A stretch of 64,000 nt of DNA from a virus: the IMG/VR virus record IMGVR_UViG_3300020424_000652; one strand, written 5' to 3'. The translations under genes and the position numbers were made by a program. This document shows, piece by piece, positions 1 to 64,000 of this stretch. The notes under the pieces were generated by a model that was not told where the DNA came from, did not search any database, and worked only from the letters and a program-made list of their open reading frames with translations. The stretch's first letter is position 1. Each line of letters opens with the position of its first letter.

Positions 1-1
1 T

Positions 2-250
2 GCTTACTTAGATCATTTTAGGGTCAGACCCATTCCAGCTTCAAGCGATGATGTTGTGTATCAGATAGAACCACAATACCATCAAAGACCAGATTTGTTT
101 GCTTATGACATATACAACAATCCAAATCTATGGTGGGTGTTTTGTCAACGTAACATGGACACGATGGAAGATCCTATATATGATTTTAAATCTGGATCTA
201 AAATTTATGTTCCAAAAGGGGCCGCATTAAAGAATATACTAGGAGTATAG
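2..250 (+). CDS. Baseplate wedge subunit, T4 gp53-like (LysM-like); 5'-truncated by the window edge
   Basis: Frame is open from the window start (AYLDHFRVRPIP...). Motif RPDLFAYDIYNNPNLWWVF resembles gp53/tail-X; first gene of the baseplate block. Confidence 0.7.
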   Translation, partial: AYLDHFRVRPIPASSDDVVYQIEPQYHQRPDLFAYDIYNNPNLWWVFCQRNMDTMEDPIYDFKSGSKIYVPKGAALKNILGV

Positions 251-253
251 GCT

Positions 254-2764
254 ATGAGTGAAAGAATTATAGTTGACCTAGACAGAGCTGGCAAACTAGA
301 AAGCGAAATAGAAAAAAAATTACAAAGCGGACAGTCCATTGGAAGTGTCATGGACGAATCTCTTGCAGTCGTAAAAAACGAAATATTCCAAACAGAAGAA
401 CTAGGTGGTTCAGCAACAATAGATGTTGATTCAATTGTTGATGGTAGTACAAGTTCTTACACAGGAGCAACCACAACTAATAAAAAAGTAATTGCCAAGC
501 AAAACACAGAAGAAGTTGTGCTTGATGACATAGACTATGACGCTAGTTTTAGAAAAATGCGTGATCACAAAGTTGATACAATAAATTTAGTTGAAAACGT
601 GTTACACAAATATAGATCTTTCAACACAATATGGTCAATGTTTTGTCTTACACCAGAAGAAATGGCAGATCCAGACAACACATACATGACTAGCGAACCA
701 CAAACTGTTTTAATTAGAGGTGCAGGTGGAATAGGAAATTATCAAAGTGAAAGACGTCCTAAAACAAGATTAGAAAGAGCAGGCGGCAAAGTTGAATATT
801 ACATAGAAGATGTAAACATCAAATCAATAATAGGATCAAGTGGTCCAACCAGAATGCCTCCTGTGCATAATTTTAATTTTACTGTCAAAGAACCTTACAG
901 CATGGGACAGTTTTTAGAATTATTACAGATTTCAGCCATGCAGGCAGGTTATGAAACTTACATTGGATCGCCATTTTGTTTGATGTGCGAATTTATTGGA
1001 CACACAGACGATGACAAAACAGAAAGGGCTGGAAGAAGATTCTTTCCTATCCTTTTAAGTCAGTCCAATATGACTGTTGATGCGGGAGGTTGTGTATATG
1101 AAATACCAGCCATAACAACATCAATGGGAACCAATGCTGATAGTGTGCAAACAATTAAACAAGATATCACTATCATAGGTGGAACTGTAGAAGAAGCATT
1201 ACAAAGTGGATCACAAAGTTTAACAAGAGTTATTAATAGTGCATTACTAGATAGGGAAACAAAAGAAGAAACAACTTTCTCTGACGAATACATTATATTA
1301 TTTCCAAAATCAAAAGATCTTTCAAGTCGTAAGTTTAAAGGTGAACAGCAGGGAGATTCAGAAACATCTGCAACTTATGATCCTGAAAAAGAATATGCTT
1401 CAAGATACGGAGAAACCACAAGTGTGAGACAGGTTGATTATGAGACTTGGGTAAAAAACGTAACAGGATTTGCTGTGAAAAGATCAAAAACTTCAGATGC
1501 ACTCAAAGCCAACTCTTTAAAACAAGAAAACATAAATCAAATTGGTCAAGGAAAATTATTAACAGACAAGCTAGGTAAAGGTGGCATACGTCCTGGAAAT
1601 TACTATGCAAGTTATGACAAAGAAAAAAATGTATTTGAACAAGGGGCAATAAGCATTCCACAGGACAAGAGAGCATTCAAGTTTGAAAAAGGAACAAAAC
1701 TAAATCAAATTATCGAAGAGATGGTTGTGTCCAGTGAATGGGCTAAAAGCATTACAGATAAAGCAACTGACCCAGAAGGATTTAGAGATTGGTTTACAAT
1801 TCAAACAAAGATGTATTTTGTTCCTGTCAAAGACACAGCAGTTAAAAAAGGAAGAATGCCACGCATATATGTTTTCCAAGTTATTCCTTTCAAAGTACAC
1901 AGTTCAATTTGGCAGGCACCAACAGAGCCATCAAAAGGAACAAAGGAAATATATAGAAAACTTTCAAAGGTTTACAATTATCTGTACACAGGAAGAAACA
2001 AAGATGTATTAGAGTTTGACATCAGATACAACACAAGATTTTTAACAAATGCTCCACTTACCAAAGGTAAAGACACAGCACAACAACAAGACAAAGGTGA
2101 TTCAGCAACAAGTCAACAAAATCCTGATGAACAAAACATTACACAAAAAGAAGGTAAGAAGGAAGAAGAAAGAGTTTATCCTGTCAAGAATTTACAGGAC
2201 AGTGACATACAAGTTATTACTTCTGGTATGCGTGGTACAGATGCAAGTACCAAAGACATTATCGCAAGGGAGTTTCATCAAGCATTGATCAATTCAAACG
2301 TGGACTTGGTAAGATGTAGATTAAAGATAATGGGCGATCCTTGGTTTCTTTCTGACAGTGGCATGGGCAACTATCAAGCAGAAAGCAGTCCTATCATATT
2401 CAACACCAAAGACAGAACCATGGATTATGTGAGAGGATTTGTATACATTGGACTAAACTTTAGAACACCATATGATTACAGCAACAGAGGAATACTTGAA
2501 GGCGGAATGGTAGGAGGAGATTCTCTCAAAGTTCCACAGTTCAGTGGCTTGTATAGGGTAACTAAAGTTGAGCATGACTTTAGTGAAGGTCAGTTCACAC
2601 AGACACTTGAAATACTGAGACAAATGAATCAAACAGGAATTGATACCAAACAAAGTTCAGATTCAGCTCAGGACATAGGTGGTAATGTAAAAGGCAAAGA
2701 TGAAAGCAAGGAAGAAAAATTACCAGGATCATATCAAGATGCTAGTGGAGGAGTATTTGTATAA
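254..2764 (+). CDS. Baseplate hub protein (gp27/gpD-like)
   Basis: 836 aa. C-terminal IMGDPWFL...GLYRVTKVEHDFSEGQFTQTLEILR resembles the hub/late-control-D C-terminus; lies directly upstream of the gp5-like spike gene (TAATG coupling). Confidence 0.55.
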   Translation: MSERIIVDLDRAGKLESEIEKKLQSGQSIGSVMDESLAVVKNEIFQTEELGGSATIDVDSIVDGSTSSYTGATTTNKKVIAKQNTEEVVLDDIDYDASFRKMRDHKVDTINLVENVLHKYRSFNTIWSMFCLTPEEMADPDNTYMTSEPQTVLIRGAGGIGNYQSERRPKTRLERAGGKVEYYIEDVNIKSIIGSSGPTRMPPVHNFNFTVKEPYSMGQFLELLQISAMQAGYETYIGSPFCLMCEFIGHTDDDKTERAGRRFFPILLSQSNMTVDAGGCVYEIPAITTSMGTNADSVQTIKQDITIIGGTVEEALQSGSQSLTRVINSALLDRETKEETTFSDEYIILFPKSKDLSSRKFKGEQQGDSETSATYDPEKEYASRYGETTSVRQVDYETWVKNVTGFAVKRSKTSDALKANSLKQENINQIGQGKLLTDKLGKGGIRPGNYYASYDKEKNVFEQGAISIPQDKRAFKFEKGTKLNQIIEEMVVSSEWAKSITDKATDPEGFRDWFTIQTKMYFVPVKDTAVKKGRMPRIYVFQVIPFKVHSSIWQAPTEPSKGTKEIYRKLSKVYNYLYTGRNKDVLEFDIRYNTRFLTNAPLTKGKDTAQQQDKGDSATSQQNPDEQNITQKEGKKEEERVYPVKNLQDSDIQVITSGMRGTDASTKDIIAREFHQALINSNVDLVRCRLKIMGDPWFLSDSGMGNYQAESSPIIFNTKDRTMDYVRGFVYIGLNFRTPYDYSNRGILEGGMVGGDSLKVPQFSGLYRVTKVEHDFSEGQFTQTLEILRQMNQTGIDTKQSSDSAQDIGGNVKGKDESKEEKLPGSYQDASGGVFV

Positions 2765-4329
2765 TGGGTGACCTTCCACAAAAGAATACCAACATAGATA
2801 GAAACTCCAAGCACACAACCGTGGTTGCAAAACCAGGTCCATATGAAGCAAGGGTAATCAACAATCTTGATCCTGAATACCAAGGAGCTCTCACTGTACA
2901 GCTTTTGAAAACCAACACCAGTGGTAACGTTAACTTTGCAGAAGGTCAAGTTTATATTGCCAGATACCTTTCACCGTTTGCAGGACAAACACCATCTTGG
3001 GGTACAACAAAAAATGATACCTACAAGGATGGACAACAAAGTTATGGTATGTGGTTTGTGCCACCAGATGTAGGCACAAAGGTATTGGTGATATTTGCTG
3101 AGGGAAATCCTAATCTGTGTTATTGGTTGGGTTGTGTTAATGACAAGTTCATGAACCATTCCGTTCCAGATCATGCGGCATCAACTTTCACAACTGACGG
3201 CACACCAGATGATCTCAAGGGTAAAAAATTACCAGTAACAGAATACAACAAACAGATTGAGACTGGTTCAGGCATTGATCCTACAAAATTTAAAAAGCCA
3301 TATCAAAAATTGATAACGGAAACATTACAAGCACAGGGCTTGTTGGAAGATGAAACACGTGGTATCACAACATCAAGTGCAAGGAGAGAAGTTCCAAGTG
3401 CGGTGTTTGGAATATCCACTCCAGGACCTGTGGACAAGACCAGCGGATCACCAAAGGTCAGAGTTGGTACAAACGAAAACTTTAACAACATATTCAAGGC
3501 AAGATTGGGCGGAACGTCATTAACATTTGATGATGGAAATGATAAATTTTTAAGAAAAAAATCTCCAAGTGAAGAATCACCAGACTATGCAAATGTAAAT
3601 GTTGGTGAAACTGATGGTGATGTAACAAGACCACACAACGAGTTGGTACGTTTGCGTACACGTACAGGACATCAAATACTTTTACACAACACAGAAGACT
3701 TGATATACATTGGCAACAGCAGAGGTACTGCTTGGATTGAATTAACTTCAGACGGTAAGATTGATATATTTGCAGAAGACTCAATCAGTATGCACACCAA
3801 GAATGATTTCAATCTTACAGCAGACAGAAACTTTACCATTGAAGCGGGTGCTAATTTAAGTTTGAAAGCATCAGGTGATTATGTGGGAGACAAGATCCTC
3901 AAAGGAAGGGTACAGATAGAATCAAACAAAAACACAAACATACTTGTAGGCGGTAGCACAAAGATCACAACAACTTCAGACTTTGATGTAAACACAGGTG
4001 GAGCAAACAAACTTACAGCAGGAAGTACAACTGACATACTCAGCGGAGGCAACCATACAGAAACCGCTACCGAAATCCATATGAATGGACCGCAGGCGGC
4101 TACGGCCGCTGTCGCGTCCGCTCTGTCTACGCACCGCGTACCGGGTCATACGACCTACGGTATTCTTTCACAACGTTCTCCACAAGCTGAACCTTGGTCA
4201 CATCATGAGAACTTGAACCCGTTAGCATTTAAAGTTGCTGTAACTGATAGAGATTTGGTCACAACAGTGGCAAATCCATTACCAACACCAACTACTCCAG
4301 ACGTATTCAAAAAGGAGTTTAAAGCATAG
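2764..4329 (+). CDS. Baseplate central spike, gp5/VgrG-like (OB fold plus beta-helix)
   Basis: OB-fold motif GMWFVPPDVGTKVLVIFAEGNPNLCYWLG, then RTRTGHQILL and short-period beta-helix repeats ending IHMNG. Confidence 0.8.
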   Translation: MGDLPQKNTNIDRNSKHTTVVAKPGPYEARVINNLDPEYQGALTVQLLKTNTSGNVNFAEGQVYIARYLSPFAGQTPSWGTTKNDTYKDGQQSYGMWFVPPDVGTKVLVIFAEGNPNLCYWLGCVNDKFMNHSVPDHAASTFTTDGTPDDLKGKKLPVTEYNKQIETGSGIDPTKFKKPYQKLITETLQAQGLLEDETRGITTSSARREVPSAVFGISTPGPVDKTSGSPKVRVGTNENFNNIFKARLGGTSLTFDDGNDKFLRKKSPSEESPDYANVNVGETDGDVTRPHNELVRLRTRTGHQILLHNTEDLIYIGNSRGTAWIELTSDGKIDIFAEDSISMHTKNDFNLTADRNFTIEAGANLSLKASGDYVGDKILKGRVQIESNKNTNILVGGSTKITTTSDFDVNTGGANKLTAGSTTDILSGGNHTETATEIHMNGPQAATAAVASALSTHRVPGHTTYGILSQRSPQAEPWSHHENLNPLAFKVAVTDRDLVTTVANPLPTPTTPDVFKKEFKA

Positions 4330-4330
4330 G

Positions 4331-4336
4331 TAAATA
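4331..4336 (+). promoter_or_regulatory. T4-type late promoter core (TAAATA)
   Basis: TAAATA 5 nt before the ATG at 4342 in a 12-nt intergenic gap; the same motif precedes other virion genes. Confidence 0.6.
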
Positions 4337-4341
4337 TTGAT

Positions 4342-4773
4342 ATGGCAGAGTTATACAAAAAAATTACAGTTCCTTCAGGAGAAAACATACAACCAACTAC
4401 AACTAACCGTGCCTATAAAGGTATAAGCACAGTAAATCCTGAGAACAACAGCAAATCATTGTTTGATATAGCATTGATAAAACAAGACATCATTAATAGT
4501 TTTCATATCAAACAGGGCGAAAAGCTGATGAATCCAGAATTTGGAACCATTATATGGGATGCCATACACGAGCCACTGACAGAAGATTTAAAAGAAGCAA
4601 TAGCAAAAAATGTAAGTGATATTATTAATAGCGATCCTCGTGTAGTTGCAGGTACCATAGAGTGTGACAGTTACGAGAGCGGAATACTAATTGACGTAGA
4701 TTTGACATATCTACCATACAATATTTCGGAACGTTTGAGACTTAAATTTGACGAAGATGCTGGACAGTTTTAA
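4342..4773 (+). CDS. gp25: Baseplate wedge/sheath initiator, gp25 (GPW/gp25 family)
   Basis: 143 aa with QGEKLMNPEFGT and DPRV motifs; located between gp5-like and gp6-like genes. Confidence 0.85.
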   Translation: MAELYKKITVPSGENIQPTTTNRAYKGISTVNPENNSKSLFDIALIKQDIINSFHIKQGEKLMNPEFGTIIWDAIHEPLTEDLKEAIAKNVSDIINSDPRVVAGTIECDSYESGILIDVDLTYLPYNISERLRLKFDEDAGQF

Positions 4774-4795
4774 GTACGCACTTAATGGATTAAAA

Positions 4796-4801
4796 TAAAT
4801 A
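4796..4801 (+). promoter_or_regulatory. Late promoter core (ATAAATA)
   Basis: TAAATA in the intergenic gap, followed by AAGGA RBS and ATG at 4821. Confidence 0.65.
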
Positions 4802-4820
4802 CTTATAATAAGGAAAGCAA

Positions 4821-7800
4821 ATGTCATCGACAAATAGACAAAATAGATTATTGTTAGCTGAAGACTGGAAGAAGGTCTATCAGTCATTCAGAAATGCGGA
4901 GTTTAAGTCCTACGACTTTGATAATCTCCGTAGGACAATGATCAACTATTTGCGTCAAAATTATCCAGAAGATTTCAATGATTACATCGAATCAAGTGAG
5001 TACCTAGCATTAATTGATCTTATTGCTTTCCTCGGTCAAAACATTTCATACAGAATTGACTTGAATGCAAGGGAAAACTTTTTAGAGTTAGCTGAACGTA
5101 GAGAGTCAATACTGCGTTTAGCTAGACTTCTTTCTTATAATCCAAAAAGAAACCAAACAGCAAATGGTTTATTAAAATTTGAATCTATTGCAACCACTGA
5201 AGATATTGTTGACAGCAACGGAACAAATTTAGCAAACCAAACAGTATTATGGAACGATCCTGCAAACACTAATTGGCGTGAACAATTTGAAAAAGTTTTA
5301 AATGCCGCTTTGCCTGTAAACAGCATTGTAGGTAAACCAATTAAGTCAGACACAGTTGAAGGTGTTCCAACTTTCCAATATAGATTTGACGCAAGTAACT
5401 CAGATGTTCCTGTTTATACATTTAGTAAAAATGTTGATGGAAAAAATATGCAGTTTCAGGTTGTGTCAACAGATGTTAACGATGGTATCATTTATGAAGA
5501 AGCACCATTGCCAGGAAACAGTTTAGGATTTTTATACAGAGATGATGGAAGAGGACCAGGAAGTTCTAACTCAGGATATTTTGTACATTTCAGACAAGGA
5601 GTGTTAGATACTGGTACTTTCCAAATTGATGCACCAAGCACAAATCAATCAGTTGGTTTAGAAGCAACTAACATCAACAACACAGACATTTGGCTTTACA
5701 AATTAAATTCAATTGGTACTGAAGATCAATTATGGACCAAGGTTGATTCAGTAGAAGGAAATAATATTGTTTATAACAGTTTGCGTAAAAGTGTAAGAAA
5801 CATTTACGGAGTTTTAAGTAAAACACAAGATAAAGTTGATTTAATTTTTAGTGATGGAACTTTTGGAAACTTACCACAAGGCTCTTTTAGAACTTATTAT
5901 AGAACATCTTTAAATGATCAATATAATATTGTTCCTTCTGATCTTGTGTCAATTAGTGTAAACATTCCTTATACAAGCAAAGCAGGAAACAGTGAAACAA
6001 TAAGTTTAACACTTGAACTAAAATACACAGTTGATAACGCAACAGTATCAGAAAGTAATGCAAGTATTAGAGAGAATGCACCAGCAACTTATTATACACA
6101 AAATAGAATGGTTACTGGAGAAGACTATCAGGTAAGTCCGTTAAGCATAAGTCAAGAAATTATAAAAGTAAAAAGTGTAAACAGAACATCATCTGGCATT
6201 TCAAGATATTATGATCTTTTAGATGCAACAGGAAAATATTCAAGCACAAACTTATACGGTGCAGATGGAGTGCTATACAAAGATAGTTTCACAGAAAAGA
6301 CCAGTTTTACTTTTGTAACTAAAACAGATATACAAGGAACCATTGCAAATACAGTTACACCATTGTTAAGTAAAAAATCAATGGTAAATTATTTCTTAAC
6401 AAACTTTCCAAAAACATTAGTTGCTGACCTTGGTGCAAAATGGTCATCAACAAGCACAAAAACAAATATGTCAACAGGAAAATTTGTTGACTCTAATTCA
6501 ACGCCTTTACAAGTAGGATCATTTACTGCAAGTGCTTTAAAATTTATTGAACCTGGCACATTAATTAAATTTACTGCTCCTACAGGTTATCATTTTATGG
6601 CAGATAATTCACACAAATTAATGATTGGTTCGGCAGATCATAAAAATGCAATAACTTACAAATGGATGAAAGTTGTTAGTGTAACCGGAGATGGTACAAC
6701 TGATAATGCAGATGGCACAGGTCCTATAATTTTAAATGACATAATAGATTCTAATGCAATACTGTCTGAACTAAAACCTAAATTTAGTAAAACTTTACTT
6801 GCAGATGTGCAATCACAGATGACTGATCAAATATTTGCTTACAAGACATTTGGATTAAGATATGACAGTTCATTAAGACAATGGAGAATGATCACTGAAA
6901 ACAATTTAGATATTTCAAGTGCATTTAGCACAGGTAAAACAGGTGACGTCACTGACCAACAACTTGATGCAAGTTGGCTGTTGTTATTTGAAACTGATGG
7001 AGAGAAGTATACAATTACAACAAGAGGACAGAGATATATCTTTGAAAGTAATGAAGAAATAAGATTCTATTACGACAGCACACAAAAAATTTATGATAAT
7101 AGAACAGGACAGATTATAAAAGATAAAATTAAAATATTAAACATCAACACGCAACCTGATTCAACTTCACCATTCAATGTAGATTATCCATGGGAAATAT
7201 CTTCGGAATATAGAGATGGAGATGGATACATTGATAGCAAGAAAGTTGAAGTTACTTTCTTTGATTCAGATGATGATGGTGTTGTAGACGATCCAGAAAC
7301 TTTTGTAACCTTAGTAAACGAAACAACAAACGCACTTTCAAAATATGTATTCTTAAAAAAATACACAACAAGTGACGGAATAGAAGATTACAAATACATG
7401 GACAATTCAACAGGTACAGTAATTATTAAACAAAATGAAAGTTTTGTTGGTGCATTAAGTCAATACACTAATGGACAAGTGTTTTATCTAGTTACAGAAG
7501 GAGTGTTTAAAGTTTATAATTCATCTTCAGCTTCAATCGATTTAACAACAGATTACAAAGCATACATTGGTAGAGATGGATTAAAGTTCCATTACATACA
7601 TTCTGCAGATGATGATAGTAGAATAGATCCAAGTTCAAGCAACATTGTGGACACATATCTGTTAACAAGAACTTATGACACAAACTTTAGACAATATTTA
7701 GATGGTAACATTGAAAATTTACCATTGCCACCAAGCAGTGATAATTTGTTTAACAATTATGGATCGTCAATTAGTAAAATTAAATCTATCAGTGATGATG

Positions 7801-8387
7801 TAATATATCATCCTGTGAAATACAAAATATTATTTGGAGCAAAAGCAGATGCTCGATTACAGGCAAGTATAAAAATTGTTAAAAACCCAGACCAAGTTGT
7901 TAATGACAATGATATAAAAGCAAGAGTTGTTACTGCAATTAATCAATATTTTGCTTTAGAAAATTGGGATTTTGGTGATACTTTTCATTTCTCAGAGATG
8001 GCTACGTATGTAATGAACAAAACAGCGCCTGATCTTGTAAATCTTGTAATTGTTCCAAATCAAGAAAGTCAAGCATTTGGAAGTTTATATGAGATTAAAT
8101 CAGAAGCAGACGAAATCTTTATAAGTGCGGCAACAGTTGATGACATAGCAATTATTGATGCCATCACAGCAAGTAAACTTAAAGCGTCAGGCAATGTAGT
8201 TACAACAACTACAAGTGCTACAACAGGCGTAACAAGTGGTGCAACTTATACAACTGGATCAGTTTCAAGTTCATACAGCAATTCAAGTTCTACAAGTACT
8301 TCAAGTTCAAGTTCTAGTTCATCTAGTTCAAGTTCTTCAAGCTCTTCTAGTTCTTCAGGTGGCGGATCCTCTGGGAGTGGATACTAA
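4821..8387 (+). CDS. Baseplate wedge subunit, gp6-like, with Ser-rich C-terminal tail
   Basis: YDFDNLRRTMINYL...DFNDYIESS...ENFLELAERRESILRLARLLSYNPKR, FSDGTFG and ESNASIRENAP...QNRMVTGEDY are gp6/baseplate-J-type motifs. Confidence 0.85.
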   Translation: MSSTNRQNRLLLAEDWKKVYQSFRNAEFKSYDFDNLRRTMINYLRQNYPEDFNDYIESSEYLALIDLIAFLGQNISYRIDLNARENFLELAERRESILRLARLLSYNPKRNQTANGLLKFESIATTEDIVDSNGTNLANQTVLWNDPANTNWREQFEKVLNAALPVNSIVGKPIKSDTVEGVPTFQYRFDASNSDVPVYTFSKNVDGKNMQFQVVSTDVNDGIIYEEAPLPGNSLGFLYRDDGRGPGSSNSGYFVHFRQGVLDTGTFQIDAPSTNQSVGLEATNINNTDIWLYKLNSIGTEDQLWTKVDSVEGNNIVYNSLRKSVRNIYGVLSKTQDKVDLIFSDGTFGNLPQGSFRTYYRTSLNDQYNIVPSDLVSISVNIPYTSKAGNSETISLTLELKYTVDNATVSESNASIRENAPATYYTQNRMVTGEDYQVSPLSISQEIIKVKSVNRTSSGISRYYDLLDATGKYSSTNLYGADGVLYKDSFTEKTSFTFVTKTDIQGTIANTVTPLLSKKSMVNYFLTNFPKTLVADLGAKWSSTSTKTNMSTGKFVDSNSTPLQVGSFTASALKFIEPGTLIKFTAPTGYHFMADNSHKLMIGSADHKNAITYKWMKVVSVTGDGTTDNADGTGPIILNDIIDSNAILSELKPKFSKTLLADVQSQMTDQIFAYKTFGLRYDSSLRQWRMITENNLDISSAFSTGKTGDVTDQQLDASWLLLFETDGEKYTITTRGQRYIFESNEEIRFYYDSTQKIYDNRTGQIIKDKIKILNINTQPDSTSPFNVDYPWEISSEYRDGDGYIDSKKVEVTFFDSDDDGVVDDPETFVTLVNETTNALSKYVFLKKYTTSDGIEDYKYMDNSTGTVIIKQNESFVGALSQYTNGQVFYLVTEGVFKVYNSSSASIDLTTDYKAYIGRDGLKFHYIHSADDDSRIDPSSSNIVDTYLLTRTYDTNFRQYLDGNIENLPLPPSSDNLFNNYGSSISKIKSISDDVIYHPVKYKILFGAKADARLQASIKIVKNPDQVVNDNDIKARVVTAINQYFALENWDFGDTFHFSEMATYVMNKTAPDLVNLVIVPNQESQAFGSLYEIKSEADEIFISAATVDDIAIIDAITASKLKASGNVVTTTTSATTGVTSGATYTTGSVSSSYSNSSSTSTSSSSSSSSSSSSSSSSSSSGGGSSGSGY
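8301..8357 (+). repeat. Poly-serine tract (19 consecutive Ser codons) within a T/S/G-rich tail ending GGGSSGSGY
   Basis: Read directly; encoded by mixed TCA/AGT/TCT/AGC codons. Confidence 0.9.
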
Positions 8388-11300
8388 TGGCCTATAATGC
8401 AAACCAAGAAGAATATCCATTACCGGCAGGAGATCAAAGTAAAGCCCAGCACCGCAGAACAAGTGCGGAACATCTTCCTAAATATTTTAGAACTGCACAC
8501 AATAAAAAGTTTTTAAGTGCTACACTTGATCAATTACTAAATCCAGGTGTCGCTGAAAAAATTAGTGCATACTATGGCAGAAGAATAGCAACTGCTCGTA
8601 AGGCGGCAGACACTTATGTATCTGACGTTAGCACTGAAAGAGAAGAATATCAGTTTGAACCAGCAACTGTAATCAAAGATAATTTAAACAATGTAACTTT
8701 TTACAAAGATTACAATGATCTTAAAAATCAAATCAAAGCATTCAACGGAACAGTAGACGATGACAGCAAAGCATTTAGACAAGAATACTATGCTTGGAAT
8801 CCGCACATTGATTGGGATAAATTTACAAACTTTAGAGATTACTATTGGCTACCAAACGGACCATTGTCAATACCTGTAACAGGACAAGCTAAAGGAATTA
8901 CAAGTACCTACAAAGTAACCAGCATTGACAACTTAGATAACAAGGCATACGTTTTTACTCCAGATGGAAAAACAAACAATCCTACCTTAAAACTTTATAG
9001 AGGTCAAACATATAAGTTTGAAGTTAATACTCCTGGAATGCCTTTAAGTTTCAGAACTGCAAGAACTTTAGACAATGACTATCTATACAGCTCAGGCATA
9101 AGTGATAGCACTCATTCTACTGATGTTGGCACAATAGAATTTACAGTAGACTTACTTGCACCAGACACTTTATATTATGTAAACAGTAATGATATTAATG
9201 CAAGTGGGCTTATTCAAGTATATGATGTTTTAGAAAACTCTGCTATAGATGTTGAAGCAGAAATACTGGGCAAGAAAACTTACAAGATGACCAATGGCTA
9301 TGAAATGTCAAATGGTATGAAAGTTAATTTTGAAGGCACAGTAACACCTGCCAAATATGCTACGGGCAGTTGGTATGTAGAAGGTGTAGGAGATGAAATT
9401 AAACTTATTGCTGAACAAGATGTAATGATACCTGGTACATATTCAACAAGCAGAGCCAATCCTTTTGACTCTGAAGGATTTGACAGAAGTCCTTTTAGTA
9501 CTGCCAGTGCTTATGCAGATGCACATGATTACATTGTACAAAATAGATCAGCGACAAGTAGAAGTCCATGGTCAAGATATAATAAATGGTTTCATAAAAG
9601 TGTGCTTGAAAATATTGCAACAATACTTGACGAACCAGCAGACATAAATCAAACAGGTAGAGCGGCAAGGCCTATTATAGAATTTGATGCTCAATTAAAA
9701 TTGTATGGCTTTGGTACACAGGCAAAAGATGATGTTGATCTATTAGACACATTTACAGCCGACGTGTTTAGTACAATAGAAGGTGCAATAGGTTACAATA
9801 TTGATGGAGTAGACGTAGGTGACAATATGAGAATATTGTTCACAGCTGATCCAGATACAAGAGTAGCAGGTAAAATTTTTAAAGTAAAATTTATTACACA
9901 TAACAACGTTAGACAGATAAGCCTTATTGAAGAAACAGATTCATCTCCATTAGAAAATGAGTGTGTGCTTGTACAACAAGGAGAAACTTACAAGGGCAAG
10001 ATGTGGTATTACAATGGTACCAAATGGTTAGCTGGACAAGAAAAAACATCAGTAAACCAAAGTCCAACCTTTGACTTGTACGATGTTAATGGAAATGATT
10101 TTAAAGATGCAACAACTTACCCAAGTTCTACTTTTACAGGAACAAAACTTTTCAGTTACAAACGTGGAACAGGAGCCAATGATAGTGTTTTAGGTTTTCC
10201 TTTAACATACAGAGCATTAGTAAACACAGGAGATATTGTATTTGATTTCAATCTACTTACTGATACTTTTACATATCAACAGATGAACGCAACGTTTTCT
10301 GGAAAAACAGATGTAGGTTTATTAAGAAGATATACAGATAGAACAACATTTACATACGCATCTGGTTGGACAAAAGGATATGAAGAAAGCAAACAGTTGG
10401 TGCGTAGACAATATATTGTAAACACACAGCTAAATGACTTTGCTATTGATGTTTACAATAGAAGTGGTGACATTAACGATTTATGGGCAAGAGTTTATGT
10501 AAACAATAAAGCAAAATCAAGCGGAGTTGATTACACAATAAACAGATTAAATGGAATTGCTTATATAAGATTTGTAAATGATTTAGCTGTTGATGATATA
10601 TTAGTTATTAAAACAAAAAGTGCAACAGTTAAAAATTCAAATGGTGTTTATGAAATTGCAGGAAACTTAGAACGTAATCCTTTGAATGATAACATTGGAA
10701 GTTTTACTTTAGGAGAAGTAAATGATCATGTGTCTAGTATTGTTGAAATGCGTGATGACTTTTCTGGCGTGTTTCCAGGCACTGGAAATTTAAGAGACCT
10801 TGGAAACTTATCTGCATATGGAACAAGATTTATTCAATCAAGTGGACCTTTTAATTTAGCAAATTATCATGTAACAAGCAAAGATGCAAACATTGTTCAT
10901 TCATTAAGATTTGCAAGAAAAGAATATGGCAAATTTAGAAAGTTATTTTTACAAACAGCAACTGGTTTAGGATTTGATGGAGCAACAAAAATACACTTTG
11001 ACAAAGTGATGGAAGAATTAAACAAAAGTAAAACCAACGATATGCCGTTTTACTTTAGTGACATGATTGGTTATGGAACGTTTAAGAAATCTACACACGT
11101 TGTTGAAAATACATCTACTCAGTATTATGCTTTGGCAACAAATTTTGATCTTACAGCTTTATCAAATAGAGCTGTCAGCATTTACATCAACGGAGTTCAG
11201 TTGATACATGGCACTGATTACAAATTTGAATCCGCCTATGCAGGCTTTGTAACAATTACAAAAACAAAAGCTATAAATGATGTAATTGAAATATTTGAAT

Positions 11301-14300
11301 ATGAAAATACTGACGGAAGTTACATTCCGCAAACTCCTACAAAGCTAGGTTTGTATCCTAAATTTAAGCCAGAAATTTTTGTAGACAACACTTACCAAAC
11401 TCCTACAAAAGTTATTCAAGGACATGATGGAAGTATATTTGTTGCTTACAATGATTTTAGAGACGACTTATTACTTGAATTAGAAAAAAGAATTTACAAT
11501 AATATAAAGGTAGAATATGATGTTGACATTGTAAACATACATGACTTCATTGGCGGAGAATCAAGAGATACAGGATTCAGTAGAGCGGCCAGAGACAAAG
11601 CATTACTACCTGACTTTGTTGAATGGAACAGAGCAGTAGGTGATCCAGATTACACAGACTTTTCTTTCTGGTCAAGAACTAATAGTTTTACATACAATTA
11701 TAAAAATACTAGTTCACCAACGCAAAAAACAAATCCAGGTTATTGGAGAGCAGTTTACAAAGAAGCATATGATACTGATCGTCCGCATACGCATCCATGG
11801 GAAATATTAGGATATAGCGAAGAGCCAACTTGGTGGCAAACTGTTTATGGTGCGGCTCCTTATACAAGTGAAAATAAAATACTTTGGCAAGACATAGAAA
11901 AAGGTGCTTACAGAATACCTAATGTGCCAATGGTTTACAACGAAAAATATGCACGACCAAACATAACAAAGCATATACCAGTTGATGATGGCGGTAACCT
12001 ATTAAGTCCATTAGACAGTAACTATGCAAAAAATTATATAAGCAATAGAACGCAAGAACCTTTTGTGTTTGGTGATCAAGCACCAACTGAAAATGCTTGG
12101 CGTAGAAGTTCTGAATATCCTTTTAGTTTAGTAACTGCATGGATATTAAACCAACCTACAAAAATTATTGGTTTAGGATTAGACAGATCAAGACTTAAAA
12201 GGAATCTTGCTAAAGAAATAATTTATACAGAAACTAGTAAAAGATTAAGATTAAAAGATATTGTGTTTCCTAACACAGTATCTGATACTGAACGTGTACA
12301 AACAGCAGGTTTGATAAACTATGTCGCAGAGTACATGAATAGTAAAACTGTAAAATACTATAACAACTATCAAACTGATTTGAAGAGTATTACTAATCAA
12401 TTAGGATTAAAGATAGGCGGGTTTACTGATAAAGCTAAATTCAAACTTATACTTGATAGCAGAACTCCATACAATGAAGGCAATGTTTTTGTACCAGATG
12501 AAAACTATCAAATATTTTTAAACAAGAGTAGTGTAGTTGACCTTGTGCCTTACAGTGGTGTTATAATTGAGAAAGTAGCAAGTGGCTTTATTATTAAAGG
12601 TTATGATTATGACAATCCTTACTTTAAATATATCACACCAATTGAACTTGCAGATGATCCGTTGGTAAGTGTTGGCGGAGTTAGCGAAGACTTTGTTAGC
12701 TGGACATCAGGACAAGTTTATTCACCAGGATTTATTGTAAAATTTGCAGACGAGTTTTACATGACAGAAACTTTGCATACTGCTGGTGATAGTTTTGAAC
12801 AAGCAAACTTTGTAAGATTATCAGAACTTCCTGTAAAAGGAGGCAGACAAGCATTTTTCAGACGTCAATGGAACGAAGGAATAAATCAACAACCAACTGA
12901 ATTAGCTTATGGTACACAAATTAGAACTATACAGGGAGTTGTCGACTTCTTGTTAGGATATGAAAGATATTTAAAATCACAAGGTTTTATATTTGAAAAT
13001 TACAATAAAGAAATAAACGAAGTTGAAGATTGGTCTTTAAGTGCAAAAGAATTCATGTTTTGGACTACACAAAACTGGCAAGCCAATAGTGTAATTACAT
13101 TAAGCCCGGGAGCAATTAATTTACAATTTTATAGAAAGTATCATGTTGCAGATAATTTGTTTGATAATTTTTATGGATACAACTTATTCAAAGCAGACGG
13201 TAAAAAATTATTACAAGCAAACGTAAATGTTTATAGAGATAATGATAACAATTTAGGTATATCAACTAAGAATACAACAGATGGAGTCTTTGCTGTTAAA
13301 GTTCCTTTGGTACAAATTGAACACGTTTGTTTACTTGACAACAGAACTGTGTTCAGTGATTTCATCTATGATTTAGAACCTGGTTATAGACAAGAACGTA
13401 TTAAGGTACTGGGTTACAGAACAGATGACTGGACAGGTGGTTTAAATATTCCAGGATTTGTATATGATGACGTAAACATTTCAGAATGGGATTCATGGAA
13501 AGATTATGCTATAGGCGATACAGTAAAATATAAAGAGTTTTATTACGTTGCAAAACAAAAGATTCCAGGCAAAGAAGTTTTTGTTGATACTGATTGGCAA
13601 AGACTAAACGGAGCACCACAGTCTGGGTTACAAGCAAACTTAGATTACAAAGCAAAACAATTTGCAGACTTTTACGATCTTGACACGGATAATTTTGATA
13701 CAGATCAACAAAGGGTAGCACAGCATCTTATTGGATATCAAAAAAGAAAATATTTAGAAAACATTATCAATGATGATGTAAGTCAATACAAATTTTATCA
13801 AGGCTTTATACAAGATAAAGGAACACTCAATAGTTTAACTAAATTGTTTGATGCTTTATCTAACACAGATAATGATAGTGTTAATTTTTATGAAGAATGG
13901 GCAGTAAGATTAGGACAGTTAGGTTCATCGCAATCTTTTGAAGAAGTTGAGTATAAGCTAGATGAAAGTAAATTTAGATTAAGTCCACAGCCGGTCGAAT
14001 TAGTACAAACAGTTACAGGTGACGAAACTGATTTAATTTATAGACAAAGACCATTTGAAACTTATTTAAAACCAGATGGTTACGATCATAGTCCTTTTCC
14101 AACAAAGTATAAAGATGACGATTACATAGAGACTGCTGGTTATGTCAATAGTGCAGATGTCAAACAAACAGTTGCAAAATATGACGATATTCTAAATTTA
14201 ACTCTTACAACTTTAAATGTAGGAGATTACATTTGGACAGGAACAAGTAAAACAGATGACTGGGACGTTCTGAAATACGTAAGAACAAATGACAAGGTTG

Positions 14301-17300
14301 TAAAAGTTACTAAAAATGGAACCACAAATGAAGTTGAAATACAACTTAATAACCAAGCAAATTATGTCAAAGATGATATCATTGGTATTGTTGATGTTGC
14401 AGATACTGAAAAGTTTTTCAAAGTATTAAGATCTGAATTAGATACTGTATTCTGTACAGACAATGGTGAAACTTCAGATGTAGAAACTGCAAACGGCTTT
14501 GTAACAACATTTACATCTGCAAGAGTTGCCAACCTAGAAGAAGCAAACACAAGATTGTTTGCTGGTGAATTCCAAGTTGGTGAATTACTTTGGGTAGACA
14601 ATGATAGCACCAACCGTTGGATTGTTTTAAAGAATACACCGCAACACAGCGAGTTACAAGTTATTAGTAACGTTGAAACTGGAGACTCAAGTACAAACTT
14701 TGGAAAAGTAATTGGTGCTGATGATAGAAATACAACTCTTGTTGTTGGTGCAAGTGAATCAAACAAGGTTTACATATTCCAAAGAACAAACGATAACACA
14801 ACTTATAATCATGCACAGACGCTTGATGCTCCTGCAAATTTATACACAGGTGATGGTAAGTTTGGTACAGGGTTAGATATAAGTTCAGATGCTAAATGGA
14901 TTGTAATTGGAGCACCAAATGCCAGCAACGCAAAAACAAAATTCAAAGGCACATTTGCAAGTAATGTAAGCTACACAGAAAAAGATATTATACAATATCA
15001 AGAAAACTTTTGGGAGGCACAATTTCCTATTTCTGCGGCACAGGGAACACTTACTTTTGATAGCTTCTATGATCCTACACAGTTAGCAAAATCAACATGG
15101 ACAGGCACAGCTTATCCAGAGATAGTTTATGCAATAAGAGGAAATTATAATTTTAATTTGCCAACGGATCATATTTTAGTTAGGGCACCTACTGTTCAAT
15201 ACGAAGGATCAGCAGTAGGAGATACATTAGTATTCAATTGGAAACAATATTCTCAAAACTATCCAAATGGCATTTTACCTTTTGGATCATCAGGACCTGC
15301 AATCAGTGAACTTGAAGGAAACAAAATTATACAAGCAAAAGTTGATGCTGTATTATATTTTGATAATCTTTTAAGAACGCCACAGGTAGGAGATCTAATT
15401 AGCACAGGATCAGCGATAGGAACTGTAAATGCAATCAGTGTACAGAACGTAAACCAAGCAGTGATTTACATCAGTAACATGAACGGACAGTTTTTAGCAA
15501 GTGATTCAGCAACACTTGGTGGCGTAGCAATGGGTACATACACATTGGTAGAACCTGTAAATTCACAAGCGTCATTTGGTGGTTGGTGGAAAATAGATGT
15601 TGCAACTTCTTTCAACACAACAGTTAAAACAATTACTACACCACAGTTTGTAATACAGGATATCATCACCCAAAATGAAAGCAAGTCTGCAGAAATTTAT
15701 TACAACACAATGGATGATGTTTATGCTTTAAACCAAGTTACTGATCCAACCAAAGGCGGAAGGTTAGGACATTTAAGTTTCTACAATAAACAAGGACAGT
15801 CAGACATGAGTCCATTCTGGTTCTTTAGAGGACCTAAGGCTTGGACGGATACTTTAAATGTAGCCAATACGTTTACAATGAGAGTAAATGAAATAAGAGG
15901 CGGAGCAGGATTAACTTTATATGATCCAGGTGTGCTTGGATTATCTTTCACTTATCTCAATGACACTTTACATACTGTTTATGATTTATGGGACGGATTT
16001 GTTGATGTAACATTTACAAATTTTGACAACAATGGTAATCCTTTTATTCCACAGGTGGGTGATATAATTGTTGACCAACAGTCAGGAGCAACTGCCACAG
16101 TGGCTTATCTACAGGAACAGTTATTAGATTGTAGATTGTATGTCAAAAATAGAAGTGGGTCATTTAAGTTTGGTAATTTACACAGTGATACAAGCACCAT
16201 TGCAATCAAAGATGGCGTAAGTGCGGGAGTTGATAGACTTTCAGGTAGACTTGACAATGCAAATATGTCTGGAAGTATTGCAGGTAAACTTGTTGTTGTT
16301 AAAAACACAGATAGTACAATGTTGCCTGTTACTGTACCAACATTTAGAGATGAATTAGAAATTTATGTTTACAACAATAGAACAGTAAATGGTGTTGCAA
16401 GAACGCCTAACACTCCTAATCCTTTAAACAAAGACTGGGCTCAAGTGTCTGCTTTAAAATTAGATACGACTGGAACTCCTAGTAGCTTTACAAATGAAGG
16501 AGCATATTTTGTTTACGAAAGAATGGGAACAGGACTTTACAGTTTCCAACATGGTTACACAAATCCTCAAAGAGAGTCAAGCAGATTCTTAGGAACTATT
16601 GTCAAGTTAACAAAATCTACACAAAGCGAATTGTATAGATTATTTGTTTCTGCTCCAGGTAACAATACAACAAGTAACAGTGGTAGAATACATCTAGTCA
16701 CACATGGTAGAGATACTGACGGTACAACTTATGAATGGGCTAGAAGTAAAAACTATTACTTCAAGGGTGAATTCAGTGATTCTATTCCTTACTACACAAA
16801 CGATATTGTGTTGTATAATGGAGCATTTTATGAAGCAAAAACAAACTTAACCGCAGGTGCTTGGGACGTAACATACTGGACATTAATTGATGCGTTCATT
16901 GACTACATAGGCTATCTACCAAATGATACTAATCTAGCAGTTACTGATGATAGCACGTTTGAAAAAACAAACTTAACAAATTATGCACACCCATTTGCAG
17001 TTGCAAAATTTGGTGACGTGATTGCAACTGTGGCTGACTTTGACAACAGCGATCCTAAAATTATAATTTATAGATTTATTAGAGGACATTATGGATTCTC
17101 ACAAATGATACCAGCACCAGTCAATGGCATAGGGTTTGGATCAAGTATTGCTGTAAGCGATGACGGTTCAATGGTTGCCGTTGGTGCACCTTTGGCAGAT
17201 GATAGAGCAAATGACAATGGTAAGGTATTTGTATACACAAACAATCTTGGAACGTTTAGTTTAACACAAACATTGTATAGTCCAGAAAAAGATGTTGCTG

Positions 17301-20300
17301 AAAGATTTGGAGCCGCTATAGACTTCAATGGCAATGATTTAGTTGTAAGTTCAAAGGGTGGTGACCTTGTTACAAACACAACGTTTGACAACCTTACAAC
17401 AACTTTTGACAATAACCTAACACAATTTGAAAAAGTAAACAGTGATAGTGGTCAGGTGTTTATGTATCAACAGGTAAAAAACAAATTGCTATACGCAGAA
17501 AAATTTAATTACAAAAATCCTGCAACTGAAAGATTTGGTGAATTCTTGTTGTTTAATGAAAACCACGTTTATGTACCAATGCCAGAACTGTCCATCACAG
17601 ATGATAACTTTATTGGAACATTAATTGATTTCAAGAGAACACGTGATATTATGCCTTGGGCAGTTTTACACAGTCCATTGGATCAAGTTGATCTAACAAA
17701 ATTCAAAGGGGTGTTCATATATAATATCTCAGAAAATCCTGTTGCAAGAGCAATAGATTATATTGATCCTATACAAGGAAAGATAGCTGGAGCGGCGGAA
17801 GAAGAACTTACTTTCAAAACGCATTATGATCCAGCAGTATACACTAACGGTACAGCTTCGCCAACAACTGTAATTGATTCAGAAAATTATTGGAATGACA
17901 AATGGGTTGGAAGACTATGGTGGGATCTAAGCACAGCTAAATTTGTAAATCCTTATCAAGGAAATATAATCTATAATACAGCTAATTGGAACAAGTTATT
18001 TACAGGAGCATCAATTGATGTTTATGAATGGGTTGAAACAACACTTACTCCTACCCAGTGGGCCGCACAGGCAGATACAGAGGAAGGACTCACAAAAGGA
18101 ATAAGTGGTACTCCTAAAGACACATCAACATTTGTACAGATACAAAAATTTGATAGTGTTGCAAAGAGCTTTTTCAACAAATATTACTATTGGGTAAAAA
18201 ATACAAAAATTATTCCTCAGGTAACGTTTAGAAAAACATCTGCTTATGATGTTGCACAATTAATTCAAGATCCTGCAGGACAAGGACAAAGATTTGTTGC
18301 ACTTTACTCTGACAGCAGATTTGGTTTATACAACTGTGAAACACTTGTAAGTGGACCTGAAAATGCAATCAACTTTAGATACTGGACTATTGAAAACAAA
18401 GAAATCAATACTCATAATCAATATCAATTGATCACTGAAGGTTTAGATACAAGCAGACCAAACAGAGATCTTGAACGCAAATGGTATGACAGTTTAATAG
18501 GTGTAGACACCAACGAAAGACCTGTACCAGATACTGTGTTAAGTCCTAAACAAGCATATGGTATTTTAGACAGACCAAGACAAAGTATGTTTAAAAATAA
18601 AACAGAAGCATTAAAGCAAACTATAGAAAGAGCAAATAGAGTTTTACTACAAAACTTAATTGTAGATGAATACAACTTGACACAGTTCTTAAGTAAAGAT
18701 CCAACACCTACTTTGTTAAGTAGGAAGTATGACAAAGCAATTGACACTTATGCGGAAATAGGTTTAGTAGGAGTTTCCAATGTTATTCCTGCTGTCCTTA
18801 CTCCAGTGTTTGTTAACGGAAAACTTACAAGGGTAGATATTACAAACGGTGGTAAAGGTTACATCACTGTTCCTACATATGAGTTTGGTAATGTTGGCAA
18901 TGGAACTGATGCAGAAATTACTTTGACAATGGATGCCAATGGTACTATCACAAGTGCAACAGTAAAAAATGAAGGACAAGATTATGGACCTAACACAACA
19001 CTTGAAGTTAGAAAATATAGTGTATTGGTTAGAACAGATGAAAGTGTAAATTCAAGATGGTCCATATACGCATATCAAAGTGTTTCTAAAACTTGGTCAA
19101 GAACTACAAGTTCTGCATATGATGTAACACAATGGTGGAGTTACACTGATTGGTATGATGTTGGATACAGTGAATTCACTGAAGTTGATTATTTGATTGA
19201 TTACTCATATGAACTTGATTCATTGACTGACCAAGTAGGTGATATTGTAAAAATTTCAACCATAGGTTCAGGTGGTTGGTTGTTGTTAGAAAAAATTAGC
19301 AACGATGGTTCAGACTACACAACAAAATATAAAACAGTTGGTAGAGAAAATGGAACTATTAGATTAAGCAACAGCTTGTATGATAGTGCTAATAGTAACA
19401 TAGGTTATGATGGATTAAGTTATGATACATCATTCTATGATAATCAACCAACTAGAGAATTAAGAATTATTTTAGAATCCTTAAGAGATGATATATTCAT
19501 TAACGATCTTGCTGTTGAATACAACAAGATGTTTTTTGCAAGTGTTAGATATGCTTTCTCAGAACAAGCAAATATTGATTGGGCATTTAAAACAAGTTTC
19601 ATAAAAGCAAAACACAATGCAGGAGATTTACAACAAAAAGTTAATTTCCAAAATGATAACTTACCAAGTTACGAGGATTTTGTTAAAGAAACTAAACCTT
19701 ATAAAACAAAAATTAGAGAATATGTTAGTAACTATACAAAAACAGAATTAACAAACAGTGGTGTTACAGACTTTGATATTCCTCCGGCATACAGCATCAA
19801 TGATGGTAAGATTGTACCTGCAAGTCTAAAAGTTAATAATGATTTAATTGTAGGTCAAGATGCTTCTATTACAACTTACCCTAACAAATATTGGGCTGAC
19901 AATGTTGGATTTGAAGTATTAAGAGTAAACATCAAGAATGGTGGTACACAATATTTAGAAACTCCTTTAGTTAAATTTGTAGGTGGAGGTGGTAGCGGTG
20001 CTGTGGCAAAAGCAACACTTGGTACAAATGGAACAATCAAATATATTACTGTAACAAATCCAGGTAGAGGATATCTGTCTGCTCCAACTGTAACCATTGA
20101 AGGAACTCAAGACACATCTGGAATACCAGCAGTTGTATCAGCTCAACTAGGAAACAGTAAAGTAAGATCTAATCATATAGTAAGTAAATTTGATAGAGTA
20201 ACAGGAACGTTCTTAATTACAACATTAACGGAAGTTGAAAACTTTACTGGCACAGGCAGTCAAACAATTTTTGATCTTAAGTTTCCTATGGATCTAAGAA

Positions 20301-23110
20301 CAACAACGATTACTGTTACAGTGGCAGGAATTGAATCTTTACAAAGTGAATACAGTATTTCAAATGTTGAAGACACAACTAAATCTTATATAAGAAAAAG
20401 AGGAAGAGTAACATTTACAGAACCTCCAGCAAACAATAGTGCGATAGTTATAACTTACAGCAAATCTATTGAAATGTTGCAAGGACAAGATAGAATCAAC
20501 TTATTTTATAATCCTACAACTGGAATGCTTGGTAATGATGTATCACAACTAATGGACGGAATAGATTACGGTGGAGTTGAAGTTAAGAGTTTCACATTTG
20601 GTGCAGGTACTGGTTGGTCAAGTGAACCATACTACACAACAAGTTATGACACATATGATAACACGTATGAAGATGAAGTGTTCACACTTGACGGAAGTAC
20701 TAATCTGTTTACATTGGCTAAACCTTTGGAAAATGGTGTTGTGTACAACGTGTACAAAAATGGTGTTAGAATAGATGACGTAAATTATGATGGAAGTACA
20801 ATTGGTACAACAGGTAATCCAAATGCAGTTATGTTACCAATCACAGGTGCTGGACAAACAACTATACAATTAGATGAAACTAAAGTACCTACTGTTGCTA
20901 ATGATGTAATTGTAATTAGAAAATCTACAAGTGATGGATCATTTATTCCTGATCCAGATGGATATGATACTTTACTTCAAGGTGGAGATCTTGCTTATGC
21001 AACTGCACGTGGTTTAGCGGCAGAAGAAATTGTTGTAGATGGTGATGGTTTTGTAACACCATTGACTTCCAAAGGTCCTGAAGAACTTGTTCCAGGACAG
21101 GTGCTTGATACTTTAGATATAAAGGTTTATGATAGAACAGGTGACGGATCAAGTATATTGCACAGCTACAATTACTTGGGTGACGGTAATAACAAAGAAT
21201 TTGATATTAATTTTGTTCCAATGAGTCAAAAAGATGTTTGGATAAAAGTTAATGGCACAATTTACAGTGATAGTCAATTCAGTGTTGATTATCAAAACAA
21301 AAAAATTAAATTTACAACTGCTCCAGGATTAAATCATCCTGTGCATATTATTACAATGAGCAACAATGGTGAGAAAATACTTGACATTGATACTTTTGTA
21401 GGTGATGGGTCAACAGCACAATTTGTTGTTCCTGTAAAATATAAATCAACTTTAAGTCATTATTTGACAGTAGATGGTGAAACTGTCAACGTAACTTTAG
21501 CAGAAACTGATACAACTTACACAGGACAAAAAGGAATGAGTGTGTTTAAGTTAGGTACTGCTCCGTCCAATGGTGCTGTTATACAATATGCAATATTTGA
21601 TAGTCCAAGTAAAAGTTTCTCACAGATTACAACAGACACATTTACTGGCGATGGAAACACAAAAGCATTTACTTTAGCACAGGCTCCGTTTACACAGGAA
21701 CCTTTAGAACATAATGTTATTGTAAAAGTTGGAAACAATATTTTAAATGCAGGATACAATCAAAGATTTGTTGTAAGTGCTACTAGAGAATACAAACTTA
21801 AAGACTATCAAATACCACAAGCTGGTATAGATGCAAACAAAGTTAGAGTGTTCTTGAATGGGGAAGAGATTACAATTACACAAAGCTGGAGTTGGAATAC
21901 TTTCAATGCCACTGTAAACTTATTCAGTGATGTTGGTGTTGCAGGAGATATTTTAAATGTTTACATAAGAAATGATGGAGATTACGCATTTGGATATTTT
22001 GATAACAATGGACTATGGGTAGCTACTCCTAATCAAATACATTTTGATACTGCACCAGCAAACAGTTCACAGGTAACAGTATATCAATTTAGTAAACATG
22101 ACATTAGAAAAATAGAAAGAATTAACCTTGATGTTGTAACAAGAAATCCAATTACAATAGGCACGGATAATTATGCTGAATATCATCAATTGACAAATGG
22201 AATAATTAAATTACGCAAACTTGCCATTGATGCTGAGTATGTTTGGATAGTTGTCAACGGCACATTGTTGACTCCTAGTGTTGATTACTACTTACAAGAT
22301 GATAGACAGACTGTAAGAATTGTTACAGATATAAATGCAAATGATGTTGTTGAGCTTATACACTTCTCAAACGATGTAATAGTTCCTAAATTTGGATACA
22401 GACAGTTTAAAGATATGTTGAACAGAACACACTTTAAACGTTTAGGAGATGATGTTGAATACACATTAGCGGAAGATTTAAATTGGTATGATACAAAGAT
22501 ATTTGTAACAAATTATGACGATTTACCTACTCCAAACAAAGACAAACAAATTCCAGGCATTGTGTTTATTGGTGGAGAACGCATAGAATATTACTTGAAA
22601 GAAGATGGTGTATTAAGACAGCTTAGAAGAGGAACTCTTGGAACAGGAGTTAAGACTAAACACAACAAAGGAAGTATTGTGTTAGATCAAAGCAGAGAGC
22701 AAACAGTTCCTTACAAAGATGAGATATTGACCTTGAATTTTACTTCAGATGGGTCAACGAAGTCATACACATTAGACTTTGTACCACAAGATCCAGAAGG
22801 ATCAGGTACAGTTATGGATTTAGTTGAAGTATTTGTTGGAGGTAAGAGATTACGTAAAAATTCAGTAAGTTCATTCAATCCAGCAACTAATTTGGATAGT
22901 CCTGAAGCAGATACTACACTTCCAGCAGAATTTAGTATGACAGCAGGCAGTACTACCTTAACATTGACTGAACAACCTCCTATTAACACCAAGATTATGG
23001 TGGTTAGACGTATAGGAAAAAGATGGACTGACCCAGGAACTCCACTAAGATCAGCGGAAAATAACATTGGAAGGTTCTTAAGAAACAAAGAGGTGGCGTT
23101 ACCTAAATAA
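8387..23110 (+). CDS. Giant (4907 aa) virion structural protein, probable baseplate wedge/adhesin (gp7 position) with FG-GAP propeller, CBM5/12-like modules and GDG beta-sandwich repeats
   Basis: Uninterrupted 14.7-kb ORF after gp6. FGxxxxxSxDG...VGAP repeats, W/FxxxxxYxxGDxVxY modules, ITNGGKGY/VTNPGRGY repeats, FxGDGxTxxF repeats, C-terminal ERIEY...LRRGTLGT. Confidence 0.7.
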   Translation: MAYNANQEEYPLPAGDQSKAQHRRTSAEHLPKYFRTAHNKKFLSATLDQLLNPGVAEKISAYYGRRIATARKAADTYVSDVSTEREEYQFEPATVIKDNLNNVTFYKDYNDLKNQIKAFNGTVDDDSKAFRQEYYAWNPHIDWDKFTNFRDYYWLPNGPLSIPVTGQAKGITSTYKVTSIDNLDNKAYVFTPDGKTNNPTLKLYRGQTYKFEVNTPGMPLSFRTARTLDNDYLYSSGISDSTHSTDVGTIEFTVDLLAPDTLYYVNSNDINASGLIQVYDVLENSAIDVEAEILGKKTYKMTNGYEMSNGMKVNFEGTVTPAKYATGSWYVEGVGDEIKLIAEQDVMIPGTYSTSRANPFDSEGFDRSPFSTASAYADAHDYIVQNRSATSRSPWSRYNKWFHKSVLENIATILDEPADINQTGRAARPIIEFDAQLKLYGFGTQAKDDVDLLDTFTADVFSTIEGAIGYNIDGVDVGDNMRILFTADPDTRVAGKIFKVKFITHNNVRQISLIEETDSSPLENECVLVQQGETYKGKMWYYNGTKWLAGQEKTSVNQSPTFDLYDVNGNDFKDATTYPSSTFTGTKLFSYKRGTGANDSVLGFPLTYRALVNTGDIVFDFNLLTDTFTYQQMNATFSGKTDVGLLRRYTDRTTFTYASGWTKGYEESKQLVRRQYIVNTQLNDFAIDVYNRSGDINDLWARVYVNNKAKSSGVDYTINRLNGIAYIRFVNDLAVDDILVIKTKSATVKNSNGVYEIAGNLERNPLNDNIGSFTLGEVNDHVSSIVEMRDDFSGVFPGTGNLRDLGNLSAYGTRFIQSSGPFNLANYHVTSKDANIVHSLRFARKEYGKFRKLFLQTATGLGFDGATKIHFDKVMEELNKSKTNDMPFYFSDMIGYGTFKKSTHVVENTSTQYYALATNFDLTALSNRAVSIYINGVQLIHGTDYKFESAYAGFVTITKTKAINDVIEIFEYENTDGSYIPQTPTKLGLYPKFKPEIFVDNTYQTPTKVIQGHDGSIFVAYNDFRDDLLLELEKRIYNNIKVEYDVDIVNIHDFIGGESRDTGFSRAARDKALLPDFVEWNRAVGDPDYTDFSFWSRTNSFTYNYKNTSSPTQKTNPGYWRAVYKEAYDTDRPHTHPWEILGYSEEPTWWQTVYGAAPYTSENKILWQDIEKGAYRIPNVPMVYNEKYARPNITKHIPVDDGGNLLSPLDSNYAKNYISNRTQEPFVFGDQAPTENAWRRSSEYPFSLVTAWILNQPTKIIGLGLDRSRLKRNLAKEIIYTETSKRLRLKDIVFPNTVSDTERVQTAGLINYVAEYMNSKTVKYYNNYQTDLKSITNQLGLKIGGFTDKAKFKLILDSRTPYNEGNVFVPDENYQIFLNKSSVVDLVPYSGVIIEKVASGFIIKGYDYDNPYFKYITPIELADDPLVSVGGVSEDFVSWTSGQVYSPGFIVKFADEFYMTETLHTAGDSFEQANFVRLSELPVKGGRQAFFRRQWNEGINQQPTELAYGTQIRTIQGVVDFLLGYERYLKSQGFIFENYNKEINEVEDWSLSAKEFMFWTTQNWQANSVITLSPGAINLQFYRKYHVADNLFDNFYGYNLFKADGKKLLQANVNVYRDNDNNLGISTKNTTDGVFAVKVPLVQIEHVCLLDNRTVFSDFIYDLEPGYRQERIKVLGYRTDDWTGGLNIPGFVYDDVNISEWDSWKDYAIGDTVKYKEFYYVAKQKIPGKEVFVDTDWQRLNGAPQSGLQANLDYKAKQFADFYDLDTDNFDTDQQRVAQHLIGYQKRKYLENIINDDVSQYKFYQGFIQDKGTLNSLTKLFDALSNTDNDSVNFYEEWAVRLGQLGSSQSFEEVEYKLDESKFRLSPQPVELVQTVTGDETDLIYRQRPFETYLKPDGYDHSPFPTKYKDDDYIETAGYVNSADVKQTVAKYDDILNLTLTTLNVGDYIWTGTSKTDDWDVLKYVRTNDKVVKVTKNGTTNEVEIQLNNQANYVKDDIIGIVDVADTEKFFKVLRSELDTVFCTDNGETSDVETANGFVTTFTSARVANLEEANTRLFAGEFQVGELLWVDNDSTNRWIVLKNTPQHSELQVISNVETGDSSTNFGKVIGADDRNTTLVVGASESNKVYIFQRTNDNTTYNHAQTLDAPANLYTGDGKFGTGLDISSDAKWIVIGAPNASNAKTKFKGTFASNVSYTEKDIIQYQENFWEAQFPISAAQGTLTFDSFYDPTQLAKSTWTGTAYPEIVYAIRGNYNFNLPTDHILVRAPTVQYEGSAVGDTLVFNWKQYSQNYPNGILPFGSSGPAISELEGNKIIQAKVDAVLYFDNLLRTPQVGDLISTGSAIGTVNAISVQNVNQAVIYISNMNGQFLASDSATLGGVAMGTYTLVEPVNSQASFGGWWKIDVATSFNTTVKTITTPQFVIQDIITQNESKSAEIYYNTMDDVYALNQVTDPTKGGRLGHLSFYNKQGQSDMSPFWFFRGPKAWTDTLNVANTFTMRVNEIRGGAGLTLYDPGVLGLSFTYLNDTLHTVYDLWDGFVDVTFTNFDNNGNPFIPQVGDIIVDQQSGATATVAYLQEQLLDCRLYVKNRSGSFKFGNLHSDTSTIAIKDGVSAGVDRLSGRLDNANMSGSIAGKLVVVKNTDSTMLPVTVPTFRDELEIYVYNNRTVNGVARTPNTPNPLNKDWAQVSALKLDTTGTPSSFTNEGAYFVYERMGTGLYSFQHGYTNPQRESSRFLGTIVKLTKSTQSELYRLFVSAPGNNTTSNSGRIHLVTHGRDTDGTTYEWARSKNYYFKGEFSDSIPYYTNDIVLYNGAFYEAKTNLTAGAWDVTYWTLIDAFIDYIGYLPNDTNLAVTDDSTFEKTNLTNYAHPFAVAKFGDVIATVADFDNSDPKIIIYRFIRGHYGFSQMIPAPVNGIGFGSSIAVSDDGSMVAVGAPLADDRANDNGKVFVYTNNLGTFSLTQTLYSPEKDVAERFGAAIDFNGNDLVVSSKGGDLVTNTTFDNLTTTFDNNLTQFEKVNSDSGQVFMYQQVKNKLLYAEKFNYKNPATERFGEFLLFNENHVYVPMPELSITDDNFIGTLIDFKRTRDIMPWAVLHSPLDQVDLTKFKGVFIYNISENPVARAIDYIDPIQGKIAGAAEEELTFKTHYDPAVYTNGTASPTTVIDSENYWNDKWVGRLWWDLSTAKFVNPYQGNIIYNTANWNKLFTGASIDVYEWVETTLTPTQWAAQADTEEGLTKGISGTPKDTSTFVQIQKFDSVAKSFFNKYYYWVKNTKIIPQVTFRKTSAYDVAQLIQDPAGQGQRFVALYSDSRFGLYNCETLVSGPENAINFRYWTIENKEINTHNQYQLITEGLDTSRPNRDLERKWYDSLIGVDTNERPVPDTVLSPKQAYGILDRPRQSMFKNKTEALKQTIERANRVLLQNLIVDEYNLTQFLSKDPTPTLLSRKYDKAIDTYAEIGLVGVSNVIPAVLTPVFVNGKLTRVDITNGGKGYITVPTYEFGNVGNGTDAEITLTMDANGTITSATVKNEGQDYGPNTTLEVRKYSVLVRTDESVNSRWSIYAYQSVSKTWSRTTSSAYDVTQWWSYTDWYDVGYSEFTEVDYLIDYSYELDSLTDQVGDIVKISTIGSGGWLLLEKISNDGSDYTTKYKTVGRENGTIRLSNSLYDSANSNIGYDGLSYDTSFYDNQPTRELRIILESLRDDIFINDLAVEYNKMFFASVRYAFSEQANIDWAFKTSFIKAKHNAGDLQQKVNFQNDNLPSYEDFVKETKPYKTKIREYVSNYTKTELTNSGVTDFDIPPAYSINDGKIVPASLKVNNDLIVGQDASITTYPNKYWADNVGFEVLRVNIKNGGTQYLETPLVKFVGGGGSGAVAKATLGTNGTIKYITVTNPGRGYLSAPTVTIEGTQDTSGIPAVVSAQLGNSKVRSNHIVSKFDRVTGTFLITTLTEVENFTGTGSQTIFDLKFPMDLRTTTITVTVAGIESLQSEYSISNVEDTTKSYIRKRGRVTFTEPPANNSAIVITYSKSIEMLQGQDRINLFYNPTTGMLGNDVSQLMDGIDYGGVEVKSFTFGAGTGWSSEPYYTTSYDTYDNTYEDEVFTLDGSTNLFTLAKPLENGVVYNVYKNGVRIDDVNYDGSTIGTTGNPNAVMLPITGAGQTTIQLDETKVPTVANDVIVIRKSTSDGSFIPDPDGYDTLLQGGDLAYATARGLAAEEIVVDGDGFVTPLTSKGPEELVPGQVLDTLDIKVYDRTGDGSSILHSYNYLGDGNNKEFDINFVPMSQKDVWIKVNGTIYSDSQFSVDYQNKKIKFTTAPGLNHPVHIITMSNNGEKILDIDTFVGDGSTAQFVVPVKYKSTLSHYLTVDGETVNVTLAETDTTYTGQKGMSVFKLGTAPSNGAVIQYAIFDSPSKSFSQITTDTFTGDGNTKAFTLAQAPFTQEPLEHNVIVKVGNNILNAGYNQRFVVSATREYKLKDYQIPQAGIDANKVRVFLNGEEITITQSWSWNTFNATVNLFSDVGVAGDILNVYIRNDGDYAFGYFDNNGLWVATPNQIHFDTAPANSSQVTVYQFSKHDIRKIERINLDVVTRNPITIGTDNYAEYHQLTNGIIKLRKLAIDAEYVWIVVNGTLLTPSVDYYLQDDRQTVRIVTDINANDVVELIHFSNDVIVPKFGYRQFKDMLNRTHFKRLGDDVEYTLAEDLNWYDTKIFVTNYDDLPTPNKDKQIPGIVFIGGERIEYYLKEDGVLRQLRRGTLGTGVKTKHNKGSIVLDQSREQTVPYKDEILTLNFTSDGSTKSYTLDFVPQDPEGSGTVMDLVEVFVGGKRLRKNSVSSFNPATNLDSPEADTTLPAEFSMTAGSTTLTLTEQPPINTKIMVVRRIGKRWTDPGTPLRSAENNIGRFLRNKEVALPK

Positions 23111-23113
23111 ATA
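23104..23113 (+). promoter_or_regulatory. Late promoter core (TAAATAAATA)
   Basis: Overlaps the giant-gene stop; AGGA RBS and ATG at 23132 follow. Confidence 0.6.
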
Positions 23114-23131
23114 CACTTGTAGGATATTAAT

Positions 23132-23746
23132 ATGATAGACAATTTTAATGACAAATCAGGAGTTCTTTTGCAAGGACACATAAAGATACACAATCCAGAA
23201 TCTGGAGAAATTCTGGTTGATAAACGTAATGCTATTCACTATGAAAACATGAGTATTTCATTAGCTGAATCATTAGCAAACCAAGGGCAAGGAATGGTAT
23301 ATTCAATGGCTTTTGGTAATGGTGGAACATCCGTCGATCCAACGGGTATAATTACATACCTTTCACCCAACTCAACAGGAACAAATGCTAGTTTATACAA
23401 CCAAACATACACTAAAGTAATTGACGATAATTCAATCAACAACACAGATCCTACAAGAAACAAGATTGAAACACGTCACGTTAGTGGTACAAACTACACA
23501 GATATCATTGCAACTTGTTTGCTTGATTACGGTGAACCTTCAGGACAAGATGCATTAGACAATGCAACAGGTTCAGACAGTTTATATGTGTTTGACGAAC
23601 TAGGTTTAGTAAGTTATGCAACATCAGGTACAGGTAGATTACTTACACACGTAATATTTCACCCAGTACAAAAAAGTTTAAACAGATTAATTCAAATAGA
23701 CTACACAGTTAGAGTACAAAGTTTAACTGGTTTTAACGAGGCGTAA
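23132..23746 (+). CDS. Putative baseplate/fibre-attachment structural protein
   Basis: 204 aa between the giant wedge gene and fibre genes; MAFGNGG and FDELGL...THVIFHPVQKS...IDYTVR pattern like baseplate-associated proteins. Confidence 0.5.
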   Translation: MIDNFNDKSGVLLQGHIKIHNPESGEILVDKRNAIHYENMSISLAESLANQGQGMVYSMAFGNGGTSVDPTGIITYLSPNSTGTNASLYNQTYTKVIDDNSINNTDPTRNKIETRHVSGTNYTDIIATCLLDYGEPSGQDALDNATGSDSLYVFDELGLVSYATSGTGRLLTHVIFHPVQKSLNRLIQIDYTVRVQSLTGFNEA

Positions 23747-23749
23747 TAG

Positions 23750-25783
23750 ATGGCTTATACTGTAAATTATACAGACGTTGCTAATAAAGGTAGCATTAGT
23801 GTTGAAGATAATACTATCAACCAACAAACATCTCTGTCCATACCAGGCAGAAATACCACAGCATACGGAACAGCCATTGCAGAAAACTTTTTACATCTTT
23901 TAGAAAATTTTACAAACAGCACAGCACCAGGTAATCCAGTTGAAGGACAACTTTGGTATGATAACACACCAGGCGTTGATCAATTAAAATTATATGATGG
24001 AACAACTTGGATAAGTGCTTCAGGACTTAAGAAAGCAACCAACGCCCCAGGCGCCGCACAATCAGTGACAGGTGACCTTTGGGTAGACACTGACAATCAA
24101 CAATTATATTTGTACACAGGTTCGGGTTGGGTGTTAGTTGGTCCTTCATTCAGTGATGGACTTTCAACAGGAGTAAGAGCAACTTCTATTACAGGAACAA
24201 ATAATGTTGCATACACTTGTTTGATAGTTGAAGTTAGTGCAAAAACTTTAGCAATATATTCAACAGCAACATTTACACCTAAAACAACTATACAAGGTTT
24301 CACAACAATTAATCCAGGATTTAATTTAAGCACAGCAGACATCACAGGCTCTGGTGCAGGAAAATATTATGGAGTAGCTGAAAAGGCCGAAGCACTTGTG
24401 ATTGGAAATGAAACTATTCCAGCAACAAATTTTATACGTAATGATGCATTATCACAAAGTTTATATCCTATCACAGTAAAAAACAACGGTGGTATCACAG
24501 TTGGTGCTTCAAGTTTTATGACAGTAGGTGTTGAAGGACAAGCAGGAATAATTAGTCACCAAACTTCAGGATCAAACATTGATATCAGAGTAAACAACAA
24601 TGGTACTACTGAAACAGTAATGAGAATAGATTCAACTTCAAAAGTTGGAATAAACAATTTATCTCCAGATCAAGCATTAGATGTTACAGGTAACATACAA
24701 GTTTCTAATTCAATGCTTGTAGATGGAACAACTGATGCCACTACAATCAATACAGGAAGTTTAATTACAAAAGGTGGTGTAGGAATTGCCAAAAGATTAT
24801 TTGTTGGAAGTGATGCCAATGTAGCAGGATTAACAACAACAGGAAATATTGTACCTAATGCAACAACCACAAGGAATTTAGGAACACAAAACGAACAATG
24901 GTTAAATGTATATGCACAAAACTTTGTAGGTAACCTTACAGGTAACGTAACAGGTACGGTATCAGGACGTTCAGGATCTACAGATAAACTTGCAAGTGCA
25001 ACTACATTTAAAATGACAGGAGATGTAACAGCACCAGACTTTACATTTGACGGACAAGATTCTGCAACAAAAACTTTTACAACAAGTATTTCAAATGCTT
25101 TTATTAGTAACAAAGCAGAAGTTTCAAGTTCAGTATCAACAGATGAATTATTAATTAACAGAACATCTGGTGATACAGGCGTTTATAAAATATCAAGAAC
25201 AAACTTGTTCAAAGCTATTCCTACTTTACCAGTTGGTATGATTACACCATACGGTGGAATTACTGAACCAACTAATTGGTTATTTTGTTATGGACAAGAA
25301 GTTAATATTGCTGACTATCAAAATTTATTTAATGTAATAGGATATCAGTTTAAAGACCAGTCATTGGTATCAGCAGGAAAATTTGCTATTCCTGATTTTA
25401 GAGGCAGAATGCCACTAGGTAAAGATAACATGGGTGGCGGAAGTGCAAACGTTGTTACTGATTCATCAGCTGACACAGTAGGTAGTGTAAACGGACAACA
25501 AACACAAACATTATCAACAAGCAATCTTCCAGAACACGAACACGATTTAAGAGGACCAAGTGGAGACCAGTATTACACAATTAGAGATATATCTGGAACT
25601 CCAAATGATTCACAGGGTATAACTTATGATGCTCCAACAGGCACAGGAGCAGGCCAGGCATATCCTACTTCAGGTGGTGTGTTGACTAACAGTAGTTTAG
25701 GTAATTCATTTAATATTATGAATCCTTACATGACTGTGAACTACATAATTTACGCAGGGGAAAACACATTTCTAGCAAGTTAA
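23750..25783 (+). CDS. Tail fibre with tail-collar domain (short-fibre/gp12-like)
   Basis: C-terminal collar motif LPVGMITPYGG...WLFCYGQ...LFNVIG...FAIPDFRGRMPLG and tip LPEHEH...NPYMTVNYII; N-terminus shared with the next two genes. Confidence 0.8.
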   Translation: MAYTVNYTDVANKGSISVEDNTINQQTSLSIPGRNTTAYGTAIAENFLHLLENFTNSTAPGNPVEGQLWYDNTPGVDQLKLYDGTTWISASGLKKATNAPGAAQSVTGDLWVDTDNQQLYLYTGSGWVLVGPSFSDGLSTGVRATSITGTNNVAYTCLIVEVSAKTLAIYSTATFTPKTTIQGFTTINPGFNLSTADITGSGAGKYYGVAEKAEALVIGNETIPATNFIRNDALSQSLYPITVKNNGGITVGASSFMTVGVEGQAGIISHQTSGSNIDIRVNNNGTTETVMRIDSTSKVGINNLSPDQALDVTGNIQVSNSMLVDGTTDATTINTGSLITKGGVGIAKRLFVGSDANVAGLTTTGNIVPNATTTRNLGTQNEQWLNVYAQNFVGNLTGNVTGTVSGRSGSTDKLASATTFKMTGDVTAPDFTFDGQDSATKTFTTSISNAFISNKAEVSSSVSTDELLINRTSGDTGVYKISRTNLFKAIPTLPVGMITPYGGITEPTNWLFCYGQEVNIADYQNLFNVIGYQFKDQSLVSAGKFAIPDFRGRMPLGKDNMGGGSANVVTDSSADTVGSVNGQQTQTLSTSNLPEHEHDLRGPSGDQYYTIRDISGTPNDSQGITYDAPTGTGAGQAYPTSGGVLTNSSLGNSFNIMNPYMTVNYIIYAGENTFLAS

Positions 25784-25792
25784 GGATAAACT

Positions 25793-27604
25793 ATGGGATA
25801 TAAATTAAACAAGACAGACGGAACATTATTAGTAGATTTAGTTGACGGACAATTAGATACCACTACTACTTCCATCGGTCTGATTGGAAAAAATTATACA
25901 GGATTTGGTGAAACCCTAAACGAAAACATGATCAAGATGTTGGAGAATTTTGCCAACACATCAGCACCATCTGTTCCATTGAAAGGACAGCTTTGGTATG
26001 ATACTGCATCAGCAAGAATAAAAGTTTATGATGGCACTTCATTTAAAGAAAGTGGAGGTCCTATTGTGTCTACTTCACAACCTAACAACATGGTGTCAGG
26101 AGATTTATGGTTAAACAGTTTAACAAATCAATTATACTTTTATGATGGAACTGATCTAACTTTAGCAGGACCAGTATACACAGCACAGCAAGGTAAATCA
26201 GGATTTGAAACTGTCACAGCATTAGATACACAAAACAATAGTAAAACAACTGTAAGATTTTTTATAGGTGGCACACTTGTAGGAGTTTTTGCAAACGAAG
26301 AATTTACTCCAGCAGTAGGATACACAGTTCCAGGAATAACTGGAAATATCAAAAAAGGTTTTAACTTAATAGATGGTGTAAACTTTGTATACAGAGGCAC
26401 AGCAGATTCGGCCTTGTCATTAACAGATAGCCAAGGAAATACAAGAACACCAGCACAGCTTTTACCAGCAGATTCAAATGGTGTAACAATAGGAACTTTG
26501 ACAGTAAGTAACTCAGGTGGACTTACAATAGGAACAGCACAAAACAACATACAAAAAATTGTTGGTACAAGTTATGTTACAGAAAATCAACTTTCAAATC
26601 ATGATTGGAAAGTAAGAGTTAGAAAAACTACAGGTTACGTTGATGCAATCGTTGTTGATACTGATCTATCTAATGTAGGAATATTTAAGTCACAGCCATT
26701 ACATACTTTACACGTTGGTGGAGATGTTAAAGTTGACGGACAATTAATTGTTACTGGTACAACTACAAGCATTGATACACAAAATTTAAGAGTTGAAGAC
26801 AAGAATATAGAACTTGCAATACAATCAGACAGTACTGTAGGCAACAATGCCGCAGTAGATGGTGGTGGTATTATTTTAAAATCATCAGACTTAGACAAAG
26901 AATTTGTTTGGAGAAACAATACCCAATCTTGGACATCAAGTGAAAACATTGATCTTGCCGCAACTAAAGGTTTCAAGGTCAACGGAAACGAAGTGTTAAA
27001 TGAGACAGCTTTAGGATCACAGGTTACAAGTGCATTAGGTTTAACACAGATAGGTACACTTACAACTTTAAGTGTAGATAATATTACTTTAAATGATTAT
27101 GCCATATCAACATCAGGTGGTGGATTGCAGATCACAAGTGATGGTACTATTACAATCACTAACAATCAAAAGATTACAGGACTTGCAAATCCAACTACTG
27201 ATACTGATGCTTCTAACAAGTTTTACGTTGATGATTCAATTGACAATGAGCCAGTAATTGTTCCATTGGATATTACAGGACTTACAAACGCCAATATTGC
27301 AACAATTATTGAAGACATTTATCCAGCGGCAAATAAGAAAAATGGATCATATGCTTATGTTCCAACATCAACATTAACTGGTGCAACAGTTAGTGGTATT
27401 GATGTAAACTCTGTTGCTAACAAATCTTTCATAGCAGTTGATGCCAATGGTGTGCAAAATCAGAGTGTTTTGCAAGATATTGCGTTTAATAATGCATCAG
27501 GTACAGTTAGTTCATCTGTTGCTAGAGGCCTTAAAAGGTATAAAGTACAAGCAGGAGTATGGGTATTTGACACAGATCTAGGTAGTAGCGGCGGACTGTG
27601 GTAA
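25793..27604 (+). CDS. Tail fibre-like structural protein (paralogue)
   Basis: Shared N-terminal LIGKNYTGFGE..NEN...LENF...GQLWYD...KVYDG; beta-rich body with ITGLANPTTDTDASNKFYVD fibre motif. Confidence 0.7.
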   Translation: MGYKLNKTDGTLLVDLVDGQLDTTTTSIGLIGKNYTGFGETLNENMIKMLENFANTSAPSVPLKGQLWYDTASARIKVYDGTSFKESGGPIVSTSQPNNMVSGDLWLNSLTNQLYFYDGTDLTLAGPVYTAQQGKSGFETVTALDTQNNSKTTVRFFIGGTLVGVFANEEFTPAVGYTVPGITGNIKKGFNLIDGVNFVYRGTADSALSLTDSQGNTRTPAQLLPADSNGVTIGTLTVSNSGGLTIGTAQNNIQKIVGTSYVTENQLSNHDWKVRVRKTTGYVDAIVVDTDLSNVGIFKSQPLHTLHVGGDVKVDGQLIVTGTTTSIDTQNLRVEDKNIELAIQSDSTVGNNAAVDGGGIILKSSDLDKEFVWRNNTQSWTSSENIDLAATKGFKVNGNEVLNETALGSQVTSALGLTQIGTLTTLSVDNITLNDYAISTSGGGLQITSDGTITITNNQKITGLANPTTDTDASNKFYVDDSIDNEPVIVPLDITGLTNANIATIIEDIYPAANKKNGSYAYVPTSTLTGATVSGIDVNSVANKSFIAVDANGVQNQSVLQDIAFNNASGTVSSSVARGLKRYKVQAGVWVFDTDLGSSGGLW

Positions 27605-27608
27605 AAGA

Positions 27609-27614
27609 TAAATA
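27609..27614 (+). promoter_or_regulatory. Late promoter core (ATAAATA)
   Basis: Intergenic TAAATA, GGGG RBS, ATG at 27634. Confidence 0.6.
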
Positions 27615-27633
27615 GTTACATAGGGGTTATAGA

Positions 27634-29121
27634 ATGGCATATACTATAGATAGATACAGCGGAGTTACACTTACAACGGTGGAAGACGGTACAGTTGATC
27701 AAACTACCGATATTAAACTTGTTGGTAAGAATTACGCTGGATATGGTGAAATACAAAACGAGAATTTTTTACATTTATTAGAAAATTTTAGCGGTACATC
27801 ACAACCACCGAAAGCAATTTCAGGGCAAATTTGGTTTGATCAAACTGCAAGTAAATTAAAATTTTATGATGGTTCTAGATTTAGAACAACAGGTGGTGCA
27901 GAAGTAAGTGCTACACAACCAGCTGGTTTAGCCACTGGTGATCTATGGTGGGATTCTACTAACCAACAATTATATGCTTACAGCGGATCAGGATATGTTT
28001 TAATTGGTCCACAAGGTGCAGGTGCAACTGTAACACAGATGAAATCTGCAACAATCAGAGACACCACAAACACAAACAGATTAGTTATTAAAGCGATTGT
28101 CAACGACGAAGTAATATTCATTATTAGTGCAGTATCATTTACAATAGATAGCACAGATCCATCAAATGCTGTAACAGGTTTTGATGTAATCAAAAAAGGA
28201 CTTACTTTAAGAAACACAATGAACGCAACAGGAGGTGTAACAAGCACCACTGATTACTATTGGGGTACAGCAAGTAACTCATTAAAACTTGGTGGATATA
28301 GTGCATCAGATTTTGCTTTAGCAGGATCAGGAGCATTCAACAGCCTAGTTACATTTGCAGATGCTGGTATTGCCATTGGTGATTCAAGCGATTTAAAAAT
28401 TTATGTTGAAAATGACAATCAAGGAGTAATTCAAAACGAAGTTGGACAAATGATCAAGTTCAAGGTTGATGATGCACAAGGAACTGTGCATGAGCCTGTA
28501 CGTTTAGAAGCAACAGGTTTAAATCCATCAGCAAACTTACAATACAATTTAGGAACATCTACTTTACAGTACAACTCAGTGTTTGCAAGTTCTTTCAACG
28601 GAACTGCAACAAAAGCCGCTACTTTACAAGTAGGTACAAATTTTAGATCAGGATCAACTGCGGCAACAAATAACACGGTTGCAGTTAGAGACGGATCAGG
28701 TAACTTGGTAGCAAACTTATTCACAGGTACAGCTACACAGGCACAATACGCTGACTTGGCAGAGAAATATACAACTGACCAAGAACATCCAGTAGGAACA
28801 ATCATGACTATTCCTACTATGAGAGATGGCGATATGGGTGATGCCGAAATGATAGCTTGTGATTTAGATGGAATACCAACAGGTGTTATATCCGACAAAC
28901 CAGCATACTTAATGAATGCTGAAGCAGAAGGTCAAGCAGTAGCACTTAAAGGTAAAGTTCCAGTTAGAGTCACAGGTCCAGTATTCAAAGGCGATCCGAT
29001 TTATTCAAACATCGACGGTGTGGGTTCACAAATTATCCAAGATGGTAAAATGATTGGTATTGCACTTGAAACAAACGAAGACGAAGAAGAAAAATTAGTC
29101 GAAGTATTTTTGAAGGTGTAA
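27634..29121 (+). CDS. Tail fibre/spike with C-terminal intramolecular chaperone (peptidase G2/IMC-like) domain
   Basis: Shared N-terminus; C-terminal YADLAEKY...GVISDKPAYLMN...VALKGKVPVRV...IGIALE. Confidence 0.7.
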   Translation: MAYTIDRYSGVTLTTVEDGTVDQTTDIKLVGKNYAGYGEIQNENFLHLLENFSGTSQPPKAISGQIWFDQTASKLKFYDGSRFRTTGGAEVSATQPAGLATGDLWWDSTNQQLYAYSGSGYVLIGPQGAGATVTQMKSATIRDTTNTNRLVIKAIVNDEVIFIISAVSFTIDSTDPSNAVTGFDVIKKGLTLRNTMNATGGVTSTTDYYWGTASNSLKLGGYSASDFALAGSGAFNSLVTFADAGIAIGDSSDLKIYVENDNQGVIQNEVGQMIKFKVDDAQGTVHEPVRLEATGLNPSANLQYNLGTSTLQYNSVFASSFNGTATKAATLQVGTNFRSGSTAATNNTVAVRDGSGNLVANLFTGTATQAQYADLAEKYTTDQEHPVGTIMTIPTMRDGDMGDAEMIACDLDGIPTGVISDKPAYLMNAEAEGQAVALKGKVPVRVTGPVFKGDPIYSNIDGVGSQIIQDGKMIGIALETNEDEEEKLVEVFLKV

Positions 29122-29125
29122 TTAA

Positions 29126-30016
29126 ATGGCAATAGGTGATATTATCACAGCGGCAAGGTACAACAACTTGCAATCAAGAGTAGCAACGATAATGGGAACA
29201 GGGTCAGGAGACGATGGCTACGGTCAAACTCTAAATTCTGCTCAGGTTGCCGCGAGTGCAACAGTAAACGCAACTGATATGTCCACCCTTTACACAGATA
29301 TTGCAAATGGCAGAGTACACCAAACAGGAGTAACACCAACTGAGATAGCTATTATTTCACAATCAGATGTTGTGTTAGATAGTGATACTATTAATAAAAA
29401 AGGTGTTGCACAATTTGAAAATTTAACTACTACCTTAGAGAATGAAAAGTTTCAAATACATTCATCACAAGGTACAGCAGAAGCGGCCATTTCCGCTCAG
29501 TACACATCAAACTGGAATGGAACATTAGCACACTTAATAGATGTAACATTTACTGATGCAGATCATAGAAGACAATTTTTTAATGCTGGTGGAGAAATCC
29601 GTACAGCGGCAAATATTGCAAAAAACAGTCCACCTGCTAAAACACTTGACTGGATGACCATGCTTTCAAACATGGGTACAGTGAAAATGGGTTACACTTC
29701 AACAAGTGCAACAGGATCAGGATCAGGTACAACTGTTGGATTTCATGATCTAACTACATCTTTTCAGGACTTATTTGTTAAAAATGGTACTGGTTTGTAT
29801 GCGGCCAACAACTATACACTCAAAGGCAGAATAGTTGGAACCAATCAAGTTCAATTAAGAGCTGAATTTAATGACGCAAACACAGGTAATCCAAACTATG
29901 ATGAAGATGTTGAAGGTACTTTAACAAGTACGGTCACTCAATTTAGAGCAACTGGCTCTTATGTTTCTGTTCCAACACCAACTTACCAAACAAACGCTGG
30001 TTCAAACTTAACGTAA
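29126..30016 (+). CDS. Putative virion structural protein
   Basis: 296 aa, T/G/S/N-rich; closes the structural operon; RRQFFNAGGEIR motif. Confidence 0.5.
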   Translation: MAIGDIITAARYNNLQSRVATIMGTGSGDDGYGQTLNSAQVAASATVNATDMSTLYTDIANGRVHQTGVTPTEIAIISQSDVVLDSDTINKKGVAQFENLTTTLENEKFQIHSSQGTAEAAISAQYTSNWNGTLAHLIDVTFTDADHRRQFFNAGGEIRTAANIAKNSPPAKTLDWMTMLSNMGTVKMGYTSTSATGSGSGTTVGFHDLTTSFQDLFVKNGTGLYAANNYTLKGRIVGTNQVQLRAEFNDANTGNPNYDEDVEGTLTSTVTQFRATGSYVSVPTPTYQTNAGSNLT

Positions 30017-30033
30017 CCAATCACTTTTTTATC

Positions 30034-30039
30034 TAAATA
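30034..30039 (+). promoter_or_regulatory. Late promoter core heading the enzyme island
   Basis: TAAATA in the 30017-30062 gap, upstream of ATG 30063. Confidence 0.55.
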
Positions 30040-30062
30040 GTAGTAGCAACTGGATTATTACT

Positions 30063-30425
30063 ATGGATGAACGATTACAAAAAGCATTAGATTTTTCAAA
30101 CTACATGGTAACTCTTAATAACCAAAAGAGAGTGCTAAAGGAACAGTATTTTGAAAACAGAATTCATTACTTTAACGGTGGACAATTTTCTGTAACAAAT
30201 GAATTGTTATCTTTTGTAGGATTGCTATGCGAAAAAGGTGACACAACTAATATCCCTATCATTGACGATAATGATGTTCCTGTGAAAATACCTGATCTCA
30301 ATGTGTTCTTTGATGACATCATGGATGTCTACTTTCAATCTTCAAATGAATATCACGCAGAGTATGAAAAAATTAGAACTAAGAGAAAAGTTTCTGGGTT
30401 GGTAGACTATGACGAAGACAAATAA
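30063..30425 (+). CDS. Hypothetical protein (possible fibre-assembly chaperone)
   Basis: 120-aa ORF with GGA RBS; function inferred only from position. Confidence 0.4.
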   Translation: MDERLQKALDFSNYMVTLNNQKRVLKEQYFENRIHYFNGGQFSVTNELLSFVGLLCEKGDTTNIPIIDDNDVPVKIPDLNVFFDDIMDVYFQSSNEYHAEYEKIRTKRKVSGLVDYDEDK

Positions 30426-31269
30426 AGGTGCATTAATCTTTGCTAGAAACAATGCTCAGATTGATTATATAAAACAAGCACGTTTTTCTGCACAAAGAAT
30501 AAGAAAACATTTAGATATCCCAACTAGTATTGTTACTGATAGTGTTGAATATTTGCAAAACACTTACAAAGACTACAATGAAGTGTTTGATCAAGTAATA
30601 GAAGTACCATACAAAACAGAATTTACAAATAAAAAATATTTTGACGGTAGCGGAGTGTTCAAACATCTGCAATTTAAAAATGATTTACGCACAAAAGCCT
30701 ATGAACTTACTCCTTATGACGAAACTTTATTATTAGACAGCGATTATGTAATTGCAAATGATTTGTTTAAAAATTGTTTTGCACAAGAACACGATTTCTT
30801 AATATACAAAGATGCAAAGGATCTTACAAATTTCCGTGACACAGAAGAATTTCAAAAGATAAGTGATACAAGTGTAGATTTTTATTGGGCCACTGTAATA
30901 TATTTTAAAAAATCAGAACAAAACAAAATATTTTTTGACCTAACACAGCATATACAAGAAAACTGGGATCATTACAACAGCATATTCCAAGTAAACAAAG
31001 GAATATTTAGAAATGATCATGTGTTTAGTATAGCAATACACATCATGAATGGTTATCAAAAGGGTGACTTTGCACATAAGTTGCCTGGAATAAAATATTA
31101 TACAGCAGATAGAGATATCTTATGGGATCTTGAAGATGATAATTTTTTCTTTTTGTTAGAGAAACAAAATCATCTGGGAGAATATACACCTTTGCGTATC
31201 AAAGGTAGTAGTGTTCATGTTATGAACAAATTTAGTTTGAACAGAATCATAGATAAAGGAGAAATGTAA
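30409..31269 (+). CDS. GT-A fold nucleotide-diphospho-sugar transferase (GT8-like)
   Basis: YELTPYDETLLLDSD (DxD), FRNDHVFSIA, HVMNK. Confidence 0.7.
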   Translation: MTKTNKGALIFARNNAQIDYIKQARFSAQRIRKHLDIPTSIVTDSVEYLQNTYKDYNEVFDQVIEVPYKTEFTNKKYFDGSGVFKHLQFKNDLRTKAYELTPYDETLLLDSDYVIANDLFKNCFAQEHDFLIYKDAKDLTNFRDTEEFQKISDTSVDFYWATVIYFKKSEQNKIFFDLTQHIQENWDHYNSIFQVNKGIFRNDHVFSIAIHIMNGYQKGDFAHKLPGIKYYTADRDILWDLEDDNFFFLLEKQNHLGEYTPLRIKGSSVHVMNKFSLNRIIDKGEM

Positions 31270-31457
31270 TGGAAATAATCTGGGCTTTAATGTTGCAGGT
31301 ATGCAGTTCGTTAGGATGCCAAGATCAAATGGTTGCAGAATTCAACACACAAGATAATTGCCACATAGCACAATGGCAACATGAACAAATTCCAACTGAC
31401 GGTGCTTGGAAAAGTGTTGAGTATAAATGTATACCAAAAGGGAGCATAGGTGCATAA
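31269..31457 (+). CDS. Small four-Cys protein, YebW/DUF1482-like
   Basis: Hydrophobic N-terminus then VCSSLGCQD..VAEFNTQDNC...YKC; AAGGAGA RBS. Confidence 0.5.
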   Translation: MEIIWALMLQVCSSLGCQDQMVAEFNTQDNCHIAQWQHEQIPTDGAWKSVEYKCIPKGSIGA

Positions 31458-31596
31458 GATAGTTTACGTAACAGAGGAACATATTTCCTGTACAGGTGAG
31501 AATGATGATCACCCTAAGGTATATTACACACTTAAAAGTGGAGAAGCAGTATGTATGTACTGCAATATTAAATTTGTATTGAAAAAAGATGACTAA
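31450..31596 (+). CDS. zf-CHCC zinc-finger mini-protein (48 aa; not in ORF track)
   Basis: GTG start after GGGAG. MHKIVYVTEEHISCTGENDDHPKVYYTLKSGEAVCMYCNIKFVLKKDD matches the C-x-G...HPxVY...CxYC pattern and fills the gap between neighbours. Confidence 0.75.
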   Translation: MHKIVYVTEEHISCTGENDDHPKVYYTLKSGEAVCMYCNIKFVLKKDD

Positions 31597-32422
31597 AGGA
31601 TTTGTATTAATAGCACAAAACAGCGAATATGACTACGTACAACAGGCGTGTGCGTTGGCAATGAGTATACAAGCTACTAATGAAGCAAAGATTTGTTTAA
31701 TAACCAACGATAAAGTGCCATCTAGGTATGAAAAATTGTTTGATGTCATAAAACCTATACCTTGGTCCGATGATGCACAAAGCAAAGATTGGAAAGTAGA
31801 CAACAGATGGAAATTGTATCATGCAAGTCCATATGATCAAACTATTGTGTTGGATACAGATATGCTTGTACTACAAAATTTAGACAGTTGGTGGAAATTT
31901 TTAGAGAACTATGAAGTGTTTTATGTAAGTAACGTGCAAACATATCGCGGAGATACAGTAGTTGACAACTATTATAGAAAAACATACAAAGCAAACAACT
32001 TGCCAAACATATATGCAGGATTTCATTACTTTAAAAAATGTGCGTTTGCAAAAGAATTTTACACAATGTTAGAAATTGTAATGAACAACTGGGAAATGTT
32101 CTATGGCAAATATGCAAAGGAACAATATCAAAAGTTTTTAAGTGTTGATACAAGCACAGCCATTGTAACAAAAATATTAGATTGTGAAGATAGGATTACT
32201 AACAGCAGAGTTAAATTTCCTACTTTCACCCATATGAAAACACACATACAAGGTTGGAAGAATGCCAGTGCAACATGGCGCAGTAGAGTAGGTGCTTACT
32301 TGACAGACAACTTAGAACTAAAAATAGGCAACCATTTACAATCAGGAATATTTCATTACACGGAAAAAGAGTTTTTAGATGACAATAAAATTAAAAAATA
32401 CGAAAGGTATCTGAAAATATGA
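31589..32422 (+). CDS. GT-A fold sugar transferase (paralogue of 30409)
   Basis: YHASPYDQTIVLDTD (DxD), FTHMK. Confidence 0.7.
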   Translation: MTKGFVLIAQNSEYDYVQQACALAMSIQATNEAKICLITNDKVPSRYEKLFDVIKPIPWSDDAQSKDWKVDNRWKLYHASPYDQTIVLDTDMLVLQNLDSWWKFLENYEVFYVSNVQTYRGDTVVDNYYRKTYKANNLPNIYAGFHYFKKCAFAKEFYTMLEIVMNNWEMFYGKYAKEQYQKFLSVDTSTAIVTKILDCEDRITNSRVKFPTFTHMKTHIQGWKNASATWRSRVGAYLTDNLELKIGNHLQSGIFHYTEKEFLDDNKIKKYERYLKI

Positions 32423-33009
32423 AACTTTCGATAACATTAAAGAATGAGAGATTCGCTGTGTTTAATCCAGACACAGGGGAGCTACTGTCTTTGCCCAATG
32501 AAAAACCAACCCAAGGGTCTTACATACCAGTTGCTGAAGAAGATGTAAAACCTATTTTAGAGGGCAGAGACAGTATGCAATTTTATTATGTGCATTATAT
32601 TAAAAGAGCAAAAACATATGAGCTAAGACAAAGAGCAAATCATGACATTGATAGTTATTTTGTTGATGATATGATTTATGAAGTGCCAACAAGCAAACAA
32701 GATAATGCAGATATAACAATTACAAAAAATGTAAAAGATACCTGTTGGAAAGTTACAGTAGGAGGAGAATTGTACGAAAATATACTTGCACAAAAAATAA
32801 GTTTGGGCAACAGTAGGTTTAGTTTTAGTTGTACCAAGAAGGACGATCCTAATATTTTGTATAAAACAATTAAATTTACATTTGATAAATTGATAGACGG
32901 TAAGTACATTGTTGTTCCTTTCAGCGAAAAGTTTGAATTTAATAACGATCCTATTGGAGTGTATACAATTAAAAAGTTTGAAAAGTATGCGTATGAGGTG
33001 ATAGAATGA
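32419..33009 (+). CDS. Hypothetical protein
   Basis: 196 aa, coupled by ATGA overlaps on both sides. Confidence 0.5.
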   Translation: MKLSITLKNERFAVFNPDTGELLSLPNEKPTQGSYIPVAEEDVKPILEGRDSMQFYYVHYIKRAKTYELRQRANHDIDSYFVDDMIYEVPTSKQDNADITITKNVKDTCWKVTVGGELYENILAQKISLGNSRFSFSCTKKDDPNILYKTIKFTFDKLIDGKYIVVPFSEKFEFNNDPIGVYTIKKFEKYAYEVIE

Positions 33010-33899
33010 AACTAAACATAGCAGAGCAAGATATTATATTTTTAAGTTATGATGAGCCTAACTGTGAAAAAAATTATGTTGACCTTGTGTCTAAATGTCC
33101 ATGGGCTAAAAGAGTGCATGGTGTAGAAGGATCTGATGCGGCACATAAAGCCTGTGCTGAATTGTCAGAAACTAAACATTTTGTTACAGTGGATGGTGAC
33201 ACTATCATTGATCCTAATTTTCTAAATGTTGTTTTAGACTTAGATGAAATGGGAGTTGATGATGATTATCAATTTAGTTGGTGTGGCAAAATTAACATCA
33301 ATGGACTAAAATATGGTAACGGCAGTTTGAAAATGTGGACCAAAGATTTTGTTAAAAATATGAAAACGCATGAAAATACAGATGGCAGTGATGATACGCA
33401 AATAGAATTTTGTTATTTCGATAATTACTACCAAATGAATGACAACTTTAGTGAAAGTATTATTAATGCAACACCGCACCAAGCCTGGAGAGCAGGATTT
33501 AGAGAAGGTGTTAAGATGAGCTTAAACAGAGGAACAAAAGTTCAAGACGTTGCAAACGAAACATGGTGGCAAAATTATCATAGACTATTGATATGGATGA
33601 ATGTTGGCATGGACGTTGTTAATGGTGAATATGCAATACTTGGAGCAAGAGAAGGTTGCTATAAAGTTTTAGGAACAGATTGGGATCACAGTCAGACCAG
33701 AGACTTTACAATACTAAACCAACTATGGGAAGAAAAATGTTTTAAAGAATCGCCAGCTATAGAACGTATTACGCATCTTGGACAGAAATTACAAGAGCTA
33801 GAATTACCTATTAGCAAACAACCTCTTGATGCAAAGCAAAGTGAATTTTTCAAAACAGTTTACATCAACACCGAAAGGGTGCTTGGTAGAAAGTTTTAA
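33006..33899 (+). CDS. GT2-like glycosyltransferase
   Basis: IIFLSYDEP...RVHGVEG..AAH...FVTVDGD (DxD)...YGNGSLKMW...AWRAGFRE. Confidence 0.65.
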   Translation: MKLNIAEQDIIFLSYDEPNCEKNYVDLVSKCPWAKRVHGVEGSDAAHKACAELSETKHFVTVDGDTIIDPNFLNVVLDLDEMGVDDDYQFSWCGKININGLKYGNGSLKMWTKDFVKNMKTHENTDGSDDTQIEFCYFDNYYQMNDNFSESIINATPHQAWRAGFREGVKMSLNRGTKVQDVANETWWQNYHRLLIWMNVGMDVVNGEYAILGAREGCYKVLGTDWDHSQTRDFTILNQLWEEKCFKESPAIERITHLGQKLQELELPISKQPLDAKQSEFFKTVYINTERVLGRKF

Positions 33900-35278
33900 T
33901 GAGTGAATTAGATAAAATTAAACAGTTGATGCCTTTTATCGAAGATCAAACTTCGGAAACATTCTGCTTGGCCAAATGGCATCACACAACAATTTATCTT
34001 GCAACAGGCGAAACGCATAGTTGTTATCACCCTGCTCCGCATAAGATACCCTTAGAAGAACTTAAAAATAATCCAAGTGCGTTGCACAACACAATAGAAA
34101 AGAAAGCACAACGTAAGATGATGCTTGACGGTCATAAGCCAGATGGTTGTAGCTATTGTTGGAACATTGAATCTATGGGTAAAGACTTTGTAAGTGATAG
34201 ACACATTAAAACAACAAGCATTTACACAGAAGAAAGATTAGAAGAAATAAAAACAAAAGCCGCGGACTTCAATGTCAATCCAGAATACATAGAAATAAGT
34301 TTTAGTAACGAATGCAATTTCAAATGTGGATATTGTCACCCTAAAGCATCAAGTAGATATTGGAATGAAATAAAACAACATGGACCTTATGCAAAGTCTA
34401 CTGTTCATAGACAGGACATTGATTGGTTCAAGGTATATGCAAAGGAAGAAGAAAATCCTTACGTAGATGCATGGTGGGAATGGTGGCCAGAAGTAAGCAA
34501 AACTTTAAATATTTTACGTATCACTGGTGGTGAACCTTTGATGCACAAAAGTTTATGGGAACTGTTTGATAGATTAGACAAAGATCCCAAGCCACACTTA
34601 CAAATAGAAGTAAACAGCAACATGGGTGTTAAGCCCAAATTGGTACAAAAATTAACTGATACTGTTAAGAATTTGAAGAAAGATGGTAAGATTCGCAGTT
34701 TTAAATTGTACACTAGCATTGATACATGGGGACCTAAAGCCGAATATGCCAGAACAGGATTAGATATTGCTTTGTGGGAAAAGAATCTTGATTATTATCT
34801 AAGCAATACAGGTTGGCCAGTAACGTTTATGATTACATTTAATATCTTTAGTGTTACAAGTTTTCATTTGCTATTGGAAAAAATACTTGAATGGAGACGC
34901 AAGTACAACAGTGATAATAACAGCACCCAATGGCAACGCATAAGATTTGATACACCTCATTTAAAGGAACCAACTATATATGACATGAACATACTGCCAA
35001 AGGAAAAGTTTATGCCATTCATGTATAAACATTTACAATTTATGCAGGCACATCAAGATGACGCTGACAGGACAAAATTTAGTTCATTGGAAGTAGAAAA
35101 ATTTAGGCGTGTTGTTGTTTACATGGCATCAACACATTATGAGCCATTAAAGTTAGAACAAGCACACAAAGACTTTTATAATTGGTTCACTGAATTTGAT
35201 AAACGTAGAAATTGTAGTTTACCAGGTACGTTTCCTGAACTCAAAGGATTTTACAATGATTGTTCCAAAATGGTATAG
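33899..35278 (+). CDS. Radical SAM enzyme with N-terminal SPASM/Twitch-like domain (rSAM 1)
   Basis: CNFKCGYC (CxxxCxxC) and TGGEP; N-terminal FCLAKW...HSCYH...CSYCW. Confidence 0.9.
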   Translation: MSELDKIKQLMPFIEDQTSETFCLAKWHHTTIYLATGETHSCYHPAPHKIPLEELKNNPSALHNTIEKKAQRKMMLDGHKPDGCSYCWNIESMGKDFVSDRHIKTTSIYTEERLEEIKTKAADFNVNPEYIEISFSNECNFKCGYCHPKASSRYWNEIKQHGPYAKSTVHRQDIDWFKVYAKEEENPYVDAWWEWWPEVSKTLNILRITGGEPLMHKSLWELFDRLDKDPKPHLQIEVNSNMGVKPKLVQKLTDTVKNLKKDGKIRSFKLYTSIDTWGPKAEYARTGLDIALWEKNLDYYLSNTGWPVTFMITFNIFSVTSFHLLLEKILEWRRKYNSDNNSTQWQRIRFDTPHLKEPTIYDMNILPKEKFMPFMYKHLQFMQAHQDDADRTKFSSLEVEKFRRVVVYMASTHYEPLKLEQAHKDFYNWFTEFDKRRNCSLPGTFPELKGFYNDCSKMV

Positions 35279-36179
35279 TTTCAAACCTCATCATAGTCAT
35301 AAGGACGGATTGTTTGTTGATTGTAAAAAGATAATAATAAATCACAACAACATCAAACCGCCACACATTAATCAAGACGTGCAAAATACAGAATTTTGGA
35401 TCAAACGTAAAAGGAAAGAATGCACAGTAGTTCTAGGAGAGAGTTGGACATATGGCGAAAGTTTAATGAATCTTGTGTCATCTAATCAACATAAATTTGA
35501 CTTGGAAACACAAATTAACCATTGTTGGGGAACTACCACAGCTACTCTACTTGATACAGATTATTATCAATATGCAGTACCAGGTAACAACAATGCAACT
35601 ATTTTTGGAGCAGTTGAAAGGATTTTACAAACTGTATGTCCTCTATATGATACTGTGTATTTGCTGATACAGATGACAGAACCAGCCCGTGAAGAGATCA
35701 TTGTTAATGACTTACAGGAACAAAAACATCCACTTGCAAAACTTTACGACCAAGATTATGTAAAAGGAATGACGGTGAAGGAATGGTGTGTGCAAAATGA
35801 AGATATATTGTTTACACAACTAGAAACAACATTATCAAAATTTAAAAATGTTAAAACCACTGCATGGAAAAACTTTTGCACATTACAAAACAAAAATGAT
35901 TATAATTTTAAAATTTTAGAAGAAACATGGATTGAATTTAGTGCAAGGGTAAACGGACACAAAGTAAATAGCCCAGACTTTTATGTTGCAGGATGGTTAC
36001 AAAATTTTCTAAAAATATTTCCTGGTATAGAGCATACTATGGAATATTTTAATCAACAATTAGATTTGATTGAAGCATCAAATAAATTTTTAAAAGAATG
36101 TCATGACCATATACCACACCCAGGATCAGGTGCACACAAACTTTGGGGTTACAACGTATTTCAACTAATGGACAAGTAA
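35256..36179 (+). CDS. SGNH/GDSL-fold protein (possible acyl-esterase/transferase)
   Basis: LGESWT block I and C-terminal HIPHP; start reassigned to ATG 35256 after AAGGA. Confidence 0.55.
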   Translation: MIVPKWYSFKPHHSHKDGLFVDCKKIIINHNNIKPPHINQDVQNTEFWIKRKRKECTVVLGESWTYGESLMNLVSSNQHKFDLETQINHCWGTTTATLLDTDYYQYAVPGNNNATIFGAVERILQTVCPLYDTVYLLIQMTEPAREEIIVNDLQEQKHPLAKLYDQDYVKGMTVKEWCVQNEDILFTQLETTLSKFKNVKTTAWKNFCTLQNKNDYNFKILEETWIEFSARVNGHKVNSPDFYVAGWLQNFLKIFPGIEHTMEYFNQQLDLIEASNKFLKECHDHIPHPGSGAHKLWGYNVFQLMDK

Positions 36180-37354
36180 TGAGCAAAACAATTTGTATTT
36201 TACCATGGATTCATATGTACGTCAATGCCGACGGAAATGTTTTGCCTTGTTGCATAGGTGATTACAAACAACCTCTTGGTAATACACACAACAGAAGCAT
36301 AGACGATATATGGAACAGCCATGAATACAAAACATTAAGAAAACAATTAATGAATGGTGAAAAGCCTAGTGTATGTCATCAGTGCTGGAAACACGAAGAA
36401 GCAGGCAACAACAGTTCACGCATCAGTAACAACAAAAGATTCAAAGAAGACTTTCATATTGTGGATAAAACAAATACTGATGGTAGCTTAGACACCATGG
36501 ATCTACGATACTTTGATGTGCGTTGGAGCAATATTTGTAATTTTAAATGCAGAACTTGTAGTGCAACATACAGCAGTAATTGGGCAGTTGAAGATAATCA
36601 ACATGGAGACAACAAACCTGTGTACATTTTTGCAGGAGGCGACAGCAATGATAGTTTATATAATCAATTTAAACCTCACTTTAAAAATATAAAAGTTTTT
36701 TATTTTGCAGGTGGTGAGCCATTAATGACTGATAAGCATTATGAAATACTAGAACATCTAATTGAGACAGGCAACACAAAAGTAACATTAGAATACAATT
36801 CAAATGTAAGTAGATTAAAATACAAAAACAAAAGCATAATAGATTTATGGAACAAGTTTGAAAATGTTACTGTAAGTGCAAGTTTAGACAGTTGGGGATC
36901 ACGTGCAGAATACATACGTGAAGGAACTGACTGGGACAAAGTTGAAAGCAATTTGCAAACAATTAAAGAAAAATGTCCACACGTTAAGATAAGTTTTAAC
37001 ACAGTTGTAAGCATTTTTAATTTATGCACTCTAACAGATTTTTTAAAATACATCACAGCAAGGGGATTCAACACAAACAATGGCAGTTTGTATAACATTG
37101 TTGATCCTAATTATTATAGTGTTAGTGCTATGCCACAACAACTTAAAAACACAGCCAAAAGCAAGATTGAAGATTACATGAACGATAATCCTGGCAAATT
37201 TTCACATCAACTTAAAGGTGTTTTGCGTTACATAGACAATAGCAAGTTTGATGAAAATGCTTATAAGCTATTCAAAGCAAAAACTTTTTATTATGATAAA
37301 ATTAGGAATAGAGATTTTGTTGAAACATTTCCTGAATTGGTAGATGTAATTTAA
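36179..37354 (+). CDS. Radical SAM enzyme with N-terminal SPASM/Twitch-like domain (rSAM 2)
   Basis: CILPW...GNVLPCC...CHQCW, then CNFKCRTC and AGGEP; ATG 36179 overlaps the upstream TAA. Confidence 0.9.
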   Translation: MSKTICILPWIHMYVNADGNVLPCCIGDYKQPLGNTHNRSIDDIWNSHEYKTLRKQLMNGEKPSVCHQCWKHEEAGNNSSRISNNKRFKEDFHIVDKTNTDGSLDTMDLRYFDVRWSNICNFKCRTCSATYSSNWAVEDNQHGDNKPVYIFAGGDSNDSLYNQFKPHFKNIKVFYFAGGEPLMTDKHYEILEHLIETGNTKVTLEYNSNVSRLKYKNKSIIDLWNKFENVTVSASLDSWGSRAEYIREGTDWDKVESNLQTIKEKCPHVKISFNTVVSIFNLCTLTDFLKYITARGFNTNNGSLYNIVDPNYYSVSAMPQQLKNTAKSKIEDYMNDNPGKFSHQLKGVLRYIDNSKFDENAYKLFKAKTFYYDKIRNRDFVETFPELVDVI

Positions 37355-38229
37355 ACTAAAGTTAATCTATTGTCCGGTTGAGATGGTGCTACAATTTTAG
37401 TTTCGTAAAAAAACATTTTCATCCAACGTTCATTCATCTTGTATACATTGAAGAATTCTTGTCTTATTTCATATGGCCTTGCCGCGTCTTGCAGTAGTTT
37501 CTTCCATTTATCAAATGCTTCACTTACTGCGGCATCAGTAGTATCTTTCCAGTCATGTTTAAAAACTTCTTTCAGGTAAGCATAATGTTCAAAAGGATTA
37601 GGATGTCCATCTTTGAAATATCTGTTTATTAATTTAGAATCTTGTTTAAATTTTTTCTTTAGTTGATTGCTGTATAAAACATCATAGAAGCTGGGTATTA
37701 GATTCTCTAATGTTTCATGATACAATGCGTGTAACTTATTAAGTTCAATATCTTCTTTCTTAGTTTCCAGATCCCATTGATCTTTAAATGCTGTAATATC
37801 CAACATTTGTAAAAAGTGCCATTGTGTTTTATGTTTAAGCATTTCATGAGCCGCCTTTATAAAAGCATAGTCACGCAAAGATGCACCATACTCTGTAAAG
37901 TATTTGCGTACAAATTCTAAATCATATGTTGTTTGTGAATATATGTTTCCAGGCGTAAGCCATTCATCTGTGTATCTATCTTCTCTGCTTACATTAGTCC
38001 ATTGTACCATAACTAGATCTTCATGTGTAAAATTATACATGGCATCTGCCTGCATTAGTGAATTAAATATGTAATGATTACCTGCACCTGCTCTGCCAAA
38101 GTTGTAAAATTCAATTGGCTCTAATTCTTTCGCAAGTACGTTTGCCCATGTGCCCCAGTTGTATCCTGTGAAGCTACAACCAAATGTAAACAATCGTTTG
38201 GGCTGATTATGTATTAATACTTTTTTCAT
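37351..38229 (-). CDS. SGNH/GDSL-fold protein
   Basis: FTFGCSFT, NFGRAGAGN, VQWT and DGHP motifs. Confidence 0.6.
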   Translation of the reverse strand: MKKVLIHNQPKRLFTFGCSFTGYNWGTWANVLAKELEPIEFYNFGRAGAGNHYIFNSLMQADAMYNFTHEDLVMVQWTNVSREDRYTDEWLTPGNIYSQTTYDLEFVRKYFTEYGASLRDYAFIKAAHEMLKHKTQWHFLQMLDITAFKDQWDLETKKEDIELNKLHALYHETLENLIPSFYDVLYSNQLKKKFKQDSKLINRYFKDGHPNPFEHYAYLKEVFKHDWKDTTDAAVSEAFDKWKKLLQDAARPYEIRQEFFNVYKMNERWMKMFFYETKIVAPSQPDNRLTLV

Positions 38230-39496
38230 CTGCTAACTTTCTCATTAAACATACTGCTTGTTTGAATTGTTTTTTCTTGTACTTACCTTTTAACATAACT
38301 TCAAAATTGTGTTTAAGGACATCTGAATTTTGAAATTTCCAATTGATTTGTCTATCTAAAGGCATCTTCCTTATATTATCAATTATGCCTTGGCATTGTG
38401 TCCATAATGCTCTCCATCTTTTTGTGTTGTCTTTTATGTCATCAAAACTTAAATTAAACCAATCCTTGTAAGTACGATAACCATAATCATTTAGTTTTTG
38501 ATTTGCTCCTGGCTGTCCCCATATCACAAAAGGTTGCATATGGTACATACTTCTAAAAGTCTTTTCACTCCAGAACAAACTAGTACCTAAGTAATCTTCT
38601 ACAAACGTTTCGTTTACTATTTGAAATAAAGTTGAATCATGCAAATTGCTGTGCAATCCAAGTGCATGATTAGTTTTAAAATCTTCTGTGTCAACTGTAA
38701 GTGGTAATGCTTTTTTAAATTTACCAAGATGCTTTTCTGTAATACCACTGTTCTTAGGCAAATTATTTGAGTAAAAATTAAGGTTGTCTGTAATTTGATC
38801 GTGGCTTACAAGTCCGTCTTTGAAATATTCACTGTTAAAAATATCATATGCACTTAAAGTTCTGTGAGGCCTATTAACTCTGCTTAGACTTAAAAATATT
38901 TTACCATACTTTTCATCTCTGTATAATTTTTTTGTTTGTTCTACACTGGTGTTAAATCTTTTATGAATTACATCAGCATAAGGAAAGTTTTTATCATTTA
39001 AAGGAATTGTAGATATTTCGACTTGTCCTTGTACCCCAAGTATCATAGGTTCAAAATTTAAGTATGGAAAAACATTAATACTTTTTTCTATTCTATGTAC
39101 CATATTGTATCTTGTTAAGTTTTCAACATCTTTCATATTACTGCTGAAAAAGAAAATTCTTTCAGGATCAACTCCATATATTTTTGCATTGTGGTACAGC
39201 ATATCATAATATGGTTCTTGGTGTATTGTGCTGAATCCTTCTGTACTTGCATCAAACACAAAAAAAGTTTTTTTATTCTTACGTAATTTTTTACGAGCTT
39301 TTGGTTTAATATATTGGAATATATCAGTGGTTGTTGTCCATTGTTTTGGATATGAAATTAGCACACACATCACTGTAATATCGTCACTAGGTATTTGGTT
39401 TAGGACAAATGCTTCGCGTAAATTAACAGTCGTAAGAGTAAATGTAGGTTCTACTACATATTGGTTCTGTGTTAGAAAGCCGTGAATGTGTTCCAT
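38207..39496 (-). CDS. Putative glycosyltransferase with a GT10-like C-terminal motif
   Basis: FLSLSRVNRPHR...FQIVNET...FWSEKTFRSM...QPFVIWG resembles the fucosyltransferase EN...TEK...P...G motif. Confidence 0.45.
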   Translation of the reverse strand: MEHIHGFLTQNQYVVEPTFTLTTVNLREAFVLNQIPSDDITVMCVLISYPKQWTTTTDIFQYIKPKARKKLRKNKKTFFVFDASTEGFSTIHQEPYYDMLYHNAKIYGVDPERIFFFSSNMKDVENLTRYNMVHRIEKSINVFPYLNFEPMILGVQGQVEISTIPLNDKNFPYADVIHKRFNTSVEQTKKLYRDEKYGKIFLSLSRVNRPHRTLSAYDIFNSEYFKDGLVSHDQITDNLNFYSNNLPKNSGITEKHLGKFKKALPLTVDTEDFKTNHALGLHSNLHDSTLFQIVNETFVEDYLGTSLFWSEKTFRSMYHMQPFVIWGQPGANQKLNDYGYRTYKDWFNLSFDDIKDNTKRWRALWTQCQGIIDNIRKMPLDRQINWKFQNSDVLKHNFEVMLKGKYKKKQFKQAVCLMRKLADEKSINT

Positions 39497-39512
39497 AGTG
39501 TTTAATTTTCCA

Positions 39513-39532
39513 TAAATACTACTATATTTATA
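39513..39532. promoter_or_regulatory. Face-to-face late promoter pair for divergent genes
   Basis: TAAATA on + (39513-39518) and TATAAATA on - (39525-39532) in the 62-nt divergent gap. Confidence 0.6.
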
Positions 39533-39558
39533 TACGCATTTAATGGTAGGAGATTAGT

Positions 39559-40731
39559 GTGAAGATTAGTTTTTTAGGACTAGGTAAACTAGGTTTACCT
39601 TGTGCAGAAGCAGTTGCACAAAAAAATCATGATGTAACAGGTTATGATGTAGTAAATGTTAAAAGTGACCTTGTTGCAGTAAAACAAACAATCAGAGAAG
39701 CTGTACAGGATAGAGACATTGTCTTTGTTGCTGTACCAACACCACACCACCCTGACTATGATGGTCGTCAACCTACCGCACATCTAGAGCCAAAAGATTT
39801 TTCTTATGATATAGTTATTGATGTATTGCGTGAAGCCGACAGGCATATGAATAATAAACAATTATTAGTTTTAATATCAACAGTTTTACCTGGTACGACT
39901 AGACGTGAATTTGTACCATTAATAAAAAATGCAAGATTCATTTATAATCCTTATCTCATTGCTATGGGTACAGTGGCATGGGATATGGTCAACCCTGAGA
40001 TGGTAATGGTAGGCACTGAAGACGGAACCAAGACAGGTGATGCAAAACAATTAATTGACTTTTATGCAACAGTGATGGAAAATCACCCTAGGTATGAGGT
40101 AGGTACTTGGGACGAGTGCGAGTGTATTAAAATATTTTACAACACATTCATAAGCATGAAGATAGGATTTGTAAACATGATACAAGACGTTGCTGAAAAA
40201 CAAGGCAACATTGATGTTGATGTAGTGACAGAAGCACTTGCTTCTAGCAAACAAAGAATAATAAGCAAACGTTACATGACAGCAGGAATGGGCGATGGAG
40301 GTGCTTGTCACCCAAGGGACAATATTGCATTACGTTGGATGGCACAAAAATTAGATCTCAAGTATGATATATTTGATGCAATCATGAATGCAAGAGAAGT
40401 ACAAGCAAAAAATTTAGCTATGTATCTTGTAAAATTAGCTGAAGAGAATGATTTACCAATACTGTTAAATGGTGTTGCATACAAACCAGGAGTGCCATAT
40501 GTAGATGGTAGTTACAGTTTACTGGTTGGTCATTATTGTAAAGAATTAGGATATGACTGTATGAAAGTTGATCCTCATGTGTTTCCAGACACAGGCCCTT
40601 ATAGTGCGGTGGTGTTATTGGCACATGAAGAATTGTATTGTAAATTAAATGACGACAGCATCATTGTTGATCCATGGAGAAACTTCCAATCAAAAACATT
40701 TAAAGTAATTCATTACGGAAATACTAGATGA
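39559..40731 (+). CDS. ugd: UDP-glucose/GDP-mannose dehydrogenase family protein
   Basis: GLGKLG Rossmann motif, FVAVPTP, ISTVLPGT, KIFYN, catalytic GGACHPRD; AGGAG RBS and GTG start. Confidence 0.9.
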   Translation: MKISFLGLGKLGLPCAEAVAQKNHDVTGYDVVNVKSDLVAVKQTIREAVQDRDIVFVAVPTPHHPDYDGRQPTAHLEPKDFSYDIVIDVLREADRHMNNKQLLVLISTVLPGTTRREFVPLIKNARFIYNPYLIAMGTVAWDMVNPEMVMVGTEDGTKTGDAKQLIDFYATVMENHPRYEVGTWDECECIKIFYNTFISMKIGFVNMIQDVAEKQGNIDVDVVTEALASSKQRIISKRYMTAGMGDGGACHPRDNIALRWMAQKLDLKYDIFDAIMNAREVQAKNLAMYLVKLAEENDLPILLNGVAYKPGVPYVDGSYSLLVGHYCKELGYDCMKVDPHVFPDTGPYSAVVLLAHEELYCKLNDDSIIVDPWRNFQSKTFKVIHYGNTR

Positions 40732-41606
40732 GCAGAATATTAATATGTGGCGACAGTAATAGTCTGGGCGAATGGGGGACAGTGATTCCTGGACCAGCTG
40801 TGGCAAACAATGACAATCCAGAGATATTCAAACCATATAACAAAGAAGAATATTTAAAAGAACCTCATGCAAAACCTTTCAATGTAGTGTGGCCAGGGTT
40901 TGGTTATGAATTAGATCAAAAAGGTCATGCAACAGTAAATTATAGCATAGGCGGTGGAACTAATATTGAGGCAATATTCAAAGTTGAAGAAGCACTAGGA
41001 CTTGCTCCACCATTTACCAGTCCTGTATTTTACAGCCCTGATGTCATAATACTGATGCTGACTGAGCCTATACGAGATTTGACTCCACCACGTTGGCCTC
41101 CAGAAGCAGGTTTAAAAGACTTAGAAAAATATTACGTGCAAAGAGATGAAGCTGTAAAACAAGCAACAAGTATAAAAGATTTAAATGATAGATTGTTAAA
41201 AATAATTTTTGATGGAGCTCAAAAAATATACAACGAAACAAACATTCCTTGGATAATAATTGAAGGTTGGGGAAAATGTCCTGCTATTGACGACTACACT
41301 TTCATAAAATATATCCACAAAGATTGGATGTCTAAATTACTAGGACATGAGATACCATTAATGAGCAGTTGGCCAACTGTTAATTTATTACGCAGAGCAA
41401 GACCAGATCTTGCAGATGCTAGTGCAACAAAATTTTTACAAAAACATTTACCTATAGAGCAAAAGGAAACAGAATTTAAAAAAATAGTTGACGATTATGA
41501 ACGCACAATAAACACCATGCAGGAACACAAACAGTTTCCAGACAACTGTCATCCTGATAGATTCATACATCAACAACTTGCTAAAGAATTGGAACCTTAT
41601 GTATGA
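40728..41606 (+). CDS. SGNH/GDSL-fold protein
   Basis: LICGDSNS, NYSIGGGTN, PDVII and C-terminal NCHP. Confidence 0.6.
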   Translation: MSRILICGDSNSLGEWGTVIPGPAVANNDNPEIFKPYNKEEYLKEPHAKPFNVVWPGFGYELDQKGHATVNYSIGGGTNIEAIFKVEEALGLAPPFTSPVFYSPDVIILMLTEPIRDLTPPRWPPEAGLKDLEKYYVQRDEAVKQATSIKDLNDRLLKIIFDGAQKIYNETNIPWIIIEGWGKCPAIDDYTFIKYIHKDWMSKLLGHEIPLMSSWPTVNLLRRARPDLADASATKFLQKHLPIEQKETEFKKIVDDYERTINTMQEHKQFPDNCHPDRFIHQQLAKELEPYV

Positions 41607-42282
41607 TATATGTTTCATAAGTTATAACGAACCTGACGCAGAGGAAAGATACGAAAAGCTATCTAAACGTTTCCCTAGAATAAAAAGGGTACACGGCGTC
41701 AAAGGTATTCATCAAGCTCACATCACTGCCGCAAAGAAATGCTCAACAAAAATGTTTTGGGTCATAGATGGTGATGCTGACTTGTTACCCGAATTCAATT
41801 TGGATCATGTTGTAAACGAATATGATTTAGATTGTGTCCATGTGTGGCGTAGCCGAAATCCTATCAACGATTTAGTCTATGGTTATGGTGGCGTAAAACT
41901 CCTACCAAGACGACTAACCATGAACGTAGATGTAAACAGCAGTGATATGACTACTTCAATATCAGATAGGTTCAAGGCTATGCCAGACGTGAGTAACGTT
42001 ACTTGTTTTAACACAGATGAATTTAGCACTTGGAAAAGTGCATTCAGAGAATGTGCAAAATTAAGTAGCAAAACAATTAACAGACAAGAAGAAGGAGAAA
42101 CAAATGAAAGACTTAAAATATGGACCACTAGAGCTAATGGAAGATTTTGTGAATTTGCGATTCGAGGTGCTAATGCTGGTATGGAGTTTGGCCTTTCTGA
42201 TGGGGTTGACCTTCGGCTAATAAATGACTTTGACTGGTTACGTCAACGTTTTCATATGGATGAAATGAATGATACCATTTAA
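41599..42282 (+). CDS. GT2-like glycosyltransferase (paralogue of 33006)
   Basis: ICFISYNEP...RVHGVKGIHQAH...FWVIDGD...YGYGGVKL...WKSAFRE; start reassigned to ATG 41599. Confidence 0.7.
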   Translation: MYDICFISYNEPDAEERYEKLSKRFPRIKRVHGVKGIHQAHITAAKKCSTKMFWVIDGDADLLPEFNLDHVVNEYDLDCVHVWRSRNPINDLVYGYGGVKLLPRRLTMNVDVNSSDMTTSISDRFKAMPDVSNVTCFNTDEFSTWKSAFRECAKLSSKTINRQEEGETNERLKIWTTRANGRFCEFAIRGANAGMEFGLSDGVDLRLINDFDWLRQRFHMDEMNDTI

Positions 42283-43231
42283 AAGGATTCAGAAACTAGG
42301 ACATACTAATATGTTAAACAAGAAGTTGTTTAATGTAAGCTGGATCCTTGGACGTTTTTGTAATTATGATTGCAGTTATTGTTGGCCCTATGCAAGAAGT
42401 AAAACACTTGATCATAGACCCTTTGAAGTTTACACAAGAACAATAGATGAAATAAAACGTCAAGCAAAAGCAAATGGATTTGACCAGTTTCATTTTAGTT
42501 TTAGTGGAGGCGAACCAACTACATACAAAAAATTTATAGATCTAGTTAATCACTATGAGGACTTTGAAAGTGAATATCTAAGCATACACATGACAAGTAA
42601 TTGTAGTCCGGGTAAGCGTTGGTGGAAACGCTGGCTTGATGCAACACATTATCTAGATAGAAGAAGCATCACTGCAAGTTTTCATGCAGAATTTGCCGAT
42701 GAAAAAGAATTTGGTGATAAACTTTTATATTTACAGGACAACGATGTCCTTGTAACAATCAATCAGGTAATGGTGCCTGAACACTGGGAGGAATATTATG
42801 AACGAAGTAAACGTTTTGGTGATAGGGGCCTTCACGTTACACTCAAGCCTCAGTCTGATCCTACTGCTAGTTTTGTCGTGGGTGGTTATACGGAAGAGCA
42901 AAAAAACATATTGCAACAGGACAATCAACAAACCACACCGCAAATCATCTTGCAAGATGATAATGGAATAGAGTATTGGATTGATCAAGCAGAAAGATTA
43001 AATGCTTATGGCTTCAATAAATTTAAAGATTGGAACTGTTGGGCAGGTTATCAAAGTTGTATAATACGAGAACCAGGCGGTGAAGTTAAACGTGCATATA
43101 GTTGCCATGATGAGCCTTTAGGCACGTTAGACGACGGATTTGAGCTGTTTAAAGCACCAATGCCGTGCGTTACTCCGACCTGTGTAAGTAGTGCTGATAG
43201 CAAGATACCAAAGGAGAGAGTCAATGTATAA
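42269..43231 (+). CDS. Radical SAM enzyme with C-terminal Twitch-like domain (rSAM 3)
   Basis: CNYDCSYC, SGGEP; C-terminal CWAG...RAYSC...C...C. Confidence 0.9.
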   Translation: MIPFKRIQKLGHTNMLNKKLFNVSWILGRFCNYDCSYCWPYARSKTLDHRPFEVYTRTIDEIKRQAKANGFDQFHFSFSGGEPTTYKKFIDLVNHYEDFESEYLSIHMTSNCSPGKRWWKRWLDATHYLDRRSITASFHAEFADEKEFGDKLLYLQDNDVLVTINQVMVPEHWEEYYERSKRFGDRGLHVTLKPQSDPTASFVVGGYTEEQKNILQQDNQQTTPQIILQDDNGIEYWIDQAERLNAYGFNKFKDWNCWAGYQSCIIREPGGEVKRAYSCHDEPLGTLDDGFELFKAPMPCVTPTCVSSADSKIPKERVNV

Positions 43232-43775
43232 AATGGTTGAATGGAATGAAACTTTGGATTTGGAAGAATTTTATCAGGAAGCAGAAAGAAGGGGTCATAG
43301 GAACAATGCAAATCAAAAATCTATGATTGATTGTTTTAAAAATGAAGACAAATGGAATGCGTGGATATTGTACAAACATGAAAAAGCTATTGGTAGTGTT
43401 GTTGCACATACATTTCCTGAAATGAATGGATATAGAATACTTGCAAGAACCTGTGTGTTGGATGGAGTGCGTGACGGAAAAGGATTAGGAACTGGTAGAA
43501 GATACATAGTTGAACATCAAAATTTAACAAGTCAATATTTTGTTCCGACTTGTATAGAGTGGTGTGGTGTAGATTCAGATATGTATGTAACCAGCAACAA
43601 CGAAGAAGCAGGTTCACAGAGGTTAGTAAATAAAATATACTTTCCTTTGTTAGAAAAGCAAGGTGAATTTAGTAAAGTAAAGGAAATAAATTATAGAAAC
43701 ACAGAACAGATTGTTTGGAAACTAAACGCACATAAGTTTTTAGAAAATTTAAGAAAGTACCCATGTATAAAATAG
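43224..43775 (+). CDS. GNAT-fold acyltransferase-like protein
   Basis: IGSVVAH...RILARTCVLDGVRDGKGLG resembles the acetyl-CoA-binding motif A; AAGGAG RBS before ATG 43224. Confidence 0.55.
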   Translation: MYKMVEWNETLDLEEFYQEAERRGHRNNANQKSMIDCFKNEDKWNAWILYKHEKAIGSVVAHTFPEMNGYRILARTCVLDGVRDGKGLGTGRRYIVEHQNLTSQYFVPTCIEWCGVDSDMYVTSNNEEAGSQRLVNKIYFPLLEKQGEFSKVKEINYRNTEQIVWKLNAHKFLENLRKYPCIK

Positions 43776-44755
43776 AAGATATCAAAGCAATACATTTAGA
43801 AGTCACAAGTAGGTGTCAAGCAAAGTGTCCTATGTGTGCAAGACGTATCAATGGAGGTCCTTTGAATCCTTTTATGGGGTTAGATGAAATAACCATAGAC
43901 AAATTTATGGAATGGTTTCCAATAGACTTTATAAAACAACTTAATCATCTTGCAATATGTGGTAACTTGGGTGATCCTATTGTTGCAAAAGATACTTTGC
44001 CTATATACGAATATTTGAGAGAAGCAAATCCTACCATGACTTTACAAATGCACACAAACGGAAGTGGTAGAACTAAAGAGTGGTGGCAAAAAATTGCAAA
44101 ACTAGGAGTACAAACTGTTTTTGCAATAGATGGACTAGCAGATACTCATGCCAAGTATAGAATAAACACTGATTGGAAAAAAATAATTGACAATGTAATG
44201 ACTTTTGTTGATGCTGGTGGAAAAGCAAGATGGGATATGCTAGTGTTCCAACACAATGAACATCAAGTTGAAGAGTGTAGAACTTTATCGCAAAGATTAG
44301 GTATGGAAAGTTTCACTATAAAACACACAACACGTTTTAAAGATGGTAAGTTTGATGTTCTTAATGAACAAGGACAAACAATAGATACATTATATCCAAC
44401 AGAATTAAGTAAAAAGATGATGGGCAAGGTTAAAAAAGCATCTGCTGAACAGCTACCTACAATAAAATGCAAAGCAGTGAAGGATAGTATGCTGTATGTA
44501 AGTGCTTTAGGTAGTGTAACTCCTTGTTGTTGGTTAGATCAGCAGTTTTATCCGCATACACATGAGAATAGAATAGATTACATGAACAAAATTAAGGTTT
44601 GGCCTAACTTAAATAATACTACTATGAAAGATATATTTGCAAGTGGCTACTTTGACCTTATAGCTGGTTGTTGGAATACAACAGGCTTAAAAGAATGTTC
44701 AAAACAATGTGGCAGTTTTGACAAATTAAATGAACAATTCGTAGAAAGGACGTAA
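43763..44755 (+). CDS. Radical SAM enzyme with C-terminal SPASM/Twitch domain (rSAM 4)
   Basis: CQAKCPMC, GNLGDP, HTNG, FAIDG; C-terminal CK...GSVTPCC...CSKQC. Confidence 0.9.
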   Translation: MYKIEDIKAIHLEVTSRCQAKCPMCARRINGGPLNPFMGLDEITIDKFMEWFPIDFIKQLNHLAICGNLGDPIVAKDTLPIYEYLREANPTMTLQMHTNGSGRTKEWWQKIAKLGVQTVFAIDGLADTHAKYRINTDWKKIIDNVMTFVDAGGKARWDMLVFQHNEHQVEECRTLSQRLGMESFTIKHTTRFKDGKFDVLNEQGQTIDTLYPTELSKKMMGKVKKASAEQLPTIKCKAVKDSMLYVSALGSVTPCCWLDQQFYPHTHENRIDYMNKIKVWPNLNNTTMKDIFASGYFDLIAGCWNTTGLKECSKQCGSFDKLNEQFVERT

Positions 44756-44756
44756 A

Positions 44757-45047
44757 ATGATATTTTGGATAGGCTTTACAGTGATGGTGTTGAATGAAGG
44801 ATTTGTAATAATGCGTCATGTACACCCTTGGTTTGCTAACAAAAGAGATCATCTAATTGCAACCTATGGTGCGAAGTGGAAGAAGTTTCACGCAACACTT
44901 GATTACGTATGGATAGGTGGTGTCAGTCTAGGAATCATGATAGATATTGCTAATTGGAAATTATATGCAACAGTATTAGCAACCTTCTGGAGTGTAGTTG
45001 CAGTATGCGTTTACTTACCACTGTTAATTAAGAAACTTAAAAAATGA
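44757..45047 (+). CDS. Small membrane protein
   Basis: 96 aa with about three hydrophobic segments; AAGGA RBS. Confidence 0.55.
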   Translation: MIFWIGFTVMVLNEGFVIMRHVHPWFANKRDHLIATYGAKWKKFHATLDYVWIGGVSLGIMIDIANWKLYATVLATFWSVVAVCVYLPLLIKKLKK

Positions 45048-45781
45048 AAAAGAAAACCCTTGCATACATAATTGGTGGTGAAGCTAGATTGGTAGCAGAA
45101 ACATTTAGACAAGATGAAATATATCAACAGTTGTGCGAGAAGTACAAGGTGCATACGTATATCCACAGTTGGACACAGCTTGGTAGATGGACCAAAGCCA
45201 ATGAAAAGTATCGCTTTGGTACAAGACCAGAAACTTCAAAGTTTTATCCGCCTGATTTTGAGATAGTAAAAAATTACAGGGAAGTTATCATGGAAGAGTA
45301 TAGCATATACAATCCTAGGTTTATTGAAGTTGAAGATTATGATACATCTTTCAATGTTGAAAACTTTCCTTGTGGACAATATATTAGCAGGGCAAAAGCA
45401 TTTAGAAGCATAGCTGGATTTAATTTAAAGAACGCAGAAAAATACGATTACGTTTGGTTAGGAAGATCTGATGCGGCGGGCAAAGGTCAGTTGCCAGAGT
45501 TTCAAAAAGGCAAAATACATTGTCCTGAAATAAGTTTTGATGACAACATTTTTAGAGCAGAAGATTGGTATTATGCAGGACCATATGATATGTTTAAAAA
45601 TTTAGTTGTATGGGCAGATGATCCTATTACATCAATACAATCGATAATAAACAATCCTTGGATTATGGAATTAGGAGATAGAGTAAAGAATACACACGTT
45701 TGGCAAGCCATACTTACTGGTGATGCAGGAGAAAATATTTTTTTAAGAGATGAAATAAAATGGAAACTGTTAACTTACTAA
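45044..45781 (+). CDS. Hypothetical protein, possibly glycosyltransferase-related
   Basis: GGEAR...VHTYIHSW...YDYVWLGRSD...DWYYAG pattern, as seen in polysaccharide-locus hypotheticals. Confidence 0.4.
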   Translation: MKKKTLAYIIGGEARLVAETFRQDEIYQQLCEKYKVHTYIHSWTQLGRWTKANEKYRFGTRPETSKFYPPDFEIVKNYREVIMEEYSIYNPRFIEVEDYDTSFNVENFPCGQYISRAKAFRSIAGFNLKNAEKYDYVWLGRSDAAGKGQLPEFQKGKIHCPEISFDDNIFRAEDWYYAGPYDMFKNLVVWADDPITSIQSIINNPWIMELGDRVKNTHVWQAILTGDAGENIFLRDEIKWKLLTY

Positions 45782-46344
45782 TACTTGATTACGATGGCAC
45801 ACTTGCAGATTGCAAGGAACTGCATCAACAGGCTTTTAGAAAGGCTTGTATGAAAGTGAATAACGCAATACGTTATACTGACGAAGAAGTAGAAGGAATG
45901 CCTACCTTTGTTAAGATTGATTATTTGAAAGCAAAAGGATATCAGTTTGACGAAACACTATTAATGGATCTTAAACAAGAATATACAATGAATGATATTA
46001 GCAAATATGTTAAGTTTGACCAAGAACTAAAAGATATATTTGTTAGATTAAGCAAAAAATATAGACTTGCAGTTTGTTCAAATGCTACTCGTAAATTTGT
46101 AGATAAAAGTTTAGCAATACAAAAGTTAGATATGTTTGAGCCTGTGTGTACAGCAACAGAACACAAACCTAAACCAGAAGTTGATATGTATTACAATGCC
46201 ATGTATCATTACGGAGTATCGCCAATGCAAACAGTAATATTTGAAGATAGTCCACTAGGAATACAAGCGGCAACTTCAACCACGGCTACTGTAAAGCAAG
46301 TTAAAAATGTAGAACATTTAAAGGGGTTGTTAAATGAGTATTAA
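45760..46344 (+). CDS. HAD-family phosphatase (beta-PGM/CbbY-like)
   Basis: DYDGT motif I, VCSN motif II, KPKP motif III, FEDS motif IV. Confidence 0.9.
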   Translation: METVNLLILDYDGTLADCKELHQQAFRKACMKVNNAIRYTDEEVEGMPTFVKIDYLKAKGYQFDETLLMDLKQEYTMNDISKYVKFDQELKDIFVRLSKKYRLAVCSNATRKFVDKSLAIQKLDMFEPVCTATEHKPKPEVDMYYNAMYHYGVSPMQTVIFEDSPLGIQAATSTTATVKQVKNVEHLKGLLNEY

Positions 46345-47038
46345 GTTAATAATGCCTATGGCAGGTGATGGAAACAGGTTCAAAGAAAAAGGATATGATA
46401 TACCCAAGCCTTTGGTTCCTGTAAAAGGTATACCAATGTTTCAATATGCTGAACAACAGATAGGTATTGACTTTGATGAACGTATTTTTATAGTGCGTAA
46501 GGATCATAACATCACTGACAAAATAAAAGATTTATATTCTAATGCAACAGTCATAGAGCTGGACCAACTTACAGAAGGAACTGCTTGTACACTTTACAAA
46601 GCCAAAGAACTATTCGCTGAGGGGGATAGTGTGTTTGTTAGCAACTGTGATCAAAGTGTTGCATGGGATAGCAACAAGGTTAGAACAATCATAGACAATG
46701 GCATAGACGGACTTATAGCAACCTTTACGTGTCCAGATAAAAATCCTAAATGGAGTTATGCAAAAACAGTTGCAGACAAAGTTGTAGAGGTTGCAGAAAA
46801 GAAAGCAATATCAGACAGAGCAACAGTAGGATATTATTATTGGCGTGATGCAAAACAAATGTTTAGAAACATAGATCAAATGATTGAAGCTAATGATAGG
46901 GTCAACAATGAATTTTACACTTGCCCTGTGTATAATTACACTATAAAGGAAGGTGCAAATGTGTGTGCATTTGATGTTGTTTCAATGCAAGGTATTGGGA
47001 CACCAGAAGATCTAGAAAGTTACATAAATGAAAATTGA
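46334..47038 (+). CDS. Sugar-phosphate nucleotidyltransferase (NTP_transferase family)
   Basis: MPMAGDGNRF...PKPL, TEGTA, NCD, EKK, GYYYW, GTPEDL. Confidence 0.85.
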   Translation: MSIKLIMPMAGDGNRFKEKGYDIPKPLVPVKGIPMFQYAEQQIGIDFDERIFIVRKDHNITDKIKDLYSNATVIELDQLTEGTACTLYKAKELFAEGDSVFVSNCDQSVAWDSNKVRTIIDNGIDGLIATFTCPDKNPKWSYAKTVADKVVEVAEKKAISDRATVGYYYWRDAKQMFRNIDQMIEANDRVNNEFYTCPVYNYTIKEGANVCAFDVVSMQGIGTPEDLESYINEN

Positions 47039-47636
47039 TATTAATGACATAAAATTTTGGATGGATGCAATCCGCAACAGTGATGATAGAGATCGCACAC
47101 TTGAAACTTTTTGGGGAGGGCAAATCAAAAGCAAGTTGTGGTTAATAGAACAACTTGAGAAACACAAAGCAATTAGAAACGCAGAATGTATCATACACGG
47201 AGGTTGGAATGGATTGTTGGCTTGTATGATATTCAATAGTGAACTTGGAATAAAACATATCACTAGCATAGACATAGATCCTAAATGTAAAGAAATTGCA
47301 TCAACAATGAATAAACGTTATGAGATGGAAGGTAAATTTGAATCTGTTACAGCAGATATGTGTGAATATGAATACAAAACTAATCCTTATTTTGTAATCA
47401 ATACAAGTTGTGAACACATAACACAGGAACAATATAACAAGTGGTTAGATAAAGTGCCAGGTGATGCACAGATTGTTTTACAAAGCAACAATTATTTCGA
47501 ACTAGAAGAACACGTGAATTGTATGAAAAGTCTTGCAGATTTTGAAAGAAAAAGTAAATTAAAAGTTTCTGAAAAGATGGAACTAGAATTACCTAAGTAC
47601 ACAAGATATATGTTAATAGGAAGGAAAGATGACTAA
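47028..47636 (+). CDS. Class I SAM-dependent methyltransferase
   Basis: IHGGWNG motif I, SIDIDP motif II, TADM, INTSCEH. Confidence 0.7.
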   Translation: MKIDINDIKFWMDAIRNSDDRDRTLETFWGGQIKSKLWLIEQLEKHKAIRNAECIIHGGWNGLLACMIFNSELGIKHITSIDIDPKCKEIASTMNKRYEMEGKFESVTADMCEYEYKTNPYFVINTSCEHITQEQYNKWLDKVPGDAQIVLQSNNYFELEEHVNCMKSLADFERKSKLKVSEKMELELPKYTRYMLIGRKDD

Positions 47637-48933
47637 AACTTTTTGCCCTTTGCCATGGATACATTTAGCTACAAGACCTAATGGAGATGTTAGAGTTTGT
47701 TGTACTGCCAATGCCAGTGGTGCAGGTAAAGAAGATGAAAAGACAGCAGGACTTGTTAAGAAAGATGGTATAGCAATGAACTTGCGTGACCATACAATAG
47801 AAGAAGTATGGAACAGTGAACACATGAGAAGAACAAGACTGCAAATGTTAAATGGAGAAGTGCCAAGCAGTTGCGTAAAATGTTTTAATGAAGAAGCAAA
47901 AGGTATAACAAGTAAACGCCAATGGGAAACTGAAGAATGGAAACAACGTTTAGACTTTAACAAACTTATTGCAAGTACACAAGATGATGGTACTGCACCT
48001 GTAAATATTCCTTACTTTGATCTTCGTTTAGGAAACTTATGTCAACTTAAATGTGTTATGTGTAGTCCACATGATAGTTCAAGTTGGATCAAAGAATGGA
48101 AACTACAATATCCACAGTATAAAAACAAAGATTTAATTGCAGATCAAGGTTGGGACGATCAATATGATTATACTTGGTACAAGAAAGGATCTTTTATAGA
48201 TTCGATGAAAAGTCAAGCACAGCACATACAGGAACTATACTTTGCAGGTGGTGAACCATTATTGATACCTGAACATTATGCAATATTAGAATTTATGGTT
48301 GCGGAAGGATATGCAAAAGACTGTAATTTAAGATATAATTCAAATGGGTTAGAATTACCAGACAAATTATTTCAGTTATGGGATCATTTCAAAGAAATTA
48401 GATTTAATTTTAGCATAGATGCTTACGGACAACGTAATGAATATATACGTTACCCAAGCAAGTGGTCGGACGTTGAAACCAACTTAAAAAGACTTGATCA
48501 AAATACAAAGGACAACACAGTTATCAATATTGCCTGTGCAGTACAATTATTAAATGCAGGGTACATAGATGAACTAGCTGAATGGAAAATGGATCAAGGA
48601 TTTAGTAAAATCAATCCTTCAATGTTCGGCGGAGGAATAATAGGAACACATTTAGTCTATTTGCCATCATACTTGAACGTACAAGTTTTACCTAAATCAG
48701 CTAAAGATTGGATTAAGGAAAAAGTAGAAACTTTTATAGATAGACAAAAATTTAATTTAGAATTTAATCAACATCCGTATGGAGCACAACGTTGGCATGG
48801 TTTGTTAAAATACATGATGCAAGAAGACTGGAGTCACAAGTTACCAGCTTTACAAGAATATTTAAAAGTAACAGATGAAAGACGTGGGACAGATTTTAGA
48901 AAAACGTTTCCTGAACTAGGACAGTTTATATGA
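47629..48933 (+). CDS. Radical SAM enzyme with N-terminal SPASM/Twitch-like domain (rSAM 5)
   Basis: FCPLPW...GDVRVCC...CVKCF, then CQLKCVMC and AGGEP. Confidence 0.9.
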   Translation: MTKTFCPLPWIHLATRPNGDVRVCCTANASGAGKEDEKTAGLVKKDGIAMNLRDHTIEEVWNSEHMRRTRLQMLNGEVPSSCVKCFNEEAKGITSKRQWETEEWKQRLDFNKLIASTQDDGTAPVNIPYFDLRLGNLCQLKCVMCSPHDSSSWIKEWKLQYPQYKNKDLIADQGWDDQYDYTWYKKGSFIDSMKSQAQHIQELYFAGGEPLLIPEHYAILEFMVAEGYAKDCNLRYNSNGLELPDKLFQLWDHFKEIRFNFSIDAYGQRNEYIRYPSKWSDVETNLKRLDQNTKDNTVINIACAVQLLNAGYIDELAEWKMDQGFSKINPSMFGGGIIGTHLVYLPSYLNVQVLPKSAKDWIKEKVETFIDRQKFNLEFNQHPYGAQRWHGLLKYMMQEDWSHKLPALQEYLKVTDERRGTDFRKTFPELGQFI

Positions 48934-49520
48934 GAAAAATAATTGTAACAGGCAGTGAAAGTGTAATAGGAAAAGCTATAATGGAGGGTCTGTGGTGGTT
49001 TGTTGATGATTACGAGATAATAGGACTTGATAAGAAAAATGGTCAAGATGTGCTAGACAATCTTGAGCTGATAGCAACAGCAGACATACTGATCAACAAC
49101 GCATATATTCCTGTAGATCAAAACGCATTGTTTATGGCTTGGTGTAAGACAAACAAGGACAAGGCCAAACTGTGTGTAAATATTAGCAGTCAAATTGCTA
49201 GTGCAGAAGATCCTAGCAAGTTTGCAACAGAACAGTATTACATAGATAAAAAGTATATGGACGAACAGAGTGTAGAGATAAACAAGAATCATTGGAAGTG
49301 CAAAGTTAGTGTAATAAGCCCTAACATCACTAAATCAAATTTATCTGAGCTAAACCTAGCAACGGGGCCTTTTAAAAAATGGGTTGAAAATTTATATAGT
49401 ACCCACGAAAAAAATGGTACTTTGATAAAAGAAGAATCAATATCAAATTGTGTAAAATACATAATTGAAAGTTGGTTAGAAGGAACACACATTTCAAGAA
49501 TAGAGGTTAGGAACCCATGA
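48930..49520 (+). CDS. Short atypical SDR-like oxidoreductase
   Basis: IIVTGSESVIG, INNA, NISS, YxxxK (YYIDK), ISP. Confidence 0.6.
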   Translation: MRKIIVTGSESVIGKAIMEGLWWFVDDYEIIGLDKKNGQDVLDNLELIATADILINNAYIPVDQNALFMAWCKTNKDKAKLCVNISSQIASAEDPSKFATEQYYIDKKYMDEQSVEINKNHWKCKVSVISPNITKSNLSELNLATGPFKKWVENLYSTHEKNGTLIKEESISNCVKYIIESWLEGTHISRIEVRNP

Positions 49521-50428
49521 AACTAACATACAAAGATCCTGCAAAAAATAATTGGTTCCTAGTCAGTTGGACATTGTCTAACAAGTGTAATTATAGATGT
49601 GAATACTGTCCAGACATATTACATAATGGAAGTACAGGACAACCTCAATGGTCAACTGTAAAAAGATTTGTGCAAAACTTTAATTTAAAAGATAAAAAAA
49701 TTTGTTATAGATTAAGTGGAGGAGAACCCACTTATTGGAAACACTTTATTGATCTTGCAGAACTTGTTAAAGAAGAAGGTCACAAGTTTACCTTTGTAAG
49801 TAATGGCAGTCAAAGTCCTGAGTATTTTAAAAAGATTGCTCCTTACACAGATGGTATGATGTTAAGTTATCATAAAGCATACGCAAATCCTGAACATTTC
49901 ATAAAAATTATAAATGAAAGCAAAATAGAAACTGTGATAAACATGATGTTATTGCCTAGTGACTTCGAAGAAATTTTTGCACTTGCTGAAAAAATTTATA
50001 GCTCAACTGCAAGAGCTAGTATAGTTCCTAAGGTTATAGTTGACAAAACAAGTTCTGAAAACATCACAAATGAAGTTATGACATACACAGAAGCACAAAA
50101 ACAATTAATTAAAGATTGGCCTTTTTCACGTAAAGTAAATGATGAAGAATTACATAGGGGTGCTATGATGTTAAATGATGAAGTTGTAAATGCTAATGAT
50201 TTAATATTGCAAGATAAAAACAAGTTTAGTGGTTGGAACTGTTGGGCAGGATTACACGGAGTCAATATAGATATGTGGGGAAATATGTATAGGGCTGACT
50301 GTCAGTTTGGCGGAGCAATAGGAAACTTAGAAAGATACAAACTGCCAAAGGAAAAAATACTTTGTGGCAAAGAAAGATGCAGTTGTTTAAGCGACATATA
50401 CATAAGGAAAGAAAATGAAAAAGTATAA
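49517..50428 (+). CDS. Radical SAM enzyme with C-terminal Twitch-like domain (rSAM 6; paralogue of rSAM 3)
   Basis: CNYRCEYC, SGGEP; WNCWAG...RADC...CGKERCSC. Confidence 0.9.
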   Translation: MKLTYKDPAKNNWFLVSWTLSNKCNYRCEYCPDILHNGSTGQPQWSTVKRFVQNFNLKDKKICYRLSGGEPTYWKHFIDLAELVKEEGHKFTFVSNGSQSPEYFKKIAPYTDGMMLSYHKAYANPEHFIKIINESKIETVINMMLLPSDFEEIFALAEKIYSSTARASIVPKVIVDKTSSENITNEVMTYTEAQKQLIKDWPFSRKVNDEELHRGAMMLNDEVVNANDLILQDKNKFSGWNCWAGLHGVNIDMWGNMYRADCQFGGAIGNLERYKLPKEKILCGKERCSCLSDIYIRKENEKV

Positions 50429-50606
50429 AATTGGATTAATTCAGGCAGTTATAGTTTTAGTGCCAACATACTTGGTAGCATATCTCACAGATAAGATGGT
50501 TTATACCATTCCAATGTTAGCGGCCGCAAGTTTTATTGCCGCATCATTTAGTAAAGACACAACTACTAAACGTATTGATGATATCTCTAAAGAAGGTAAA
50601 GATTAA
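50415..50606 (+). CDS. Small two-helix membrane protein
   Basis: 63 aa with two hydrophobic stretches; AAGGA RBS; coupled to the next gene. Confidence 0.55.
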   Translation: MKKYKIGLIQAVIVLVPTYLVAYLTDKMVYTIPMLAAASFIAASFSKDTTTKRIDDISKEGKD

Positions 50607-51157
50607 TGAAAATATTAGTTACAGGTAATCCAAACTATGAAGGACTATGCAAAGGCATATACGAAGCATACAATCGTAATTTTGTAGAATTTATAGGAAG
50701 ATGGAATGGTTGGGATCTTACAGATTATGAAAAGGTGGCAAACTATGCCAAGTCATATGATGTATTTGTTAACAGCCAATACGGTCCTAACGGAGAACAA
50801 GTTGAGCTGTTAGATGCTGTATATGAAAAGTTTGATAGCGGACACATAATAAACATCAGCAGTACAAGTTCTTACTGGGGTGATGGTTACAGTCCTAGAA
50901 ACTATATTGAAAATAAAACTTTGCTTGACGGAAGAAGCAAAAGGTTAGCAAAAAATGTATGCTGGGGTGACAGTAAAATACGGATTAGTAATATTGCTTT
51001 TGGTCAACTAAACAGTCAAAGTCAAAAAAATAAAGATGATACTAGACACAAGATAAGTTTGCTCGAAGCAGGAAAATATGTGAAGTGGGTAATAGATTCA
51101 CCTCGTGATATTAATCTACATTATATTGCTTTGGATCCTATCCAAACAGGGGAGTAA
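50606..51157 (+). CDS. Short atypical SDR-like oxidoreductase
   Basis: ILVTG..., DVFVN, IINISS, YxxxK (YIENK). Confidence 0.6.
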   Translation: MKILVTGNPNYEGLCKGIYEAYNRNFVEFIGRWNGWDLTDYEKVANYAKSYDVFVNSQYGPNGEQVELLDAVYEKFDSGHIINISSTSSYWGDGYSPRNYIENKTLLDGRSKRLAKNVCWGDSKIRISNIAFGQLNSQSQKNKDDTRHKISLLEAGKYVKWVIDSPRDINLHYIALDPIQTGE

Positions 51158-52262
51158 GTTCTGGACAATGATCTAGTACTCTTGTGTTTCTAATTTTATC
51201 TAAATCATTTGTGTAGTTTATAAAAGCATCAATATACTTAGGTGCTTGTTCAGATTGTGTATAATTTATCTTAGGTAATCTAAAATCAATCTTATCTAAT
51301 ATCTCGTTAGGCAAAACTCTTGGATTCAAATAAGGAGGGGCTGTAACCACGTTGTTGAAATATATTTCCCAGTTGTCTTTTTTGTTTTCTTCAAACCACC
51401 AATGTATTTTATCAAGGTGTGCTATGTTGTAAGCCATCACAGTCACAGCAATAATTATTCTATCAAAATCATATTGTTTTAAATTTTCATTTAGTTGTTC
51501 AAATGTAAAGTTTTTTCCGCCTCGAATGTATTCATATAAACCATCTGTGCCTTCCAAACTCACAGTCCATTTTGTTTCCTTGTATTGTTTGGCCAATTGA
51601 GCGACTTCTTCATCTACTATTGTGCCATTAGTAGTCCAGTCTATAGTTATGTTCTTTGCTATTCCTAAATCAATAAATTTTTTAAGTATCAATTTATTTG
51701 CAGGTTCCATGTAAGGTTCGCCACCTTTGATGCTAAGATATCTCAAGTTCATGAATGGTGTTGGATCCTCAAACAGTCTAGCAACTATTTCATCGCTTTT
51801 ATTGGTGTATCCGAATTCTGGATCATCTATTCTACGTCCATAGGGGTTACCGTTTTGTGCTAATTTAAGATCATCTTTTACCCAAGCACTTGAATTTATT
51901 CCATCGCACATTCTACACTTTAGGTTACAGATATTGCTCATATTGAATTCCAAAAAGTAGATATCTGTGAAGTTTTTGGAGTAATCATAATTGGTATTTT
52001 CTAGCATTGGATTCAAAATATCTTTGAAAAATAATCTCCTGCTATGACCCACAGAGAGCTCTTTTAAAGCACATTGTTGACACTCGGGCGGTAAGTGGCC
52101 CGCTCTTATTGAATCACGTGTGTATGACGCTGTATAGCTGTTTAAAAGGTCATTTAAAGACGATTCTAGCACGTTTCCGTAACGTTTTAAGTACACACCA
52201 TCAGGTACTATGTCACCATTAAAACGTACCAAAATACTATGCCATGGTGCGAAGCATTTCAT
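51138..52262 (-). CDS. Radical SAM enzyme with degenerate N-terminal Twitch-like domain (rSAM 7)
   Basis: CFAPW...GDIVPDG...CQQC, then CNLKCRMC and KGGEP; start ATG 52262 after GGAG. Confidence 0.9.
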   Translation of the reverse strand: MKCFAPWHSILVRFNGDIVPDGVYLKRYGNVLESSLNDLLNSYTASYTRDSIRAGHLPPECQQCALKELSVGHSRRLFFKDILNPMLENTNYDYSKNFTDIYFLEFNMSNICNLKCRMCDGINSSAWVKDDLKLAQNGNPYGRRIDDPEFGYTNKSDEIVARLFEDPTPFMNLRYLSIKGGEPYMEPANKLILKKFIDLGIAKNITIDWTTNGTIVDEEVAQLAKQYKETKWTVSLEGTDGLYEYIRGGKNFTFEQLNENLKQYDFDRIIIAVTVMAYNIAHLDKIHWWFEENKKDNWEIYFNNVVTAPPYLNPRVLPNEILDKIDFRLPKINYTQSEQAPKYIDAFINYTNDLDKIRNTRVLDHCPELTPLFG

Positions 52263-52701
52263 CGTATTTTTCTCCAAAAGCTGATCGTAGATCGCTTTCC
52301 ATTTTTGTTTGAATTTCCTGTGGTGAATATATTCCTACGTTATCCCAATCTACAAGATAAGTGTTATCTCCATCTAAAAGTATATTGCTTAACACCCAAT
52401 CATAGTGTGCATATGGCAAAGTTTGATCTAATGTTTCATTACAAAAAGTGTATATCCTTTTAAAAAATTTTGGTGTGTGTGGCACTTTGTTTGCCGGCGT
52501 GCCAGGTACTATATGATAATCTATGAACATACTATTTTTTGTTGTGCCATAATCTAATACATATCCTGGTATCACTTTGTCTAAAATAGATATGTGTTCT
52601 TCTAAGGCAAACTCATCATGGATATACCAAACCTTACGATATCTATCATCTAACTTGTAAACTTCTCTTTTCTTTTCTATATTCTTTTTAATTAATTCCA
52701 T
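52237..52701 (-). CDS. Minimal protein-kinase-like fold phosphotransferase (APH/RIO/Kdo-kinase-like)
   Basis: Catalytic loop HYDWVLSNIL and metal-binding LVDWD; only 154 aa. Confidence 0.65.
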   Translation of the reverse strand: MELIKKNIEKKREVYKLDDRYRKVWYIHDEFALEEHISILDKVIPGYVLDYGTTKNSMFIDYHIVPGTPANKVPHTPKFFKRIYTFCNETLDQTLPYAHYDWVLSNILLDGDNTYLVDWDNVGIYSPQEIQTKMESDLRSAFGEKYDEMLRTMA

Positions 52702-53722
52702 AGTATCCTGCCACTTCTGGTAAGTATTCCTTGATGCTACAACCTCTATTTTTATCTAACACACCTATCCACTTTTTAAATTCTTCCTGCTTTTCAATAC
52801 TTGTAGGGTGATTCATCCAGTAATCAAAATGTGCAATATTATCTTTCATTGCCTGTGGTGCATTTTTTATGTGTAGACAATCTGGAGTCATTAGCAAGTT
52901 ATCAAATATTTCTAATTGGTTTGCCTGTGCATATTCAACATAGTCATCATATTCTAAAACATTCATTATTTGCACAGTAGGACCTAAACTTACATCAGCT
53001 ACCTCTCTAAATTTATTAAGGTTGTATTCTACAACGTCCCAATTACTACCCCAACGTATGTAATCATTTGTTCTGCCTATACCATCAATGCTAAAGTTCA
53101 TGTTCACACGTTCGAATCTTTTAAGTTCATTAAAAACTTTCGGATTAAACAATGTACCATTAGTGTTAAATCTTACTTCAACTGATGGATCTAGTTTTGC
53201 AAGAAACTTGTTTAGTCCTTTCACCATCATAGGTTCACCACCTGTAAGATATACTTCTCTTAAATTAGGATTACGTGCTAATGTTTCTCCCTGCTCATCT
53301 GTATACCAGTTGTATAAGCCATAGTCAAACCAACCCCATGGGCTTTCGCCTTTTGCCTTTAGTTCTTTGTGTTCTTCGTACAAACTACTAGAACTACCTG
53401 GGTAACACATGGTACAACGTAAATTACATTGGTTTCCAAACCTTATATCCAAATGACTTATACCAGGACCATATTCTCTTGGTCTTTGACGCATACTTGG
53501 TCTACCAGCTTCTTCCATCAGCTTACATTTTTTACAAGCATCTGGCCATTCATTGTTAGCAAGTTGCTCACGTGCTTTTGTAGGTGTTTCACTTGCTAAC
53601 CATTGTTCTGGAGTCATTTGTTTTATGTTTTCTTTGTTTGTCTTTTCATTACTAATGCAACACAAACGAAACTCGCCATCAGGGCGTATCATTACTTGAT
53701 GATCTAAATACTTACACCTCAC
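52688..53722 (-). CDS. Radical SAM enzyme with N-terminal SPASM/Twitch-like domain (rSAM 8)
   Basis: MRC...GEFRLCC...CKKC, then CNLRCTMC and TGGEP. Confidence 0.9.
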   Translation of the reverse strand: MRCKYLDHQVMIRPDGEFRLCCISNEKTNKENIKQMTPEQWLASETPTKAREQLANNEWPDACKKCKLMEEAGRPSMRQRPREYGPGISHLDIRFGNQCNLRCTMCYPGSSSSLYEEHKELKAKGESPWGWFDYGLYNWYTDEQGETLARNPNLREVYLTGGEPMMVKGLNKFLAKLDPSVEVRFNTNGTLFNPKVFNELKRFERVNMNFSIDGIGRTNDYIRWGSNWDVVEYNLNKFREVADVSLGPTVQIMNVLEYDDYVEYAQANQLEIFDNLLMTPDCLHIKNAPQAMKDNIAHFDYWMNHPTSIEKQEEFKKWIGVLDKNRGCSIKEYLPEVAGYYGIN

Positions 53723-54740
53723 CGCAAGTTACCTCACAAATTTTAAACCTATTTTCACTAGACCAACTTTCAGGCAGATCTTGTGCAAAGAAAGGACTGT
53801 CTAATATAACTTCCAAAGGCATATCATTTACATTAAGCCAATCTACTTTTGATACTTCTTGTGCATAAGGGCTTTCTACTTCTCTTGGATATCTGTCAGA
53901 TAGCATATAGCAACAAGGAAATACTTCACCAACATGGCTAACTTGTATTTTTCTTTTCTTTTGCCATTTACAAGTTATACATGATTTCTTGAATCCATCA
54001 GCCAAACTGCCATGTTTTTGTTTCAAATCTTTTAAACGTTTTAAATTATCTAGTTTGCTTGTATCGTATTTTATTGTACGAGCTTGTTCCCGTTTGTTGG
54101 CTTTAAATTTTTCTATTGCTTTATTAACCATACTATTCATAGCAGTAAAAGTATGTCCACCATTTATATCAAATTTTGCAAATCCCATTTTTTTACTTAA
54201 TTCTTCTGCTTGTTCTAATTGATGTGCATTGTGTTCAAACACCAACATACGCCATCTTCCTAATCCACCTGCGTCTAAAAATGCTTGGGCGTTTTCCATT
54301 ACCTTATTCCATTTAACATTTCTTCTGTAAAGATGATTTGTATCTTCTAAACCGTCTATGCTAAAAACTACATGAGTTGGAAATGGAAAGTCTTTTAATT
54401 TATTTGCTAGTTCATCAAAGTATTTAGGCTGTCTCATACCACCATTGGTATGTATATGGATAATAGGTTTTTTGTAGTTTTTTAAATAATCCAAACATTC
54501 AAACAAGTGTGGACTTACCAAAGGATCTCCATATGATCCATTGAATACAATCTGATTGATGTTTCTTAAAACATTCTCACTGAACAGATTTTTGAATGTT
54601 GCAGGACTCATATGTTCAAGAGGCATACGTGGATTTACTTCTACTCCACCTAAATTTCTTGAACAGTTACCACACATAGCATTACAATGAGCAGTAAAAT
54701 CTACTGTAATCGTATCTATATCTTCTATATCCAAATACAT
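53712..54740 (-). CDS. Radical SAM enzyme with C-terminal SPASM/Twitch domain (rSAM 9; paralogue of rSAM 4)
   Basis: CNAMCGNC, GSYGDP, HTNG, FSIDG; CKW...GEVFPCC...CEVTC. Start reassigned to ATG 54740 (MYLDIEDI aligns with MYKIEDI of rSAM 4). Confidence 0.9.
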   Translation of the reverse strand: MYLDIEDIDTITVDFTAHCNAMCGNCSRNLGGVEVNPRMPLEHMSPATFKNLFSENVLRNINQIVFNGSYGDPLVSPHLFECLDYLKNYKKPIIHIHTNGGMRQPKYFDELANKLKDFPFPTHVVFSIDGLEDTNHLYRRNVKWNKVMENAQAFLDAGGLGRWRMLVFEHNAHQLEQAEELSKKMGFAKFDINGGHTFTAMNSMVNKAIEKFKANKREQARTIKYDTSKLDNLKRLKDLKQKHGSLADGFKKSCITCKWQKKRKIQVSHVGEVFPCCYMLSDRYPREVESPYAQEVSKVDWLNVNDMPLEVILDSPFFAQDLPESWSSENRFKICEVTCGEV

Positions 54741-54742
54741 GA

Positions 54743-54754
54743 TAAGTATATTTA
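54743..54754. promoter_or_regulatory. Abutting divergent late promoter pair
   Basis: TAAGTA on + (54743-54748) directly followed by TATTTA, i.e. TAAATA on - (54749-54754), in the 35-nt divergent gap. Confidence 0.5.
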
Positions 54755-54775
54755 ACTGAATTATAAGGTAGTTTA

Positions 54776-55486
54776 ATGGATATAGAACATACAAAAACCC
54801 TGGAAACATTCTGGAAAGAACACAAAAAAGACGTAAATTTTTTATACCAAGATGTATTTGACCCAATGTGGTTAGTTGAAGAATCGCATTGGCCTTTCTT
54901 TAAACTATCAGCACTGGACAATCAACCCTGGGCTAAAATGCACAACGAAGCAGAAAGTTTGTTAGAGTCTTTTCACGATCATAGAGATGATTATGGCTAT
55001 GGTTGGAAGAGCTTAACAATACATGGATTAGATGATGATACTCAAACATTAGACAGTTATGGTGATAGAGACAAAGTAATTAAACAATTAGATTGGACAT
55101 GGGTAGCAGACAAGTGTCCTACTGTGAAAACTTTTTTAAAAGATGTATGGCCTATGGAGTATCTCAATAGAGTAAGATTTATGTTGCTGGAACCAGGAGG
55201 ATATATTTTGCCTCATCAAGATAGAGATGCAAAAGAAAAAAGATTAAGTGTATGCAACATAGCCTTAAACAATCCTGATGACTGTGAATTTATTTTTAAG
55301 GATCATGGAGTCGTGCCTTTCCAAGATAAAGGCGGTGCGTTTTTAATGGACATCAGCAACGTTCATGCAGTATGGAACAAAAGTGATGTACCAAGGATAC
55401 ACATGATAATACATGGTGAAGTTGGTAGAAGATTACGTGATATGTTTTATGTGTTAAGACAAAGTTATTACACTAATAGGGGATAA
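54776..55486 (+). CDS. Aspartyl/asparaginyl beta-hydroxylase-like 2OG-Fe(II) oxygenase
   Basis: RVRFMLLEPGGYILPHQD (HxD)...HAVWNKSDVPRIHMIIH. Confidence 0.8.
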   Translation: MDIEHTKTLETFWKEHKKDVNFLYQDVFDPMWLVEESHWPFFKLSALDNQPWAKMHNEAESLLESFHDHRDDYGYGWKSLTIHGLDDDTQTLDSYGDRDKVIKQLDWTWVADKCPTVKTFLKDVWPMEYLNRVRFMLLEPGGYILPHQDRDAKEKRLSVCNIALNNPDDCEFIFKDHGVVPFQDKGGAFLMDISNVHAVWNKSDVPRIHMIIHGEVGRRLRDMFYVLRQSYYTNRG

Positions 55487-55487
55487 A

Positions 55488-55613
55488 ATGTTAACTTGGT
55501 TTTTAGTAGGAATATTAGCTGGCTTGTTCATTAGATGTACTTGTAAGCCACACAAATCTGTTGACGACAAGTTCAAAGATCCTTGGAACTGGACAGGGTT
55601 CGGAGGCGGTTAA
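55488..55613 (+). CDS. 41-aa small ORF (hydrophobic N-terminus, CTC, C-terminal WNWTGFGGG); not in ORF track
   Basis: ATG 55488 after AGGGG. MLTWFLVGILAGLFIRCTCKPHKSVDDKFKDPWNWTGFGGG; its stop overlaps the next ATG (TAATG) and it fills the gap exactly. Confidence 0.7.
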   Translation: MLTWFLVGILAGLFIRCTCKPHKSVDDKFKDPWNWTGFGGG

Positions 55614-57076
55614 TGAAAGACTGGAACAGTTTAACACACGATAGATACTATGAGGATCATCAATCAAATAATCAAGTAGGCATAGGCATACTTAATATTT
55701 CAAGAGATATAAAAAATGAATTTGTAAGTAAACGTTGTTTAGAAATGACTTACTTTTACATCAATAGAATGATGAAAATGAAAGTTGCAGATTACGTTGG
55801 CAGTTGGCACAAGGTTGAAAACATTCTCGAAAACAGTCTTGCAAAAGGACATGAATATTGTATAGTGGCCGCACAAGGATTGTTGCTTTATAGGGGTCCT
55901 AATCTAGTAGAACAAAGTTTAAAATATGCAAAAGAAAATCCTAACTTCTTTGTTTGTGGACACATCATGGACAAAAAAGGACAAAATCATTATGCAACCA
56001 AAGGAGCATATCCTGGTTTGCATAGGCAGTATCTTTTTGTTAATCTAAAAGTTTGGGAGCAACTTGGCAAACCTCCTTTTGATGAACTAGGAATATTTAG
56101 AGACAGAATGCCTAAGTTACAAAATTTTAAATTAAGTGAAGAAAAGATTCATGCTGAATATACACCTGCTTGGATTGATACTGCTGAGGGAGAAAAACAT
56201 TGGACAAAAACATCAGACGGTAGTAATTGGATTGATATTGCTTTAAGGTCAAATATCAAAATTGATAATCTAACAAATGACATGAGGGCTTGTAAAGTAT
56301 TTCTTTATCCATATAACAAATCAGACATTCTTTCAAAGAGCTGGATACAAAAAGATTATTGGCAAGTTGAAGAATTAAATTATAATCAAAAGGCTTGGTT
56401 ACGTAAATTAGACCAACAGGAAAAGATAGAAAAGGATCGTGTTTATGCTTTTAATACAGAAACTTTATCTGGCGAAGGTAAACGCACAGAAAACATTGAT
56501 CATTTGTTTAGTGTGGCCGCTGGATTCAAACCTTTGTCTATATTAAACACAAATGGATTCAATGATAACACAAAAATACATTACTTTGATTGGTGCGATG
56601 CAAGTTTATTATATAAAAGAGACCTTATAGAAACGTGGAATGGGGTCGATTTACACCTGTGGCTGTTGGAACATGATCTAAAGTATAACTTTGCCTCAAC
56701 GTATAGAGGCAATTACGAGCCATTTTGGCAACAAGAATTACAAGACTTTGGTGGTGCTGAAGCATTTAAAAAACTATGGGATAGGTATGTAAACCTTGAA
56801 CACAATTATTACAAAATAGATATTGTAAACGAACCAACAAACCTTTTTAATATTATCAAAGCACAGGAAGGCAACAAAGTTTTATGGACTACCAATGTAT
56901 GGTCAAGTGAAATGTTGCATTGGAATCAAGGTCCAGATCAACTTAAAATCAAATGGAACAAATTTAAAAGTTTGGTACCTGATGATTTAATTTTGTATGG
57001 TGATGATTATTGTGCTATTGATATGCGTCAAAGCATACGTGACAATTTAAATATAAGTTATCCTGAATTTAATTAG
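55613..57076 (+). CDS. Hypothetical two-domain enzyme (GT-A-like N-half, possible Rossmann/SAM-binding C-half)
   Basis: Start ATG 55613 after GGAGG. YLFVNLKVWEQLGKP resembles a GT-A strand/helix; LFSVAAGFK...IHYFDW resembles methyltransferase motifs I/II. Confidence 0.4.
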   Translation: MKDWNSLTHDRYYEDHQSNNQVGIGILNISRDIKNEFVSKRCLEMTYFYINRMMKMKVADYVGSWHKVENILENSLAKGHEYCIVAAQGLLLYRGPNLVEQSLKYAKENPNFFVCGHIMDKKGQNHYATKGAYPGLHRQYLFVNLKVWEQLGKPPFDELGIFRDRMPKLQNFKLSEEKIHAEYTPAWIDTAEGEKHWTKTSDGSNWIDIALRSNIKIDNLTNDMRACKVFLYPYNKSDILSKSWIQKDYWQVEELNYNQKAWLRKLDQQEKIEKDRVYAFNTETLSGEGKRTENIDHLFSVAAGFKPLSILNTNGFNDNTKIHYFDWCDASLLYKRDLIETWNGVDLHLWLLEHDLKYNFASTYRGNYEPFWQQELQDFGGAEAFKKLWDRYVNLEHNYYKIDIVNEPTNLFNIIKAQEGNKVLWTTNVWSSEMLHWNQGPDQLKIKWNKFKSLVPDDLILYGDDYCAIDMRQSIRDNLNISYPEFN

Positions 57077-58437
57077 TGTAAGTCTACCCAGCTAACACCA
57101 GTACGTACTTGAAGTTTGTTTGAGGTTGTGTTGTAGATAACCATACCAGCACTTACTGAACTTAATGCGTCTCTTTGCACTTCTGTTAGGTTAGCAAATT
57201 TTACTGTACTTGAGAATATTGCATCTCCGTCAACATCTAGCACGGCAGTTGCAGTTTGTTTGTTTACACCTAATCTACCTTGTGAATCAAATGTTAAGTA
57301 TTTTAGATCTGGTGATGAGTTTGAACCTGCTTGGGTTACAACCTCCATTTTACCTTTCATTGTGTCTGTGCCAATTGGTGAGTTATTTGGATCTACTCTC
57401 CAAGCAATACCACCTGACTCAACAATGTTAGTTGTGCCTGTGTCATAACCTTGGAAACTTAACTTACCAATGTATTGACCAGCCACCATTGCATTTGGTG
57501 TTACTAAATTATCTTTGAATCCTCTGAATACTAATGCAGTTAATGGATCAAAGGAACTGTTTGTCTTACCAAATATTTTTAAAGCACTACCACCTGCTGA
57601 GTTATCATTGATTGTCATTGTGGTTGGTACACCAGCTGTCTTGCTTGATATAAAGAAGTCAGCCTGTAGTGCTGATAGTGTATCACTGTTGATACTAATT
57701 AATCCGTTGTCTAATCTTACAGTACTGTTGACAGCATCAACTAATATTGTTGAATCATCACCTGCTATCGTACCTTTGAAGTTTCCTGTTATACTTCCAG
57801 CAGTTATACTTGGAGCCGCAACTGCTCCAGTAAATGTTGCCGCACCTGCATTGATTTCTTTTGATGTTGCATTAAAGAAACTTGTATTATCAGTTGCCTT
57901 AACATCACCTTTAAATGTACCTGAAGCATTAATGGCTCCAGTTGCCTTGTTTACTATTACAGTTGAATCATCACCAATTATATTTGCATTTACACTTCCA
58001 GCATCAAGTGTATCTGTAATGTGTAAAGATCCAAAGTAACCTTGGTTCCATCTTAATGTTGCAGATCCAACATTTCTTGCACTATCAACATCTGGTAAAA
58101 TGTGTGATTCTACTTTTGCAGTTAAATTTAATGTATCAGAGCTGGCGTCACCTACTGTTAAATTACCGCCTAAAGTTAAGTTTCCATCAGCAGTAATATT
58201 ACCTGTTACTGTGATATTTCCAGTTGTGTTGATGTTACCTGTACCAACTAAATCAAAATTGTTAAGTGAAAGATTTGACCCTAATGCGGCGCCGGCTGTA
58301 TCAACAGGATTACCACCCTGTGTAGTTCCGTCTCCAACAAATAGCTTTTTGGTGTCTGTAGTATAGATCAATTCACCATCTGCTGGTGTAATTAATGCTC
58401 TTTGTGAGTCTGTTCCTCTTCTTAATTTTAACGCCAT
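57073..58437 (-). CDS. Tail fibre-like protein with Mtd-N/hyaluronidase-type N-terminus
   Basis: MALKLRRGT...PADGELIYTTDTKKLFVGDG; GNI beta repeats; GDDST repeats; C-terminal GMVIYNTTSNKLQ. Confidence 0.75.
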   Translation of the reverse strand: MALKLRRGTDSQRALITPADGELIYTTDTKKLFVGDGTTQGGNPVDTAGAALGSNLSLNNFDLVGTGNINTTGNITVTGNITADGNLTLGGNLTVGDASSDTLNLTAKVESHILPDVDSARNVGSATLRWNQGYFGSLHITDTLDAGSVNANIIGDDSTVIVNKATGAINASGTFKGDVKATDNTSFFNATSKEINAGAATFTGAVAAPSITAGSITGNFKGTIAGDDSTILVDAVNSTVRLDNGLISINSDTLSALQADFFISSKTAGVPTTMTINDNSAGGSALKIFGKTNSSFDPLTALVFRGFKDNLVTPNAMVAGQYIGKLSFQGYDTGTTNIVESGGIAWRVDPNNSPIGTDTMKGKMEVVTQAGSNSSPDLKYLTFDSQGRLGVNKQTATAVLDVDGDAIFSSTVKFANLTEVQRDALSSVSAGMVIYNTTSNKLQVRTGVSWVDLH

Positions 58438-58465
58438 TTATTACATCTCCTGGATCTGTTATATG

Positions 58466-58473
58466 TATTTATA
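58466..58473 (-). promoter_or_regulatory. Perfect T4 late promoter TATAAATA
   Basis: TATTTATA on + upstream of the GGAG RBS and ATG 58437. Confidence 0.75.
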
Positions 58474-58486
58474 CCAAATAAGCATT

Positions 58487-58813
58487 TTACTTGCGGCGTT
58501 TTAGAAAGCGATTCGTGGACTTCTGTACGTCTTTTTTGACCCTATCAGTGTCTAGTTTAAAGTCCACGTGCTTGATACTGCTATCATACGTATGAAACAG
58601 TTCTCTGAGTGTTTTTTCTAGTTGTTTAGCAGGGTTCTTATTAACGTCTACTGCTATGTCCCATTGTTTACCGTTATTAAAACGCACCCTTAAAGAGTGT
58701 AAGTACTCTAGCGGTATTGCTCGAACATCAACGTCCCCGAATACATCGGGCCATTTGTTTACAACTTCTGGTGGAAGGCTTTTTGTTTTACGCCTTGCCA
58801 CTGGATTTCCCAC
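58487..58813 (-). CDS. Hypothetical protein (start possibly GTG 58801)
   Basis: Basic ~105-aa ORF in a tightly packed minus-strand run. Confidence 0.55.
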   Translation of the reverse strand: MGNPVARRKTKSLPPEVVNKWPDVFGDVDVRAIPLEYLHSLRVRFNNGKQWDIAVDVNKNPAKQLEKTLRELFHTYDSSIKHVDFKLDTDRVKKDVQKSTNRFLKRRK

Positions 58814-59390
58814 TTTTACTTGGGTCTAAATCCTCGGCCTGCTTTCGCAATTCAGTTGCTTCTTTAAACAGTCTATCAGCATCTGCTCTCATATTGTTTG
58901 CAAGTTGCTGATCTGTAAGCGGTTGTTCTTTTGCCGCTTCTACAGTTGCACTTGCTTCACCTGATGGAACAGTTTCAGCAGTAGCTATTGTGTCAACTGA
59001 ACTTCCTCCAACTGCCAAATCAGCTACACCTACTCCTTTTTGTTCAGCGATCATTTTGTTAAGCTCGTCTAAACTTATTGTGGATGCGGTGTCTGGTGTC
59101 ATTTCAACATCACTTGTAGATACTTTAGTTAGTTTACCAGTAAGATGGAATGAGTTTAACATCATGCTACCATCACCTAGTGGTGTTCTTTGCATCGCAT
59201 CAGCAAGTTCGTCAGCTGTCTGTCCAGTGTTGCTTTCGATCAATGTCATTAATTTGTCATGATCAGCATCTTTGATATTTTCAGTTTGAACAACCAATGC
59301 ACTATGTGGATCACCTGGTATTGTTCTGAAAACGACAGCAACTTTTCTTCCTGTCTCTTTCATTCTTCCTATGTGCTTCATATTAGCCAT
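58788..59390 (-). CDS. Hypothetical protein with C-terminal coiled coil
   Basis: 200 aa; GGAG RBS. Confidence 0.6.
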   Translation of the reverse strand: MANMKHIGRMKETGRKVAVVFRTIPGDPHSALVVQTENIKDADHDKLMTLIESNTGQTADELADAMQRTPLGDGSMMLNSFHLTGKLTKVSTSDVEMTPDTASTISLDELNKMIAEQKGVGVADLAVGGSSVDTIATAETVPSGEASATVEAAKEQPLTDQQLANNMRADADRLFKEATELRKQAEDLDPSKSGKSSGKA

Positions 59391-59706
59391 TTGCTTTGTC
59401 TCCTTCAGTAGGAGCAGTTGCTGGCGCAGGTGCGTCAGGTTGCTTTGCTACTTGTTGGTTTTGAATTGAAGTTAAAAAGGTATCTAACTTATTAAAAGTC
59501 TTACCTACTGCTTCAAGTTCGTTGGCTTTGAAAGCCCCACGACTTTGTGCAACTTCAATAATAGTTTTTATAACACCAAGGTCTTGAACTGTTAGTTCAG
59601 TTGCCTGCGGTGCTTGTCCCGTCTTTGCATCACCCGTCGGTGCGGCCATAGTCGGTTGTGCCGGCTCAGTTACTGGAGCCTGTGCAGTTTTGTTTTCATC
59701 TGACAT
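59383..59706 (-). CDS. Hypothetical protein (P/A/Q-rich termini, helical core)
   Basis: 107 aa; AGGAG RBS; two TAAGTA motifs upstream at 59742-59754 (-). Confidence 0.6.
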   Translation of the reverse strand: MSDENKTAQAPVTEPAQPTMAAPTGDAKTGQAPQATELTVQDLGVIKTIIEVAQSRGAFKANELEAVGKTFNKLDTFLTSIQNQQVAKQPDAPAPATAPTEGDKANG

Positions 59707-59754
59707 TTATGTCTCCTATTATAATAGTATAATTATATACCTACTTAATACTTA

Positions 59755-60021
59755 TTAATACTTCAAATGTGGACAGGCTAACATGAAATATGAAAGCTCT
59801 CTTTCATTTTCAAAACCAATCCTCATTTGGTTTTTATATTGGTTTTTGGAATCCAATACCATTGTTTTGCCTATGTGATATCTGCCTTTAAGATTTCCTT
59901 CAATCCATTTTCTCATTGAATCTTCTAGATTGTATTGTTGTTCTATTTCAATATATTCAAAATGTGGTGCCTGATACTTGACCTCACGAAGTCCAAAAAA
60001 GTTTAGTGCATTTGGTTTCAT
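59755..60021 (-). CDS. Hypothetical protein
   Basis: 88-aa ORF in the operon-like run. Confidence 0.55.
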   Translation of the reverse strand: MKPNALNFFGLREVKYQAPHFEYIEIEQQYNLEDSMRKWIEGNLKGRYHIGKTMVLDSKNQYKNQMRIGFENERELSYFMLACPHLKY

Positions 60022-60022
60022 A

Positions 60023-60100
60023 TTAAAATACCAATACGTTAATGATTATTAAAGAAACAATCAAGAGTGCCGTGTAGTCCCAATATGGAAATTGATCCAT
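60023..60100 (-). CDS. 25-aa single-pass membrane peptide; not in ORF track
   Basis: MDQFPYWDYTALLIVSLIIINVLVF; ATG overlaps the VWA-gene stop (TAATG), GAGG RBS, fills the gap. Confidence 0.5.
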   Translation of the reverse strand: MDQFPYWDYTALLIVSLIIINVLVF

Positions 60101-61407
60101 TAAGCCCTCTTCTTCTCGTCATAATGACAAGTGATACCAAATGGTGCCTGTAAGTTCTTGTCATGATTTGAATGAATTACAAATACTGTATCACAGTAAT
60201 TATCATCACCCCAGCTATCCCAAGGATAACCATCTGTAAACATTATGAACCTTTTAGGAAGTATATCATTTTCTTTCATGTATTCCCAGTTGGCATTAAA
60301 GTCTGTACCACCGCCACCAGTAACTTTGTATTCACTCAGTTCACTTCCGTTGTCGGCAGTAAAATCTTGTTCATTGTAAACGGCTGTATCAAAGCACCAT
60401 AATTTAATGTTATAGTCTTTGTACTCTTGCATGATACCTTGTACTTCACCTAAGAAGTCTTCAGCTTGTTCGTTACCAATTGAACCTGACATATCAATTG
60501 CAATACAAATATCAATAGTTTCGTCAAACTGCATACCAGGAAGGATTGCACCAGTGTGCCAACCTCTTCTGCTAGGACGAGCAAAACTGTAATCATTTCT
60601 GATTGTACTTTGTATTTGTTGTCTAAGTATTTCTCTCCAATTCATCTTTGGTTCAGTAAGATTCTTAATCATTCTTTCAATTTCTTTAGGAGTCTTACCT
60701 GCACCAGCGGCCTGTGCCGCAGACATCATGTTCTCTTTTATTTCATCTCTAATCTTAGAAAGTTCTTCTTTGCTATAAGACGGCTTACTACTCTTGCCAT
60801 CTTTACTACCAGACTTGCTTTGACCATCACCTTTTTCCCAATCAATGTGTTCGTCAAGTAGTTTACCTAATTGTTTTAATTCTTCTTTGTCAGCTTTCTT
60901 GTAAAGCTCATCATATACTGCTTCTGAAGTCCAACCTTCATATTTAAAGTCTTGGTATATAGGAATATCTGCAGGTTTTTCACCTATGCCGTCTCTTACA
61001 AGTGTATTGTTTACGATATAGTCTGCGGCAATGTTATGAAGCATAGCATCTCTATCTTCACGTCTTGTCATATGGTCATATACACAATGAAGTATCTCAT
61101 GTGCAATTACAAATTCAACTTCTTTGTTAGACATCTTTGCAAAGAATGGAACACTATAAAACAAGTGTCTACCATCTGTTGCGGCAGTAGGACACCAATC
61201 TGTTGCTTCTTTAATAACAAGCCTTGTAGCCATGTTACCAAAGAAAGGATGTCTAAGTAATAGTCCTACCCTTGCTACAATAATTTTATCTAAAACTTCT
61301 GCTCTTAGTTCGTCAGTAATTTCAACTTCTGGGGCATTTTTAATCTCTTCCCATCTGTCTAATACTTCTTGTTCTTTTGTTGATATATTAGTTGTCATTT
61401 GTGCCAT
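60100..61407 (-). CDS. DUF2201-type metallopeptidase with C-terminal VWA domain
   Basis: TAATDG, HEILH (HExxH), NIAADYIVN, MIDAS DMSGS, GGGGTDF, FTDG. Confidence 0.85.
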   Translation of the reverse strand: MAQMTTNISTKEQEVLDRWEEIKNAPEVEITDELRAEVLDKIIVARVGLLLRHPFFGNMATRLVIKEATDWCPTAATDGRHLFYSVPFFAKMSNKEVEFVIAHEILHCVYDHMTRREDRDAMLHNIAADYIVNNTLVRDGIGEKPADIPIYQDFKYEGWTSEAVYDELYKKADKEELKQLGKLLDEHIDWEKGDGQSKSGSKDGKSSKPSYSKEELSKIRDEIKENMMSAAQAAGAGKTPKEIERMIKNLTEPKMNWREILRQQIQSTIRNDYSFARPSRRGWHTGAILPGMQFDETIDICIAIDMSGSIGNEQAEDFLGEVQGIMQEYKDYNIKLWCFDTAVYNEQDFTADNGSELSEYKVTGGGGTDFNANWEYMKENDILPKRFIMFTDGYPWDSWGDDNYCDTVFVIHSNHDKNLQAPFGITCHYDEKKRA

Positions 61408-61430
61408 CTTTTCCTAATTGTTATAATACT

Positions 61431-61459
61431 ATTATATGATATTTAATTGAGTTTGTCAA
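61431..61459 (-). promoter_or_regulatory. Consensus sigma70 promoter (TTGACA-17-TATAAT)
   Basis: On -: TTGACA at 61459-61454, 17-nt spacer, TATAAT at 61436-61431. Confidence 0.85.
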
Positions 61460-61461
61460 CC

Positions 61462-61494
61462 AAAAAGAGTGGGGGAAAACCGAAATTTTCCCCC
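61462..61494 (-). terminator. Rho-independent terminator after the AAA ATPase gene
   Basis: 9-bp stem GGGGGAAAA/TTTTCCCCC (61471-61494) followed on - by ACTCTTTTT. Confidence 0.75.
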
Positions 61495-61514
61495 TAGTAT
61501 TCCAAAATATTGGA

Positions 61515-62600
61515 TTACTTCTCCTGTGCGGCTTTAATATATTTGCCATATTTTTCATGGAACTCATCAAAGCACTCAACCTCATCTGGGTCGATTGGAA
61601 GTTGATATTGTGTAAGAGCTAACTTGATACCCATAACAACTAGTTCAGTATCAAAGTTGTCCATCGCAAAACGTAAAAAGTTATTGACTTTGTCATCAAA
61701 CTTCTTATCGCTCTTATCACTGGCTTCCTTCAGCTCGTAACATAAAGATACAGTTAAGGAATACATGGCACTGATTTCTTTTGTATCTAAAGTTTTAACC
61801 TTACCAGCCAATACATCAGATGGATTAGGTAATTGAGCTGACACTTTTCTGTGTGCCATAAATTTAACGGCAAGTCCTTCGCCGACTGAACCACTAACAA
61901 GATCTGTTGTGGTTGCTTCATCGTCATCATCTTCCAAAAGCTCGGAAACAAATGACCATGAACGAGGTGTTGCAAAAGATCTACTTGGACTCTTAGGATC
62001 AAAGTCATACAAGTCTTTCTTTGCAAAAGTCAAGTAACCTACTACATCCTCATGGATGCTATTCTTAACTGCCCAGCTAAACCAATCATCAAAGTCCACT
62101 TTCAATTCTAAGTGTACAAATCTGTTTGCCAACGGAGCAGGCATTCTGTAAGTTACACCTTTATCTGCTTCTCTGTTACCAGCGGCAACAATCAAAACAT
62201 TGTCAGGTAATTTATATGTACCAACCTTCCTGTTAAGGATAAGTTGATATGCCGCGGCCTGTACTGCCGGAGCGGCTGAATTCATTTCATCTAAGAACAA
62301 TACAATCTTCTTGTACTTCTTAGCCATTTTAGCATCTGGCAATTCTGCCGGAGGTGCCCATTTCATTGTGTTATCGTTTGCCGCATAATAAGGAACACCT
62401 TTAATATCTGTTGGTTCCCATAATGACAAACGAACGTCAATCATATATGCGTCAATGTCTTCACTAATCTGTGAAACAATGTCGGACTTACCAATACCTG
62501 GAGGTCCCCATATAAAGATTGGTCTTTGTTTATTGAATGCCCTTAGGATGCTTTTCTTTGCATTGTTTGGGCTAACTTGTCTTACTGCGATGTTTTCCAC
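61515..62600 (-). CDS. MoxR-type AAA+ ATPase
   Basis: Walker A GPPGIGKS, Walker B LFLDE, VAAGN sensor, PLANRF arginine finger, TPRSW; GGAG RBS and GTG start. Confidence 0.9.
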   Translation of the reverse strand: MENIAVRQVSPNNAKKSILRAFNKQRPIFIWGPPGIGKSDIVSQISEDIDAYMIDVRLSLWEPTDIKGVPYYAANDNTMKWAPPAELPDAKMAKKYKKIVLFLDEMNSAAPAVQAAAYQLILNRKVGTYKLPDNVLIVAAGNREADKGVTYRMPAPLANRFVHLELKVDFDDWFSWAVKNSIHEDVVGYLTFAKKDLYDFDPKSPSRSFATPRSWSFVSELLEDDDDEATTTDLVSGSVGEGLAVKFMAHRKVSAQLPNPSDVLAGKVKTLDTKEISAMYSLTVSLCYELKEASDKSDKKFDDKVNNFLRFAMDNFDTELVVMGIKLALTQYQLPIDPDEVECFDEFHEKYGKYIKAAQEK

Positions 62601-62656
62601 TTTGTACTCCTTTGTTTAGTTTTTCAGTGCCATACTTTATTTCTAAGTATGTATAT

Positions 62657-62685
62657 ATAATAGCACCTATTACTCAAAAGGTCAA
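62657..62685 (-). promoter_or_regulatory. sigma70 promoter (TTGACC-17-TATTAT, extended -10 TG)
   Basis: On -: TTGACC at 62685-62680, 17-nt spacer ending TGC, TATTAT at 62662-62657. Confidence 0.7.
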
Positions 62686-62726
62686 CCGGAAAATGTATTA
62701 TTTTACCAAAAAAGAATCCAATAAAA

Positions 62727-63122
62727 TCAAGGGTTTACTGATTCATCTGTCCGTTTTAATGCTTTAGCCAATCCATATTTACGAACATCGCCACTGAAAA
62801 GATGCAGTTCGAGTGCCTTCTTTTCATTCGTTACAGTCAATCCCTTGTTTGTTAGGAAGTATGGACAGTCAATAAACTTGTCCAAAAATATTACAACCTG
62901 GGTTGTAATTTTAAAATCTGGTGGAAAAGGAATATCATATGTTGCAAGTTCTATTTTTTCCATTAAGAATAACAGACCCGCTTCAGTAAGACGCAAACCA
63001 CCACTGTCTTTTTCTCTGGTATTCTGCCACCATACTGGCATATATTCTGCAAGGGAACTTTCGCTTATTGCAATACCGGCCTGTTTCAAGAATACCTTGG
63101 TATAGGTTTCTTTCCAGTTCAT
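62727..63122 (-). CDS. Hypothetical protein
   Basis: 131 aa; GLRLTEAG suggests a winged-helix wing. Confidence 0.55.
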   Translation of the reverse strand: MNWKETYTKVFLKQAGIAISESSLAEYMPVWWQNTREKDSGGLRLTEAGLLFLMEKIELATYDIPFPPDFKITTQVVIFLDKFIDCPYFLTNKGLTVTNEKKALELHLFSGDVRKYGLAKALKRTDESVNP

Positions 63123-63412
63123 TATTCTTCCTTAACTGTTTCGCCGGATGTGAGCTTAACTACTGTGAAATCTTTGACATCAAACAATTCATTTAATTTG
63201 TTTGCTAGATTAAAAGCATGACCTGGGTTTGAAAATGACACTTTTTTATATTTAGGTCCTGGATAGTTTGTCAGTGTGTTAGAGCTTTTTAAATTAAAAG
63301 GTTTATCCTTATAAAATACTGCCCAAATGGCTTCCGCATCAAGTACCTGTTCGGACTTGTAAGTTTTTCTATTAATGTTTTCTAAAACAACTGTTGGTTT
63401 AGGTCTACTCAT
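63122..63412 (-). CDS. Hypothetical protein
   Basis: 96 aa; AAGGA RBS; TAAATA upstream. Confidence 0.6.
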   Translation of the reverse strand: MSRPKPTVVLENINRKTYKSEQVLDAEAIWAVFYKDKPFNLKSSNTLTNYPGPKYKKVSFSNPGHAFNLANKLNELFDVKDFTVVKLTSGETVKEE

Positions 63413-63431
63413 ATTAACTTCCTTATACTAA

Positions 63432-63437
63432 TATTTA
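63432..63437 (-). promoter_or_regulatory. Late promoter core (ATAAATA)
   Basis: TATTTA on + in the gap upstream of ATG 63412. Confidence 0.55.
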
Positions 63438-63477
63438 TCTCAGTAAAGGAGTAATATACGTAGTTTATTGGATTATG

Positions 63478-63720
63478 CTACCAGCTCTTACCACCATCTA
63501 CGGTAACACTAACAACTTCTTCAGTATTATTTTGCTTGTCTACTAGCTTTTCAAGATCACCATGTAATCTTGACATTACACCTGCTAGTGTAAAAGCTAG
63601 GTTTTTAGCTTCTACAAGCGTCATACGTACTTCTTGTTGGTTAGTGCTATCTGCAACTTTAACTTTATCAATGTATTGTTGCAAAGGGATAGTGTTTAAA
63701 GGTTTAACGTCTGTTGACAT
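63478..63720 (-). CDS. Hypothetical protein
   Basis: 80 aa; GGAG RBS. Confidence 0.55.
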   Translation of the reverse strand: MSTDVKPLNTIPLQQYIDKVKVADSTNQQEVRMTLVEAKNLAFTLAGVMSRLHGDLEKLVDKQNNTEEVVSVTVDGGKSW

Positions 63721-64000
63721 TACTTAACTCCGCTCTCATTTCTAGCTCTGTTTTAAATGGCCCTTTGTGTTCATACTTTTCAAGTGTAACTAATTTAGGG
63801 CAAAAACTTTTTACCCAACCTTTTTCAAAGTGAATACAAAAATAACCTGCACAATATAAACTTTTAGACTTTTTACTTTTTGTAAACAATGCAAATTTTC
63901 TTTTTAAATCAAACATAGCATTATAAGGATTAGTTGATGTTGGCAAGTCATATATTTCTTTGCTTGGACTTGACTTATCTGAAATACTACCCTTGGACCA
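63704..64000 (-). CDS. Hypothetical protein, 5'-truncated by the window edge
   Basis: Frame open from 64000 (WSKGSISDKSSPSKEIYDLPT...). Confidence 0.55.
   Translation of the reverse strand, partial: WSKGSISDKSSPSKEIYDLPTSTNPYNAMFDLKRKFALFTKSKKSKSLYCAGYFCIHFEKGWVKSFCPKLVTLEKYEHKGPFKTELEMRAELSNVNRR

Follow-up and report, generated by a model that had tools for sequence, protein, structure and literature searches.

A 27-kb block of genes encoding soluble sugar enzymes and radical SAM enzymes lies between tail-fibre genes at positions 30034-57076 of the window, the 64-kb stretch of viral DNA analysed here. The island is real, and its coordinates and gene content hold (Table 1). It has identifiable enzyme families with predicted solubility, late-type motifs at its transcription units, and a linkage to fibre genes that is conserved in relatives. 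Most likely, the product is an unusual sugar decoration that is built and then edited, perhaps for the virus particle.

Enzyme families of the island

Nine island ORFs match PF04055 above its cut-off, and the translation of each includes CxxxCxxC, in agreement with the nine radical SAM enzymes claimed in the earlier note. Five of the nine belong to NF033640 (NCBIfam; cut-off 170 bits), a family with an N-terminal twitch domain; this domain in the N-twitch profile aligns with the twitch domain of BtrN (E 2.4e-6), and in the protein encoded at 36143 SPASM residues 18-82 precede Radical_SAM residues 129-299. TPR repeats are fused onto some N-twitch enzymes, a sequence feature that hints at protein partners. 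The enzyme at 33899 is 82-91% identical in relatives and 35% identical to ORF349 of the cultured Ralstonia phage RsoM2USA, and homologues of 47629 at 70-91% identity are common across marine metagenomes. The type B profile ranks viperin-like enzymes first in the PDB (E 1e-11), and 42269 has 50% identity in Bdellovibrionales. The best PDB match of the type C profile is the cytosylglucuronate decarboxylase BlsE (E 6e-5). The type C gene at 53712 probably starts at the ATG at 54740 rather than the TTG at 54866, since its orthologues are 342 aa long.

Five glycosyltransferases are confirmed: four clear GT-A enzymes and up to three similar proteins had been proposed, and the searches resolve two GT8-like and two GT2-like GT-A enzymes and one GT-B enzyme. 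The GT8-like family (30409/31589) has an invariant DxD motif, a profile match to glycogenin in the PDB (E 2.7e-5), and GT8/Mannosyl_trans3 as its Atlas lead; 30409 is 37% identical to RsoM2USA ORF353. The GT2-like enzymes 33006 and 41578 are paralogues that occur as fused forms of ~530 aa in other phages, and 7 of 37 homologues of the pair match Pfam GT2 families. The former is 42% identical to RsoM2USA ORF350, and the latter 37-41% identical to proteins in Bdellovibrionales operons. The AF2 model of 41578 (pLDDT 93.3) matches RmlT, ppGalNAc-T, K4CP, SunS, and PBCV-1 A64R in Foldseek; its VIA matches (Z 11.4) have the GT-A fold and are mostly glycosyltransferases, including also IspD/MobA-type nucleotidyltransferases of the same fold. 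For the GT-B model (38207), the top Foldseek matches are all GT-B enzymes (probability 1.0).

Searches of each ORF also upheld the supply and AspH-like labels. The NDP-sugar dehydrogenase (39559), identified by its three domains, carries the GGAC catalytic Cys motif and scores 169.6 bits against TIGR03026, under the cut-off of 189.8; the HAD and nucleotidyltransferase assignments are confirmed by family matches, and the AspH-like protein (54776) shows HxD...H besides its PF05118 match. The methyltransferase, SDR-like, and kinase-like labels correspond to weak, sub-threshold matches; the methyltransferase-like gene (47028) is conserved as RsoM2USA ORF347 and in Bdellovibrionales operons. The three proteins named SGNH (35196, 37351, 40728) have motifs with no HMM or PDB match. 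In five orthologues of 37351 the motif residues are invariant, and a homologue belongs to the compact module of a different phage (L017); 35196 has no family match and no homologue in the relatives L011, L019, L020, and G002. The GNAT label of 43191 is unsupported; family searches gave no match. No family match was obtained for 30063, with orthologues in L019, L020, G002, and RsoM2USA (ORF354), or for 32419, with orthologues in L019, L020, and G002.

A transmembrane segment is predicted in only one island protein (96 aa), and all of the enzymes are predicted to be soluble. As had been claimed, no flippase, polymerase, or export gene is seen in the island, and no transmembrane glycosyltransferase is seen either. 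The island forms a coherent soluble enzyme set with late motifs.

Table 1. Features of the island and its flanks, in window positions
Feature	Position	Strand	Detail
Four tail-fibre-like genes	23750-25783, 25793-27604, 27634-29121, 29126-30016	+	directly 5' of island
TAAATA late-type motif (CTAAATAG)	30034..30039	+	24 nt 5' of first island gene
Conserved 120-aa protein	30063..30425	+	always next after fibre gene
GT8-like GT-A glycosyltransferase a	30409..31269	+	
GT8-like GT-A glycosyltransferase b	31589..32422	+	30409 paralogue
Conserved 196-aa protein	32419..33009	+	
GT2-like GT-A glycosyltransferase	33006..33899	+	N-terminal type of fused pair
Radical SAM, N-terminal twitch	33899..35278	+	NF033640, 312 bits; PF04055, 37.3 bits
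ORF, putatively SGNH-like (earlier note)	35196..36179	+	lineage-specific
Radical SAM, N-terminal twitch	36143..37354	+	NF033640, 400 bits
SGNH-like by motif only	37351..38229	-	GCSFT, GAGN, DGHP
GT-B fold glycosyltransferase	38207..39496	-	AF2 pLDDT 91.7
Divergent late-type promoter palindrome	39512..39532		ATAAATA + at 39512-39518; TATAAATA - at 39525-39532
NDP-sugar 6-dehydrogenase (Ugd-like)	39559..40731	+	three UDPG_MGDP_dh domains
GDSNS-motif protein	40728..41606	+	SGNH-like by motif only
GT2-like GT-A glycosyltransferase	41578..42282	+	C-terminal type of fused pair
Radical SAM type B	42269..43231	+	viperin-like N-terminal half, C-terminal Cys motif; PF04055, 54.5 bits
Variable ORF	43191..43775	+	other gene in its place in L011, G002
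Radical SAM type C	43763..44755	+	C-terminal SPASM domain; PF04055
Variable supply cassette, four genes	44757..47038	+	96-aa membrane protein, 245-aa protein, HAD, nucleotidyltransferase
HAD beta-PGM-like hydrolase	45760-46344	+	
Sugar-1-P nucleotidyltransferase	46334-47038	+	
Methyltransferase-like (weak)	47028..47636	+	Methyltransf_25 E 0.0047, below cut-off
Radical SAM, N-terminal twitch	47629..48933	+	NF033640, 426 bits
Short SDR-like (weak)	48930..49520	+	E 0.0016
Radical SAM type B	49517..50428	+	42269 paralogue; PF04055
Short SDR-like (weak)	50606..51157	+	E 5e-4
Radical SAM, N-terminal twitch	51138..52277	-	NF033640, 224 bits
Small kinase-like (weak)	52237..52701	-	HxDxxxxN...D motif; Kdo kinase E 0.038
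Radical SAM, N-terminal twitch	52688..53722	-	NF033640, 248 bits
Radical SAM type C	53712..54740	-	C-terminal SPASM domain; PF04055
Second divergent element ATAAGTATATTTA	54743..54754		TAAATA on minus strand
AspH-like Fe/2OG oxygenase	54776..55486	+	PF05118, 45.3 bits
Conserved ~490-aa protein (497 aa here)	55583..57076	+	island end
Fibre-like gene, Mtd_N domain	57073..58437	-	own TATAAATA promoter; downstream flank

Late-type motifs and conserved surroundings

ATAAATA is common to the baseplate, fibre, and island units. It occurs seven times in the 64 kb, each time in the sense direction and at most 60 nt 5' of where a gene starts; TATAAATA is depleted in the window (2 observed, 7.9 expected). 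Late-type motifs head the transcription units (30034, 39513/39525, 54743/54749), and these elements are conserved in relatives: G002 has TTTAAATAG at the position equivalent to the 30034 motif, the 39512-39532 element is conserved in L011, G002, and L019, and the 54743-54754 element in G002 and L011. A near-consensus sigma70-like promoter heads the left module of L019, a point against the late reading preferred below.

Fibre genes had been described on both sides of the island. The upstream genes have PHROG tail fibre, tail collar, and virion structural matches and a common N-terminal module, and homologues of 29126 sit before the module in L019, L020, and RsoM2USA. Downstream, the claim holds for the fibre-like minus-strand Mtd_N gene. 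The gene at 55583 is not a fibre; family and PHROG searches gave no match for it, and its orthologues in L011 and G002 are 63-70% identical.

The island derives from an uncultured marine giant phage that is abundant. Synteny is kept in eight of eight informative large contigs of the lineage, and the order fibre gene, 120-aa gene, two GT8, 196-aa gene, GT-A, radical SAM recurs in L019, L020, G002, and RsoM2USA. The last of these carries a minimal version of the island after its fibre gene (module genes 35-42% identical). The island matches the structural genes in degree of conservation (43-82% identity vs 64-91%). The sugar-supply cassette differs among lineages, as would be expected if glycan composition varies: of its four genes, L011 keeps just the 96-aa one (85% orthologue) and G002 has no counterpart to any, while L011 carries aminotransferase, QueC-like, and flavodoxin-like genes elsewhere in its island. 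In L017, Ugd adjoins N-twitch radical SAM genes. Bdellovibrionales chromosomes hold a core cassette (GT-A, radical SAM types B and C, methyltransferase-like, N-twitch radical SAM). No homologue of the fibre genes in the window was found within 10 kb of it, so an association with fibres is not an inherent property of this cassette. The fibre adjacency of the island may only reflect conserved gene order among related phages.

Proposed pathway and alternative products

Tentatively, the best reading is a late cytoplasmic line that builds a glycan, tailors it by radical chemistry, and decorates virion proteins. A supply arm of HAD beta-phosphoglucomutase-like protein, sugar-1-phosphate nucleotidyltransferase, and NDP-sugar 6-dehydrogenase, exchanged for other cassettes in relatives, would provide activated sugars including an NDP-hexuronic acid. 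The five soluble glycosyltransferases would assemble an oligosaccharide straight onto its acceptor in the cytoplasm, without a lipid carrier, and its decoration would fall to the SGNH-like, methyltransferase-like, kinase-like, and AspH-like proteins. The radical SAM enzymes (five BtrN-like N-terminal twitch, two viperin-like, two BlsE-like SPASM) would then modify these sugars through oxidation, decarboxylation, epimerisation, or dehydration. The acceptor would most likely be a virion protein of the surrounding fibre and baseplate set. The sugar chemistry is reasonably probable, with support from the twitch alignment to BtrN, the BlsE match of the type C profile, the Ugd neighbourhood in L017, and the bacterial operon described below; the virion target, to which position and timing point, is put somewhat short of even. 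One possible acceptor is the S/T-rich tail of the gp6-like wedge protein; this tail is absent from RsoM2USA, where the minimal module is still present.

The earlier note held that late timing and the lack of export genes spoke against host LPS conversion and pre-replicative DNA modification; the lack is confirmed, but modification of the host envelope and of DNA both remain rivals of the preferred reading. Because LPS-core transferases, which work at the membrane's inner face, are among the soluble GT8 enzymes, the host envelope may be the target even with no export genes. The weak best match of the kinase-like protein is a Kdo kinase, and similar regions, termed pelagimyophage host recognition clusters, have been read in print as serving host envelope modification (PMC7029224). 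The product could also be a soluble metabolite: a bacterial operon (L101/L103) that combines an NTP-transferase, about ten radical SAM genes of two classes found in the island, and a GDSL-like gene, but shows no glycosyltransferase across the 29 kb analysed, fits this as well.

Modification of DNA is compatible with late timing, which alone does not exclude it; against it counts one 75%-complete relative in which neither ThyA-family nor Tet/JBP genes were found. The predicted GT-B structure is as close to T4 DNA beta-glucosyltransferase (BGT) as to any other GT-B enzyme: in VIA-align, BGT (Z 11.1) and fucosyltransferases (FucT; Z 11.3) match it equally. For the glycan-tailoring line preferred here, BlsE offers a parallel: it removes the carboxyl group of a glucuronide, and alongside its type C radical SAM enzymes the island has a dehydrogenase that forms uronic acids.

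Gene content and radical SAM enzymes

The tail-fibre genes of the window adjoin a region (30063-57076) of approximately 32 closely packed ORFs that use both strands and form three or four units, in keeping with the roughly 30 tightly coupled genes described in the earlier note. Nine of the encoded proteins score 35.7-54.5 bits against the Radical_SAM family PF04055 (Pfam gathering cut-off 29.5 bits). The CxxxCxxC motif is present in all nine translations and invariant in the three radical SAM (rSAM) alignments, and the earlier count of nine such enzymes stands. The nine are split into three classes: five N-twitch proteins, two of type B, and two of type C. The individual matches and the positions of the other features are collected in the table.

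Positions of genes, small ORFs, and promoter elements discussed in the text (ORFs are named by start coordinate)
Feature	Position	Strand	Match or description
Wedge C-terminal tail	8195-8387		Ser/Thr-rich, about 60 residues
Giant ORF	8387-23110		4907 aa
Fibre gene	29126
Small left-module gene	30063		120 aa
GT8-like pair	30409; 31589
Two small Cys-containing ORFs	31269-31596		between GT8-like genes; 62 aa with hydrophobic N-terminus, and 48 aa, zinc-ribbon-like
Left-module gene	32419		196 aa
GT-A proteins	33006; 41578
N-twitch rSAM	33899		NF033640 312 bits, full model length
N-twitch rSAM	36143		NF033640 400 bits, full model length
N-twitch rSAM	47629		NF033640 426 bits, full model length
N-twitch rSAM	51138		NF033640 224 bits, full model length
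N-twitch rSAM	52688		NF033640 248 bits, full model length
Type B rSAM pair	42269; 49517		paralogues; N-terminal half closest to viperin-like enzymes, E 1e-11
Type C rSAM pair	43763; 53712		C-terminal SPASM; best solved match BlsE, cytosylglucuronate decarboxylase, E 6e-5
SGNH-like	37351		GCSFT/GAGN/DGHP blocks
SGNH-like	40728		GDSNS block
Predicted GT-B protein	38207-39496	minus	429 aa
Small ORF	55488-55613		41 aa; hydrophobic N-terminus, WNW near end
ATAAATA			wedge gene
ATAAATA	23132
ATAAATA			fibre gene
ATAAATA			Mtd_N fibre-like gene
ATAAATA	39512-39532	both	inside island
ATAAATA	gene 63122-63412	minus
CTAAATAG			24 nt upstream of first island gene
ATAAGTATATTTA			palindrome-like; third junction of island
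Sigma70-type promoter	61408-61470	minus	TTGACA-17-TATAAT, near consensus; upstream of gene 60100-61407 (435 aa)

The five N-twitch proteins are full-length members of NCBIfam NF033640 (N_Twi_rSAM, twitch domain-containing radical SAM protein; curated cut-off 170 bits), a family whose name describes architecture only. At 34-45 bits, the remaining four rSAM proteins fall outside the family. In NF033640 members the SPASM/twitch domain is N-terminal to the SAM domain, and a Pfam SPASM match falls within residues 3-85 in four of the five island proteins, which are only 24-31% identical to one another. The N-terminal region of the N-twitch profile aligns with the twitch domain of BtrN, although the domain order of the island enzymes is inverted relative to BtrN. 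BtrN, BlsE, and viperin are the best solved matches for the twitch domain, type C, and type B, respectively; all three matches are weak, cover the proteins only in part, and lie far below family cut-offs. BlsE belongs to a nucleoside antibiotic pathway, viperin is a nucleotide dehydratase, and BtrN belongs to an aminoglycoside pathway. The weak NCBIfam matches of the island rSAM proteins go to many maturase families, and SPASM/twitch enzymes are typical peptide maturases.

At E 1e-30 the NF033640 profile retrieves over 7000 cluster representatives, many of them TPR-fused or in tandem. Numerous members (800-1470 aa) join two or three complete N-twitch rSAM units in tandem, some with TPR repeats. 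Searches for a characterised member, and by sequence for a solved structure, found none in this family of thousands. The island carries nine rSAM genes in about 27 kb, under the promoter motifs of structural genes.

Four of the other enzyme labels in the earlier note, namely an NDP-sugar dehydrogenase (Ugd), a HAD protein, a nucleotidyltransferase, and an AspH-like oxygenase, are confirmed. The NDP-sugar dehydrogenase exceeds the Pfam cut-offs for its N-terminal and central domains and has the catalytic-Cys GGAC motif; its C-terminal UDP-binding domain scores 22.1 bits (cut-off 30) and TIGR03026 scores 169.6 bits (cut-off 189.8). The HAD protein is beta-phosphoglucomutase-like, and the nucleotidyltransferase is of the RmlA/GlmU sugar-1-phosphate type. 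The AspH family includes the lipid A hydroxylase LpxO.

Other labels fare less well. The proposed methyltransferase, two short SDR-like proteins, and kinase-like protein have matches below threshold throughout (the weak best match of the last is a Kdo kinase). The three SGNH proteins retain their motifs and have no Pfam, NCBIfam, or PDB-profile match, and the GNAT label for 43191 is unsupported in every library searched. Transmembrane segments occur only in a 96-aa island protein, and PHROGs adds almost nothing for the unassigned proteins of the island. The small Cys-rich ORFs and the 41-aa WNW ORF are not conserved in relatives: in G002, a related contig, the GT8-like genes are contiguous and there is no gap at the 41-aa ORF site, and in L011, another relative, a flavodoxin-like gene occupies that site.

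Glycosyltransferases and promoter motifs

Four clear GT-A transferases had been claimed, a label that needed other tests because no island protein reaches a Pfam glycosyltransferase cut-off. Two proteins are supported as having a GT-A fold (33006 and 41578), and two are retained as GT8-like leads (30409 and 31589). The profile of the GT8-like pair matches glycogenin (GT8) at E 2.7e-5 across the N-terminal 108 positions only, with an invariant DxD. Pfam PF01501 gives no match to this pair even at E 10, and an Atlas search provides a lead only, to GT8. Soluble LPS-core transferases are among the members of GT8.

The AF2 model of the 33006/41578 type (pLDDT 93.3) has a GT-A fold; its Foldseek matches are glycosyltransferases, with probabilities of 1.0 to RmlT, ppGalNAc-T, and K4CP. 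The top VIA match has a Z of 11.4 (rmsd 2.9 over 140 residues), in a list that also contains IspD/MobA-type nucleotidyltransferases of the same fold. The DGD/DAD motif is conserved in the two paralogues. Against PF00535 (GT2), 41578 has an E of 0.035 and 14.5 bits (cut-off 23.3) and 33006 has no match; seven of 37 homologues match Pfam GT2 families, at up to 3e-6. Because the PF00535 cut-off is not reached, GT2 membership is withheld, and on the model both proteins are filed as GT-A fold and GT2-like. The two paralogue types are fused in many other phages, as proteins of about 530 aa.

The 429-aa protein encoded on the minus strand has no sequence-search match anywhere, including by tblastn in 50,697 phage records. 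Its model (pLDDT 91.7) has a GT-B glycosyltransferase fold and 72 Foldseek matches at E 1e-3 or better; among the matches listed, nearly all are GT-B glycosyltransferases. By VIA, fucosyltransferases (Z 11.3, rmsd 5.2 over 275 residues) and T4 beta-glucosyltransferase (Z 11.1) are tied, and another phage glycosyltransferase and T4 alpha-glucosyltransferase have Z values of about 10. PDB profile searches are empty for the GT-B, GT-A, and SGNH-like families, and Pfam at E 10 adds only a faint GT2 hint. The island total is five glycosyltransferases of three folds, with the GT-A pair and the GT-B protein predicted from models at the level of the fold.

As the earlier note had proposed, the island units share a motif with the structural genes. 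ATAAATA has seven copies in 64 kb, counting both strands, and every copy lies in the sense orientation at most 60 nt upstream of a gene start. The criterion for a T4-type late promoter is a TATAAATA-like element just 5' of late genes, without a -35 element; TATAAATA itself is depleted (2 observed vs 7.9 expected). Two divergent elements are kept in L011 and G002, the first of them also in L019, a more distant relative. The motif pattern supports a putative co-regulation of the island with the structural genes.

Other promoter types are found as well. The near-consensus sigma70 promoter on the minus strand precedes a gene unrelated to the island, and the sequence suggests that the phage employs host-type as well as T4-late-type promoters. 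In L019 (9270-9335, reverse strand), the left module is headed by a sigma70-like TTGACA-17-TACTAT rather than by the late-type motif alone, and lineages may differ in when this module is expressed.

Phage lineage, conservation, and bacterial counterparts

The window encodes baseplate hub and wedge genes, the giant ORF, and several fibre genes. Its gp6-like wedge protein shares 32-36% identity with the counterparts in Rak2/Atu_ph07/SCTP-2/GAP32-type jumbo phages, and no DNA near-identical to the island is found in cultured phages. The closest of the records compared, G001, is an IMG/VR fragment of 75 kb that shares 75% of sampled words with the window; its completeness rating of 20% gives a genome of about 350 kb (CheckV estimates for related contigs). 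A single pattern search with the wedge C-terminus yields 527 related viral loci, and marine metagenomes, including Tara samples, contain hundreds of homologues of one island protein at 70-91% identity. The lineage is very abundant in the ocean.

A giant ORF follows the wedge gene not only in the window but also in RsoM2USA (2541 aa), a cultured Ralstonia jumbo phage, and in Phosso, Atu_ph07, and XaC1; its annotation there is virion structural protein. The tail of the wedge protein includes a long poly-Ser run, always ends in Tyr, and is present with varying length throughout the marine lineage; RsoM2USA, Phosso, Atu_ph07, SCTP-2, and XaC1 lack it. This tail could be a linker or a glycosylation site. 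Its use as a tracker of the island was dropped: there is no contrast, because every tail-bearing member of the marine lineage carries the island, and RsoM2USA has a minimal module yet lacks the tail.

Synteny across related phage contigs, a check named in the earlier note, is found in all eight informative large contigs, two of the ten large wedge-gene contigs stopping before the island region. Seven of the eight have five N-twitch rSAM copies each, and the eighth has one, at the contig end. Protein identity to the island is 56-91% in the Tara contigs and 43-82% in G002 (vs 64-73% for the neighbouring fibres and 68% for the wedge C-terminus). Variation is confined to the HAD and nucleotidyltransferase genes, a 245-aa gene, 43191, and 48930, in segments at about 43191-47038 and 48930-49520. 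The 96-aa membrane protein is retained in L011, and one relative instead has aminotransferase, QueC-like, and flavodoxin-like genes. In L019 and L020, two more distant phages, the order is likewise fibre, 120-aa gene, two GT8-like genes, 196-aa gene, GT-A, and rSAM, followed by divergent SGNH-like and GT-B genes.

RsoM2USA (MG752970.1) has a minimal syntenic module, ORF354-347, immediately after the fibre-like ORF355. The block ORF347-355 (34-42% identity) comprises fibre-like, 123-aa, two GT8-like, 184-aa, GT-A, N-twitch rSAM, GT-A, and MT-like genes; the 184-aa gene sits at the position of 32419 and has no BLAST match to it. As in the window, the module follows the same order of baseplate, giant protein, and fibre genes. 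Unlike the island, it has one rSAM gene in the block (a second copy is elsewhere) and lacks Ugd, GT-B, and SGNH-like genes. The module genes are annotated as hypothetical and are left undiscussed in the RsoM2USA paper, which presents virion SDS-PAGE without glycan data. No phage record besides RsoM2USA, among 50,697, contains the GT8-like or GT-A genes.

Restriction of fibre 29126 to module-bearing phages was considered and rejected, as homologues occur in PA5oct-like phages that have no GT8, GT-A, or GT-B matches. In L017, a different phage contig, genes for N-twitch rSAM, SGNH-like, two GT-B-like, and Ugd proteins lie together as a compact group. Vibrio KVP40-type clusters have only rSAM genes in common with the island. 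In these schizo-T4 Vibrio phages (e.g., K566, KVP40-type), N-twitch rSAM genes form clusters of one to five, with no annotation beyond MoaA/NifB/PqqE-family or QueE, and those of K566 lie near NAD salvage genes.

Related operons are also found in bacteria. In the bacterial MAG GCA_027401895.1 (61% GC; loci L101 and L103), an operon begins with an NTP-transferase and continues with about ten rSAM genes (N-twitch, including a TPR-fused double form, type B, and B12-binding), GDSL-like, and AsnB genes; the genes upstream are unrelated, and no glycosyltransferase or export gene is in view. On Bdellovibrionales MAG contigs (L118, L122, L123, and L126; up to 937 kb), a chromosomal operon keeps the gene order of window 41578-48933, with a GT-A gene, a type B rSAM at 50% identity, a type C rSAM, an MT-like gene, and an N-twitch rSAM at 47-49%. 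These operons have a single GT-A gene with three to five rSAM genes, and there is no homologue of the window fibre genes within 10 kb. An FG-GAP/ASPIC-like protein of 822 aa is encoded near the operon in L123. Several other "bacterial" matches that carry phage structural genes are probably mis-binned phage contigs.

Proposed sugar tailoring, alternatives, and known systems

The island is probably a sugar-centred tailoring pathway, since the rSAM genes of phages and bacteria alike recur beside sugar-nucleotide enzymes and glycosyltransferases, sugars or nucleotides are the substrates of the nearest solved relatives, and a uronic acid donor would be made beside BlsE-like enzymes. Five soluble glycosyltransferases and no lipid-carrier or export function in the island point to a cytoplasmic acceptor. 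Virion proteins, the target named in the earlier note, are the most likely acceptor, judged from context and held tentatively, at somewhat less than an even chance; they are favoured because the position behind a fibre gene is fixed across very distant phages and because of the structural-gene promoter motif. It is more speculative, and rather unlikely, that a widespread family of N-twitch rSAM enzymes with viperin-like and BlsE-like partners performs a new radical editing of protein-linked sugars, by which giant phages, and possibly Bdellovibrio-type predators, would cover the fibres that contact the host with a glycan whose synthesis and cleavage are beyond ordinary enzymes.

The same genes could instead alter the LPS core, O-chain, or another surface glycan of the host from the cytoplasmic face, blocking superinfection or the adsorption of progeny to debris. 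The soluble LPS-core transferases within GT8 make this a serious rival, and LpxO in the AspH family and the Kdo kinase match of the kinase-like protein point the same way. The published reading of a comparable phage region is also O-chain modification (PMC7029224). However, conversion of the envelope would pay early, and the late-type motifs are those of structural genes; no flippase, polymerase, Gtr-type, or membrane-anchored enzyme is seen in the island, which is a conserved lineage core rather than a hypervariable cassette, and the minimal module serves phages of Ralstonia and of marine bacteria, hosts with differing envelopes. Envelope modification is judged unlikely. A soluble product, such as a heavily tailored nucleotide-sugar or nucleoside-type inhibitor or signal, is given a similarly low probability. 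The bacterial operons fit it equally well, with about ten rSAM genes, an NTP-transferase, and no glycosyltransferase or export gene in view at L101/L103 and a lone GT-A among three to five rSAM genes in Bdellovibrionales, and BlsE, viperin, and BtrN are among the nearest solved relatives. Those three matches are weak and partial, though, the island encodes no transporter, it keeps its place beside fibre genes even in distant phages, and five glycosyltransferases of three folds suggest an oligosaccharide on an acceptor.

Modification of phage DNA after replication, by a glycan or other adduct, is kept alive by the closeness of the GT-B model to T4 beta-glucosyltransferase, and late expression has a precedent in the Mom DNA modification of Mu. 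To our knowledge, GT8 and GT2-type enzymes are not DNA glycosyltransferases. The attachment of multi-sugar glycans to DNA by phages is reported in the preprint 10.1101/2023.12.21.572611, which is a further precedent. DNA modification is nevertheless very unlikely, because no ThyA-family hydroxymethylase or Tet/JBP gene is found in relatives up to 75% complete and because the island lies within the fibre module, under the motif of the structural genes. RiPP-like cross-linking or epimerisation of a peptide or virion protein, with the sugar enzymes secondary, is equally hard to credit. The typical role of SPASM/twitch enzymes, the weak maturase matches, the TPR fusions in NF033640, and the small ORFs of the island are consistent with it; yet those ORFs are replaced by contiguous genes at both places in G002 and by the flavodoxin-like gene in L011, which leaves a purely peptide-directed role without a conserved substrate gene. 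No RiPP recognition element, protease, or exporter is seen in the island, and the conserved rSAM partners across phages and bacteria are sugar enzymes.

Should the product of the putative sugar-tailoring pathway decorate the virion, radical chemistry would be added to phage glycobiology, and the decoration could explain resistance to degradation or the tuning of adsorption. With a free metabolite or an altered envelope as its outcome, the island would be a large auxiliary pathway that is as yet unexplored.

Some viruses encode their own cytoplasmic machinery for glycosylating virion proteins, as described for the capsid of the chlorovirus PBCV-1, mimivirus fibrils, and the capsid and tail tube of mycobacteriophage (Freeman et al. 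2023, cited by PMC12619734). Like the island, these systems use soluble virus-encoded glycosyltransferases and sugar-nucleotide enzymes without a host lipid-linked export route, and the GT-A domain of PBCV-1 A64R is among the fold matches of 41578. For the island, a glycoprotein is a presumed product. We know of no radical SAM enzymes in the PBCV-1, mimivirus, or mycobacteriophage systems.

The architecture of the island has precedents. In marine T4-like phages, fibre regions with GT8, UDP-glucose 6-dehydrogenase, radical SAM cassettes, and Asp/Asn beta-hydroxylase were described in 2020 (Zaragoza-Solas et al. 2020; PMC7029224), and modification of the host O-chain was proposed for the host recognition cluster (HRC) of pelagimyophages. 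In pelagimyophages and cyanomyophages, the HRC mixes fibre genes with GT8, Ugd, rSAM, and AspH genes, as the island does, and its function in O-chain conversion is itself a proposal only. HRC phages are T4-like, whereas the island belongs to a phage of about 350 kb with a Rak2/Atu_ph07-type baseplate; the HRC is hypervariable, whereas the island is a conserved lineage core with one variable sub-cassette and differs from the HRC in holding nine rSAM genes. The present case contributes a form that is conserved rather than hypervariable and holds nine rSAM genes, in a jumbo-phage lineage of high abundance, together with the fold-level assignment of its glycosyltransferases from models, the conserved bidirectional late-type elements, and an independent confirmation of the links to Bdellovibrionales and to RsoM2USA, a culturable phage whose minimal module makes the chemistry and its target testable at the bench now.
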